Shown one piece after another: positions 1 through 64,000 of a stretch of 64,000 bases of DNA. The translations under genes and the position numbers were made by a program. Location of the stretch: positions 55,688,464-55,752,463 of the forward strand of contig NC_043011.1 of the NCBI RefSeq assembly GCF_006345805.1. Reading direction: 5' to 3'. Below the pieces are notes generated by a model, which did not search any database, was not told the DNA's origin, and was given only the letters and a program-made list of their open reading frames with translations. Position 1 is the first letter of the stretch. Every line of letters starts with the position of its first letter. The stretch is from Octopus sinensis (taxonomy: Eukaryota).

Positions 1-601
1 GCAAGGGACAGATTGGCACCACTATACATTGACCCAAGCATAACACTGTGTAAAGTGGGAGGTGAACAAGTGCAGATGTGGTGTGTAGAGGATGCTGTCA
101 CTTTGTCGAGGATCTCATCATCTTCCTGGTGCTGCTGTCACCACAATAAAGTAAACCAGTCCAGTCTGTGGTTGAGGAAACCTTTTGGTCTTTTTGAAAA
201 TACGACTGTCCCTCTAGTGCTGGACTCTTGGTGAAATACATTCAGTCCACTCTGTAAAATGGTTGATGTTAAGAAGGGCATCCAACCATAGAAACTATGC
301 CAAAAAATGGATTGCATGAATGCGATGTATATTTTACAGACTAACATTGAGACAATCTGTTAAACATATGTCTGCATGTAAAATAGAAAGGATATATGGT
401 GTGATGTAATTCTAGAAAGAAAGATGAGAAGGTCATGGGCAGAATGCTTTTGATCTAGGGTGACCTGAAGCAAAACGTCAAAATTTGACAATCTAACCGA
501 CAATCATGGCTTTTAATCTACTTGTCAACATTTATGGAGTTTGTAGCTAAAGTGGTGATTGCGTAGAATTTTAGCCAAAAGTGTGTAATCTAACTGATTA
601 A

Positions 602-1005
602 ATCATCATCATCATCATCGTTTAATGTCCGCTTTCCATGCTAGCATGGGTTGGACGATTTTGACTGAGGGCTGGCGAACCAGATGGCTGCACCAGGCTT
701 CAATCTTGCTCTGGCTGAGCTTCTACAGCTGGATGCCCTTCCTAACGCCAACCACTCCGAGAGTGTAGTGGGTGCTCTTATGTGCCACCGGCATGGGGCC
801 AGTCAGGTGGCACTGGCAACGACCTTGCTTGAATCTTTTACACATGCCTCTGGCGTGAGTGCCAGTAAGGCAATGCTGGTAACAATCACGCTCGAATGGT
901 GTTTTTTACGTGCCACCGGCACAGAGGTCAGATAGTCGCTCAGGCAACGATCATGCTCGGATGGTGCTCTTAATGCCCTACTAGCACGGAGCTCGAGTGC
1001 CAGTA
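602..1005 (-). mobile_element. SINE family A ((GAT)n tail, GGAAGGGCATCCAGCTGTAGAAA core, internal ~60-bp tandem units)
   Basis: More than 15 similar copies in the window; tail CCATGCTAGCATGGAAAGCGGACGTTAAAC(GAT)n. Confidence 0.85.
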
Positions 1006-1570
1006 GTGGATATCATTATTTGTATTAAAGTATAGAGATAGGGAACAAAACCTAACCAGAGACTTTATATCAAGTTGGCTGTTCACGGGTCCCCTAATTA
1101 CGCCTTCCATTGTGGTTGTCTAAATCTTTTAGTCCCCATTAGTGTTGATCAAGTAAGTATTAGCAGTACTGTTCCTTCTAAGCAACATGAATGCTTGCTT
1201 GGACACACATTATGAAACAAGCATGCAAAATAAATTAACGTGCACAGAGAGATTAGTTGTCTAAGATAATGTGTTCGTTAATAATGAAATTTATTTCAAT
1301 TTTATACTTGCACAAGCATTTTGTGCACCAGCACAGGGGCCAGTCAGGCAGCACTGGCAATGGCCATGCTCGAATCTTTATAGGGAAGATAATTGTGCAA
1401 CACTGGAATTTTTGCATTCCACAACTTCAAAAATTAAAGGAAGAAGTATTACTCAGTTGTATACAGGGATTGGGTAAAGGTTCCTTACCAATTTTATGGT
1501 ATATTAAGACAGTCATTATGTCAAGAATAACCATGCACACTGGTTCAGTTCCACTTCTTTATTATTATTA

Positions 1571-1972
1571 GGAGAGGCTGTGTGGTAAGTAGCTTGCTTA
1601 CAAACCACATAGTTCCCGGTTTAGTCCCACTGCGTGGCACCTAGGGCAAGTGCCTTCTACTATAGCCTCGGGCTGACCAATGCTTTGTAAGTGGAATTTT
1701 GGTAGATGGAAACTGAAAGAAGCCCATCGTACAGTAGACAACTGAGCAATATATATATATATATTTGTGCATGTGTCTGTGTTTGTCCCTCCACCATTGC
1801 TTCACAACCAATGTTGATGTGTTTACGTCCCTGTAACTTAGCGGTTCAGCAAAAGAGACCGATAAAATAAGTACTAAGCTTGCAAAGAAGAAGTCCCTGG
1901 GTCGATTTCTTCAACTAAAGGCGGTGCTCCAGCATGGCCGCAGTCAAATGACTGAAACAAATAAAAGAATAA
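1571..1972 (+). mobile_element. tRNA-derived SINE family B (central (TA)n(TG)n tract, GTAAAAGA tail)
   Basis: A/B-box-like head TGGCTGTGTGGTAAG...GGTTCAGTCCC; multiple copies. Confidence 0.85.
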
Positions 1973-1975
1973 CAA

Positions 1976-2019
1976 GTACTACTACTACTACCACCACCAC
2001 AACCACCACCACCACCACC

Positions 2020-2060
<41 letters not shown>

Positions 2061-2070
2061 AACGACGACG
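1976..2070. repeat. Compound trinucleotide microsatellite (ACT)n(ACC)n(ACT)n(ACG)n
   Basis: Read directly; explains the poly-S/poly-G ORF 1915..2274. Confidence 0.95.
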
Positions 2071-2072
2071 AA

Positions 2073-2315
2073 GGCAGCGAGCTGGTAGAATTGTTAGCAT
2101 GGTGGACAAAATGTTTAGTGATATTTCGTCTGTCTTATGTTTTGAGTCCAAATTCCATTGGGGTTGATTTTTGCCTTTCATCCTTTCAGGGTTGATAAAA
2201 TGTAGCATTTGGATACCGGAGTTATAGGCACAAGGCCAGCAATTTCCAGGAGGGGTATGAGTCGAATTACCCATACCCGGAAACTGCTGGCCTTGTCCCT
2301 ATAATAGAAAATATT
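2073..2315 (+). mobile_element. tRNA-derived SINE family C (GGCGGCGAGCTGGCAGAATCGTTAGC head), diverged
   Basis: Shares the GACTTTGCCTTTCATCCTTTCGGGGTCGATAAA core with other copies. Confidence 0.75.
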
Positions 2316-2442
2316 GTCATCATCATTATTATTATTATTAGTTATCATGTTAACCATTTAACCAATTAACTAATCTGTTGATTAATCTTTCAGTCAATCG
2401 ATTTGATCAAATTTTTAACCAAATTTTAACCAAATTTTTAAC

Positions 2443-2848
2443 CAGGAGTGGCTGTGTGGTAAGTAGCTTGCTAACCAACCACATGGTTCCAGGTTCAGTC
2501 CCACTGCGTGGCATCTTGGGCAAGTGTCTTCTGCTATAGCCCCGGGCCGACCAATACCTTGTGAGTGGATTTGGTAGACGGAAACTGAAAGAAGCCTGTC
2601 GTATATATGTATATATATATATGTGTGTGTGTTTGTGTGTCTGTGTTTGTCCCCCTAGTATTGCTTGACAACCGATGCTGGTGTGTTTACGTCCCCGTTA
2701 CTTAGCGGTTCGGCAAAAGAGACCGATAGACTAAGTACTGGGCTTACAAAGAATAAGTGCCGGGGTCGATTTGATCGACTAAAGGCGGTGCTCCAGCATG
2801 GCCGCAGTCAAATGACTGAAACAAGTAAAAGAGTAAAAGAGTAAAGAG
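2443..2848 (+). mobile_element. SINE family B
   Basis: Near full-length copy. Confidence 0.88.
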
Positions 2849-3201
2849 TAAATTGACTTATGAATAATAAAAGTGAAATAGAACTAGTGCGCGTGTTTAT
2901 TACTGGCATAATGACCGTCCCGAGATATAACAAAATCTGTTTCAATACCCGAGTACACATCAGGAATCTTGTAAACCAAACACAAAAACGAAATATCCCT
3001 TAGAAAAGAAGTCAAAAGACGGAATGAGAATAGCGTGCAGTGTAAGGGAGATAATTCCTGTTAATCTATCTTTTTCCCGCGTTACGAGGATTTCAGCCTT
3101 CAACTAATGGCTCAGTTTCTTTTCATCATAAAAGTTTAACGTCAGCTTTTGTTGGAAATTTCATCAGTTAATTCACTGATATAATTAAATTATGTAACTT
3201 T

Positions 3202-3623
3202 GAATCTTTTCGGTTTGAACGGCAGTTTTTAACATAATTTCTAGGTAACTAAAAAATTTAAAACTTCGTATACTGGTAAAATGTGTTTATAAGACATCTT
3301 TTTCTCTTGGCTTTATTGAGAAAATTCTATAGTTTGTAAGATATTTGTTGTTTTTTTTTCTTCAATTTCTGCAATTTCAACCATTCAATGACGTCCATTG
3401 AGGTAAAAAAAAAACATTCTGTGCCGTATGAATATGTCCCTCGTTTAAAAACAGATTGGGTTTATTTACATTTGTGAAGAAAAAAAGATACCCTTCCCCA
3501 CACCCTAACCCTAACCTAAAACAGATTGAAATGCCATAGATCGATACTAGGGTCATAATTATGGGTGACAATTTCATATGACACCACTAGATAAAAAAAC
3601 TGCCGTTCAAACCGAAAAGATCC
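3202..3623. mobile_element. MITE with ~29-bp TIRs, Merlin-like
   Basis: TIR (G)GATCTTTTCGGTTTGAACGGCAGTTTTT; TSD gtaacttt/gaaacttt. Confidence 0.8.
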
Positions 3624-4044
3624 GAAACTTTTTAGACAGAATGTCAGAATGTTAAATTTGTACAATCTTCATTCTTTTCTTATTCTATCATTCAACAATA
3701 ACACACACACACACACACACACTTATATCCGTCTGTATGTTTTGCTCGTCGTATAAGGCGATGGCATGGCCATGTGTTAAGAAGTTTGCTTCTCAATCAC
3801 ATGTTTTCGGGTTCAGTCCCACAGCGTGTCGTCTTCGGCAAATGTCTTCCACTATATCCTTGGTCCACCAAAAACCTTTTTGAGTGGATCTGGTAGGCGG
3901 AAACTGAAAGAAGCCCGTCGTATGTAAGTATGTGTGGGTTGGTAGGCACCTTGGTGTGTATGTCTGTAAAAACACGTTTACATTAATCTGAACGGTTACT
4001 CACAGTACAAATTTCTTCTTCTTTTTTTTTAGTTTCTGCCAGCT

Positions 4045-4056
4045 GTGTGTGTGTGT

Positions 4057-4094
<38 letters not shown>

Positions 4095-4127
4095 TGTGTG
4101 TGTGCGTGTATGTGTGTGTGTGTGTGT
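4045..4127. repeat. (GT)n microsatellite
   Basis: Read directly. Confidence 0.95.
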
Positions 4128-4279
4128 TGTGATAATTGGAAGCGAGTGTCACCGTCTTTCCATCAGTTTTCTTTCTTTTTAAATCTGTATAAGCATGTTT
4201 GGGCGATTTTTCGATACTAGTAACATAACTGTCACTTATAAACCACGTGGGTTTATTTACATTTCTGAAGATATATATA

Positions 4280-4670
4280 GGCGCAGGAGTGGCTGTGTGG
4301 TAAGTAGCTTGCTAACCAACCACATGGTTCCGGGTTCAATCCCACTGCGTGGCATCTTGGGCAAGTGTCTTCTGCTATAGCCCCGGGCCGACCAATACCT
4401 TGTGAGTGGATTTGGTAGACGGAAACTGAAAGAAGCCTGTCGTATATATGTATATATATATATATGTATGTGTCTGTGTTTGTTCCCCTAGCATTGCTTG
4501 ACAACCGATGCTGGTGTGTTTACGTCCCCGTCACTTAGCGGTTCGGCAAAAAGAGACCGATAGAATACGTACTGGGCTTACAAAAAGAATAAGTCCCGGG
4601 GTCGAGTTGCTCGACAAAAGGCGGTGCTCCAGCATGGCCGCAGTCAAATGACTGAAACAAGTAAAAGAGA
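4280..4670 (+). mobile_element. SINE family B nested in a Merlin-like MITE
   Basis: Full-length copy immediately inside the left TIR. Confidence 0.88.
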
Positions 4671-4792
4671 ATATATATCTATATATATGTACATACATAC
4701 ACTGCGCACTGTAACCTTTTGAATTAAAGGTACACTCACAAGATAGATGTCAACCCAGTGACCCCTGCTCACGATGTCACGCAGTATATGTA

Positions 4793-4796
<4 letters not shown>

Positions 4797-4853
<57 letters not shown>
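4797..4853. repeat. (AT)n microsatellite
   Basis: Read directly. Confidence 0.95.
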
Positions 4854-4855
<2 letters not shown>

Positions 4856-5125
4856 TCAGAAATGTAAATAAACACACGTGGTTTATAAGTGACAGATATG
4901 TTACTAGTATCGAAAGATCGCCCATGTTTGTTTATGAGGAGTGGTGGTGCTGATGATGAGGATATTATTACTTTGTCTGGAAACAAGTGTGAGTGGCAGG
5001 AAGGGCATCTGATCGTAGAAAAATCTGCTTCAACAAATTCCGTCTGACCCACAGAACCATGGAAAATGATATAAAAAATGATGATGATTTTATACAAATA
5101 TCAATCACTTATTTTTTATGTCCTC

Positions 5126-5167
<42 letters not shown>

Positions 5168-5672
5168 GCTTCTGATATTAACTGATTGGAAGTGTTATCA
5201 TGTACAATGTTTTGTCTTGGTATATAAGATGGGTTTTACAGCATATATTCTGCTCAACATTAAGTTTGACCTTAATCAGTTGTGCATGTCCCTTAGTGGC
5301 TGACGATATGTGCATCTCTGATTACGAGCAGAAGTAGTGGGGGAGCATCATAGCCATGTGTTGAGAGGGATTCTTTGGGGTTTGAATAATTCACCTCTGG
5401 AAACATGGGTGGTTCTTTCAATATCCCTAAACAACCCTTATTCAGGGACCTTTTGAGCGGGATAGGATACTCGATCAGAAGAAAATTCTAACTAGGCCCC
5501 ACCTGCAAGGTCATGTGCTGTTTATCTTGATATGAGATCACCATGTCACGCACACATGGTTGTGATGCATGTACCTAGCGTACCCTTATCAGACGGGTAG
5601 TCATGATGGGTATACTGGGCTTCGTATATTTTACCCCAGTGTCACTTTGATGGCATGCACTGCTCTCTCACT
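5168..5672. repeat. Unclassified ~500-bp repeat-like segment bounded by (AAT)n arrays
   Basis: More GC-rich than flanks, no credible ORF, (AAT)n at 5127-5167 and 5673-5715. Confidence 0.5.
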
Positions 5673-5673
5673 C

Positions 5674-5715
<42 letters not shown>

Positions 5716-5719
<4 letters not shown>

Positions 5720-6135
5720 GTCTGGGAAGCGAACAGTGTATGAGTCAGACACATGCTTGCGTGTGTATGGAGGGGAGAAAATCAGGTGTAGTGTTGGAGA
5801 ATCTCAGGAAGCATGGAAGTTTTGAAGGATGCAGTGCTCCGACAACTAACAACCGATGCCGGCAATTTGTTCCATGCTTCAGCAACTCTTAGCATGAAAA
5901 AATGTTTCCTGAAGTCATGGGAGCTGTGCTGTTTTCTTACTTTGTAAATATGTCCACGGGTGTTAGACAGGTGGAGTTTGAAAAGGTGCTCAGAGTTATT
6001 GTTAATAAGATGGTTAATAATTTTATGGGTGTCTGCCAAGTCAGCTGCCAGACGTCGGAGTTTCAATGTGTCCATGCCCAGGGAAGTAAGGCGTTCAGAA
6101 TATGGCAAATGCCTGATGGAGGGTATTCTCTTGGT
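5716..6135 (-). mobile_element. CR1-group LINE 3' fragment (ORF2 C-terminus)
   Basis: PYSERLTSLGMDTLKLRR...NTRGH..K..HFF.LRV.EAWNKLP. Confidence 0.9.
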
Positions 6136-6573
6136 ATCATCTAAATGCTCTCCTTACTGTCCAGGCATGAGTTATGTGCAGTTTATTATTTTATATCCAT
6201 TCTTCTAACATCAGAGGAATTGTCGTTTTGTTTCCCGTAGCAAATATTTTACAGCAGCAAAATTCTTTTGCTACTTCAGAGACGACATATTTCAATGAAA
6301 ATCATTAAAAGTAAAGTACGAAGTGGGTTATAAAACAATATTGATAGATGACAAACATTCTTATTTTCTGGACATATTTCGACCCTACTTGCCAAAATAA
6401 TGATCAAATTATCATTAAATAAGTCTGACAAAATTTTATCTGAAACTAAAACAATTTAAAATTCAAATTTATTCAGAAAGAGAAACAGGAGTTATTTCCC
6501 TTTACATTTTTCTTTTCCTTTTCATCTAATTTCAGCTCACGAGTTGTGGCCATGCTGGGGCACCACCATTAAG

Positions 6574-6823
6574 TAAAAATAAATGCGCCCTTTTAAAGCC
6601 TAGCCAGGTTCGTGGGCCCAGTTGTTTCAATGGCTTATGTGTTCCCCAGCTGGACGGGACGCCAGGTCATCGCAGCATTACTAATTTTTGCCAGCTGAGT
6701 GGACTGCAGCAATGTGAAAATGAAGTGTTTTGCTCGAGAACACAATGCGTCGCCCGGTCCAGGAATCGAAACCACAATCTTACGATCATGATGCCGACAC
6801 CTTAACCACTAAACCACGAGCCT
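6574..6823 (-). mobile_element. tRNA-derived SINE family E
   Basis: tRNA-like head GTGGTTTAGTGGTTAAGGTGTCGGC...GGTTTCGATTCCTGG; highly similar to 60650-60903. Confidence 0.82.
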
Positions 6824-7099
6824 TACAGTCGACATTAAAAAAAAACAAAAAAAAACTTCAATACAATTAGTCTTTGTAATTTTCCGAAAATAGTAATTAA
6901 CCAACGATTGTTAATGTGAAACTAAATTGAATTCTACGAAAAAACCCCAAAAACTTTGAGTCATTCGGGAACTAAGTATAGAATTCTGTTGATTAAAATA
7001 TCGTGTAAGTGGGGTGCCATATCTTTGCATGTCTCGCCAGGTTTGGCAATGGAATAAATTGCAGGAATATCAATTAGTAAAAGAGTTCACAAATAACAA

Positions 7100-7400
7100 A
7101 GATTGGATCTTTCCTCTTTGAACTGTCTCTCTTGATTTTATTGAAATTTTCTACCCATTGAGAAGTCACAGCTCTGGTACTACAGACTCGTCTTTAGAAT
7201 GGTTCAGTAACAGACTGCAAGACAAATTCTTCAAAGCAAGCCAACTGGCAGGAGACTAAGAAATACACAAAGAACAAGGTGGTTGGATTAATATCCATAC
7301 TCTTAGGTTGGTCACATTTGAGAATCCAGCAGGAGACCGGCAGATATTTCTTAGAGGACACTAGGGCGAAGGTGCATGAGGACTACCCTTAGAAACATCA
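7100..7400 (+). mobile_element. Old RTE 3' fragment
   Basis: Disrupted frame SQLWYY..FRMVQ*QTARQILQSKPTGRR..RTRWLD. Confidence 0.55.
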
Positions 7401-7935
7401 CACCCCCATCCAGTGGTTCCAAACCGATTTTTGGCCATGCCCCACCGAATCATTTCTAAAATCCTGATGCCCTCTTGTGATATTTAATTATTGTTATTCA
7501 AAATTTGTTGAATGTTTACAATATTACCTGGAAACAATATAAAATAAATATAGTACAACAGATGTGAAAAAAAATTGTAGGAAACGATTATGAAAACAAA
7601 AAGGGGAACGCAATGGAGGTGATGAGGACTTTGGAAAATTCACAAGATTAGAGTTTTTCTCTCATAACTTTTAGGAAAATTCTTTTTTAGAATTAAATTT
7701 TATATAAATACCTTTCAGCTGGCATAGATTACGATTATAAAGAAATTTGTGGGAAATCTTTTCCAAGGTGTGGAGAGAGGACTTCGGAAAATTCACAAGA
7801 TCCGAGTTTTTCGCCCACAACTTGGTGACAGTTCATCGTGGACAGCGGGTGTAAATCCAAAGTTTTAAATATTCCTCTGAATATTGACCAACTCTTTTTG
7901 ACTTGCATGACCCATTTTATGTATTTTTGAATCGG

Positions 7936-9085
7936 TATAACTACAGATTTCTGCGCTCCCGACTTTTTATGATCAATACTTTCAGAAAAATGAATATTCT
8001 TAATGAGATTGCCTACGAATATGTGTTATATCATGTAGATTTCGAATATACAAAATTTGGCGGGGAAAAGTATTTTAGGAGGGAGTTAGAGTGGGGAATT
8101 TCGGAAAATTAACCGGAGTTTAATTCGTCTTAACTTTCAAGAAAATTGATATTTTTTAATGAAATTCTCTACGAATATACCTCGAACTATGTAGATTCCG
8201 AGGACATAATAATTTTAGGGGAAAACCATTGGGGGCTAATTTTGAGAACTGTTCCCCACTCGCGGGTGTTTCTGAATAAGTCGTCCATATTTGTTTTATT
8301 TTCTCCGTTTTGTGCGTTTGGACATCCGTAGATTCCCCCCCCCCCACACACACATACACATGTAATTAAAAAAGTTCAAACGAGGAATTATTCCATTCAA
8401 TATCATGTTTATTATAGAAATTATGTAACAAATTATGCTTTACACTTCTATATTTAACTGTGCGTGTATATTCCCTATTTTTGCTTCTGGTGTCTTCTGC
8501 TTTTCTAATAGAAACGTTTACCTGGGAATTTACTTAAAGAGAATAAAAATCGTATGCAACAGATAATTCGTCTCAATAACATATTTCTGTGTATCAGACC
8601 TTTAGCTTTTTTTTTTTTTTAAGCATAACGAGTTTTCTGGTGAGGGTTTCGTTTGCCTTCAATTGCTTGTTTGTTGCTTCAGCAGAAATCTTCGGATGCA
8701 GAAACGGAGAAGACGAAGCAAATATGGACGACTTGTTCAGAAACACCCACGAATGAGAAACAGTTCTCAAAATTAGCCCCCAATTGTTTTCCTAAAAAAT
8801 TCCTATGTCCTCGGAATCTACATAGTCTGAGGTATATTTGAAGAGAATTTCATTAAAAATTATCCATTTTCTTGAAAGTTAAGACGAATTGAAGTGGACT
8901 CCGGTGAATTTTCCGAAATTCCCCACCCTAACGCCTCCTAAAACACTTCCCCCCACAAAATTTTTATATATTTGGAATCTACATTATATAACACATATTC
9001 GTAGACAATTTCATTAAAAGATATCCATTTTTCTGAAAGTTATAATCGTCCAAGGTCAGGGATGGTGCGGAAATCTGTAGTTATA
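7936..9085. mobile_element. Foldback element with ~394-bp modular inverted arms
   Basis: Arms 7936-8329 and 8692-9085; ends TATAACTACAGATTT / AAATCTGTAGTTATA; internal sub-repeats. Confidence 0.75.
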
Positions 9086-9102
9086 ATAATAATAATAATA
9101 AT

Positions 9103-10275
9103 TGGGTAGTGCTCAGGTGCACTACAACTCATCTAAAGTGTATATATAATCAGGTGTAGTTTCGGCGGATTTTGGAAAGCATGAGGGCCGTAAAGGATGC
9201 AGTGTCATGGCAGTCAACAACTGACGCAGGCAGTTTATTCCATGCTTCAGCAACTCTGAGCGTGAAAAAATGTTTCCGAAAGTCATGGGAGCTGTGTTGT
9301 TTTCTGACTTTGTAGGCATGTCCACGTGTGTTAGACACATGGAGATCAAAAAGGTGTTCAGTGTTGTTGTTGGTGAGGTGGTTGATAACTTTGTGGGTGT
9401 TTACCAAGTCCGTTGCCAGACGCCGGAGCTTCAGTGAATCCATGCCCAGGGAAGCAAGGTGCTCAGAATATGGTAGGTGTCTGATGGAGGGTATGCGTTT
9501 GGTTGCACGTCTCTGGACAGATTCCAGGAGGTCAATGTTCTGAGCAAGATAGGGGTTCCAAACTGATGATGAGAATTTCAAGTGTGGTCGTACCATAGCT
9601 GTATACAGTTTTAAATAGATGGCTGGAGAGCGGCTAACAAAAGTCTTGCTGAGTGATGCCAAGACACCCTCGGCCTTCTTGACAATTTTAGAGATATGCT
9701 TTGTCCAACGCAAATCACTGCTGACAGTGATGCCTAGGTCACGCTCACAAGAGGATTTCTTGATATCAGTGTTGTGGAGGGAGTATGTGGACGCAGGGTT
9801 TTTTTTCTCCCAAAATGCATGGTGGTACACTTGTCCACAGCCAGTTTCAGTTGCCAGTCTGTGATCCATTGCTGCATTGTGTCTAGGTCTGATAGCAGGA
9901 AAGAGTTGTAGACATCAGGATCTGTTCTCTTGATTTCAAGGTACAGCTTGATGTCGTCTGCATATTTCAATACTGTGGCATTCTTTAAATTGGCATCTAT
10001 GTCATTAATGTATACCACAAACAAGAGGGGACCAAGGACAGATCCCTGTGGTACACCCGATGACATCTCATATGGTGTAGAGTGCTGTCCTAGAACTGTG
10101 ACTACCTCCTTTCGGCTGAGAATGAAGGATTTCAACCAGTTAAAAAGGTCATCCCCTACACCCATTGCAGAGAGTTTCACCATAAGCCTTTTGTGTGGCA
10201 CAGAGTTGAAAGCCTTAGCAAAGTCAAGGTAGACAACATCCACCCATGAGCCACTGTCAGTGATCTGAGTAATAT
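9103..10275 (-). mobile_element. 5'-truncated CR1-group LINE with reverse transcriptase
   Basis: VVYLDFAKAFNSVPH, SGVPQGSVLGPLLF, YADD; ORFs 9734-10321 and 9150-9869 joined by one frameshift. Confidence 0.93.
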
Positions 10276-11121
10276 ATATTGGACGGTTCGACCGGGGTCT
10301 GGTAAGCCATAAAGGCTGCACCAGGCTCTAGTCTGATGAGGCAGTGTTTCTACAGCTGGATGCCCTTCCTAACGCCAACCACCGTGAGTGTAGTATTTGT
10401 GTATATAAAAATGTATTCTTGCCATAAAGAGATGTTAAGGTTCAAACCTTAGACTGCAGAGTACATACACCTGGCAAGCTGACGATGTCAGTTTTATCTG
10501 TGTTCTTCAGTATTCAAGTCATGTGGAAGGAATTGCAAGCAATTTATGGACATCGACAACATTTTGGCTGCTAGTGTGAGTTTGACATTAATTACAGAAA
10601 ACTTACTTCGCCGTTAGATGACGCGTATGAGTAGAATTAATTTATAAGCTGTTTGGTTTCTTGCGTAAATAACGTTGTTTATATATCGTCACCCGAGACT
10701 AATTAAACATAAAATGAGTTAGAACGAGCCAAAGACCAAGATTTTCGCCAACCCAAAAAGTAGGGGAGACAACTCCAAGAATATTTTCGGTCTTATTTTG
10801 ACTGCTTCAATGGTAGTTTACAGTGTACTTGTCTCGAATAATGATTAAAGAATTGATAATTAAACGTTGGACATTTACTGGGCATAGAAAAATAGAATTG
10901 CCGAGCAATGGTGGGTTTCCATAAGTTGTTCACAATGTGACAAGTAACCATAACTTCTTCAGGCTTGGTGATGATCATACTATTAAACATGTTGGAAAAC
11001 AGAAATAAGGAGTTTTTGATGGATCTTCAAGAAAAAAAATCTATTTATATTGAGAGACAGTGGCGTAGCTAGGGGTGGGGGCACCACTTTTGGATCTGCT
11101 GTAGGCAATATGTACTTTTTG

Positions 11122-11310
11122 TGGGTGAAATGCATAGCCGTATTTCGTCTGCCGTTACGTTCTGAGTTCAAATTCCACCGAGATCGACTTTGCCTTTCAT
11201 CCTTTCGGGGTCGATAAATTAAGTACCAGTTACGCACTGGGGTCGATGTAATCGACTTAATCCGTTTGTCTGTCCTTGTTTGGCCCCTTGTGGGTAGTAA
11301 AGAAATATAT
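11122..11310 (+). mobile_element. SINE family C
   Basis: Core and AAAGAAAT tail. Confidence 0.8.
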
Positions 11311-11676
11311 ATGTATGTGTGTGTCTGTGACTGAACCTCTCCCCACCGCTTGACAACTGGTGTTGGCATGTTTATGTTCCTGTAACTTAGTGGATTGGCA
11401 AAGAGATCGATAGAATAAGTACAGGATTTTAAAAAAAAATGAACTCCAGGGGGTCAATTCATTAACCTAAATTTTCTCCAAGGCGGTGCCCCAGCATGGC
11501 CACAGACTAATGACTGAAACAAGAAAAATATAAAAGTTAAAGGAGCAATTTTTGAATTTTTAAAAGATCAACAATGATGAGGGATGAATTCAGGATGTTG
11601 AGCTTTACTTTGAATGAGAGGGGGGGAGAGAGAGAGAGAGAGAGAGAGAGAGTAAATAAATAAACAATAAATAGTT

Positions 11677-11682
11677 TTTATT
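11677..11682 (-). terminator. Candidate LYRM7 polyadenylation signal AATAAA
   Basis: TTTATT on + strand ~270 nt past the stop, followed on the minus strand by T-rich and (TC)n sequence. Confidence 0.45.
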
Positions 11683-11950
11683 AGGAAAAAATCCCAAATT
11701 TGTTCATGTTTACAATTGTTAATGTCTGACACGAAAGACTTGCAAGTGAAAAGAAAACAGAGTCCAGGGTTGGTGTAAAATGAAACCTCATGGAATAACA
11801 TCAAATAAACCAGAGGAAGTCTCTCTATTTTCATATTCTAACAACTTAGGTTATCATGAAAGAATCAAGAATCTTCAGAGTTTGTCTTAGAGTCAGATAT
11901 GATGCAATCAACGAATTAAGACCACGATGTCTCCATGTTAAAAGGGTCGG

Positions 11951-12054
11951 TCAACTTGAAGACTTCTTCTTGCCTCTTTTGAACTCTGGTATTTTGGCAT
12001 CTGGTTTGAAGGGGTAGTTAGTGTCTTTGAAGGTATCGTCAGTGATTTTTGCCT
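11951..12054 (-). CDS. LYRM7: LYRM7 coding exon 5 (KAKITDDTFKDTNYPFKPDAKIPEFKRGKKKSSS*)
   Basis: gcatttcag|AG GCA...TGA; phase 1; tail of track ORF 11951..12136. Confidence 0.88.
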
Positions 12055-15000
12055 CTGAAATGCAACAGAGAATTGTGTACAGAATAAAACAATGGAGAAA
12101 AAAATATATATATATAAAAAAAAAAAGAAAACTCATTGTAATGGAAACAAGAAGAAATAATTGACCAAAGAATGAATTCCTGAAGTGTTTGAGAAGATGG
12201 AGTTTCTTGTTGGAATTTCTTCAATTATTCAGGTTTTGGTAAAAGACGCAATCATCATCATCATTTAACAGCTGTTTTCCATACTGGCATGGACTACACA
12301 GTTTGACGGAAGCTGGTAAGCCGGAGAACTGCACCAGGCTCCAGTCATTTGTTTTGGCTTGGTTTCTCTGGCTGGATGCCTTTCCTGATGCCAACCACTT
12401 TACAGAGTATTTTCCATGTGTTATTGGCACAGATGCCTTTCATGTGTCATTGGCACTGACCACGACCATCATATCACCTAGCTTGATGTATCTTCTCAAG
12501 CACAGCAAATCGCCAGAAGTCTCAGTCACTTGTCATCACTTCCGTGAGACTTTAAAACCGATGATCATATACTTATTCTCCATTGCATGTGCACACTGAC
12601 ATTACACATCCAGTGGAGCATACATTAACTTCATTTCTTTCAAGCCTTCACATATCCTCTGCAGTCACAGCCATGTAGCAAGGCTATTCACACACAGGCT
12701 TCATATAATCTGCCTTTCACTCTGAGGAAGAGGCCCTTTGCTACTAACAAGATAGTAATCAAAATTACATTCGATGCCTGGCATCCGTGCTAGCAGGGTG
12801 CAAAGAGCACCATACGAGTGTGATCGTTGACAGAGCAGCTAACCGGCTTCCATGCCAATGGCACATAAAAACCACCATTCGAGTGTGATCATTACCAGCG
12901 TCACCTTACTGGCACTTGTGCCCATGCTAGCAGGGTGCCAAGAGCACCATTCAAGCGTGATCGTTGCCAGAGCAGCCAACTGGCTTCAATGCTGGTGGCA
13001 CGTAAAAAGGCACCATTCAAGCGAGGTCATTGCCAGTACCGCCTGACTGGCCCCTGTGCCGGTGGCACGTAAAAAGCACCCACTACACTCTCAGAGTGGT
13101 TGGCGTTAGGAAGGGCATCCAACTGTAGAAACTCTGCCAAATCAAGATTGGAGCCTGGTGCAGCCATCTGGTTCGCCAGCCCTCAGTCAAAATCGTCCAA
13201 CCCATGCTTGCATGGAAAGCGGACGTTAAACGATGATGATGATGATGAGATAAAAGCTCTCTGAACTTTGCCTGGCCTCTTCTTATGCTTTCAAAGCTCC
13301 CTCCTCCATTGCTAACTTGGTCACCTAGGTATCAGAAGCCATCTACTCCTAAGTATCCCCCTGGGCAGTTGAGAAGTCTATTTTTTGTACATTCTTAATG
13401 TTTAATATACCTACTCATCTGCCACACACAAAGACTACTTTCTCTGTTAACCTCCTTCTGATGCTGCTGCACCTCTTATGTGCTCATTAGCTTGCATTAG
13501 GTACACCTTATGGAGTTTCTGCAAACACATTTTCTACATATCAAGCATGGCCATCTCCCTGAAGAGATTTGTGATTTGCTTGTTTTCCTACTTACTAAGA
13601 ATGTAGACTTTGCTAAATTAACTCAAAGACCCTCTGATTCCAGACCTTGCTTCCATACCTGGAATTTCTTCTTTAGTTCTGGTAGTGATTCAGCTATAAG
13701 AACAAGGTCATCAGTATTGAGGAGTCCCCAAGGGCAGCTTATCTTAAATTCCTTCGTTATGGCCTGAAGGACTATGATGAACAAGAGGGGGCTGAGAACT
13801 GATCCTTGGTGAACTCTTACTTGTACCCTGAATTCATTGCTATACTCGTTGCCAACCTTCACCTTACTGACAGCATCCATGTACATGGCTGGTACAGCTC
13901 CCACCAACTCCTCATCTATCCCTAGCTTTCACATTGACCACCAGATAAGGGAGTGGGGGACCCTGTCAAAGGCTTTCTCCATGTCAACAAAAATACAGAG
14001 GTTCATTTTTGGCTAGCTACTTCTCCTGCAGCTGCCTTACCAGGAATATCGCATCAGTGGTGCTTCTCCCTGGCACAAAACCAAACTGCTTCTCATCTAC
14101 ACTGAGTCCCTTCCAAATTAGTTGAGCTATGACCTTCTCTGTAACTTTCATTACCTGGTCCAACAATTTGATACCCCTGTAATTATTTGTTTAACCCTTT
14201 AGCATTTAAACTGGCCATATCCGGCCAAAAATATTCTGCTTGTTTTATGTTCAAACTGGCCAGATCTGGTCTCTCACACCAACCCTACAATGTCGTTTTA
14301 AAAATTAACAGCTACCTCATGAAAATCTCATAGCTACAAGATTAATGAATCATTAGTTCAAAACAATGTGGATGAAAAAGCATTAATTTTGGCAGAATAA
14401 TGCAAACACTAAAGGGTTAAGGTGTCACTTTTACAGTTGTAGCAGTTGACCATGGTGCTGCTACACCAGTCATTGGGTACGACTCCTTCATGTGCCACCT
14501 GGTTAACTGTATGGGTGACTAGACCACATACCACTCTGCTAGATATTTTAAGCATCTCAGGAGCGACTCCTGATGGACCTGGGACTTTCTTTGTCTTCAT
14601 AATTTTCATTGCTTTATCTACCAAGCTACTGTCTATTTGGATAGCTGGTCCCTCTGCTGGGTCTAGATTAATTATTTCTTAAAAACAAGACCAAAGAATT
14701 AGAAATGATTTAATAAATTTGTTTACTGTAAACACCAGGAGTTGTCTCTTCAGCTTGAATGATCTGAGTCCGGAGAATCATCTCAGAATCTTCAGCAATT
14801 TTCAATAACTGAAAAAAAAAAGCAGTAAAAATAAAACAATTGTCAGGTTTTGGATTAGCAAATATAATTCACAGAGTTCAAATTGTGGAATAAATTTTAT
14901 GCCAAGAGGAAGAAAAGAAATGTTCATTGGAGAGAGAGAGAGAGGGAGAGAGAAAGATGAAATGGTCAAATGATAATTGATTGACATTTAAATTGGTCTT

Positions 15001-15726
15001 AGACAAAGAATTCAACCCAAAATATTCGACCTTTTCCTCATGGAATCAGATTTATTCCATTGTTTAAATGTTCATACAATAAAATGTTAAATGATTTAAG
15101 GTTTTGACACATTCATTTGCCTTTATTGATAAAACGACCCAACAAAGTAATCTGTACAAAATAGCTTGACCTGTTAAAACTAGTAGCCAAATCTCCTTTC
15201 AAAGGGGAACATGTATAGTATAATTCTAGATACACTATGCCTACCAGAGGTGGGATGGTCATAGCTGGAATGCCATTGACCTTTTCTTCTGTATAATCCA
15301 GACTGTCCTCAGATTAAACAGATGTGGATAATAATGGCTTTATCTGGATAGTTGTTAATGCTTTTATATGAAAGAAAGTCTTATCAGTTCTGCTAGAGTG
15401 AAAACACACCGACACACTCCAGTTGTGATGAGAGAGGAATTAAAAAATAAAATCAAATAAAATATGGAACCACAGATGGAACAATTGTGTTGCTTTTTCT
15501 CCCCTGCCCCTCTCTTTCTGCATGTGTGTGTGTGTGTATCCAAAATTAAGGAATGGAGTAGATATGATCCAGGCTACATATGTTTCCTTCTGCTAGCAGA
15601 ACCTCGGAAATAGTAATTACCCAAACAAGGAGTAATCTGCTAGCTACTCAGCAGGCCAAAGATACTTTAACCAAATGAATATATATATATATATATATCA
15701 TCATCATCATTTAACGTCCGCTTTCC

Positions 15727-15790
<64 letters not shown>

Positions 15791-18700
15791 TTTACGAAAA
15801 ATACAAAAGACGAAGACAGGTGGTGTACAAAACAAACAGATGTATTAGTATAATGCTCAGGAATAGAAAAAGTCTTTTACGTTTCGAGCCTACGCTCTTC
15901 TACAGAAAGGAACACAGAAGAAACAGGGAGAGAAAAAAATGTGTGTAGTGGTTAATGATCTATCATGGCGATCTATATTGAACAACGCCACCACATCTAT
16001 TATGATTGAAACTATTTCATTAAAATGAAATAGAGAATAGTCAAACCTTAGGCCTACATTTCATTTATATTAGGGGCTGACCAATGTCTTCTGAGTGCAG
16101 AAACCCATTGAAGGGATCATTCTCGTTTTTAATGTCTTCTGGTTTAACACCTCTAGTTAAACCTTGGTACTCGTTATCAGGACAACTTCCTTCTTTCTGC
16201 CCTTTAAGGGCTCATATGCAATGATCCCCCTTTCCCTTTATTTGAGGCAGTGAAAAGAAGCCAATATTTTTAAAATTGATTCCTTGAACTAAATGTTATA
16301 CCTGAGTAAGTTATACAAATGACATAAAAATAATTTGATCACCTTTTTGATTCCTGTTGGATCAGTTTCATTTATATTTTTCCGAAATTCTTGGTTGATC
16401 TTCTGTTTTGAAGCTATGAGTGACAAAATAATGAAAAAGGAAGGGAAAAATAATGCAGCTGATTTTATATTCTTACCACAATTATCAAGAATCTATTTTA
16501 AATAGGTTTACCCATCAAAAATACACATTTCCTACCGTTGCAGTAATAACAAACTATTAAAAAAATCTGGAGCCAGATATCTGCGTATGTCTTTGAAGAT
16601 TGGTGTAACTGAGAGAATATATAAGAGGGCTTTTAGAGGAGCTCAGGTCCGTATAAAGCATATGCAGTAATGTACAAATATCTGGGAAGTGAACAATGCA
16701 TGAGTCAGGTACATGCTTTTGTGTGTATGGAGGGGAGAAAATCAGGTGTAGTGTTGGCAAATCTCAGGAAGCATGGAAGTTTTGAAGGATGCAGTGCTCC
16801 GACAACTAACAACTGATGCCGGCAGTTTGTTCCATGCTTCAGCAACTCTTAGTGTGAAAAAATGTTTCTGAAAATCATGGGAGCTGTGCTGTTTTCTGAC
16901 TTTGTAAACATGTCCATGGGTGTTAGACAGGCGGAGTTTGAAAAGGTGCTCAGAGTTATTGTTAGTAAGATGGTTAATAATTTTATGGGTGTCTGCCAAG
17001 TCAGCTGCCAGACGTCGGAGTTTCAATGTATCCATGCCCAGGGAAGTAAGGCGTTCAGAATATGGCAAATGCCTGATGGAGGGTATTCTCTTGGTTTACT
17101 TTACTTAATAGATATAATAATGCCTTGCTCTGTGTTATTTCTAGAATTTCTACTTAAAAAAGAGTAGGATTCTAATTATTTCAATGAAAACAAATTTCTT
17201 GAGTTAATAATGAAATTCTCTTCAACCATACCTTCCAGTGCTGTTAAGTCATTTTCAAAAACTTTTCTCCTTGTTCTGTGGAGTTGCTTAAAGGCAGCAA
17301 TAACCTGGAAAATGTTCAAACATTTTTAAGTGATTTTATATTTTTCTGCTTCACTAGAAATGATTTTTTTTATTGTTTCTTTTTATTTTGTTAGTATTCT
17401 AGTTTGTATTTTATTTCGTCTTTATTCCCATTAAAGTCTAAATATTATTATTATTCTGTTTAACCCCTGGTCAACACTAATCAAAGCTAACATTTATCTT
17501 TGACTTATTTATCTTTTACTTGTTTCAATCATTAGACTGTGGCCATACTGGGACACTGCCTTGTAGAACTTTTAGTTGTACTGGTATTTTTATATATTAT
17601 ATATGTAAAGCTTATGTTATACATGCATGTATATTGTTATAATTGTTTTTTTAAAATAAATAAATAAATATATTAAATAAAATCAAAAACTGAACACAAA
17701 GGATATCGCGGTACACGTGTTTCAAGCTTTATAAACGACCTGTTCTTACATCAGTGTATAATAGATGTAAAAGATGGTTTAAAGCTCTCTTCAGCCGCAA
17801 ACATTGTTATTCCAAAGAGTTATCCTTTGTGTTCTGTTTTTGATTTTATTTGATATATTCCCTCTCACCTCTGCCACTATCTGGCATATACAGGTGCTTA
17901 CACTTATCAAGTATTCACCCTAATTTTGCAGTAACTAAATAAATAGACATAATATAATGTCTAAAAGCTAACATATAATTAAAGACATTCCAACCAAGCC
18001 TATCCATTCCGGCTTCTAGGGATATGTTAGACTACACCATCCAATGTGTCGTTTACCTTTGTCGAAGATGGAAGATTTGGTTGCTATTTCTAGCAGGTTG
18101 AGACTCCATATTTCCTAAGTTTGTATTCAAAGACAGATGAAGTTCTAAAATTCTTAGCAATCCTGAAATGAATCTTAGTATTATCCCAGATAGGGCAACA
18201 CTGCCTGATGTGGTCCCATCGATCTGTGGTTCTATGTCAGGGAGGTTCCTCTTATCAGTTGGCTAGAAACAGCAGCTAACGGTCGGGGGCAACAGTTTAC
18301 ACTCTTTCCTTATAATTTAGAAACCTGTGAACCTATCTCAACGATTAATGTTATAATTACAATTGCGTTGCTCGTGTTTCATTGAATGTGGTGATTTTTT
18401 TTCATTTGTTAGACGTTTAATTGAATTTCATTTGAAATGACAATTAACCATTATATTCCTTACACCGATATATTTCTGCAATTAATCCAGTTTCAGGTCT
18501 TTTCATATATTTTAAATTTAACCCACAATGTAGAGATCATCCCGCAGTACATACCTATTTCTTTTAATACCCACATAGAGACGACAAACAAGGACAGACA
18601 AACGGATTAAGTCGATTATATCAACCCCAGTGCGTAACTGGTACTTATTTAATCGACCCCAAAGGGATGAAAGGCAAAGTCGACCGCAGCGGAATTTGAA

Positions 18701-19443
18701 CTCAGAACATAACGGCAGACGAAATACCGCTAAGCATTTCGCCCGGCGTGCTAACGATTCTGCCAGCTCGCCGCCTTGTATCCCGCAGTACAGATATGAA
18801 GCAATCACAATTCGAAAATGCCATATTTCCTGAACATGGGCAGAGAATTAAGGATTTCGACAATGGCATTTGAAGAATCGTTATTATAATATAACTTGCT
18901 GTTATTTCCATTAAATCTATTAACAAAATGTCAAGTTTATGTATAATTAATTCAAAAGTTCAATAATACAGAATGTTAATTCAATGACTTGACACCTCGA
19001 TGTAATTAACGAAACAATGCCAGGTAGCAACATAAGGTCTTACGGCTATTAATGTGATGGTGAGATGTTCATGTCAGCGGCTCCAAGTTTGGCTTTACAG
19101 GTGTGTCATTAAGAGTCGCCTTCAAACGGTTCCAGGCGATTTTAAAAAGGAATTCGTTAATTAATAACTCATATGACATTATTATTTCAGATCGGATAAT
19201 TTTCCAGTAAATATAATTAATAATAATAAAAAAATAAACAGAAATAAATTCATTAGATGAATGAAGGTCAAATTAAAAACCATGCGACTGATTGCCTGAT
19301 ATTATAGCAGAGTTGCTTCAATACCAAACACGAACGTTTATCTGCAATATAGAACAACAACAATTATACTTTTTTCGGCAATAATTAGTTGCGGAAGGAG
19401 ACATAATTAAACCTAAAACACTTCTTACCTGCTTTCTGAACAT
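11951..19443 (-). CDS. LYRM7: LYR motif-containing protein 7 / complex III assembly factor (MZM1L), 114 aa; join(19429-19443,17232-17304,16343-16413,14727-14808,11951-12054)
   Basis: Manual splicing with GT-AG sites and matching phases gives MFRKQVIAAFKQLHRTRRKVFENDLTALEASKQKINQEFRKNINETDPTGIKKLLKIAEDSEMILRTQIIQAEETTPGVYKAKITDDTFKDTNYPFKPDAKIPEFKRGKKKSSS*. This resembles human LYRM7 as recalled (VLQLFKTLHRTRQQVFKND..KINEEFKNNK..ELMKIGSDVELLLRTSVIQ). Internal exons are 73/71/82 nt. Confidence 0.93.
12775..13248 (+). mobile_element. SINE family A
   Basis: Same core and (GAT)n tail; interrupts an RTE fragment. Confidence 0.85.
14195..14416. mobile_element. piggyBac-like MITE
   Basis: TTAA|CCCTTTAG ... 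CTAAAGGG|TTAA. Confidence 0.85.
14727..14808 (-). CDS. LYRM7: LYRM7 coding exon 4 (LLKIAEDSEMILRTQIIQAEETTPGVY)
   Basis: tttttttcag|TTA...TACA|gtaaac; 82 nt, phase 0->1. Confidence 0.93.
15680..15790. repeat. (AT)n(AG)n array containing a 31-bp scrap of SINE-A tail
   Basis: TCATCATCATCATTTAACGTCCGCTTTCCAT at ~15698-15728 between (AT)n runs. Confidence 0.9.
15790..15975 (-). mobile_element. Probable Penelope-like terminal-repeat fragment
   Basis: Minus-strand CTGTAGAA-GAGC-GTAG-GCTC-GAAAC (degenerate hammerhead core) next to a (TA)n(GA)n array. Confidence 0.45.
16343..16413 (-). CDS. LYRM7: LYRM7 coding exon 3 (ASKQKINQEFRKNINETDPTGIKK)
   Basis: ctcatag|CT...AAG|gtgatc; 71 nt, phase 1->0. 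Confidence 0.93.
16641..17095 (-). mobile_element. CR1-group LINE 3' fragment (LYRM7 intron 2)
   Basis: Nearly identical to 5716-6135. Confidence 0.9.
17232..17304 (-). CDS. LYRM7: LYRM7 coding exon 2 (VIAAFKQLHRTRRKVFENDLTALE)
   Basis: ttttccag|GTT...GAAG|gtatgg; 73 nt, phase 0->1; LYR-like motif reads AFK. Confidence 0.93.
17667..17859. repeat. 39-bp inverted repeat enclosing the hammerhead
   Basis: Arms 17667-17705 and 17821-17859, 2 mismatches. Confidence 0.9.
17706..17800 (-). ncRNA. Minimal type I hammerhead ribozyme (Penelope-type) in LYRM7 intron 1
   Basis: Minus strand reads TTGCGG-CTGAAGA-GAGCTTTA...TAAAGCTT-GAAA-C-ACGT-GTA^-CCGCGA: 6-bp stem I, intact core, 8-bp stem II, palindromic stem III ACACGTGT, GUA site. 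Confidence 0.8.
18557..18775 (-). mobile_element. SINE family C with 13-bp target-site duplication
   Basis: ATCCCGCAGTACA at 18539-18551 and 18780-18792. Confidence 0.88.
19429..19443 (-). CDS. LYRM7: LYRM7 coding exon 1 (MFRKQ)
   Basis: ATG TTC AGA AAG CAG|GTAAGA; strong donor, phase 0. Confidence 0.85.
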
Positions 19444-19969
19444 GTTTACATTTCATTACAAGTCTCGCATCTCATTTGTGAAGTCACGCGAAAACTCGTC
19501 GGTTCGCTGTAACTATGGCAACTGTTAAGCAACAAAGATGGTTCCCGCAACGAACAGTTTCCTGTCACTGCCGAAAAATAGATGTTTGTTACGTTAACTA
19601 TCTTGGAGGAACTGGGAATTGTTTGTTCAAGGAAAAGACGATAAGGAGAAAACCGTTTCAGATATTCTAATAGCGATAAAATTTATTAATTATTATTATG
19701 TGAGAAAAATAATTATAACTATATTAATTTTATAATATATTGTATTTATTATAACTTTACAAAAGTAAGCGTTAAGAGTATGGAGAAAGAAAAAGGAAAG
19801 AAAAGCATGAATATTCCATTCAATAGTGCATCATTCCAGGGAAGACTAGTGTTCCTTTCTAAAAGTATCTGAGACCGCCCCACCCAAGATACGGCATTAG
19901 CGCGGGAATTTCCAGATATTTTAATTTTTCATATCTCTTTCATTGGTTCACAATTTCACAGCTCAAACG
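19444..19969. promoter_or_regulatory. Bidirectional promoter and 5'UTR region shared by LYRM7 (-) and TMEM232 (+)
   Basis: Divergent ATGs at 19443 and 19970; locally CpG-richer; probable TMEM232 5'UTR exon ending at donor AAAA|gtaagc (19764) and splicing to 19962. Confidence 0.75.
19509..19522 (+). promoter_or_regulatory. RFX X-box GTAACTATGGCAAC
   Basis: Matches GTHNYY-AT-RRNAAC; further GCAAC half-sites at 19530-19534 and 19547-19551. Confidence 0.7.
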
Positions 19970-20106
19970 ATGCCTATTTTCTACCTTCCGATTGTCAATA
20001 AATTTGGGATACTTTCCGAACAACAGCGACGTAATATAAACAAACGACTTCACACGAAGCAACCTTCAAATGCCAGCGATACGAGGCCTTCCTTTTCTTC
20101 AAATAG
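19970..20106 (+). CDS. TMEM232: TMEM232 coding exon 1 (MPIFYLPIVNKFGILSEQQRRNINKRLHTK...SSNR)
   Basis: Acceptor tttcacag at 19961, ATG at 19970, donor AG|gtgaac, phase 2. Confidence 0.8.
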
Positions 20107-23100
20107 GTGAACACAAAAGTTTATTTATCTTTTACTTGTTCCAATAATTAGACTGCGGTCATACTGGGACACCGCCTTGTAGAACGTTTAGTCGTACGAA
20201 TCGGCCTCTGTGTTTTTTTTCTTCTTTTAAGCCTGGTACCATCAGTCGATATTTTGCCGATTCGCTACAAACGGGAACGTAAAACACCAACACCGGTTGT
20301 GGGGCAAACATTGACACAATGACACACACACACATAGATACATGTATTTCAGAATTTGGAATACGATAACAGGTAAGAGAAAAAAATTAGTTGAGTGTTG
20401 TCGTGAAAACACGAGAAGAGTTGAGGGGTGAGACGTTAAAAAAAACTTTTTTGAAAGAGACTTCCCACCATTATTTTGAAATGTACGACATTCACACAAC
20501 ATCCATAAATTTTTATCACATGGGAACAGACCTGCATTTTTAAGCTGTTGTATTTTTTCTTTTTATCAAAAAAAATCTCTCTTCACTTCTACGATTTTAT
20601 TTAAACGAAAAGCTTCCTTTTATTCATGTTACATGAAGATTTAATTGAACTTTTTAATAAGAAAATCAAAAAAAGTTCTAATTACTTTTCCTTAAATCTA
20701 CCAAATTAAATAAAACCTCAAATTTTTTATTTGTTACAGAAGCCCATTGCAAGTTACTGAGGAATTTGTTGAAAATTACAACAAAGTTAAGAATTTAGAA
20801 GAACAGAAGAAATATCATGCAAGGGCAGTTCAAATGCTTCTTAGAATCAAAGTAAGAATTATGTCTGGTATTTTCGCATCTGAAGTTCTTTGAACTGATG
20901 ACAAACAAGAGACAAGATTTACTGGTTTTGTTATTAGAAGTGATTAATATAAACTCTGCTTCCAAATGCTGTTGTTCCTTTCACCGTATTCTTGTCTTTT
21001 ATTATAATTTTATTTACTTGTCAGGAATACTTTATTGAGTTATTAATAGGAGAGCCTGCACCAGCCTGTTAATGTAGTTTATTGAGCCAGGAAGGACGAA
21101 ATGCAAAGTTGATTTCAGAAGAGTATGAACTTGTTAGACTTGCAAATAACTCTGCCAAATCCACTTCTCTTGGTACAAATGACCGCAAATAACAAACCAT
21201 CTTGCTGGGCAATAATATTGAAATGCAAGGAAAAGAAACGGCTTTAAAGCGTTCTTCAGTGGCAGTTTTTATGAATTACCAATCTATATCTAACTTTGCT
21301 AATTTTATGTGTGTAAATATTAACACAATGTCAAAAACTCAATACATGAGTAAGAACAAATATTTAATACATAGAGTTCCAGTTTCAGCTGTGTATATAT
21401 ATGTATGTATTTATATTTATAACTTAACCTTATGAACTTTCTAAACTCTCTGACGAAGCCCAGAGACAGACCCAAGTACCTAAATCTTATCTACCAAATA
21501 CTTCAGTTCCCTGAAGGGATATAAGTAGATTGGGGCACTTTGGCCTCTTGGCTGAAACAGCTGTAAGATATAATCTTATCTTTTGTGATCTACATTATAT
21601 ATTTTAATAATTACTGGTATTTTTATATATTGTATATGTAAAGCATATTATGCTATACATGTATGTATATTGTTATAATGGTTTAAAAAATAAAATAAAT
21701 AGACATAATATAATGTTTAAAAGTTGATGAATACCACCTCTTCATCCCCTCCATTTTCTTATTGCTGTATAAATTAAGGGTAAAACAACTTTTTACCCTT
21801 ACCCATTTATTACACTCGGTAATGTAGTTGCCATGCAATGAAAAAACACTTGTGTATTAATAATTGGGTTTTCTACCAGCAGTATATTGGATAGATATTA
21901 TCCCTTAGTTGGTTGGATCCACAACACATCTAACTCTCTTGGAATATATTTCTTTATATTATATAGAGGGCACTATTATACATAGAAATAAATATATACA
22001 AAGGAAAAATTGATGTTTTTTTTCTCTTATGAGGTTTTTCATGCTAACTACTTAATAAATTCTTATGAAGATTTTATCCTATTTTTAAATTATCTCTTGG
22101 AATATATATATATATTTGTATATTTGTATATACTGCATTTACTCATGTATAATGCAAGAATTGAATCCAAAACATCATTGCCAAAATTGGAAAGTGGCAT
22201 TAAACTCAAGTATGATGTATTCAATGTGTTTAAGTATAAAAAAAGAAAAGAAAAAGTATGACTGATTTTTTTTTTAGGTACAGAAAGTGCAGAAGACATA
22301 TTTGAGATCAGATAAAAGAGTTGTTGGCCCTGCAATAAATCATCATCATCATCATCATCATCATTTAACGTCCGCTTTCCATGCTAGCATGGGTTGGACG
22401 GTTCAACTGGGGTCTGGGGAGCCCGAAGGCTGCACCAGGCCAGTCAGATCTGGCAGTGTTTCTACAGCTGGATGCCCTTCCTAACGCCAACCACTCCGAG
22501 AGTGTAGTGGGTGATTTTATGTGCCACCGACACAGGTGCCAGACGAGGCTGGCGAACGGCCACGCTCGGATGGTGTTTTTATGTGCCACCGACACAGGTG
22601 CCAGACGAGGCTGGCGAACGGCCACGCTCGGATGGTGTTTTTATGTGCCACCGACACAGGTGCCAGACAAGGCTAGCAGACGACCACGCTCGGATGGTGT
22701 TTTTTTTATGTGCCACCAACACAGGTGCCAGACGAGGCTGGCGAACGGCCACGCTCGGATGGTGTTTTTATGTGCCACCGACACAGGTGCCAGACAAGGC
22801 TAGCAGACGACCACGTTCGGATGGTGTTTTTTATGTGCCACCGACACAGGAGCCAGATTAGGCTGGCGATCGGCCACGATTGGATGGTGATTGTTACGTG
22901 CCCACAGCATGGAGGCCAGTCTGTGCGGTACTGGCTACGGCCACGTTCGGATGGTTTTCTTGTGTGCCACCGGCACTGGTACCACAAAGATACAAATTCC
23001 ATTGATGTTCATCTATTTTGATTTTGTTTGATTTTCACTTGCCTCAACAGGTCTTCACAAGTATCACAAGAAGGAAGGTATGCACAGGTGGACTGACTAC

Positions 23101-24742
23101 GTCCCAGGTAGGGGCCACGGGTTATGGCCTGACTAGTCTTGCCGGGTCTTCTCACACACAGCATACTTAGTTTAAAAGGGGTTCACATTATACAAAGAAG
23201 CAATATTTTAGAGGGGAGGGGCAAAAAATATTATTCAAGGAAGATTTTCAAATGATCTATAAATTTAAACCTAATTTTCTTTTTTTCTGAAAATTTCAGT
23301 GGAATGTGGGTTTGTCAAATTCTGGTTTTCGAAAAGATGCCAATGTCAGTTCAGCATGGTCAGAGTTGATTCTGTTATTGAAATGCAAAGGAGATATTCA
23401 ACAAGGTCAGTATTAATCCTTCATTTTAATTACCTAGTAATGTAATTTAATTTCAGTTCTTATACAATTGTTCTTTCTTGATTAAACTTCTCTTAACATA
23501 TCAATAGAAATCAAGGGCATCCAGCTGTAGAAACACTGCCAGATCAGACTGGAGCCTGGTGCAGCCTCCTGGCTTCCCAGACCCCGGTCGAACCGTCCAA
23601 CCCATGCTAGCATGGAAAACAGATGTTAAACGATGATGATGATTCCCAGTCTCACAACGAGCAATTTGTGTTGAAATCAGCAGACATTTGGACCAGGTCT
23701 GTCTTTGGTTTGAAGTCATTAATTATTGCCAACATCTAATGTCCATTTTGCATGTTGGCTGGCATGGGTCGGATGAGTTAATTTGAAACTCACTCACTCT
23801 CCTGAAATACTGTTTCCGTCTGTTGTAACCCATAAGCTTTGGCTACTCCCCCCCCAGTCTTGAGATCCTGCAAAGAGATTGTGGTTAATACTCTTTTCTC
23901 TTTTGACATAGTGAGAAAATTTCTTGCTAGTTTCTTCATTTAATGTAGCTGTTAATTCTTATCACAAAATTCTCATTGATTTTAAAATGAAATCCAAAGT
24001 GTTAAGTTAAACTTAAAAACTACAGTCAGGATGGCCATATTTATGGTGTTAATGCACTCCCTGGCTTCTGTTACACAGCAAAGCTTCCTCGACTCAACAA
24101 AATGTCAACAATGAACTGTAATTAGCCTAAACTTGTGTTGATGATTACATGGTTTGTGGTACATCTACTGATGTTGAATAACTCTTTGCACTTTTCAAAC
24201 AGGACAATATCATAGTCTAAATTAATTGTTACAGGGACTTTTTTTTTACAGATTTCACATTATTCAGAATAATGTCACATAACACGAGAAATTTCAAATT
24301 TCCATAAATCCAGTCATTCTGACACAGGATCTCACATATATTGTCTACTTAATCTAAACGCCTCCAAAAAGGCATTAATACTCATTTAATCTAAACATCT
24401 GAAACTCTGAAGTAACAAATTTGAGAGAAGGGACATAACTCTGTCTTATTTTCCTTAACTGACAATCATCAGAAATATTTCAGTTTTGATTTCCATGTTT
24501 TTTTTTAAGGGAAAACAACTGTTTGTTGCAACAATATATTTTACTTGTTTCAGTCATTTGACTGCGGCCATGGTGGAGCACCGCCTTTAGTCGAGAAAAT
24601 CGACCCCAGGACTTATTTTTTGTAAGCCTAGTACTTATTCTATCGGTCTCTTTTGCCGAACCGCTAAGTTATGGGGACATAAACACCAGCATCGGTTGTC
24701 AAGTGATGTTGGGGAGACAAACACAGACACACAAACATATGT

Positions 24743-24787
<45 letters not shown>

Positions 24788-27700
24788 TACATACATACAT
24801 ACACACTCTCTTTCTTCTCACCCTCCTTAATTCCTCGTTCCTCTTTTTCTCTCTCTTCTCTCCCTCCTTAATTCCTTTGCTCCTCTTTTTCTCTCTCTCT
24901 TCTCTTCTCACGTGACCGCTGGCCGACTAGTAGCCCTTTTGCGTCGGATCACGGGCACGGTAACATCGTTGTTTTCGTCTGCTGTAAGGCTTAATTCTCA
25001 CTCAATACGCCAGCTGAATTCAGTTTATCCCCAGTCAAAAGACGCCTGTTGTTATGTCCTGTTATTATTATTATTATTGTTTTTTTGTATTTATATTCGT
25101 ATTAAAAAATTTTTTTTTTTGCATTATATTCGTGTAACATCGTCCTTTTTTCGTACACATTCGATTCTTTTTCCGAGGATTCTAATGCTCTTAGCTTAGT
25201 TTTTCCTTGGGGCTGGCCAGATTGGAGCAATTTCAAGATTAATCAGCTGAAATTGCGAGGATGATCTGGTTCTTGACTGAAGATTAAAAGCTTCGAATGA
25301 CCCGTCTGTGTTTTTCGTATCGTCTATTTGGATGTTTTGCGTTCTTGTCCCAATTGTATTTTTTATATACACACACACACATATATATACATATATACGA
25401 TGGGCTTCTTTCAATTTCCGTCTACCAAATCCACTCACAAGGCTTTGGTTGGCCTGAGGCTATAGTAGAAGACACTTGCCCAAGGAGCCACGCAGTGGGA
25501 CTGAACCCGGAACCATGTGGTTGTTAAGCAAGCTACTTACCACACAGCCACTCCTACTGCAACACATATTATACCCTCTTTCGGCAGCTTCTCCTGCCCA
25601 ATTTGTGGAAGATCCACATTTCAAAGACATCTGTTGTCTTTTCCACTCCTGTGTACATTGTCCAAGTTTCTGCCCCAAAGAGGACATTTGGCATAATATA
25701 ACAGTTTACAGGCCTCAGTTTTAGATGCACTTCAAACTGTCCTCTTTATCATTGTCAATATTCTGTTAATACCAAACTAATGTAATCATCCATTCTACTG
25801 ACTGAGCTGTCATCTCTCTAGACTTTTGCTTTGGCAGAATAAGCAGAACAATGAACCAAATATCTTGCAGTCTTTAGTAATATCTCTCTTTACATTCTGT
25901 GTTTGACTCCCCACCAAAGTCAACTTAGTTTTTTCATCCTTCCGAGGTCAGTAAAATGAAATTTTCCCTCAAGTTCTGGGATTCAAACTCTGTGCTGTTG
26001 TCTGTTGTCCAAGACTTGATTTTATTCAATTGCTGAAGCGTTTCTGGTTTTCAGAGTGTCTGGGTCTTCTGCTGATGTCACTGAAACTGGTTCCCGTTGA
26101 CTGCAACCTTGTACCATTGCTGCTGTTGCTGGCAGACACCCTGTTGTCCCTGTTGAGTGCACACTTCACCCAGCAGTCGTTCCTCAGAGAAACTCACATG
26201 AAACAACTGAAGGCAAGTACAGCATTGATTGTGATGGTGATGACTAACAATACTAACATTGATTGTTTCTAACAGAGGCACAGGGGCAGGGATTTTGGTG
26301 AAGGTAGGCTTCATTGATTAAACTGACCCTGCAAGGATGAAATGCAAAGTTGAAATTGGCATTGTCAACATCATTGCTCCTGTCAGCACCATCATCATCA
26401 GCATTATCACTGTCATCTTGCTATAATTTCTGAGACATGTTCTAATAAATAAGAATAAAGTGTCTTCTCCAAGGACACACTACTCTTAACCAGCCTTTAA
26501 TTGCACAACCAAACCACCTACCATTTAGCTAGTAAGGGAGCCTCTATGTGGTTGTTTAATTTGCTAGAAATAGTAGCCAAATCTCCAAACAGTGTTGCCT
26601 ATTAAGACTTCCACTTTCTTTCTTAGAAGGACTCCGTGTTCACCTCTGTTCTGACTGAATTTCTGAGATGTTGAAGTTTGTATTTTCTATCCATGTGAGG
26701 GGCCCAAGCAGTTACACATGTTATCTCGCTGTCTATCACTGTCTCTCCTCCTCCTCCTCTTTTGTCTCTCTGTCTCTTTCTCTAGAGTAGATGTCTCCTC
26801 TGTCAACACCTGTTGATCAAATTGTCATCATCATCATCAGGTAAGGGATTTGCAAATTCGGTTCAGTGTCGGCGAAAATACCTTGTGGTGTTTAAGTTCT
26901 GGCTCTTTATATTCTGTGTTCAAATCCTGCCAAGGTTAGCTTTGATCCTCATATCTCCCCAGGGTTCATAAAGTACTAGTCAAGAACTGGGGGTGATTTT
27001 ATGGCCATCTGCCTCTTGGATTTGCAGGCCTTGTGCCTTTTTAGAAATAATTGCCATCATCATTACCATCACCATTGTCATCATCGTTGTCATCACTGTC
27101 ATTGTTGTTCTCATATTAACTGAAATAAAATTGGTGAAATTAATTCTTTATTTTGTTAGAAACTCATTTGAAGGTTGAATCCCTGTTGAAATATGTTTTT
27201 TTTTCTTTCTAGGTTTGTCAACTTGTCTTCATGCGCTTGTATTATCACAAAATGGCCAACCACCTTGATGGATGGCAAGAAGTGAAGAAAAGATTACATT
27301 CTTACTTTGCCAGTGAGTATAGGTTTTAATTGTTTAATTGCTGAGACATCTGGACACATTGAAACTCCAACGTCTAGCAGCTGACTTGGCAGACACCCAT
27401 AAAATTATTAACCATCTTACAAACAATAACTCTGAGCACATTTTCAAACTCCACCTGTCTAACACCCGTGGACATGTTTACAAAGTCAGAAAACAGCACA
27501 GCTCCCATGACTTTCGGAAACATTTTTTCACACTAAGAGTTGCTGAAGCATGGAACAAACTGCCGGCATCAGTTGTTAGTTGTTGGAGCACTGCATCCTT
27601 CAAAACTTCCATGCTTCCTGAGATTCACGAACACTACACCTAATTTTCTCCACTCCATACACACACAAGCATGTATCTGACTCATACACTGTTCGCTTTC

Positions 27701-30700
27701 CAGACATTTGTACATTACTGCATATGCACTTTTTGACAAATTGTGGTGCACCTGAGCACTGTATACAATAATTTCATTATTATGTTACTGTATTGCTGAC
27801 AGTAAATCACAGAAATCATCATCATCATGATTGTTCTTATGTCTACTTTTCTATGCTTGCATCAGTCTGACAAGAGTAGATTAGAACAGAATTTGCCACA
27901 GCTGGATGCCTTTCCTGTTATCACCCCCACCCCCTCATTAGAAGAAGACAAGGCCAGAGTAAATCACTTGAATAAATTAAATTTGAGTTAATTAGTGTCG
28001 ATTAATGATGCTGATGTTGTTTGGCACATCTCAAAATATTGTGATTTAATCACTTTTGATTTGAATATTTTGAACTTCATCATCATCATTTAACGTCCGC
28101 TTTCCATGCTAGCATGGGTTGGACAATTTGACTGAGGTCTGGCGAACCAGACTCCAGTCTGATCTGGCAGAGTTTCTACAGCTGGATGCCCTTCCTAACA
28201 TCAACCACTCCGAGAGTGTAGTGAGTGCTTTTACACGCCACCGGCACGAGGTCCAGTTTGGTGGTACTGGCAACAGCCACGCCCAAATGGTGCTTTTTAC
28301 GTGCCACCTGCACAGGAGCCAGTCCAGCGGCACTGGCAATGACCTCGCTCGAATGTTTCACGTGCCACCAGCACAAGTGCTAGTAAGGCGACGCGGTAAC
28401 GATCACGCCCGAATGGTGTGCTTAAACGTGACACTGGCACGAAGGCCAGCTTGTTGCTCTGGCAACGATCTCACTCGTGTCCATGAATACAATTATCTTC
28501 ATGTCTATGTGTTTTGAACCAACCGAGATGAGACAACTTGTTTCCCTGGGGATAACTGAACAGACTGGATTGTTTTTACAGCCTTTCATTTGTTTAGATA
28601 TACTTTTTATATTATTTCTCATAGATAAACCTGGAGGGACGGGAGTTGCAGGGAACTGTACCAGGTAGCCAAAAAGGAGGCTGGGCGGCAGGTATACATA
28701 GTCAACATGCCAGCGCCGCCTTGACTGGCTTCCGTGCCGGTGGCATGTAAAAAGCACCAACTGATCATGGCCGTTGCCAGCCTACCCTGGCACCTGTGCT
28801 GGTGGCACGTAAAAAGCATCCACTACACTCATGGAGTGGTTGGCGTTAGGAAGGGCATCCAGCTGTAGAAACACTGCCAGATCAAGATTGGAGCCTGGTG
28901 CAGCCTCCTGGCTTCCCAGACCCCGGTTGAACCGTCCAACCCATGCTAGCATGGAAAACAGACGTTAAACGATGATGATGATGATGATGATATCTGTGAA
29001 TGGCAGTGCTTTCAAATAGCTACAACCCTCTGGTTGAAATTAGTAAAAATCTAGAAAAGTTTATTTTTGTTTCGTAAATAAACCTCTTTGACTACATATT
29101 TTTGTATGGCTTCCCCCCCACCTTTAAAAATTTAAAAAGTAATCATCTTTTATAGAACTGGTTAGTTTTAGAATTTTCCATGCTGGCATTGGTCATTTGA
29201 CCAGATCAAATAAGCTACAAAGTTGCATTGTGACTTGGTTGGATGCTGCCCTTCTTAACACCAACTTGTTTACAGTGTGAACTGAGTATTTTGTTTTCAT
29301 GTGACTGGTATATAAAATCCTAACCTTGCAGAATTCCATTTTCTTTCTGTCTTTCAAATTCCACTGCTTGGACCCATGCTCTATGACTGAGGCTCTCTCT
29401 CTCTCAAAAAAAAAGGATTCTTTTCATAAAATACGATTGAAAACAGTTTTACATCTAACTAGAATAAAAACCTCATATTTGTTAATGTGTGAATCATAGA
29501 GAAATGAGCCTCTGTCTGTTTGTTCCTTCTCAAGCTATGCCTGGCTCATAAGGGCCGGCTTCCCGGTTTCCTTGGCGTATAGGTTCCCCACCTGGACAGG
29601 ACGCCGGTCCGTCACAGGTGAGCTGCAAGATGCAGGAGGAAAGAGTGAGAGAAAGTTGTGGCGAAAGAATCAGCAGAAGTTTGCCATTACCTTCTGCCGG
29701 AGCTGCGTGAAGCTTAGGTGTTTCGCTCATAAACACACACATCGTCCGGTCTGAGATTCGAGCCCGTGATCCCACGACCACAAGTCTGCTGCTCTAACCA
29801 CTAGGCCATTTGCCTCCACGTCTGTCTGTGTCTCTGTCTGTCTGTCTCTCTCCCTCCCCTCTTTACTTTTGGAATTTTCCAAACAGATCTTTTCCTTTTC
29901 AGGCTTCTCTGATTTCGCCTCCTTCTACACCAAGCATCCAGATGCCCACTTGTTGTTCAGATTTATTATACAAGTTGCTGACATCATCTTGGTTGATGAT
30001 GATCTTGAAAATGACACAAATTATGAGTTCTTTTCTCATAATTTCAAAACAGATTTACTCCCACCAGCTCTGGTAAATATCTTCTTTTGTGCTTTTTATT
30101 TAGTAATTTGCTTTGATGAAGATATTGATTGCCCTTTCAATAAAATTAACAGGAATAATAACTTAATAATCTTGTTGCTTCGACACCTGTTTGTATACTA
30201 ATGTCTTTGTCTAATCACAACTGTAAATGTTACAGATCTATTCTCAGAAATAAATACCTATGGCAAGTCGTAAATTATTTTAGTTTTAGTTTAGCTGAAT
30301 TCCTTTCATTCCTGATGACGTATCAGGAAATGAGATCTCTTCATCCAACATAGTTGCCAGCCTTGTTACAAGCCTGATCCCCAGACACAATCCATATCGG
30401 TCAGTTCCTTCTCCACAATCCTCAACCAGCTCTTGAGCAATTTGCTTCACTTCCTTTGTGTCTTGCCCACCTCTTGCTTTCACTTGAAAGACTCTTTCTC
30501 CACTCATTTTGTAGACACGTGTAGAATGGGGCTGAGTAGCTTCTGTCGTTTGACACTGAGGATATTCTGTAGAATCCCCAGCCCAGCTGGAGCCATGACT
30601 TCTCCCGTCATGATGTGGTCATTTCAATACATATTTAGTATGTTTCTAAGGCAATGTCTGTGAAAGACATCTACATTTTTATAGACTCTGCTGGTCTTTT

Positions 30701-32181
30701 GCCGTGTCTTGCAGGCATAAGTTACCATTAATGTAATAATCATTGTTCAGGTGATGAGCATGCCAAGCAAAGTGCTTTACAACATTTTGTCTGTCTTTAT
30801 GTTCTGAGTTCAAATTCCGCCAAGGTCAACTTTGCCTTTCAGCCTTTTGGGGTTGACAAAATAAGTACCAGTCATGCACTGGGGTTGATGTAATTGACTT
30901 ATCCCCTCCCCTGAAATTGCTGGCCTTGTGCCAAAATTTGAAATCCATGTGACAATCAATGTATAGAGATGGGATTTTGTGTCTTGTTTGCTGAAGGAAT
31001 CAGACAATAGAGGCTTAATTAATTTGAATTTAGAATATGAATGCCATTTATGTGTTGCAGGCTTTGCTCTTGAAATAACTGTTAAATCTTCCTTAATTCA
31101 AACAGGAACTGCTAAATTAGACTGAATACCATCTCCCCCCCTCACTACCATTCTTTGTATTCTTGGCATAATCCATTTACAGTATTTCGTTTTTGGATTT
31201 GGTTTGCAAGATTCTTTATATGAGTTCCTGTGTTGAAGCATATTCTGTTGTGTCTGGGGAGAGTCATTTTCTTTTTGTGCCTTATTATTTAACACACTCA
31301 CTGGTAAAATTTCCACTTTTTTTTCTTTTTTTATTGTCCTAAAACTATTGAAGAGGTTGCAGTACATAACGAAATTTTAGGACAATAAAAATAAGAAAAA
31401 AGTGGAAAATTTACCGGTGAGTGTGTTACATAATAAGGCACAAAAAGAAAATGACTTCCCAGACACAACAAACCATTTACAGTAGTCAACCAGTTATGAA
31501 GCAGTGGTTATCTCCCTTGAATAACTGTCTGCTAGAAGTTGTCACATGTTAGAAACATGTTGCCCATGGAATCAGGTGGCTTCTTGAAGACAGTCTGATG
31601 ATGGTTGAAGAAATAACTGATTGAAATATTGTCATAATGCTTAAAAACCAACTTAGGAACATATGTCCAAATATGTTCCTTGAACATAAAAACCTATTTA
31701 AAGGATTTATTAGAATGGTTGGCTGCTGTTTTAGCAGGGAAAAGGGTGGGGAGTGGTTTGCTATTACTGTTGTTGTTGTTGGTGGTGGTGGTGGTGGTGA
31801 ACAGCGGTGGTAACAATTGTGCCTTGAATTTGTCTATTTCAGCTGAGTAAGGTCGAAAGCGATTCACCTCCCCCTGAAATCTCTTGTCCCTCCCGTCACA
31901 GTTCATGGGTGAGTAAGAGCATGCATGAACTTAGTGCTCCTTTATGGCATGCCTTAAATGTTTGGAAATACCAAACATTGTGTTCCGGGGATGGAATGAT
32001 CAGAGATACAATGAACAAGAAGGAACTGTATTTTGTTGACTCTCTTTCCTCGTTGATACAATGCACTTTTAATCTGGACACAGCTTCTTGGTAAGTCTGG
32101 CCTTAATCATTTCTATAAAGACGTCTGATCTGTTACATGCTGAACTTCAAGTAGATATAAGCCTTTACAACATGTATTTCA

Positions 32182-32215
<34 letters not shown>

Positions 32216-35200
32216 AACGACAAAATGTCTGTGTGTGTGTGTGTGTATCCTTTTATACAAATCCACAGTTTTTCAGTTAGAGGGCTCACACTTTCTATGG
32301 TCATTCAAAACCGTCCAAGGGTGGTCGTGCACATCTTTACATTTCCCCAGTCAACCCGCAAAGCCATTAAAAAGTCAATAAAAGTGACTTTTTTGTGAAT
32401 TTTCTATCCAAAACCCAATCAAAATGCCTGAAACTTGATACGCCAATTGAATGCCAGCTAGCTGTATGTGATTGGTCGGAGATTTGGACAGTACTCGTGT
32501 GTATGTGTGCACGCACGCAGCTGTATATGCATGCAGTAGCACTATGACCTGGCAACGCTGGGTCATAGTTCTAGTAGCCAGATATTTCTTGCCAAGAACA
32601 TTTGGCTATAAGGAGTATCTGATTAAATAAAGTACTGTGCTTTCAATTGATAAGTCTTCACTTCAGATTTACGACAGACATTTCATTGTGTGTTTTATTA
32701 ATGGACTTAATTCTGTTTGTTGACAATAAGTACCAGATCTTATTGGAATGCTACATCTGTTAGACTTCACATGAGCTTTATGAATTGAAATAAGTGTTAA
32801 GCAGCAGCCCTTGGAACCTCTTGGGACTATGGAGGCATTTACTGAAGTATTTTATAACCAAATGTAAGAACTTCAATACAAGAAGAGAGACTATAGATGT
32901 TAATGCTAGAGTCTGTTAGAGTTTTGATGGCTCTGAGGAAGCTATAAGATGTTGCATAGGCACTCAGCTGAAACAGCTGTGAGCCAATGAAGTTGATTAT
33001 GTAATTCGCGTTTCCTTCTCATTCAATAACACACACACACACATAATATGCTTCTCTACAGTTTCCACCAAATTCACTCCCAAAGTGTTGCTTGACCCAA
33101 CACTATAGAAGAAGATACTTGCCCTAGGTTTCATGCAGTGGAAACCATGTGGTTGCATATATCATCATTTGACAACCACTTTTCCATGCTTGAATAGGTT
33201 AGACAGCAGTTTACTTGAGGCAGATTTTTTATGACTGGATGCCCTACCTGTTGCCAACCATCACATTTTTATGACAGGCTTCTTTCAGTTTCCATCTATC
33301 AAATCCACTCACTATAACTCAGCATTGTCTGTATGGCAGACTTAAAATCCAACCAATTTCATTTCTCTTCAATAATAAAAAAAAAAAATTAATAATGAAA
33401 TTATTGTATATAGTGCTCAGGTGCACCACAACTTGTCAAGAGTGCATATAAAGCATATGCAGTAATGTACAAATGTCTGGAAAGCGAACAGTGTATGAGT
33501 CAGATACATGCTTGTGTGTGTATGGAGGGGAGAAAATCAGGTGTAGTGTTGGAGAATCTCAGGAAGCATGGAAGTTTTGAAGGATGCAGTGCTCCGACAA
33601 CTGACAACTGATGCTGGCAGTTTGTTCCATGCTTCAGCAACTCTCAGCGTGAAAAAATGTTTCTGAAAGTCATGGGAGCTGTGCTGTTTTCTGACTTGGT
33701 AAACATGTCCACGGGTGTTAGACGGGTGGAGTTTGAAAAGGTGCTCAGAGTTATTGTTTGTAAGATGGTTAATAATTTTATGGGTGTCTATTTGAAGTTT
33801 ATAAATATTCTTTTTTCTTTTTCTTCATTTCTACAGCTGGGTCGACTACGTTGTTGCCTTAAACGTGTTAGCTGAAGCAGCAAAGAGGAACTTCACAGTT
33901 CTAAGTATCCTTCAATATTTAGCATTTTGTAGCATATGTAAAAATGGTTGGCAAAATACGAGAGAAGATGGTTCCCAAAGACACTCAGCAGGTTGTTGCT
34001 TTGTTCTCTTCTCATTTTCTTCTAATTGTTTTTTTACCATTTACTTTTATTTATAGTTGAAACATAGAGAACTAATTCGTTATGCAACTGTTATTGTTTA
34101 TCACAAGGATTTGGTGCCAAACGAACAGTGATGAATGAATTATCTCTTTGTAAATGGAATGAATGATAGATTCAGTGACACTAAACTTGTGGCCCAGCAG
34201 CAGGAGGCGCAATGGCCCAGTGGTTAGGGCAGCGGACTCGCAGTCAGAGGATCGCGGTTTCGATTCCCAGACCGGGCGTTGTGTGTGTTGATTGAGCGAA
34301 AACACCTAAAGCTCCATGAGGCTCTGGCAGGGGGTGGTGGCGACCCCTGTTGAACACTTTCGTTCCAACTTTCTCTCACTCTTTCTTCCTGTTTTTTGTC
34401 CCCGACTTCCTATGCAACCGCTGAGCCTTGATGTGCATTCATCCCGCTGTCGATGCTCTCGGTGTCGGGGGTTGACCTGCTTTCTCTTCTGCGGGTCTTA
34501 CGAATAGCAAAGGACCACATTTCGGACTTCTCTCATTTTGTGAGCTCTGGGACGAAGACTGTTCGTGCAACAGCAACAGCAGCAAAGTTCCCATCTTCTC
34601 ATATCTTCTTGATCCTCTCCGTCTTTTTCTGTAGAGAATAAACTTGTCTGCATCATTTGTTTGGATGAGACGCTTTTGCGTTGTTTCACTTCACTGGTCC
34701 CATGTTGATGGGTTTCAGAACAAACCCATATAGAAAAAAAAAGAAAAATGCAGCCTCGCAGCACGGTGACGTAAGCACGTGATAACCGGTGCCTTCTGGG
34801 TAACTGGACATTGCGAGTGGTTGCTGGGGGTGATTGAACAACCCTTAGTTCTAAAGCTAAACCCTGAAATGGAATGCTAAACATCAACACTTCCTAAATC
34901 TCAGATCCAGAGTTAATCTGGTTTTTGTTGATTTCATTCTTAGGATTTGAAGACAGAAATCAAGTTAAAACCAAAGAACCGAAAGAAACGGAGAATGATT
35001 TTAAACGTATTTCACATGGAACATCACAGAGTTGGTAAGCTTATTTCTAATCCAGGGATCAAGTTTAGGATAATCGAGTATTAAATCTGATGGCTGTCAG
35101 TCCTGTAGGTCATGGATTAAACTTCATCATCATTGTTTAACGTCCGCTTTCCATGCTAGCATGGGTTGGACAACTGACTGTGGGCTGGTGAACCAGATGG

Positions 35201-38200
35201 CTGCACCAGGCCCCAATCTTGATTTGGCAGAGTTTCTACAGCTGGATGCCCTTCCTAACGCCAACCACTCCGAGAGTGTTGTGGGTGCTTTTACATGCCA
35301 CCGGCACGAGGCCAGTCAGGCAGTACTGGCAACGACCTCGCTCGAATCTATTACACATGCCACTGGCACAGGTGCCAGTAAGGCGATGCTGGTAACCATC
35401 ACGCTTGAATTGCCTTTTACGTGCCACCGGCACAGAGGCCAGATAGTCACTCTGGCAATGATCATGCTTGGATGGTACTCTTCAAGGCACTCTTCAACGC
35501 TGGTAACGATCACGCTCGAATGGTGCCTTTTAAGTGCCACTGGCACAGAAGCTGGTTAGCTGGTGTGTCAGTGATCACACTCGTATGGTGCTCTTTGCAC
35601 CCCGTTAGCATGGACACCGTTTCATATATTGTATTCAGGGAAATTACAAGTGTTGCTCAAGCTTATGAAGGGAACTTTATATTGTTGGTCAACCTGCAAG
35701 ACATAGGAGCTAATTCTCCCTCAGAACCTACTATTCTGAAAGAATACACTGAATGATGTTCCAGATATCCCTAAAATAAACAGTGATGGTCATGTTCAGA
35801 ACACCATTTTGTAAATGTTTGCTCAGTCCAAGTTGATTTAGAGCTAAACAAGTGTTGACTCCTCTCACTGCCATTGTAGATGTGTAGCAGAGTGTGTGGG
35901 ATGCAGCAGAAGTGGAAGGAGACCTTGGTGAAGGAAAGGGGACGGAAGTGTGGGAGTTTCTTCAGGGTCTTCACTTTAATATCCTTTGATTTAACTGTTT
36001 GAAGTTTTATGTTGATTTTTCTTTGCATTCTATGATGTGGGAGCTGTTTACACCGCTTGCATGACAGTGGCACTTGTTTACAGCTACCACACAATGTCAA
36101 AGTACACACACGTACACAACGGACTTTCAGTTCTACCAAATCCACTCACGAGGCTGCCTTTTGCTGGCTTGGGGCAATAATAGAAGACATTTGCCCAAAG
36201 TGCCGTGCAGTGGGATTGAACCTGAAACCATGTGATTGGGAAGCCGGCTTCTTAATCACACAGCCATGCCTGCTGCTCTAAATGTAAAGTTGTTATGTTA
36301 TGAGGTGGGCAAAGAGGACTCTTTCAAAATTGATATTTTGGCTGAGAAAGAAAAAAATGTCTGAAGAGGAAGAGAGAAACATTGAAGTTGTCTATTCAAA
36401 TTGTGATGAGTTATGAGAGATTTTGAAAAGCATTTTCAAAAAGTTTAGTTTCTTTTATAATTTTATAGGCGTAGGAGTGGCTGTGTGGTAAGTAGCTTGC
36501 TTACCAACCACATGGTTCCGGGTTCAGTCCCACTACATGGCACCTTGGGCAAGTGTCTTCTACTATAGCCTCGGGCCGACCAAAGCCTTGTGAGTGGATT
36601 TGGTAGACGGAAACTGAAAGAAGCCTGTCGTATATATATGTGTATGTGTGTGTGTGTATGTTTGTGTATCTGTGTTTGTCCCCACCCCCCAACATCTCTT
36701 GACAATTGATGCTGGTGTGTTTACATCCCCGTAACTTAGCGGTTCAGCATGAGAGACCGATAGAATAAGTACTAGGCTTACAAAGAATAAGTCCTGGGGT
36801 CGGTTTGCTCGACTAAAGGCGGTGCTCCAGCATGGCCACAGTCACATGACTGAAACAAGTAAAAGAGTAATTATTAAAAAAAAATTAGGCCGTAATATCA
36901 TTAAAAACTTAAAAAGTAAATACCAGTGAGGCATCACCACCACCACCACCTCCATCATCATCATCATCTCAGCTCATCTCATTTATTCCGTTGTGTTTCT
37001 GTCCAACCTTTTACAACTCCAAACACTCACAGGACAAACTTTTATTTTATTAGCTTCTACAAAAGAAACGAAATCTTTGGTGATTCGAAGGAATCTGATA
37101 ACAAGGTAAGTCCTCTGCAGAAATGGTCACTTTTTGCTTCTAGGAAAAGTATGACAAAGTTCAAATCCTTTGACATATTTTTATCAGCACTTTTTTCATT
37201 CATTTATTCTCTTTTTGTTAATGAGTTGTTTTGTGTCATTAACTTCCCAATTAGGACATCTCACTCACTGCAGCCATCATACACTGGTGAATGTGACTTG
37301 GGAGCAGTTATCAGGCTTTCACTTATTGTTTTGAATGGCTGGAGGGAGAGACAGGACTGCACCAGCAGTTAGAGTACAATATTGTACATCTAATTAGTGA
37401 TCCCTTCTCCACTACTTTGGTTAGGAAGGTAAAGTCTATATTTTACTGATGAAATCCAATAACACTGAAACATGCATGAAGTTATCTCCTGTATTTGTCA
37501 GAGTCGTGAAAATAACATGAGACACTCACGGAGTGGTTGGCATTAGGAAGGGCATCCAGCCGTAGAAACACTGCCAGATTTGACTGGGCCTGATGAAGCC
37601 TTCTGGCTTCACAGACCCCAGTAGAACCGTCTAACCCATGCTAGCATGGAAAACGGACACTAAACGATGATGATGATGATGATTGATGGATAAAATATTT
37701 TTCTTACTGCCACATAATCATGTTTGGCATTACCCAAAGATACAATATGGTGCCATTGCCAGAATGTGAGCATGAAAGCCATTTAGAGGCCCAATCATCA
37801 TTTCTTTGATCAATGTAATTCTAGCTCTTGTGGTAAAATATAATTATTTCCATCATCAATTATTGTTATTGCATTTAAAATTATTTCTTGCTTCACTGCT
37901 TTGGAGTTGGCAGGAATCAAAGACTGATTGACTAAACAACTTTACAATATTTCGTTTTATGTCTCTCGGTCATGAATTTATAGTTTGATGATTTGTTTTC
38001 GCCTTTTATCCTTTCACAGTCGATAAAACAAGCATTAATCATGGAGTGGACGTGACTCGGTTCACTGCACTCTTTCCCAGCAAGTTTTCGCTTGTGTTTC
38101 CATTCTTGGAAATCAGTTTATTGATTTTTGTCTTCTCTTCAGTGGCAAAACGACAGCAAATGGTATCACGCCAAACTGAGTGCCTTGCCATAGTTGAGTT

Positions 38201-41200
38201 ACCATTAATGTATCTGAGGCAGTAAGCATTAATTAAACACGTTAATTAGAAATGATTGTTGTGCAGTGATGAAAATACTTTATTAGTCAACAACTGATAT
38301 CGTTTTAACTATTTTGTCAAATGGAGGAAACGACTGAAGACTGTTTCTGCCTCATCAGATGTCTTCTGTAAAACAGACTTTGCTGTACATGTTGAAATAA
38401 CGATGCAGGACTCACTAATTAGTATTGTACTTTAATTGGCATAAATAATTCACAACAGTTTAGTGAATAAATGTCTCAGGGACGTCATCAGCATGAAACA
38501 TAATAGTGAAATTAATATTTAATGCTGTGAGCATTTTAGTTTTGTCCCACTACATTTTGGGTTCAAATCTAGCTGGAATTGACTAAATAAATTAAGTCCC
38601 AGTTCTGCTGGTAAACTGAATCTGTTGCCAGGTCCTTGTGTGCCTTAAGTCAAAGTGTAACCTGTTGCATACCTTCAGGACTGAAGGAAAGGGTCATGGC
38701 CGTTATCCTTCCACTTTTGATTAAAATAAAGTAAAACAAATTTACAGAGGGAAGATTTTACCTATTTGGTCCTCTATTGCCATTATATAAGTGTGAAAAG
38801 TGGAAGAACTTTAAGGGACAGCATTATAGTGGAGTAGGGAGGAGAAAAAGGGATTAAAGAACAAAATATATATTCCTGATGCTTAGGTATAAAAACACTG
38901 GTCAACAAAATTAAACGTATTGTACTCATTATGGATGCAAACCAACTTTTTTAGGCTAATTTTTCCTGCTAATTTCAAAATTTTACTCCATTTAAATGCA
39001 GCATGTATCAGTTTTTCAGTAGATACATGCAAATATTTACATGTTTGTAGATATGAAATCATTAACGTAATAAATAAGGAATATTATTTTTTAGAAAGTA
39101 AATGAGTTTATTGAGTTAAAAACCATCACTATCATTCTACAAAGAGTGAATACACAAAAAATGGTTCAGACAAAACTGATAAAGTTAGAATGACAGAGTT
39201 AGAAACATTGTGATTTGGATTTCCTGTGGTGTTCCTGATCTGGTTGATCATGGTAAAGCATCCAGCAGTAGTCAACCAGCATACTGTCATTCCAGAAGCC
39301 TTGGTACCGTTTCTCCATTGCACTAATGTCCTGGTGAAATCTTTTGCCATATTCATCAGACACTGCTCCAAGGTTATCTGCAAAGAAATCCAGATGGGAG
39401 TCCAAGAAATGAACTTTCAGTGACATGCGACAACCCATTGCTGTGTAACATTTCAGAAGATTCTTGATGCCATCCTTGTCCATTGCCTTCTTGTTGCCCA
39501 AGAAATTCTCACAGATCCAGTTGAAAGCATTTCAGGCAGGCAGTTCCAGTTCATCCAGTGTTGTCTTGAAGTTGACATCTTTGAGTACTTCTCTAATTTG
39601 AGGTCTGACAAAGGTCCCCTCTTTCAACTTCACCTGTATGATTTTAGGAAACATTTCTACCATAAACTCAAAAACCTCTGACATTTCTCTTCCCTAGTGT
39701 CTTTACAAACTGTTTCATCAGTCCAAGCTGTTATGTGAAAAGGAGGCAAAAGGACATTACGTGGATCTACAAGAGGTGTATTCTCAATGCTAGACAGTCC
39801 TGGCTAGTATGAAGTTCTTGTCTGTCAGTTGCTTGACTATTCCATAGACACAAGAAACAACAGCATTTTGTGAAACCTGGTTGCATTCCCATTAACATTG
39901 CAATGACTTTTAAATCTCCACATATTTTCCATGAGTATCCTTCAGAGGCATGAAGTAAAAGTTCCATATTTTCATATGATTCATGAAGATGAATGGAGTG
40001 TGCAATAGGAATGGAGGGCTTCAAATTACCATTATGGAGAAGTACAGCTTTTAAACTTTGTTTTGAAGAGTCAATAAACAAATGCCACTCTACAGGATTA
40101 TGATTTTGTAATGAATATTCAAAAAGTCCATCAATGTTACTGCAAAAGCAAAACGAGCCTTCAACAGAAAAATGCGTTTGTAGAACCACATTTCTCTGCT
40201 GAAAATAAGTTGTACGAACACCATGCTCTAGCGGATACTTCTCCTTCAGTCTTGATGCCAACAGTTCTGCTTTATCTTTTGAGAGAGATAGGTCCCTGAT
40301 AAGGTCATTCAGTTCAGCTTGGAAAAATTTCTGAGGTTCAAAGGTATCGTCATCAGCCACATAATCTTCCTCAGCAGCACTATCGTGACAGTCAGCGTCA
40401 TCATCTGATGGAATTGGAATTTGCAGACTTCCATTGTGAGGCACAGGTCTCATTGCAGAATCCAAATTGGGAGACACAATTTTGTGTTTATTCTTCATAG
40501 AAATTCCTGTGACATTTACTTTGCAAAAATAACAGTCATTAAAATGGTCCTTCGGCTTCCTCCACATCATTGGAAGGGAAAAAGGCATGGACTTCTTCTT
40601 ATTATTGAACCAGTCACATAAGTCATTTGAGCAAGCTGAGCAGATAAAATGTGGTTCCCATGACTTGTCCTGATCTCCAAGAAGACAGTCAAAGTATGGC
40701 TTATAAATCTTCTTGATCTCTGGTGTTTACGACAGGACAATTTGAGATGTTGAAATACCTATTTCATCAGAGAAAACTTGATTGGTTAATTTAAGATGAT
40801 GAAATATTGCATCTGAACTATGCAGCAATGAATAATGTTTATTTTAATCGCTTGGCACCTGTGCCAGTGGCACGTAAAAAGCACCCATTACACTCTTGGA
40901 GTGGTTGGCCTTAGGAAAGGCATCCAGCTGCAGAATGGAGCCTGGTACAGCCTTCTGGCTTCCCAAACACCAGTTGAACCGTCCAACCCATGCTAGCATG
41001 GAAAATGGACGTTAAACGATGATGATGATGGTGTTTCCATGATATAAATGAAATACATACACATCATTAATTGGAATTTCTACATAACGAATGAGCTAAA
41101 ACCAAAAAACTTTCTCATCTTGAAAACTGTGAGTGATTGTGAAAAAACTAATTGTATATTTAAAATCAGCATCAAAAGCTATACCACGTACATCTTAACA

Positions 41201-44200
41201 TGCTTGATGAAAAATACTTGTTGACCAGTGAAAGTGGTGCTGGTGATGGTAGGTGACATATTTAGGATCACATTGTAAAAGAGTAGATATGGTAAATATA
41301 TTGTTAGATAAATAAAATTAATGCTCCTGTTGCAGGTGTCTGCAGAAACGGAAGAATACGGTTTTGGTTTTTGGCCGTGGGACATCATCTTCATTTATAC
41401 AGAGCTTCTTGGTGATGTTCTTCTAAATGGCAGTACTTCACACATTCAGAAGAGGGCACTTATGGGAGATAACTGCAAACTAATGGAGGAGTCTTGCTAC
41501 AAAAGACAGCAACAATTTCAACTCAAGTCAGATTTAAACTTCCAAATTGACACCATTCATAATTTGTGTGGTGTCAGCCTGCTTGAACTCACTCACTTCA
41601 AATCTCCACATGAGATATCTATGGAATCCGGTAAACTGATGGCTTTCTTGGTTTAAAAAAAATGTTTTTATTTTATTTTAGACATTTGCACCGACAAATA
41701 AATATTATTGTTTAGGAATATTTCAGAAGAAACTTGAACTTGTTATATCTCTGTATATTCACTTGTCTCCTCAGTGTGTGTGTGTGTGTGCAATCACCTG
41801 ATTAAGCCAACCTATTTTTCTCCATTTAGTGGACCCAGACTGCATCTTTCAGTTTGTTTTATTATCAAAGACAGTAGGGTGTGATTATGAGGCAATATGG
41901 CTGTTATTTCTACCACTTTGAGCCACTTCTTTGGGTTGTAAGAACTCTCAGTTGAGTCATAATGAAAATATAATATATATATATTTCTTTACTGCCCACA
42001 AGAGGCTAGACATAGAGGGGACAAACAAGGACAGACAAAGGGATTAAGTCGATTACATCGATCCCAGTGCGAAACTGGTACTTAATTTATCGACCCCGAA
42101 AGGGTGAAAGGCAAAGTCAACCTCGGCAGAATTTGAACTCAGACCGTAACGACAGACGAAATACGGCTACGCATTTCGCCCGGCGTGCTAATGGTTCTGC
42201 CAGCTCGCCGCCTATAATATATAGATGGAGAAATAACGAAAAGCTTATGGTAATAATTAAGCCTCATGCTTTTCGTCCCACCCTGAAGCTCAGCTAATAT
42301 GGGAAGCAGTAAAACGGATAGTCATATTATTATCTCTCTATATATAAATAGCAAAATATCTGTCCGTGTGTGTGTGTGTGTGTGTGCATGTCCTTTATAC
42401 AAATCCACAATTTTTCAGTTAGAGGGCTCGCACTTTCTATGGTCATTCAAAACCATCCAAGGGCGGTTGCGCACATCTTTACATTTCCCCAGTCACCCAA
42501 CAAAACCATTAAAAAATCAATAGAAGTGACATTTTTGTGAATTTTCTATCCCAAACCCAATCAAAATGCCCAAAACTTGATACGCCAATTGAATGCCAGC
42601 TAGCTGTATGTGATTGGTCGGAGATTTGGACAGTACTCGCGTGTATGTGTGCATGCACTAGCACTATGACCCGGCATTGCCGGGTCACAGTGCTAGTTAT
42701 TATCATTATTATTATTATTATAATATTTCTTTCTTATATCTCTTAGCAGATGAAGACAACTGGAACTGGAGAATACGCCTGGGAGCAATTCAGGCTCTGA
42801 TGAGGGTCTACTATTGTTTGTTAGAGGAACCAACCAGAGAGGTCTTGTTAACAACGCTATGGACTATACTGCTGCAGGTGAACCAGACTGAACGGAATCC
42901 TTGTGTTTTGGAAGCGCTACATTCTAACTTTGTACGTTACCCTCATTTAGAATTTTTCTTCTTCTACAGAATTAGGGTAATGCACCACTCTGAAAGTAAC
43001 ACATCTGTTGTTAGCTAATGATCTTTAGAGGAAGTACTCAATACAAGCGTAAAGTAGAGTTGCTTATTTAGTCTGGTTGAGTTGCCTGTCACACCGGAGT
43101 TGCTCCTTTGGATAAGTCAGTCTGGGTCATTCTGACTTCTCAGAGGAAGCAGTTGCCCACTTTGGGAAATCCAGAGTAACTGACCATTGGTCTGATTTAA
43201 ATAGACTCTGTGTGTGTGTGTGTGTGTGCATGCGTGCGTGTGTGTGTTGTGGCTATAAGAATTGTGTAAACAAGAAGGGAAAAATGAGTATTCAATTATT
43301 ATCATTTAATGTCTGTTTTCCATGCTGGCATGGGTTGGACAGTTTGACTTGGAGCTGTCCAGAGTCCAATTGTCTGTTGTAACATGGTGTCTATGACTGG
43401 ATGCCCTTCCTAATGCCAACCACTTAACAGAATGTGCTGGATGTTTTTTTACATGCTATTGGCATGGGTGCTTTTTATGTGGCATCGGCACCCTAAAGGA
43501 CAAACCTGTATGTGGGGTAGACAGTGATTTTACTTAGCTTGATGTGTCTTATCAAGTACAGCAAATTTCCACAAGCCCCCCCCCCCCTGTCCCTTGTCAT
43601 TTCCTCAGTGAGTTAGCTGTGACTATGTTCTATACAACAGTCAGCCGAATGTTGCAAACAAACACAGGAGAAAGGATGAAGATGGCGTTATGCATTGTTT
43701 ATACCTGTCTGTTGTGTGTTTAAGAGACACCGAACACACACGCATGTATGCTATATGTATGTCAATTTTATTCTCTTTTGGAATAACCCTAACCCTGTGG
43801 TGAAGAAGGTTGTTTCCCAACCACAAGGTTTCAAATTCTGCCCCACTTTGTGCAAATGTCTTGTACCATGGCCCTAGGCCAACCATAGTTTTGTGAGTGG
43901 ATTTGCTAGATGGAAACTAACAAAAGACTGTTAGGTGTGTGTGTATTATCATCATCATCGTTTAATATCCATTTTCCTTACTGGACGTTGGTAACTTCAC
44001 TAGTGCCAGTGGCACAAAGTAATGCTCAGTACACATTGTAAAGTGGTTGGCATTTGGGAAAGGCATCCAGCTCAAGGAACCATGTGAAATCTGACTTGGA
44101 GGAGAATGTAACACTGTGGCTCATCAGGTCCCCTCAAACTGTCAAAGCCCTGCCAGCACAGAAATGGATGTTAAATGGTGATGTGTGTGCATTTGTCTTA

Positions 44201-47200
44201 TCAGATGATGATTCTAAACAAGCTGTTATATAAGCGATGCTATTCTTTCCCAGTCTTCCATGTGAAACAGGTGATGGTTGGTGACAGGAAGAGCATCTAA
44301 CTATAGGAAACCTGCCTCAACAAGTTCTGTCTGGTCTATGGAAGCATAAAAAATTAGACATGAAATGATGATGCTATACGTGTGTGTGTGTGTGTAAAAA
44401 GCACCAACCGATCATGGCCATTGCCAGCCTCCCCTGGCACCTGTGCTGGTGGCACGTAAAAAGCACCCACTACACTCACAGAGTGGTTGGCGTTAGGAAG
44501 GGCATCCAGCTGTAGAAACACTGCCAGATCAGACTGGAGCCTGGTGCAGCCCCCTGGCTTCCCAGACCCCAGTCGAACCATCCAACCCATGCTAGCATGG
44601 AAAACAGACGTTAAATGATGATGATGATGATATATATATATATATAGCTTAAATGTAATGCTGACTATTTTCTGGTGGTCTAATACTTAAGAAGTTATAC
44701 AAACAGGATTGATTTGAAATAGAAATGCTAAAATAAGGAAGATGTCCATTATGGGAGTGAGGCTGGTGCATTGATCTATTCCTGTGGAAATTCTTTGCCC
44801 CAGTCACACACCTGACTCCAAGAATGGTTGATTTTTTTTTCCCTTTTTTTTTTTGAGTTGTTTGCTTTGAATTGATTTTGTCTTCATTTCTGTTGTTGAT
44901 GCTCTTTGAATATTCTTCGTGTGTTGCAGTTTTATTCTACAAGGAAGACAGCCCTGTCTTTTAGGCAGACTTCACTCCATAACTTCATGTCACACATGGC
45001 TGACAACTTGGTCGAGATTTATTTACTAGAATCATGTGGCAGCAAGGAACAGCAGAAAGAACAAGAACAACATCAGCAACGACAACAACAACAACAACAA
45101 CAAATCACAAACAGAAACAGTTTGACCCAGAAATTAAATGAGAACAAATTATCAATATTTGATCAAAGGAAATCCATTTTTCCTCCGAGGTGAAACCATA
45201 AATATTTTCATGCATTTAAAGTTTTACTTTAATGAGTTTTGTACAGCATGTTGAAATAAGCTCGTTAGAGCTGATCTCAGAGCACCATTTAATAACCATG
45301 TTGCCATGGCAATAGTTCTAAGTAAAGCAGGGAGTGTAGGAAGTAATTAGAACTTTAATGAAGCTGGTAGAACATGAAGACCTGCGATTGATCTGTTGTG
45401 GTTTAGACCCAGGTCGACCTAGAAAAAAACAGACCAGAGATCGAAAGTTATTCTGGCCATGGCAATCCTTGCCTTTCATTTCTGTCATCATGCATCTTGG
45501 ACTATATAATTTCAATGTGCTCTTTTTTAAAGATTGTTGGATGTGATTTAAGGGAGATTTGGGTGCTGTTTCTAGGAGGCTGAGCATAAAGGTTCTTCAT
45601 TGGTTCATATGACTGCTGTTAACTTGACTTATGATGTCCCCCAATGGATTATCCTCAATGGCTTATCCCCAATGGATTATCCTCATCCAGTTTTCTAGAC
45701 ATGATTTTATTCAATGTGGGATTTAGTTGATCCAACACAGATCTGACATTTACTGCAAAGAAATTTTGCCTTTTACCATTTCTGGGTCGATAAAAAGGTA
45801 CCAACGTAGAGTTGTAGACCAGCAGAATTGTAAGAAGGAATCAGATGTCTTGTGGTATTTATTCCGGTTCTTTGTGTTTTTTATCAATTGAAATCCTACC
45901 ATGACCTTCCTGGATGACAGACTTAATCTGTCTCCTGGTTTCACACCACCACTTGGCCCTGGGGTGAGGATGACTTTAGCAGAATCTGACCTGTTGCAGC
46001 TATCACAAGATTCAGTCTTTGTTGTTGTGTGATGGCTTGTATGACCCTGAGAGCTTTGCCAGGGCCTCCCATGCTGGACAGGTCAAAGAATAGAGGCCAG
46101 ACTAATATGGATCATCTCTCCCCAGAAGTAAAAATGGGTTTTTAGAAAAAAGCCGAGTTATAGATGATTAAAAGTAATGCAAAAAGAGGACCTGGGAGAG
46201 GAAGGCTTTCTCCTCAGGGATAAGTTAGATCCTGACCTGATCCACAAGGGAGGTGGAAGAGAGGATGCCCTAAAAATTGCTGGAAATGGAATACAGAAGT
46301 AGAACTGCAAAAGCAGGGAACCAACTGGAGAACAGACCAGAGTTGAGAGGAGTGGAGACAGGTGACGAATGGCCTCTGTTCCGTAGACAGGGAAGGACAT
46401 AAGTAACTCTGTTGCAAGGATTGAGGCCAAGTCTCAGGTTTCTCCCTCTCTTCCACCAGCCTTGGGGGCAAAAAAGGGGCCATGTGCCTTCTCTCTTGAT
46501 TAAAAGATGTGTGTGTGTGTATACAAGGTGCACTTCAGAAGTTTTCAGACTTATTCAGGAGAGAGAGAGTTCTGAATTTCAAAGAAGTACAAACTCTAAT
46601 CTTCAAAGTAGGATACTTTGACTTCAGTGCACTTGTTGTAGCACTCTGGCTATTTCATGAAAGTTCTCCAAAGTGAAGTGGGGGGGGTCCAGGACCCTTA
46701 TCACAGCCTCCTTCAACTTCAAAATGACTGCCTCTGAGGTTCTCCACGGGGCCATGGGGAACAGCCAAAAGTCACTAGGGGCAAGGTCTGAACTCTAGAG
46801 AGGGTAAGGAACAGTTTTGATGGCCTTACCAACCAAGTGTGGCCGCTGCCAGCCTCCCCTGGCACCTGTGCCAGTGGCACGTAAAAAGCACCCACTACAC
46901 TCACGGATTGGTTGGCGTTAGGAAGGGCATCCAGCTGTAGAAACATTGCCAGATCAGACTGGAGCCTGGTGCAGCCTCCTGGCTTCCCAGACCCCGGGCG
47001 AACTGTCCAACCCATGCTAGCACGGAAAACGGACATTAAACGATGATGATGATGAATATATATATAACTGAAATGGTATAGACAAAAGCTTTATGCTACA
47101 GTAGGAGGTGGGGTGTCCCAAAGAAAAGAGAAACTGAGGAAAACCTGGGAAAGAATGAAGTGTCAGGATGCTATGTCGAAGAGAAAAGATGACAACAAAC

Positions 47201-50169
47201 TGAAGCCATTGGTGATTTGCAGTATGGTTGGCCTGTGTAATGTAATCTGTGTCAGGATGGAGAAGAGAGGTTCAAACCAAGGATGAAGACGATGAATGTG
47301 AACCTTGTTATTTGTCTAACGTTATTCTCATTTACTCTTTTACTTATTTCAGTCATTTGACTGTGGCCATGCTGGAGCATTGCCTTCAGTCGAGCAATTC
47401 GACCCCAGGACTTATTCTTTGTAAGCCTAGTACTTATTCTATCGGTCTCTTTTGCTGAACCACTAAGATACGGGGACATAAACACACTAGCATCGGTTGT
47501 CAAACGATGTTGGGGGAGGGGCAAACACAGACACATACATACACATATATATATACATATATACGACAGGCTTCTTTCAGTTTCCGTCTACCAAATCCAC
47601 TCACAAGGCTTTGGTCGGCCCGAGGCTATAGTAGAAGACACTTGCTCAAGGTGCCATGTAGTGGGACTGAACCCAGAACCATGTGGTTGGTAAGCAAGCT
47701 ACTTACCACACAGCCACCCCTACGCCTATATTATAAGAGAAAGTTATCAGAGCTAGAGGAGGAATATACGGTAGATATTCGCGACACAAAGATTTTCAAT
47801 TATTTTCACAGAAGGAAAAATGTCCAGACAAGACGTTTCCAAAGTTACAGAACAAGAACATCTTTGAATTTACAAGAAGTCATAAAAGATCAGGTAATTT
47901 CATTAAATTCTTAAAAACATTAAAAAACACAAAGGTTATTTATTTACACCTGAAGCAGCTGGTATTAAACTAATAAAATCTTTAACCAGGTTCCTTGTAT
48001 TTTAACTTGTCAGATTTTCAGTAAATTAGTATCATCTTGTTAAAGATAGTGTTAATGTATTTAATGCATGAAGCATTAAAAAAATAATTAGAAATACTTA
48101 TATGGTAAAAATATTTCAATTATTTTGGCAAACATGGGAGACTACTCTGGGAATGTCTTGGTCTTATTATGACCTCATCAGTGAAATATAAACTTCACTA
48201 TGCTTGCTGAGGTAGTGATGAGGGCATCTTTGATTGCTGGCACATCAAGTGGGGTTCCAAGTTGTAATTCTTGTAGGGTAAACTTAAACTCTTGGAGAAT
48301 TAAAAGTGAGAAACTAGGAATACAATGTGGTTTAAAATTTGTGGTCAGTTTAACACCACCACCACCTTCCGACCCATAAATGTTTTTAACAGAGTCCACG
48401 GATCTTTTCGGTTTGAACGGCAGTTTTTTAAAATAATTTCTACATAACTAAACACTTTTAGACTTCGTATACTGGTAGAATGTATTTATAAAACATCTTT
48501 TTCTCTTGGCTTTATTGAGAAAATTCTATGGTTTGTAAGATATTTGTTGTTTTTTTTCTTCAATTTTTGCAATTTCAACCAATTAATGACATCTATTGAG
48601 GTGAAAACATTCTGTGCTGTATGAATATGTCCCTCGTTTAAGAAACAGATTGAGTTTATTTACATTTCTGAAGAAAAAAAGATACCCTTCCCCCACCCCT
48701 AACTCTAACCCTAAAACAGATTGAAATGCAATAGATCGATACTAGGGTCATAATTATGGGTGACAATTTCATATGACACCGCTAGAAAAAACTGCCGTTC
48801 AAACTGAAAAGATCTGAGTCCACTCTATTGAAGCAAGCATTCAGCCAAGGCTCCTGAAGAAAACTTCCTCTGAAAAATGTCATAGGCACTGCATTTCCTT
48901 CTGTAATTAGCCATAAACATTAAAAAAAAGGAAAGAAAAGAAATTGTCAACCACGTATTTTGTCTTCTGTTTTCATCTGTAAAAACAAAATATTGTTTGC
49001 TAAGCTTTGAGTCGTGATGGACATCCCTCTTGCCAACAGTAATTTAACCAAAGTAAAATACGGTATTTTGTGTAAATCATTATTTTAACATCCTCTTTTC
49101 CATGTTTGTCTGGGTCAAAGTTTATTTGTGGCAGATTTCCTGCAGTTGGATGTACTTACTTGTACTTGTGGTGACATTCACCCTGGGCGGGTGGAGTCGG
49201 CTTCTTCTACCTCCCTCGAGGAGATCTCGAACCATGGCAGCCCACGCACGACGGTCCTGCGCCAGTTCACTGAAGGTAGCGAGCCAGTCACGGTTCCATC
49301 GGCGCAGGCCGACCACCTGCGGTCCCGTGAGCACGGAGAGGTCCTCCTTGATCATCGTAACCCAGGTCTTCAGCTGCCTGCCCATGCGTTTCCACCAGTT
49401 GGGAGAAGGACATTCACGGCTCAGTTCACCCACCGGACGCCTACATGCATGGCCAAACCACTGCAAGCACCGTTGCAGAAGGACAAATGGAAGGGGCCGC
49501 AGAGACAGGTGAAGTCGGAGTTGGATGCCTTTCAAGTCATCAATCTTCACCCATTTCCAAGATCCATTGCCAGAGATTCTTTGCTTGCAATATTGGAAAT
49601 GAACAACACTGCTTAGATGACAGTGAGATTCATTTACACAATATCAAAACAAGAACACACACACACACACACACATTGGGCTTTTTTCTACTTGCCATTG
49701 CACAAATCCACTCTCAGGACCAGATGAAAATATATTTGATTGACATAAATATTGTTCATCAAGTGGGTACAAAATGCTCCTCGTCCACTCTGTAGTGCCT
49801 GGTGTTAGGAAGGGAATTCTGCCATAGAAACCCTATTAAAAGGAACATGTGGATCTACAACCCATGTAGGAGGACAGTAACTCCAAATAAGAGCTGAATA
49901 GGGTCATAATGACCAGTCCAACTCCTGACAGTATGGAAAACAGAATGGAAGATGATGACAATGCTGGTCATTTAATCCTTAATCCTTAAGGAAGATAGAG
50001 GGGGAGGGAATGACATAAATGGTAGGAGCTGGAAATAAATTGGAACTGGTTTTCTGGTAATCTAAGAAACCAAGATTCTTTACTTTTTAAAAATGAATTC
50101 AATTTTTTTTTTGTTTAGTGGAACAATGAAAACCCAGGTGACCTTTGGGAAGATCTACAGGATGTTTAG
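19970..50169 (+). CDS. TMEM232: Transmembrane protein 232 homologue, ~732 aa; join(19970-20106,20740-20851,23300-23405,26055-26212,27213-27312,29903-30072,31843-32090,33837-33991,34944-35034,37054-37105,41336-41630,42750-42931,44930-45189,47812-47893,50119-50169)
   Basis: 15 exons total 2199 nt with consistent phases and no internal stop. Blocks match human TMEM232 as recalled and in the same order: SSAWSELILLLKCKGDIQQECL ~ [39 protein letters not shown] ~ CWLDSVLALLVLGEAAK; FWPWDIIFIYTELL ~ SWAWNVVYIYTVIL. Confidence 0.9.
20740..20851 (+). CDS. TMEM232: TMEM232 coding exon 2 (SPLQVTEEFVENYNKVKNLEEQKKYHARAVQMLLRIK)
   Basis: ttgttacag|A...AAA|gtaaga; phase 2->0. Confidence 0.9.
21447..21568 (+). 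ncRNA. Minimal hammerhead ribozyme motif with long stem II (TMEM232 intron 2)
   Basis: TCT-CTGACGA-AGCCCAGAG...CTCTTGGCT-GAAA-C-AGCT-GTA^-AGA; stem I only 3 bp. Confidence 0.6.
22339..23167 (-). mobile_element. SINE family A, long copy with ~8 tandem 62-bp units and an extra 5' head
   Basis: Unit starts at 22521, 22583, 22645, 22710, 22772, 22835, 22898, 22964. Confidence 0.85.
23300..23405 (+). CDS. TMEM232: TMEM232 coding exon 3 (WNVGLSNSGFRKDANVSSAWSELILLLKCKGDIQQ)
   Basis: atttcag|TGG...CAAG|gtcagt; phase 0->1. Confidence 0.92.
23514..23643 (+). mobile_element. SINE family A, 3' fragment
   Basis: Core plus tail. Confidence 0.85.
24540..25556 (-). mobile_element. SINE family B split by a ~580-bp insertion in its microsatellite
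   Basis: 3' half 24540-24790, 5' half 25366-25556. Confidence 0.82.
25560..25860 (-). mobile_element. RTE fragment
   Basis: VIMPNVLFGAETWTM...DVFEMWIFHK. Confidence 0.7.
26055..26212 (+). CDS. TMEM232: TMEM232 coding exon 4 (ECLGLLLMSL...ETHMKQLK), GC donor
   Basis: ggttttcag|AG...AAG|gcaagt; phase 1->0; lies inside track ORF 26030..26272. Confidence 0.88.
27213..27312 (+). CDS. TMEM232: TMEM232 coding exon 5 (VCQLVFMRLYYHKMANHLDGWQEVKKRLHSYFA)
   Basis: ttctttctag|GTT...GCCA|gtgagt; phase 0->1. Confidence 0.92.
27349..27783 (+). mobile_element. CR1-group LINE 3' fragment
   Basis: Track ORF 27338..27643; ATTTCATTATTAT tail. Confidence 0.9.
28077..28483 (-). mobile_element. SINE family A
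   Basis: Core plus tail. Confidence 0.85.
28700..28990 (+). mobile_element. SINE family A
   Basis: Core plus tail. Confidence 0.85.
29531..29817 (-). mobile_element. SINE, family E-related
   Basis: tRNA-like head GGAGGCAAATGGCCTAGTGGTTAGAGC; tail shared with family E. Confidence 0.78.
29903..30072 (+). CDS. TMEM232: TMEM232 coding exon 6 (SFSDFASFYTKHPDAHLLFRFIIQVADII...LLPPAL)
   Basis: ccttttcag|GC...CTG|gtaaat; phase 1->0. Confidence 0.88.
30290..30700 (-). mobile_element. RTE 3' fragment
   Basis: FHRHCLRNIL..*NDHI..GEV...KARGGQ. Confidence 0.6.
30750..30946 (+). mobile_element. SINE family C, diverged
   Basis: Core motif present. Confidence 0.75.
31246..31470. repeat. ~97-bp inverted repeat with a 30-nt loop holding a hammerhead-core remnant
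   Basis: Arms 31246-31344 and 31375-31470; loop CTA-TTGAAGA-G-GTTG-CAGTACA-TAAC-GAAA. Confidence 0.85.
31843..32090 (+). CDS. TMEM232: TMEM232 coding exon 7 (LSKVESD...HELSAPLWHALNVWKYQ...DTASC)
   Basis: ctatttcag|CTG...TG|gtaagt; phase 0->2. Confidence 0.87.
32182..32574 (+). mobile_element. Non-autonomous Helitron
   Basis: A|TC 5' end, subterminal hairpin CTATGACCTGGC-AAC-GCTGGGTCATAG, CTAG|T 3' end, no TSD. Confidence 0.82.
32928..32986 (+). ncRNA. Minimal hammerhead motif with non-cleavable GUG triplet (TMEM232 intron 7)
   Basis: TGGCT-CTGAGGA-AGCT...AGCT-GAAA-C-AGCT-GTG-AGCCA; 5-bp stem I, 4-bp stem II. Confidence 0.6.
33391..33789 (-). mobile_element. CR1-group LINE 3' fragment
   Basis: Same family; ends ~47 bp before TMEM232 exon 8. 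Confidence 0.88.
33837..33991 (+). CDS. TMEM232: TMEM232 coding exon 8 ([18 protein letters not shown]...QRHSA)
   Basis: tttctacag|C TGG...; the donor CAG|gttgtt is weak, so the 3' boundary is less certain; phase 2->1. Confidence 0.82.
34203..34519 (+). mobile_element. tRNA(Arg)-like-headed SINE, family E-related
   Basis: GGAGGCGCAATGGCCCAGTGGTTAGGGCAGCGGACTCG...GGTTTCGATTCCCAG followed by a non-tRNA body. Confidence 0.78.
34944..35034 (+). CDS. TMEM232: TMEM232 coding exon 9 (GFEDRNQVKTKEPKETENDFKRISHGTSQSC)
   Basis: ttcattcttag|GA...TG|gtaagc; phase 1->2; supported by splice sites and phase, not by homology. Confidence 0.72.
35123..35617 (-). mobile_element. SINE family A
   Basis: Core plus tail, several internal units. 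Confidence 0.85.
36468..36870 (+). mobile_element. SINE family B
   Basis: Full-length copy. Confidence 0.88.
37054..37105 (+). CDS. TMEM232: TMEM232 coding exon 10 (FYKRNEIFGDSKESDNK)
   Basis: ttttattag|C...AAG|gtaagt; phase 2->0; supported by splice sites and phase. Confidence 0.72.
37521..37688 (+). mobile_element. SINE family A, 3' fragment
   Basis: Core plus tail. Confidence 0.8.
39132..40760 (-). pseudogene. Frameshifted transposase of the Chapaev3-type element
   Basis: Track ORFs 39767-40588, 39199-39501 and 39132-39383 are in different frames. Confidence 0.85.
40853..41030 (+). mobile_element. SINE family A nested in the Chapaev3-type transposon
   Basis: Core plus tail. Confidence 0.8.
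41336..41630 (+). CDS. TMEM232: TMEM232 coding exon 11 (VSAETEEYGFGFWPWDIIFIYTELLGDVLLNG...SMES)
   Basis: ctgttgcag|GTG...TCCG|gtaaac; phase 0->1; within track ORF 41321..41656. Confidence 0.9.
41983..42212 (-). mobile_element. SINE family C
   Basis: Full-length copy. Confidence 0.85.
42333..42696 (+). mobile_element. Non-autonomous Helitron, same family
   Basis: A|TC start, hairpin TGACCCGGC-ATT-GCCGGGTCA, CTAG|T end. Confidence 0.85.
42750..42931 (+). CDS. TMEM232: TMEM232 coding exon 12 (DEDNWNWRIRLGAIQALMRVY...LEALHSNF)
   Basis: ctcttagcag|AT...TTT|gtacgt; phase 1->0. Confidence 0.9.
44395..44632 (+). mobile_element. SINE family A
   Basis: Core plus tail. Confidence 0.85.
44930..45189 (+). 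CDS. TMEM232: TMEM232 coding exon 13 (FYSTRK...NFMSHMADNLVEIYL...polyQ...IFPPR)
   Basis: gtgttgcag|TTT...AG|gtgaaa; phase 0->2. Confidence 0.85.
45300..45313. promoter_or_regulatory. Intronic near-perfect palindromic X-box GTTGCCATGGCAAT
   Basis: 13/14 match to GTTGCCATGGCAAC, 110 bp downstream of TMEM232 exon 13. Confidence 0.45.
46838..47055 (+). mobile_element. SINE family A
   Basis: Core plus tail. Confidence 0.85.
47331..47726 (-). mobile_element. SINE family B
   Basis: Full-length copy, 85 bp upstream of TMEM232 exon 14. Confidence 0.88.
47812..47893 (+). CDS. TMEM232: TMEM232 coding exon 14 (RKNVQTRRFQSYRTRTSLNLQEVIKDQ)
   Basis: ttttcacag|A...CAG|gtaatt; phase 2->0; resembles PDFFTKADKELAKIIDHH|W. 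Confidence 0.85.
48400..48815. mobile_element. MITE, same family as 3202-3623
   Basis: Perfect 8-bp TSD GAGTCCAC at 48392-48399 and 48816-48823. Confidence 0.88.
49150..49575 (-). mobile_element. RTE LINE 3' end
   Basis: LQWFGHACRRP...KTWVTMIKEDL...LAQDRRAWAAMVRD; CAAGTA-repeat tail. Confidence 0.85.
50119..50169 (+). CDS. TMEM232: TMEM232 putative last coding exon (WNNENPGDLWEDLQDV*)
   Basis: Poly-T tract and ttgtttag|TGG supply the conserved Trp; TAG at 50167-50169. Confidence 0.6.
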   Translation, partial: WNNENPGDLWEDLQDV

Positions 50170-50723
50170 TCCTGCAACTCTGATAAAAATGTAAAATAGA
50201 CACACTGGATGTACACTAAGGAGAAGAACATTCCACAAGAAAACGGTAGGTAAACATTTGGTTAATATTCTAACCATTGTCTCAAATAATGTTGATGTTC
50301 TCGTAATGTTATAACACCTATTAATAATATTCTAAACTTATGAGTAAAAAAACCGTCGATGAAGTCTAAGGATTCATCGAATTTGAATAACATTGCATAC
50401 AAGCAATAAGAATGTCTGGCAATTATTAACATTTGAAAATTGTATTATGTATATCATCATCATCGTTTAATGTCTGTCTTGCATTCATGCATGGGTAGGA
50501 CGGTTGACAGGAGCCGGCCAGGTAGAAGACTACCCCAGGCTACTGTGTCTGTTTTGGCAGGGTTTTTATGGCTGGTTGCCCTTCCTAACACACATGCTTC
50601 TTGTGCTTAAATAACTGCAAAGCCAACTGATAATATTTTCTGCTGTCTGATAACTTAGTCTTTAAGGGGTCAGCATATCACCTTGGTGTCACTGGAACTC
50701 ATGATGGCAAGCTTTGTCTCGAA

Positions 50724-50982
50724 TCATCATCATCAGTATTGTTTAACATCCGCTTTCCATGCTAGCATGGGTTGGACGATTTTCTGAGGTCTGGCGAACC
50801 AGACTCCAATCTGATCTGGCAGAGTTGCTACAGCTGGATGCCCTTCCTAATGCCAACCACTCCAAGAGTGAAGCGGGTGCTTTTATGTGCCACCGGCACA
50901 AGGACCAGCTTGGTGGTACTGGTAACGGCCACGTCCAAATGGTGCTTTTTACGTGCCACCTGCACAGGAGCCAGTCCAGCGA
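50724..50982 (-). mobile_element. SINE family A
   Basis: Core plus tail. Confidence 0.85.
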
Positions 50983-51003
50983 AGTTATAAGAAGTCACAG
51001 CAT

Positions 51004-51201
51004 CAGTGTTTCCCAACCATTTTGGCTGAACACCCCACTAAAAACACTTGAATATTTAATGCACCCAAAATTTTTACTTTTATATGATAAATGTAAAGGC
51101 TACGATTAAACTTAATAAAAGAAATCTATTGTTCACAACTCATTTCATGGCTCTTAATGGCCTTTTTAGGGGACAGTATGGACCCCTCTTTAGAACCACT
51201 G
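51004..51201. mobile_element. hAT-like MITE, diverged
   Basis: CAGTGTTTCCCAA ... TTTAGAACCACTG; degenerate 8-bp TSD (6/8). Confidence 0.55.
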
Positions 51202-51535
51202 CTCAGGATGTGAAAGTAGAATGTTGCTGAAATTCAACTTGCACATAAGTAGGGTCAGTGACATGATGGGAAACAATGGCACCTTGGGTGAGGGTCAGGC
51301 CTGGGCTGAGCCAAATCTTCTGAGTAGATCTGGTGGACAGAAACTGAAAGAAGCCTGTTGTGTTTCTTCTTGTCTTGACAACACCGGATAATTATAAGCA
51401 ACTGCCCCTGTCATACAAGTGGTGTTGCCAGTTTCCAATCTTCTGTGGAAATTGGAAACAATTGAGGGTTGGTAACAGGAAAGGCATCCAGCCGTAGAGA
51501 ATCTACTTCAACAGATTCCATCCATTTATGCAAAC

Positions 51536-51864
51536 ATGGCTTCCATGCCGGTGGCACGTAAAAGAGCACCATTCAAGCGTGATCGTTACCAATGTTGCCT
51601 TACTGGCACCTGTGCCGGTGGCATGTGGAAAAAGATTCGAGCGAGGTCATTGCCAGTACTGCCTGACTGGCTCCCATGCAGGTGGCATGTAAAAAGCACC
51701 CACTACACTCTCAGAGTGGTTGGCGTTAGGAAGGGCATCCAGCTGTAGAAACTCTGCCAAATCAAGATTGGAGCCTGGTGCAGCCATCTGGTTCGCCAGC
51801 CCTCAGTCAAAATCGTCCAACCCATGCTAGCATGGAAAGCGGACGTTAAACGATGATGATGATG
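51536..51864 (+). mobile_element. SINE family A
   Basis: Core plus tail. Confidence 0.85.
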
Positions 51865-52345
51865 GAAAAGTAGATGTTTGAAACAACCACGATGTAATTG
51901 GTTATGTTCCCATTGGATGCTTTCTGAGGTGAAATGGAAACTAATGTTTGGCATTCCCAGAGGTAATTAAATAAAGTGAGCTTAAATGATTGCACCCAGA
52001 AATTGAAAAGAGGCCAATATTTTGGTTTGGTGAGAGACCAACCATCACTTTATGGCACTCACCTGAACCTAACAACACCTTTATATCATCTAATAATCCA
52101 AAGACAGACTCAGTTGTATCCCAACTCCTCACAGCAATAAAAAGTAACTCCTTATGGAACCTATATCTGTTTAGAATAGTGAGCCAGTGAAAATGGTCTT
52201 TATCAAGAATGCAAGATATAAATGCTAACAGGAATCGGCTGTCTTGTGAAACATTAAGCTGGCAGCTTTCCATGCTTAATGTTTCACATCAGTTGAAAAG
52301 ATTTTGGTTTCATAAACGTTTTTTTTTTGTAGTTGTTACCATCTG

Positions 52346-52684
52346 AATGTGGCCGTTGCCAGCCTACCCTGGCACCTAAAAAGCACCATCTGTACGTGGC
52401 CGATGCCAGCGCCGCCTTGACTGGCTTCCGTGCCGGTGGCATGTAAAAAGCACCAACCAATCGTAGCCGTTGCCAGCCTCCCCTGGCACCTGTGCCGGTG
52501 GTACGTAAAAAGCATCCACTACACTCACGGAGTGGTTGGTGTTAGGAAGGGCATCCAGCTGTAGAAACACTGCCAGATCAGACTGAAGCCTGATGCAGCC
52601 TCCTGGCTTCCCAGATCCTGGTTGAACCGTCCAACCCATGCTAGCATGGAAAACGGATGTTAAATGATGATGATGATGATGATT
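52346..52684 (+). mobile_element. SINE family A
   Basis: Core plus tail. Confidence 0.85.
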
Positions 52685-55600
52685 GAGGTGTAGAGGGGTG
52701 GGGGTAATTCAGATTTTCTATCAAAACAGAATCGATGTAATTGAAATATATTTGTTCCCTTCTAAATTAGAAAAAAAAATAAAATAAAATAAATTTCTTA
52801 AATAAATAAAGAATAATGTTGAACTGAGTCGACATGTTGAAATTGTTTTTTTAAATATTTATTAACATTTCCAAAAACAGTCTCATAGACTGAAATTTCA
52901 TAGCCAACCATCTAGAGACAGAAATAACAATGTCGTTTTTACATGTGTTCCAGTCCTTCATTGAAAAATAATAATAAAAATAATAATAATAAAAGCTAAC
53001 AATAAGTCTCTAACATGCTTTACATAAGTATTTGTGGCATTTGCACTCAAGTTGTTGTGTGAAGAGAAAAACGGAGAGGTAAAAAGCATTGTTAAACAAT
53101 TTCACAAGACAAGGCAGCTTTTTTTTTTTTTTACAATTTGTGGTTTTTCACTAGCAACAGCAACATTTGTCTACTAATTATATGGAAAAAATTTATTTTC
53201 TTAATGAATTAAGCAGAGGGAGAATAATAGAACTTTGACTAGGTTTTCATTAGAAATTCATTATTTAATTCTCTTTTTTTTCTTTTAATCTGTTAAATTG
53301 TTATTCGGAACCAAGTTTAGATTGAATGCATCCTCAACTAAAACAGACACACTTGAGATGTGAGCCGTGAAAGTTCAGCAGCAAATCTTTACAGAATATA
53401 AGATTTCTAATCCTCAAGTGTTAGATCTATTAATATGTCTCTCTCTCTTTCTGTATGTACACATTCAACAGGCTATTTCTTTCAACAACTGCCAGTTGGA
53501 GATCATGTTCCTTTCTCTGTTGAGCATCTAAAATCTATTACATTTTATATTACCAGATCGACCTGAAAGCTTCATCTAATTTATCAAAAGCTTTTAATAT
53601 AAGGATTTCATTCTCTCCACCCAACAATAGATCAGTTGAAAGATTTTCTTTCACAACAGGACCTGTGTTTCAGTTTAATTTGAAGGCAAAATCTTCAATT
53701 TAGTCTAAAAATATTGGGCTATAAAACAGTGCAATGAAAGCTCAAATATACTCTCTAAAAAGAAATCCTCTTTTGGAAGAAATTCCTTAAATTTGATGTA
53801 TTTTTAATGCCTTATATGAAGAAGCTTTGTCGTTGGTAACATAGTTACAGAGCTCTAATCAAAGCTATCAACTTCTGACAAGTGTGTAGTCAAAAATTTT
53901 AAACTAAAATTCTAAGGAAAAGCTGATTATATAGTAACAACGTTGTTAAGATGAGCAATTTAAATTTTGTTTTCTGTTACACTGAGAACTTTAAAAAAAT
54001 TTATGAACCATTAATGTTTTGGTATTTTAAAATTTCTTTTTGATGTGCGTGCAGAAATGTGTTTGTATTGAAATTTAACAAACTTGGGTTATATCCGGGT
54101 AGCGACAGTCTCGTTTGAGGAATTAAGTGAAATACTTAAGAAATACATTCACTGGTATTGGAAAAGTTACCCCATAACTCAGTTACTGTAGGGACTCTAA
54201 ACTAGAATACATAGAAAATGAAACTTTTCAATTTGAAAGAAAACAAATTTTAACTTGAAAAAAATAATTAATATAATGTAAATATTTCACTTTCACTTTT
54301 AAACTGAAAATTACCAAACTAAATGTTGAGAAATGTTTCATAGAACTTTAAATGGTTTTCTTCTTGAAGTGGAATTTTTTTTTTTTTTTCTTTCAGTGTT
54401 CATGGGTCGGGGTAGTGGTATGCGTTATAATTATTCATGAAGCAAGGGAAATGGGGAAGGCTATTGTGCAGCAGCTGCAAAACCTGCTTTATATATATAT
54501 ATCGACACACAAAACATTTCTAACACGAGTATCACAGATTGTCTTGTTATTTGGTGAGCACTTGGACTAAATATTGCAATTGCACAAGATTTATCAATGA
54601 AATAGATTTATTCTTATTTATATATATATAAAAATTAGACAGTAATGTTGTTGAAAACAACCAACCAAAGTTCAAACTACAAATTAAACACTTTTTTTTG
54701 TTTATATTTAGCACAGACGGAGGGGTGGGGCGGATAGGTGAAACTGTCTTTTCTCAAACATTGAAGGGAATAAAAAAAATCTCAATTGTAATATTTCTAA
54801 AATACGAGGAAAAACAAAAGTTAAACAAAAGAAGATACTACTGAAATGTGTATTTCTCTTTTACTTGCTTCAGCCATAAGACTGGTCATGCTGGGGCAGC
54901 GCTTTGATGAATTTTAGTCAAAAGAATTGACCCCCAGGACTTTTTTTTCTTAAAGCAATTGAGAAATTATTTTAGCAAATGAATGCTGTGTAGGAATTTT
55001 GATTGCTGAACAGTGATGCATAATAATCCTTTGTTATAGGCACAAGGCCAGCAATTTTGACAAGGGGGTGGGTGTGATTAACTGTATATATTGGACCTTA
55101 GTACTTGAATCGGTTACATCCACAGTTTTTTCTATTCAGTATCTATAAAATTCTATATCAAATTTATAAATGAAAAAAAAAAAAAAAAAAAAGCATAATT
55201 AATCTAATTGCTTCAAGATGAGTGTCGTTAGTAATTCCATGATGAAGACAGAATAAATGAAATCGTAAATTGTGAGGGGAAAGCCACTAAGATTTAATCT
55301 ACACCTGTACAGAATGAAATGATGAGGGATCTGATAGCTTTTGCAGAACTTTCTCCAAGCTTTTGCTCATCACTTCCTTTGTGTGTGTAAATGTGAATAA
55401 AGCTAAAGATGTCTCAGCTATATTTTTCTCTGTCTCTAAGAGAAATATACCTAAAAGCTAAAAAGAACTTGTAATACTTCTTCCCAAATGAATTTGCATC
55501 TTATTTTTAATTCCTGATGTGAAGAAATCTTCACTTCATTGAGAAAAAATCTCATCTTTTCTGACTTTTATAAACCTAGAAAATACATGTCAATGAGAAG

Positions 55601-56704
55601 CTAGGGTTCGAGTGTGTCCCACTATTGAACACACTCCCTAATTAAAAACACCCCCTATATCTGCATGGCTGATTCATTCCAAACTGCATTCCTTTGTATC
55701 CCCCCCCCCATGTCTGTACACTGACCAATATGCAAATTCACAATAAATATACTCCTTGCTTACAAGTTATAACCGGGCAGATACCATCAAGGTAGAATCA
55801 ATAATTTTCCATTATAGATTGCTAATCAAATATAAAAGTGGAGCTAAGACAATTTCAAAGTGAAACATTGTTTTACTGATAAAAAAAAAAATTATCTTCC
55901 TCACACCCTTTTCAACACCTTTTTGTTTTTCTTTTCTAGAATATTCTATCTTCTTTGGGTTTGGATTTCAGATCTGAAATCACCAATGTGGAAGAAAAAG
56001 AAAATTGTATGTAAAAAAAACCCAACTTATATTTTAATGATAGAAATAAGAAAGTTGTCATATCATATATTGTATAAAAAAACCCAAAAATAACTAACGA
56101 ACTGACAGTCTTCAATGTTGTATAGGAGGGCTGATCAAAAGGAAGGCTGTAAAATTATGCATCAAAATATAAGTTCATGTCGGAACATAGCAAAGGTGAA
56201 TGCCCACAGAAGCGGGGGACATGCCTCCTCAAAAGTGAGGAAATAAAATATATTCGCTTTTTCTTTTGCATTCTTTCTCTCTCATACAGACAACCCACAT
56301 CCGTACAACTATATTTTCTCATTAGTTATAGAAGTCAGAAAAATAAATTTAACAAAACAAAACTAAAAGCAATTTTCAGTTTGGAAGGGAAAGCTCTGTC
56401 ATCTTTCTAACGTTTCAGTCTCTTAGGACCCAATAGCTATCAGCTCACCATTTCCCAAGAAATGCCAGTTTATATGGAAGATAATGATGGGTTATATATA
56501 CAGATCGATGGTTTGCTAAACTAAAAACACTCTTCTTGCTTTTCCTGCAAATATTAATGAGATGGAACAAGAAGCTGTAGAATTAAAATAGAATTTGATG
56601 TGTGGTGGTGAGTAAATCGTGTGGGTTGATTATGTTAAAGAGCATGGATAACATTGAACAATCTGTTAGCTGTGAAGTGGACAGTGTTAACTAAATAATA
56701 AGGG

Positions 56705-56885
56705 TTTCAAATTTTGGCACAAGGCCAGCAATTTTAGGGGAGGGTAAGTCAATTACATTGACCCCTGTACACAACTGGTACTTATTTTATTGACCTCAAA
56801 AGGTTGAAAGGAAAGTCAACCTTGGCAGCATTTGAACTCAGAATGTAAAACTGGAAGAAATACTGCTAAGTATTTTGTCCGGCAC
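56705..56885 (-). mobile_element. SINE family C, diverged
   Basis: Core motif present. Confidence 0.75.
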
Positions 56886-59352
56886 AGTAAGGGATTCTGC
56901 CTAATTTGGTCAGACAGAACCGTCATGAATTTATAAAATATCTGTGATTCCATGACGAACTAAAATGTTAAACCCAAAATAAGACGGTTTTAAAATAAAT
57001 TTTGTGTGAATGATAAAGGAATGAAGTAGCAACCAATAGTTTCATTGTTTCTTATTTTGGTTCCGTAAACAGCTGACAACTGTGTTGCCTTCCTCTATAA
57101 TACTTATTTACACCCTTGCATCTTGGACTCTTTGAGGATTGGAGAATGGCTGAAAAAAAATCACTGAATTGTAACAGAGAGCAAATTCAAGGGATGGTAA
57201 AATATTCGGTAAAATGGTCTTTTTTTTTTAGTTATTTTTAAAATTTTGGCAAATGATAACTAAAATAACAATAGAAAAAATACAGCCATGATACGAAATG
57301 GCTCTGAGTCCCAGAAGGATTTTTTCCAATAACAAACAAGTAAATATAACAATTTAAATAAATTTAAAAACAAAAAAACTATTTGTAATCCATGCTTTTC
57401 AAGAGCATTTCATCAGACTAAAGTAACGAAAAATAAAACTGCTACAATTAATTACTTTGATTCTAACAAAGTACATGGATTGTTTTAAGATAAAATTGTT
57501 GTTGAAAATATTTATGAGACAGAGGGAACTAAGCAAAAAAAAAAGAGTTATCTAAAAAGAAACCGATTAAGAAATATTTAATTTCCTTAAATAAACGAAA
57601 TGTAAATTATAAAGTACCAGGTAGAAATTAGTTATTTTGGTCCCCTTTTTTTATTTAACGTCATTCACATAAATAGTTTTACATTTGTAAATAAGGGTTA
57701 TTCAAGTCTGTGGCATCAAAATATCCCATCCTAGAAATTAGTCAACTTTATAACAATTTCCTTTACAAAAAAAAAAAAAAAAAGAAGCAAATCTCATGAT
57801 GTTTGTTATGCAAATTGTTTGTCGAAATGCTGTACAATTCCTTTGGTAGCAGCAAAGTCTGTGAAAAGCTTTAACAGACATTATATATATTTATAAATCT
57901 GCCTTCCATGTGGCAATCTGAAGAAAGCTGTTGAATAATAAAAAAACCTAAAAAACTCATTGTTTTTTCCTTCAGTTTAGAAATTAATTCGACCATATAA
58001 CTTATATCCATCAAAGCTGAATACTTAAAGACAGAAATTTATGATCAAACATTTTTCTAATGTTAAAAAAAAAAGAAAACAAGTCTATGAGTCACTTAGC
58101 TGAGAGGAATTTCTGCCATTCAAATAACTTTGTGAATCTTTTAAGTTCCTGCTACAGAATTTATTGGAATCCAGAAGAACAATTAATAATATCCATGAGA
58201 TCTGCTGAAATGGTTCAGGAGCGATGGGAAGAAACTCAGTTAAAGTTAAAAAATCAATCATAATAACAACAATAACAGTAATAATAATAATAAAACCCAT
58301 TTGTATGACAGCTTTTGTGGTATTTTGCCCTGACATTTTAATTACTAGAAAGACAAAATGTCAGAAACTAAGAATCAGTTGACTTTTGCAATAGAAAGCT
58401 CAGTTGTGTCCAAAGGGAAGTCGTCCTTGAACCAAGCTGTTGCAGGAAAGTAACAAGTGTTAAAGAAACAGCAGAAATAGTTATTATTATTATTATTATT
58501 ATTGTGGTGTGAAGGTAGGTGAAAATATCTTCTTATCAGTGATATGACTAGAAAAGCTGATTTTTTTTTTTTTTTTGGTTTTTCTTTCGACATACAAAGA
58601 GAAGCTGTTGAAAAGGTGGGAACCAGCTAAAGTTGTTGTTGTTGTTGATAATAACATTTGTTGCTACTGAGGCTGTGGTACTTCATTGAGGCCAGCTGGG
58701 TGCTGTTTGATGCAGCAGTGAAGTTGCACTAGAAATTCTGTTGTCCGTTTGGTTTAGTAGCAGCAGCTTTGGTGGGATTAAAAATGGCAGCAAGGATAGA
58801 ATGCTGCAGACTGGTGGAGACTATTCGTAATGTTTGTTGTGGGCTGTTATCAGCAGAACTAGTTGTTTGAGCTGGAATTTGCTGGAATATCAGGAAAGAA
58901 ACTGTTCTTCTGTGAGCGTTCTTGACAAACAGTTTTTGGGTTGAGTTTCATCAATCGGTCCAATCTGCAGCAAAGTCAAAATGATAAGCAGACACCTTAG
59001 TGACTATACAAATAATAATATTAATAATATAAGCAAATACATAACAAACAAAAATATAAAAGAGAGAGAGAGAGAGAGACAAGGGACTGCTATTTCTATA
59101 AACTTCATTAAGATTTATTACTTTAAGCAGAAAACTGAAAGTTTATAAACTAATAAAGATTTAATATTTGTTCACAATATGAGAAAATAAACTGAGAAAT
59201 GGTTTGATAAATGGTCTTATAAAGAAAACATACAAGAATTGATGTTAAGAAAATGAATTCAGTTTAACGAGAAAAAGAAAAGTAAACAAATTTTTGAATA
59301 AAATAGCATTATCGAACTTGTTAATACTTTTTTTAAAAAATAAAGCCAACAA

Positions 59353-59632
59353 ATATTGTTGTATTTAGGAATGGTCATTTTGCCAGTTTAGCCAATAAAA
59401 ACACAAGTACTATATATTTGGTGCTAATTTGCTTCAGTGTTATTTACTTTTTACATTAATCTTAATCTTATTTCAGCCAGAGTTCTTTCGTCACACTCCT
59501 GTGACCTCATCAGTGGTCCTTTGCTTTCTTATTTGTGTCTCTCCCTACTAACAGTCAGCTATTTTGTATATATAGTGCGTGTGTTTTTATTGGCTAAACT
59601 GGCAAAATGACCATTCCTAAATACAACAATAT
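59353..59632. repeat. 65-bp inverted repeat with a hammerhead-like core in the spacer
   Basis: Arms 59353-59417 and 59568-59632 (63/65 complementary); minus-strand CTGATGA-G-GTCACA-GGAG-TGTGAC-GAAA at 59513-59486. Confidence 0.85.
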
Positions 59633-60649
59633 CTGTTTCAACACATGATTTCACATCGAAAATCTTGCAAGACAAATATATAAACGTAACAAAGTCAACA
59701 AACATTGCAATAAATTCTTTAGATGATTTTTGTTGTTTTACAAAATTATTATTCAAATCATTAAAAAGCGAAAAGAAAAGAAAAACCACGGTGATGGCTA
59801 CATTTCAAGCAAATATTTTTGCAGATCTCTTCAGCAAACTATTAGATTGAACAGGAAATATCTCTCTAGTTGGCTACCTCCATGCAACCAGTGTGTTTGC
59901 TAAAGATGGTCGAAAAAGATAATTAGCTAAAAGAAAGCTATATACTTTCTATTAACTTCGTTTATTATTATGAAATACTTGGCATAAAATATTTGTGCAA
60001 CTGCTTCGTAAGATTAATCATTAAAGATAATCATCCACTGCATGGAGGGATTGAACCTGTTTCTATTGCTTTACTCTCTTAAAAGATCTGGAAGGTAAAC
60101 AAGGAATCAGACATCCTTAAAAATATTCTTTGAATCAGCAACACAATACACTTTTGTCAGTGATGGAAAGCCCACCTCTAAACCCCTACTTCATGTTCCT
60201 TATGTCACACAAAAGGGATAATGGTTATGGTCACCAGTTGTAGAGGCATGGAGGTATCCTTATTCCTGCAAACCTAGCAAGCCATCATGTCTAAGGTGTG
60301 TGGAAAGACTTGTTACATCTGAAAGTCATCCATTGATTGTTATCTCCCACTGAAAGATTATAAGAACAACTTACTTGAGGAAAACAGTCCCATACCTTTA
60401 TGCAATACTTCTGCACTTTCCAGGAATGATTTCAGAAACTAATGCTTAATTCTTCTCGTAGATTAAGGCACTGTATCCCAAGGTGAAAATTAAAGTCAGT
60501 CAGTCAAAACATTTTGCAACTTTTAGTGTTGTTTAGACTTTCAGCAGTGAACTCCATGGCCTTGTGGCACCTATTTCTCTGCTTTATATCACATTTGTAT
60601 TATTTTAAATATAATGAAATTATTGTATACAGTGCTCAGGTGCACCACA

Positions 60650-60903
60650 AAAATAAATGCGCCCTTTTAAAGCCTAGCCAGGTTCATGGGCCCGATTTCC
60701 TGGTTTCAATGGCGTATGTGTTTCCCAGCTGGACGGGACGTCAGTCCATCGCAGCGTTACTCATTTTTGCCAGCTGAGTGGACTGGAGCAACATGAAATG
60801 AAGTGTTCTGCTCAAGAACACAACACGTCGCCCGGTCCAGGAATCGAAACCACAATCTTATGCTCATGATGCTGATACCCTAACCACTAAGCCACGTGCC
60901 TCC
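60650..60903 (-). mobile_element. SINE family E
   Basis: Highly similar to 6574-6823. Confidence 0.82.
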
Positions 60904-61058
60904 TTGAAATTCTGCATCAAACACTTGAGGAAATCTTACAATTTAAGGAATGCTAGCCTAAAGAATTCTTTGTCTGTCTCATATTTGTACATCTCATTAA
61001 TCTGTCTGAGATTTCTGGAAATCCTTAGATCAATAATGCATTCTCTATGACCCTCCCC

Positions 61059-61093
<35 letters not shown>

Positions 61094-61447
61094 AAAACTT
61101 TACTCTCATTGCCAAAGTGTTACAACACATCACATTTTATAACACAAATTCTATAAAAATAATATTTTAGGCTAGATTTTCTTTTCTTTTTTTCAATATA
61201 CATGAATTTTATAAAAAAAATATTTGCAGCTAAAAATTTGGTGATACAGCTTTAGTAAAGCAAGGACAAAATGAAAGGAAGAAAAATATACAAAGCAGTA
61301 AATAAAAATGGTAAAATGACTTTGTTAGAAAAACATTTATTAAGATATTAGTGAAACGAAGCAAGCAACTAGACAGGTCGTTAGCTAAGGTTAAGCAGAC
61401 TAATACAAACAACAGCAGACTGGACAGACGGTGGACATGTATGTTAC

Positions 61448-61539
61448 CTGTTAATCATCTTGGTGCTAAGAATGTGGTGGGTGAGGAGGGGGTAGAAGGT
61501 GTAGAATTGGAGTGGTAACTGGAGTAGTGTTCATCATAC
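61448..61539 (-). other. Putative stop-containing exon of an unidentified minus-strand gene (YDEHYSSYHSNSTPSTPSSPTTFLAPR*)
   Basis: Long pyrimidine tract plus gaag| acceptor; CAG|gtaaca donor; TGA 7 nt before the donor; no homology recognised. Confidence 0.4.
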
Positions 61540-62049
61540 CTTCAAATGAATGGGAGATGAAATTGATGAAATCAAAAAAATAAAAGTAGATATTATTTAC
61601 ATTTACTTGATAAAATTGAAAATTTTATTAAATTAGATTTCATCCAAGTCAGCTTCAATCAAGAAGACCCACTAAGGACTACTTTATTTCATGTGTTTTT
61701 TTTAAATGGTGTAGTTTGGGCGAGATTTAGCTGCTATTTCTAGATGGTTAAGTGACTTTGCTCTCTCATTGACTTATTTTATTCAAGAGTATAATTGCGA
61801 GAGAGTCTTTGTAACATTAGAAAGAAATCCCCAACAATGAGTTTCATGGAAAAACTTGGACCAGCTTTGTGCAGTCAAATAGCATTTGTTAATAAAAGAA
61901 CAACAAAAAATTCTCCAGAGAACTGCGAGTTACTTTATTGCTGTTGATTAAAACCCCTAAGAAAGCTGATCCCAGAGAAACAATCAAATAAAGCAATCAA
62001 CAGCTTTCCCTGTGATGATTTCTATCCTTATTAACTGTGTCAGTATCAT

Positions 62050-62457
62050 GATATGATCGTTACCAGCGTCGCCTTACTGGCACTTGTGCTAGTAGGGTGC
62101 CAAGAGCACCATCCGAGCGTGATCGTTGCCAGAGCAGCCAACTGGCTTCCGTACCTGTGGCACATAAAAGGGCACCATTCGAGTGTGATCGTTACCAACA
62201 TCGCTTCACTGGCACATGTAAAAAGATTCAAACGAGGTCGTTGCCAGTATCACCCGACTGGCCCCTGTGCTGGTGGCATGTAAAAAGCACCCACTACACT
62301 CTCGGAGTGGTTGGCGTTAGTAAGGGCATCCAGCTGTAGAAACTCTGCCAGATCAAGACTGGAGCCTGGTGCAGCCATCTGGTTCGCCAGCCCTCAGTCA
62401 AAATCGTCCAACCCATGCTAGCATGGAAAACGGACGTTAAACGATGATGATGATGAG
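62050..62457 (+). mobile_element. SINE family A
   Basis: Core plus tail. Confidence 0.85.
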
Positions 62458-62469
62458 AGCTCTTATGTG

Positions 62470-62790
62470 AAGGTGGGTGGCTCAGTGGTTCGGGTATTTG
62501 ACTCAAGACTGCAAGGTCATGTGTTCAATTCCTGGCAATGCATTGTGTCCTTGAGCAAGACACTTTACTTCATGTTGCTCTAGTTCACTCAGCTGGCAAA
62601 AAAAAAAAGAGTTGTACTTGTATTTCAAAGGACCAGCCTTGCCACATTCTGTGTTGCATTTCCCAGTGAACTATGTTAAGGGTACACATGTCTGTGGAAG
62701 GCTTGGCCACTGGCATGCGGATTTCATGAGCAGGCTGTGTTCCAGTGATCGATCATGTGGAACCCACATCGTCATCAGAAGTAACAGAGT
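62470..62790 (+). mobile_element. tRNA-derived SINE, diverged
   Basis: TGGCTCAGTGG...GTTCAATTCC head and GTGTCCTTGAGCAAGACACTT core. Confidence 0.7.
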
Positions 62791-64000
62791 GATGCTTTTA
62801 CGGTCCTTAATGTGAAGTTGCAACAGATGATGTTTACAGAGTCTCAATAGCTTGACAGACATCATAGTTGTTTCAGAAAATGATAGAAATCAGAGTACAC
62901 TGGTTAAGACTGAAGATGTTCCTTTATTCTTTTAAACAAGCAACTTTGAAGATATAAAAATTGAGATTATGATAATTAAACCTCAAACGATCTTCACACC
63001 AACTTCTTCCCTTATCTTTCTCTCTCATTTTACCTTAAATTCTATAAACGGTACCCACCGCCATTAACATAATGTTTGTGCTTCTGGTTCATGATTGAGA
63101 AAACTTTTGGCTGACACTAATTTCTCTTACCTATTGTTATGTCTATGTAGTTCAAAATCAATTAAGATATTCACCTGGTGGCAGAGCTTTATTCATGGTG
63201 AGTTTGACACAGGATAAATTAGTATCAATACATGTTGCCTATATCTGTGTTATTTTATCAGGGATCAGGGCCCTGACTTCTGACAGCAGAGTTCCATAGA
63301 AGGAATCAAGCTCATAAATGCCAGTTAATTAAAAGAAATTCACTAATTATAAAGTGCAACTATTCCTGATGGGGAACTGCTTCTCAAATGAAATAGAACT
63401 GTCTTGGACATAATCATGATACAAAACTAATGTCAGGATATATTAAGTGTATGGCCAGTGGTCTTCGGACATTTTACAAATTCTACATCTCTACTCTTTT
63501 GTTCTATGTACATGAAGAGAAATGTCAATATTAAGAAAAAAAAACCTAAATTCAGTTATTATTGCTTTTTCATTTAGACTTATTAATTTTTAGACAATTA
63601 TTAATATTTTACAATGTTCCCAATGAAAGCTAAAACAAAAATTGTCACATGATAAAGGAAACGTAGAAGAAATGGTTTTGGGTGAAAAGAATCGGATGTC
63701 ATTAATATCATTCTTGAAAACATTAGAGGAAGCTTTGCATTCCAGTTATTTAATTAGTTTAACTTCAACATGTCAACTTTTAGTAAACTTGAAAATAGAT
63801 TTGTGTTTCCATGCAAAGACACACTTTAATCAGCCCTTATGCCGCATGCCGTGAATGTCTTCTCTAAATAAAGACCATTACAAACGCAAACAAAATCTAA
63901 GAAAATTATTCCAGCCCTGCACCTGTTGAAAATATATTCAATGACTCCATTTGACTAACAATGGAATTACTGGCTTTAGATTATTGGTTTTATGTGCCTT

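Follow-up and report, generated by a model that had tools for sequence, protein, structure and literature searches.

The 64,000-nt stretch of Octopus sinensis DNA analyzed here (the window, within which all positions are given unless noted) carries hammerhead ribozyme motifs that are probably the remains of several old insertions of Penelope-like (PLE) retroelements, or of short non-autonomous elements mobilized by PLEs. The hammerheads themselves are, as part of the same reading, probably inert and drifting neutrally. Motif type and insertion architecture together point to the PLE origin. The copies appear to go back to seven separate, old insertion events, and they belong to at least four families that are unrelated to one another. 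As lone intronic copies they probably lack activity, and nothing in the window demonstrates a working ribozyme system.

A descriptor scan of the window identified three complete minimal type I hammerheads (HHRs), designated A, B, and C, in all of which helix III is an 8-nt palindromic ACNNNNGU. Hammerhead A (17712-17794, minus strand) reads CUGAAGA...GAAA-C-ACGU-G-UA, with palindrome ACACGUGU, cleavage triplet GUA, a helix I of 6 bp (GCGG/CCGC) and an 8-bp helix II that runs on into a rod of ~25 bp. Hammerhead B (21450-21565, plus strand; CUGACGA...GAAA-C-AGCU-G-UA) has palindrome ACAGCUGU and triplet GUA; its helix I is weak, with only 3 bp, and its helix II has 4 bp (9 with one mismatch) and an insert of ~97 nt. 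The same palindrome recurs in hammerhead C (32933-32981, plus strand; CUGAGGA...GAAA-C-AGCU-G-UG), which has 5 bp in helix I, 4 bp in helix II and the triplet GUG, so that position 17 is G. A relaxed descriptor revealed a fourth complete core, that of element r3 (59480-59513, minus strand; CUGAUGA, GAAA, cleavage site UC), with a bulged G, a G10.1-C11.1 pair, a 6-bp helix II and a non-palindromic helix III (AGAACU). The bulge and this pair are present in r3 (and in its paralog r5, with G-U), and absent in A (G-U or A-U), B, and C (A-U in both). All four complete copies have type I topology, with helix I open and helices II and III closed, and the same order of elements: helix I 5′ strand, core, helix II hairpin, GAAA, helix III, UH and helix I 3′ strand. 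The core consensus C3U4G5A6N7G8A9...G12A13A14...A15.1-U16.1 with H17 (not G) holds in A, B, and r3 and fails in C (G17), r2 (U3), and the two copies with a damaged 5′ box, r1 and F. The first-pass annotation had listed three remnants in addition to its complete cores. Those at 15880-15905 (minus strand) and 31348-31374 (plus strand) are indeed incomplete, but the one at 59486-59513 (minus strand) is the complete core of r3.

It is vanishingly unlikely that these are chance matches of a short degenerate motif in AT-rich DNA. The 3′ half GAAACNNNNGU alone was found nine times, close to the ~8 estimated from base composition, and two additional matches to the core alone (4950-4991 and 5300-5411) are without helices and resemble chance hits. 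However, the full motif, which the first-pass annotation had reported at the three places where we located A, B, and C, occurred in 0 of 300 dinucleotide shuffles. Among 120 metagenome control sequences preselected by the identical core string, none had both helices (helix I of at least 3 bp in 8, helix II of at least 4 bp in 4). Four palindromic loops were observed, against ~0.6 expected as estimated from base composition. Moreover, r2, r3, r4, and r5 are mutually homologous, and the distance from motif to insertion end is constant (about 45-50 nt in A, B, and C and about 100-130 nt in the r family). Chance origin is ruled out for A, B, C, and r3, and is possible for r1. No hammerhead model of Rfam 15 matched any motif, even with permissive filters and at E ≤ 10 on short stretches, an outcome to be expected of minimal variants whose helix II inserts are long.

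The entire insertion carrying hammerhead A spans 17669-17935 (minus strand, ~267 nt) and is flanked by the 10-bp target duplication TAAATAAATA (17659-17668 and 17936-17945). It splits a copy of a repeat, R, that is unbroken at 21612-21723, and it is present at the orthologous site in Octopus vulgaris. Its 5′ arm (17821-17859, minus strand) is an inverted copy of the final 39 nt of the element, and its 3′ arm (17667-17705, minus strand) ends where the insertion has its 3′ end; the 39-nt arms are 95% complementary. Beyond the inverted repeat, within the target duplication, lies a one-sided leader (17860-17935, minus strand), which, following Figure 2 of PMC8557442 and PMC11167929, we interpret as a PLE “tail” in reverse complement.

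The r family comprises r2, r3, r4, and r5, the only relatives by sequence; the flanks of A, B, and C have nothing in common. Element r2 (31184-31473, plus strand) consists of a 62-nt leader and hairpin arms of ~105 nt, which lie within a reverse-complement self-match of 232 aligned columns (84%), and is flanked by a 10-bp target duplication, CCATTTACAG (31174-31183 and 31474-31483). Its hammerhead (31351-31376, plus strand) is homologous to that of r3 and is decayed or junction-truncated, with C3 changed to U and helix II broken. Sub-threshold “miRNA” matches in Rfam at 31246-31471 correspond to the r2 hairpin. Element r3 (59353-59690, minus strand) has a leader, 70-nt arms (96%) and a 150-nt interior that holds the hammerhead. 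The two copies of its 11-bp target duplication, TTGTTGACTTT (59691-59701) and TTGTTGGCTTT (59342-59352), are identical to each other in O. vulgaris. A paralog of r3 with 85.5% identity, r5, lies inside a (TA)n run at a second O. sinensis locus, L001 (positions 17327-17652 of that locus), and shares both the architecture and the arm/interior junction of r3. The fourth member, r4 (2885-2996, plus strand), was missed in the first-pass annotation. On the minus strand, this solo arm-plus-tail fragment matches the leader together with the r2/r3 5′ arm; read with its tail last, it lies on the plus strand. It lacks a hammerhead, as expected of a simple 5′-truncated copy.

These arm alignments bear out the earlier observation that three of six motifs (A, r2, and r3) sit inside long inverted repeats. 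All three elements are asymmetric, with a leader of 62-77 nt followed by arm, hammerhead and arm. PLE insertions typically include an inverted 5′-truncated copy, a one-sided tail, a hammerhead near the 3′ end and a bias toward microsatellites (Craig et al., 2021; PMC8557442), and the PLE protein cuts and extends both strands, with the tail located between two reverse-transcription start sites (PMC11167929). The corresponding features, namely 5′ truncation, an inverted truncated copy, extension at one end, target duplications of variable length and an AT-rich or microsatellite target, were found in A, r2, r3, and r4. An inverted copy of the 3′ end is followed by a longer direct copy in each of A, r2, and r3, and r4 is a tailed copy with simple truncation. 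Insertion took place in AT-rich, (TA)n or (CA)n DNA. As the standard PLE insertion architecture matches, the inverted repeats of A, r2, and r3 need no special device. We propose that each insertion would be only the 3′-terminal 150-340 nt of its element. The PLE endonuclease would cut AT-rich or microsatellite DNA, and reverse transcription would begin at the RNA 3′ end or close to it, perhaps off both DNA ends. The outcome would be 5′-truncated copies, often with an adjoining inverted truncated copy and a tail on one end only. This would account for the long-hairpin appearance of A, r2, and r3, in which the hammerhead is close to the tip and the leader is one-sided.

Some features fit this PLE reading less well. 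The leaders (62-77 nt) are about twice as long as the published tails of 30-40 bp, the window units are only 270-340 nt and have no coding part, and A, B, and C have neither the bulged nucleotide nor the G10.1-C11.1 pair typical of PLE hammerheads. No PLE reverse transcriptase or GIY-YIG ORF was detected by Pfam among the nine longest ORFs of the window, where the reverse transcriptase fragments are LINE-type. The arm/interior junction common to r3 and r5 suggests that the composite hairpin transposed as a unit, and points to a dedicated non-autonomous element more readily than to separate double-priming events.

The hairpin architecture shared as a whole by r3 and r5 would also be found in foldback or MITE DNA transposons with inverted repeats as transposase-binding termini and a hammerhead in the loop by chance. 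The long inverted repeats are also in line with such elements, and target duplications of 10-11 bp are of a length known from some DNA transposon superfamilies. We consider such an origin highly unlikely, however. The inverted repeats of A, r2, and r3 reach the end of the element on a single side, and on the opposite side the leader lies inside the duplication. The one-armed r4 is typical of retroelement 5′ truncation. The hammerheads of B, C, and locus L001 have no inverted repeat, yet end at the same 45-50 nt past the cleavage site, and this type of hammerhead is PLE-linked (PMC4209133).

The preferred PLE reading also extends to the copies without hairpin arms. The insertion end of B is probably ~46 nt past the hammerhead, at AT-rich DNA (about 21611), and that of C is ~49 nt past it, at a (CA)n run that starts at 33030. 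O. vulgaris retains an intact B core, and 5 of the 116 nt are substituted there. The O. vulgaris ortholog of C, GCAGAAACGACUGUG, has three core substitutions, and both the 11.1 pair and the palindrome are broken. The decayed minimal hammerhead r1 (15876-15910, minus strand) keeps a GAGC-GUAG-GCUC helix II and GAAACGUA, with a damaged 5′ box. A probable seventh decayed copy, F (15575-15670, minus strand), was not in the first-pass annotation. It has the palindrome ACAUAUGU, GUA, a GGC/GCC helix I and an 8-bp helix II displaced by an internal loop. Its 5′ box is CUGCUGAG in the window and CCGAUGAG in O. vulgaris, and from these differing boxes we deduce CUGAUGAG as the ancestral form.

All copies are common to O. 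vulgaris at orthologous sites, and the insertions are thus older than the split from this species. About 10 substitutions occurred in 282 nt of hammerhead sequence, compared with 3-7% in the flanks. The copies therefore appear to have been decaying at about the neutral rate since before the species split. Both species retain intact cores of A, B, and r3. Degradation affects C, F, and r2, with a 20-nt deletion in r2 and different damage to F in each species. Given that the species differ by only ~5%, weak purifying selection may act on A or r3.

The first-pass annotation had proposed a single non-autonomous, retrozyme-like family, in which host read-through transcription and self-cleavage may free the RNA for retrotransposition and may also cut host pre-mRNA. 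Sense intronic copies would allow host transcription to make the ribozyme strand, the r family is short, non-coding and multi-copy, and octopus has a young composite, at the O. vulgaris locus L002, with a 430-nt unit, a partial tandem and inverted copy, and arms that are 99% identical. Metazoan non-LTR retrozymes, thought to derive from PLE pseudo-LTRs (pLTRs), are likewise short, non-coding and AT-rich with type I hammerheads (Cervera and de la Peña, 2020, PMC7229834; Li et al., 2026 preprint, 10.64898/2026.07.22.740005), and the L002 composite comes close to them. However, those retrozymes are head-to-tail 150-450-bp units with more canonical hammerheads and expressed circles, whereas the window copies are solitary. 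Tandem Repeats Finder detected no array with a hammerhead in the window, and the closest complete pair on one strand (B and C) is 11.4 kb apart. Without same-strand hammerheads flanking a unit, a lone hammerhead makes one cut, which frees no element or circle (PMC7229834). Nor are the copies one family, given that kinship is confined to r2-r5. Activity is difficult to reconcile with copies that all predate the species split and drift at about the flank rate, with C and F broken. We consider the retrozyme-like system very unlikely.

Predicted folds differ among the copies. For hammerhead A the minimum-free-energy fold of the monomer is the hammerhead fold, and in silico the homodimer forms an 8-bp intermolecular helix III with a gain of ~11.7 kcal/mol. 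Element A and element r3 have fold z-scores of -6.8 and -11.3, respectively. The fold of hammerhead B is not distinctive (z = -1.25), and neither this unfavored fold with a 3-bp helix I nor the G17 of C supports a retrozyme-like system. With a 2-bp helix III and a palindromic loop, the hammerheads could cleave solely in dimeric form, and minimal monomers are nearly inactive in vitro (PMC4209133).

All motifs are intronic. Annotation of the orthologous O. vulgaris locus identifies LYRM7 (minus strand), TMEM232 (plus strand), and a PRUNE2-like gene (minus strand), in agreement with the sense orientation claimed for the three hosts. LYRM7 (11940-19443, minus strand) has exon 1 (MFRKQ) at 19429-19443, exon 2 at 17230-17307, exon 3 at 16331-16423 and a final exon near 11940; its intron 1 hosts A, and its intron 3 or 4 hosts r1 and F. 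A CpG-rich, promoter-like stretch is located at 18.3-20.5 kb. TMEM232 (19970-50166, plus strand; 15 coding exons), placed by tblastn of the O. vulgaris protein and by annotation, hosts B in intron 2, r2 in intron 6 and C in intron 7. The right-hand gene, at first only putative, is real in O. vulgaris, where it encodes 1568 aa with DHH/DHHA2/BNIP2/CRAL_TRIO domains on the minus strand. The 3′ part of this PRUNE2-like gene is at 58840-64000 (minus strand), with a last coding exon of at most 114 nt and r3 in the last intron.

The motifs lie on the host sense strand in 4/4 cases by strict counting and in 5/5 or 7/7 by looser counting, and 7/7 is not predicted by a purely neutral model. LINE fragments within the same genes are mixed (three sense, two antisense). 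The bias is nominally suggestive; p is 0.125 for the four strict motifs, in a tiny sample and with a post hoc hypothesis. It could indicate exapted or orientation-selected intronic ribozymes, in which sense copies act on pre-mRNA or antisense copies are purged. The intact cores of A and r3 in both species, the hammerhead fold and good in silico dimerization of A, and the precedent of conserved intronic hammerheads in amniotes (PMC6155905) are consistent with this. Nevertheless, we consider it unlikely: C, F, and r2 were free to decay, and substitution rates in hammerheads and flanks are about equal. The L002 composite has hammerheads on both strands within the annotated range of one gene, and “always sense” is thus no rule. 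In addition, introns are depleted of retrozyme copies in Xenopus (bioRxiv 10.64898/2026.07.22.740005). The amniote HH9/HH10 hammerheads are also type I, on the intron sense strand and of supposed retroelement descent (de la Peña and García-Robles, 2010; PMC6155905). However, they are efficient canonical ribozymes conserved across classes, whereas the octopus copies are common to two sister species only, and decay is evident in several of them.

Lunse and colleagues reportedly dealt in 2017 with the minimal type I hammerheads that PLEs carry. The old PLE-type relics preferred here agree in type with the minimal palindromic hammerheads of PLEs, as the first-pass annotation had stated. They share the CUGANGA/GAAA/UH core, the open and short helix I, the long helix II, and a helix III cut down to A15.1-U16.1 plus C-G, whose palindromic tetraloop lets two copies pair through an 8-bp intermolecular helix; r3 also has the bulge after A9 and G10.1-C11.1 (Cervera and de la Peña, 2014; PMC4209133). 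They differ in the unbulged A-U or G-U at 10.1-11.1 of A, B, and C, in helix II inserts of 30-97 nt compared with the described 6-8 bp, in the non-palindromic helix III of r3, and in having no PLE ORF near the window copies, so that a physical link to a pLTR is putative. Minimal palindromic hammerheads number in the thousands, mostly as scattered, heterogeneous single copies with some opposite-strand pairs (PMC4209133), and the window copies are scattered in the same way. Such sequence is already known from many animals, and the window adds further members.

A strict descriptor of the minimal type I hammerhead (CUGANGA, a helix II with three or more base pairs, GAAA, C-NNNN-G whose loop is palindromic, U-N, and likewise three or more base pairs in helix I) matched exactly three sites on both strands of the whole window, and these are the three complete cores that the first-pass annotation had reported. 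Hammerhead A (17712-17794, minus strand) has a GUA triplet and helices I and II of 6 and 8 bp. Hammerhead B (21450-21565, plus strand) also has GUA, with a 3-bp helix I and a 4-bp helix II that extends to 9 bp if one mismatch is allowed. Hammerhead C (32933-32981, plus strand) has the triplet GUG, a 5-bp helix I and a 4-bp helix II, and shares the helix III palindrome ACAGCUGU with B. The strict motif was absent from 300 dinucleotide-preserving shuffles. As a second control we used 120 metagenome sequences picked solely by the string CTGANGA-N20-50-GAAACASSTGTH; eight of them reached 3 bp in helix I, four reached 4 bp in helix II, and none did both. Given that neither the shuffles (0/300) nor the metagenome controls (0/120) yielded a motif with both helices, chance origin is excluded. 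Two core-only matches (4950-4991 and 5300-5411), which have neither helices nor a palindrome, were attributed to chance.

When any short helix III was allowed and a bulge after A9 was made optional, a complete compact core was found at 59480-59513 (minus strand), within a hairpin-shaped element, r3. This core consists of CUGAUGA, a bulged G, GUCACA-GGAG-UGUGAC, GAAA and AG-AA-CU, with cleavage after C17, and a scan of metagenomes with its pattern found no match. The site had previously been listed as a remnant together with two others, which are indeed degraded. One, in the related element r2 (31351-31376, plus strand), is homologous to the r3 core but has the substitution C3>U and a disrupted helix II. 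In the other, the relic r1 (~15880-15905, minus strand), helix II (GAGC-GUAG-GCUC) is still perfect and GAAACGUA is retained, but the 5′ box is damaged. A probable further relic, F (15575-15670, minus strand), combines an 8-bp helix II with GUA and the palindrome ACAUAUGU. The 5′ box of F reads CUGCUGAG in the window and CCGAUGAG in O. vulgaris, and from this difference we derive CUGAUGAG as the ancestral box. The relics r1 and F border a (CT)n(TA)n microsatellite (~15676-15790), another case of repeated microsatellite insertion. A tandem dimer of the two was rejected, as the sequences on either side of the run are unrelated. No Rfam hammerhead model matched at gathering or permissive thresholds, and membership of an Rfam family was rejected on this basis; the null result is expected, because the motifs are minimal and have long inserts in helix II.

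Host genes were assigned using O. vulgaris, in which one locus is collinear with 10025-60434 of the window at 93-97.5% nucleotide identity. The annotation of that locus includes LYRM7 (Complex1_LYR, 119 aa) on the minus strand, TMEM232 on the plus strand, and a 1568-aa PRUNE2-like protein with DHH/DHHA2/BNIP2/CRAL_TRIO domains on the minus strand, which identifies the right-hand gene that had been only putative. A profile-free HMMER search returned a 729-aa protein, 97% identical to one TMEM232 exon, whose gene lies on O. vulgaris chromosome OX597831.1. By tblastn on the window, TMEM232 comprises 15 exons (19970-50166, plus strand). LYRM7 exon 1 (MFRKQ; 19429-19443, minus strand) has the donor GTAAGA and matches the position of the start codon annotated in O. 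vulgaris, and exon 2 (17230-17307, minus strand) starts at a splice acceptor. The last coding exon of the PRUNE2-like gene is at most 114 nt. Thus, hammerhead A lies in intron 1 of LYRM7, r1 and F in its intron 3 or 4, B, r2 and C in TMEM232 introns 2, 6 and 7, respectively, and r3 in the last intron of the PRUNE2-like gene. The earlier claim that the hammerheads are on the sense strand of their hosts holds for the introns of all three genes.

LYRM7 and TMEM232 are arranged head to head, with start codons at 19443 and 19970, ~530 bp apart. The stretch at 18300-20500 around these starts is the only CpG-rich one with an observed/expected ratio of at least 1, and looks like a shared bidirectional promoter. 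The divergent pair is also annotated in O. vulgaris and in the assembly of one other species (GCA_021962125.1).

Several other repeats occur in the window. A high-copy SINE-like repeat (22345-23020, 28119-28630, 35124-35600, 46719-47036 on the minus strand, 50747-51110 and 62050-62520) contains a GC-rich internal 62/127-nt tandem array (22510-22902) that gives rise to spurious ORFs of the type ...LQSDLAEFLQLDALPNANHSESVV.... One CR1/jockey-like LINE is present in fragments at 5782-6108, 9150-10321 and 16742-17068 (all minus strand), 27338-27643 (plus strand) and 33390-33789. It encodes RVT_1 and a conserved C-terminal region, and its reverse transcriptase ORF shares 73-80% protein identity with annotated "jockey-like" proteins of Octopus sinensis, O. 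vulgaris and O. bimaculoides. Two adjacent ORFs of 273 and 100 aa (39199-40588, minus strand), on the antisense strand of TMEM232 within its intron 10, resemble a transposase-type gene that has decayed (...HFLDSHLDFFADNLGAVSDEYGKRFHQDISAMEKRYQG...); they have no Pfam match. Exact look-ups of two transposon ORFs from the window returned no match.

The boundaries of three insertions could be defined. The A element (17669-17935) interrupts a repeat, R, and has the duplicated flank TAAATAAATA. Copies of R, which is AT-rich and ~112 nt long, are 85% identical; one is split by A (17579-17668 and 17936-17967), and the intact one (21612-21723) begins 46 nt downstream of hammerhead B. R may be either a favored insertion target or a component of the B element. 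The r2 insertion (31184-31473) is bordered by CCATTTACAG and the r3 insertion (59353-59690) by TTGTTGACTTT, a duplication that is exact in O. vulgaris. All three share an asymmetric plan on the hammerhead strand: a 62-77-nt leader is followed by a 5′ arm, by upstream sequence with the hammerhead, and by a 3′ arm that stops exactly at the 3′ end of the insertion. In A, B, C and a hammerhead at another O. sinensis locus (L001, 18070-18140), the insertion extends 45-50 nt beyond the cleavage site, where it adjoins AT-rich DNA, (TA)n or (CA)n.

The first-pass annotation had proposed one dispersed family, and this is true of only some of the copies. The leader and outer arm are homologous among r2, r3 and the fragment r4 (2885-2996), which has a single arm. 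A paralog of r3 at L001, a locus unrelated to the window (r5, 17327-17652), is 85.5% identical to it, follows the same plan and lies within a (TA)n run. Beyond the core, though, A, B and C are unrelated to each other and to these elements, so at least four families are represented; a 17-nt stretch around GCUGAAACAGCUGU is common to B and C. At L001, r5 and the unrelated same-strand 18070-18140 element (ACAUGU, GUC) are ~420 nt apart and both (TA)n-bordered (17327-18140 together), which suggests repeated targeting of one microsatellite.

This architecture resembles that of Penelope-like retroelement (PLE) insertions, which show heavy 5′ truncation and frequently an adjacent inverted 5′-truncated copy, a "tail" extension at one end only, a hammerhead near the 3′ end, and a preference for microsatellites (PMC8557442). 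A purified PLE protein cleaves both strands of DNA and extends them, with two internal reverse transcription start sites delimiting the tail (PMC11167929). By analogy, the leader of A, r2 and r3 would be the reverse complement of the PLE tail, and their arms would be two copies of the 3′ end of the element. The window motifs share the catalytic core, type I topology, palindromic helix III and insertion architecture of PLE-associated minimal hammerheads, whereas the bulge and the G10.1-C11.1 pair are found in r3 only. They most probably are, and work like, hammerheads of this class. As r3 and r5 share the junction between arm and interior, the composite unit itself was copied, and a dedicated non-autonomous element fits this better than repeated double priming. 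The r family would be a hairpin-shaped non-autonomous PLE partner, with the inverted repeat inherited with the unit rather than remade at each insertion. A MITE identity was rejected, since one of the two arms lies away from the terminus and r4 is simply a truncated copy. Rfam plant-miRNA models (MIR2630, MIR8007 and others) gave sub-threshold matches at 31246-31471, with E-values down to 2e-15; these reflect only the r2 hairpin, and a miRNA identity was rejected. We found no specific description of such hammerheads for this clade in the literature.

Each element occupies the orthologous O. vulgaris site, and all are therefore older than the species split. The four hammerheads differ by ~10 substitutions in 282 nt, within the 3-7% of the surrounding introns. 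In O. vulgaris, C has three substitutions, with the 11.1 pair and the palindrome broken, r2 has a 20-nt deletion, and the core of F is broken at different positions in each species. Judged from these comparisons, the window copies look like neutrally decaying relics. The cores of A, B and r3 are intact in both species, which at ~5% divergence is consistent with constraint or neutrality alike, and domestication is not supported by the evidence here.

Hammerhead A is the best candidate for a working ribozyme in structure prediction. Its minimum-free-energy fold is the hammerhead, and two copies folded together in silico form an 8-bp ACACGUGU helix III with a gain of ~11.7 kcal/mol. When the full element is folded, CUCUUUGG (17780-17815, minus strand), which lies immediately 5′ of helix I, pairs with the core box CUGAAGAG and could sequester it; this predicted pairing is possibly an inactive alternative conformer, or chance. 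For B, with a 3-bp helix I, the hammerhead fold is not favored, and helix III of r3 is non-palindromic. Under the NUH rule, G at position 17 prevents efficient cleavage, and this applies to C.

Minimal PLE hammerheads are inactive in vitro as monomers and weakly active as dimers (PMC4209133), and in one PLE the ribozyme requires the protein of the element, and insertion in vitro can proceed without the ribozyme (PMC11167929). Neither a second same-strand hammerhead near any copy nor a tandem array was detected in the window. Consequently, a unit-length RNA or circle cannot be cut out, as is also the case for isolated hammerhead motifs elsewhere (PMC7229834), and a retrozyme identity of the window copies was rejected for want of tandem arrays. 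The first-pass identification of the motifs holds. The proposal that host read-through and self-cleavage release the RNA does not fit copies that are solitary, older than the species split and decaying.

All motifs are on the host sense strand. For the descriptor-complete motifs this is 4/4 (two-sided binomial p = 0.125), and for those found by unbiased scans, which adds F, 5/5 (p = 0.06); inclusion of r1 and r2 from the first-pass annotation gives 7/7 (p = 0.016, post hoc). LINE reverse transcriptase fragments in two of these host genes are sense in three cases and antisense in two. Sense bias could arise by purging of antisense copies, and one idea is that their reverse-complemented core boxes would be splice-acceptor-like (YTTTCAG and CTCATCAG). 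It may also reflect PLE-type integration coupled to the direction of transcription. A third possibility is that some well-formed copies, among them A in intron 1 of LYRM7, affect host pre-mRNA in the form of trans-dimers. Introns of Xenopus are depleted of retrozyme copies (10.64898/2026.07.22.740005).

The only additional annotated octopus sample is an O. vulgaris locus (GCA_951406725.2), where a young composite element (6390-7410) adjoins (TA)n inside the span annotated as a protein-kinase gene. It comprises a 430-nt unit in partial tandem and an inverted copy of 345 nt (99% complementary, with a spacer of 13 nt), and is a candidate for a recently active retrozyme-like or PLE-terminal element. 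Its hammerheads, with a more stable 4-bp helix III and a GCGC loop, occur on both strands (6594-6659, minus; 7266-7332, plus), so "always sense" is no rule. The TMEM232 loci of two other species contain no convincing minimal hammerheads and so add nothing to the orientation sample. We consider it improbable that both parts of the joint reading hold, that is, that intronic minimal hammerheads of octopus are truly sense-biased and that the r family is a dedicated PLE partner.

In combination, the results add cephalopods to the animals whose genomes are littered with Penelope-type minimal hammerheads, at a density that can be put only roughly at one copy per 10-15 kb (~105 kb of non-orthologous octopus sequence sampled). 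They also provide clean examples, with exact boundaries, of PLE-type integration producing hairpin relics with a ribozyme near the tip, which are easily confused with MITEs or microRNA precursors. If the sense orientation were true genome-wide, it would be the first sign, for this class of element, of selection or of integration that senses the direction of host transcription.
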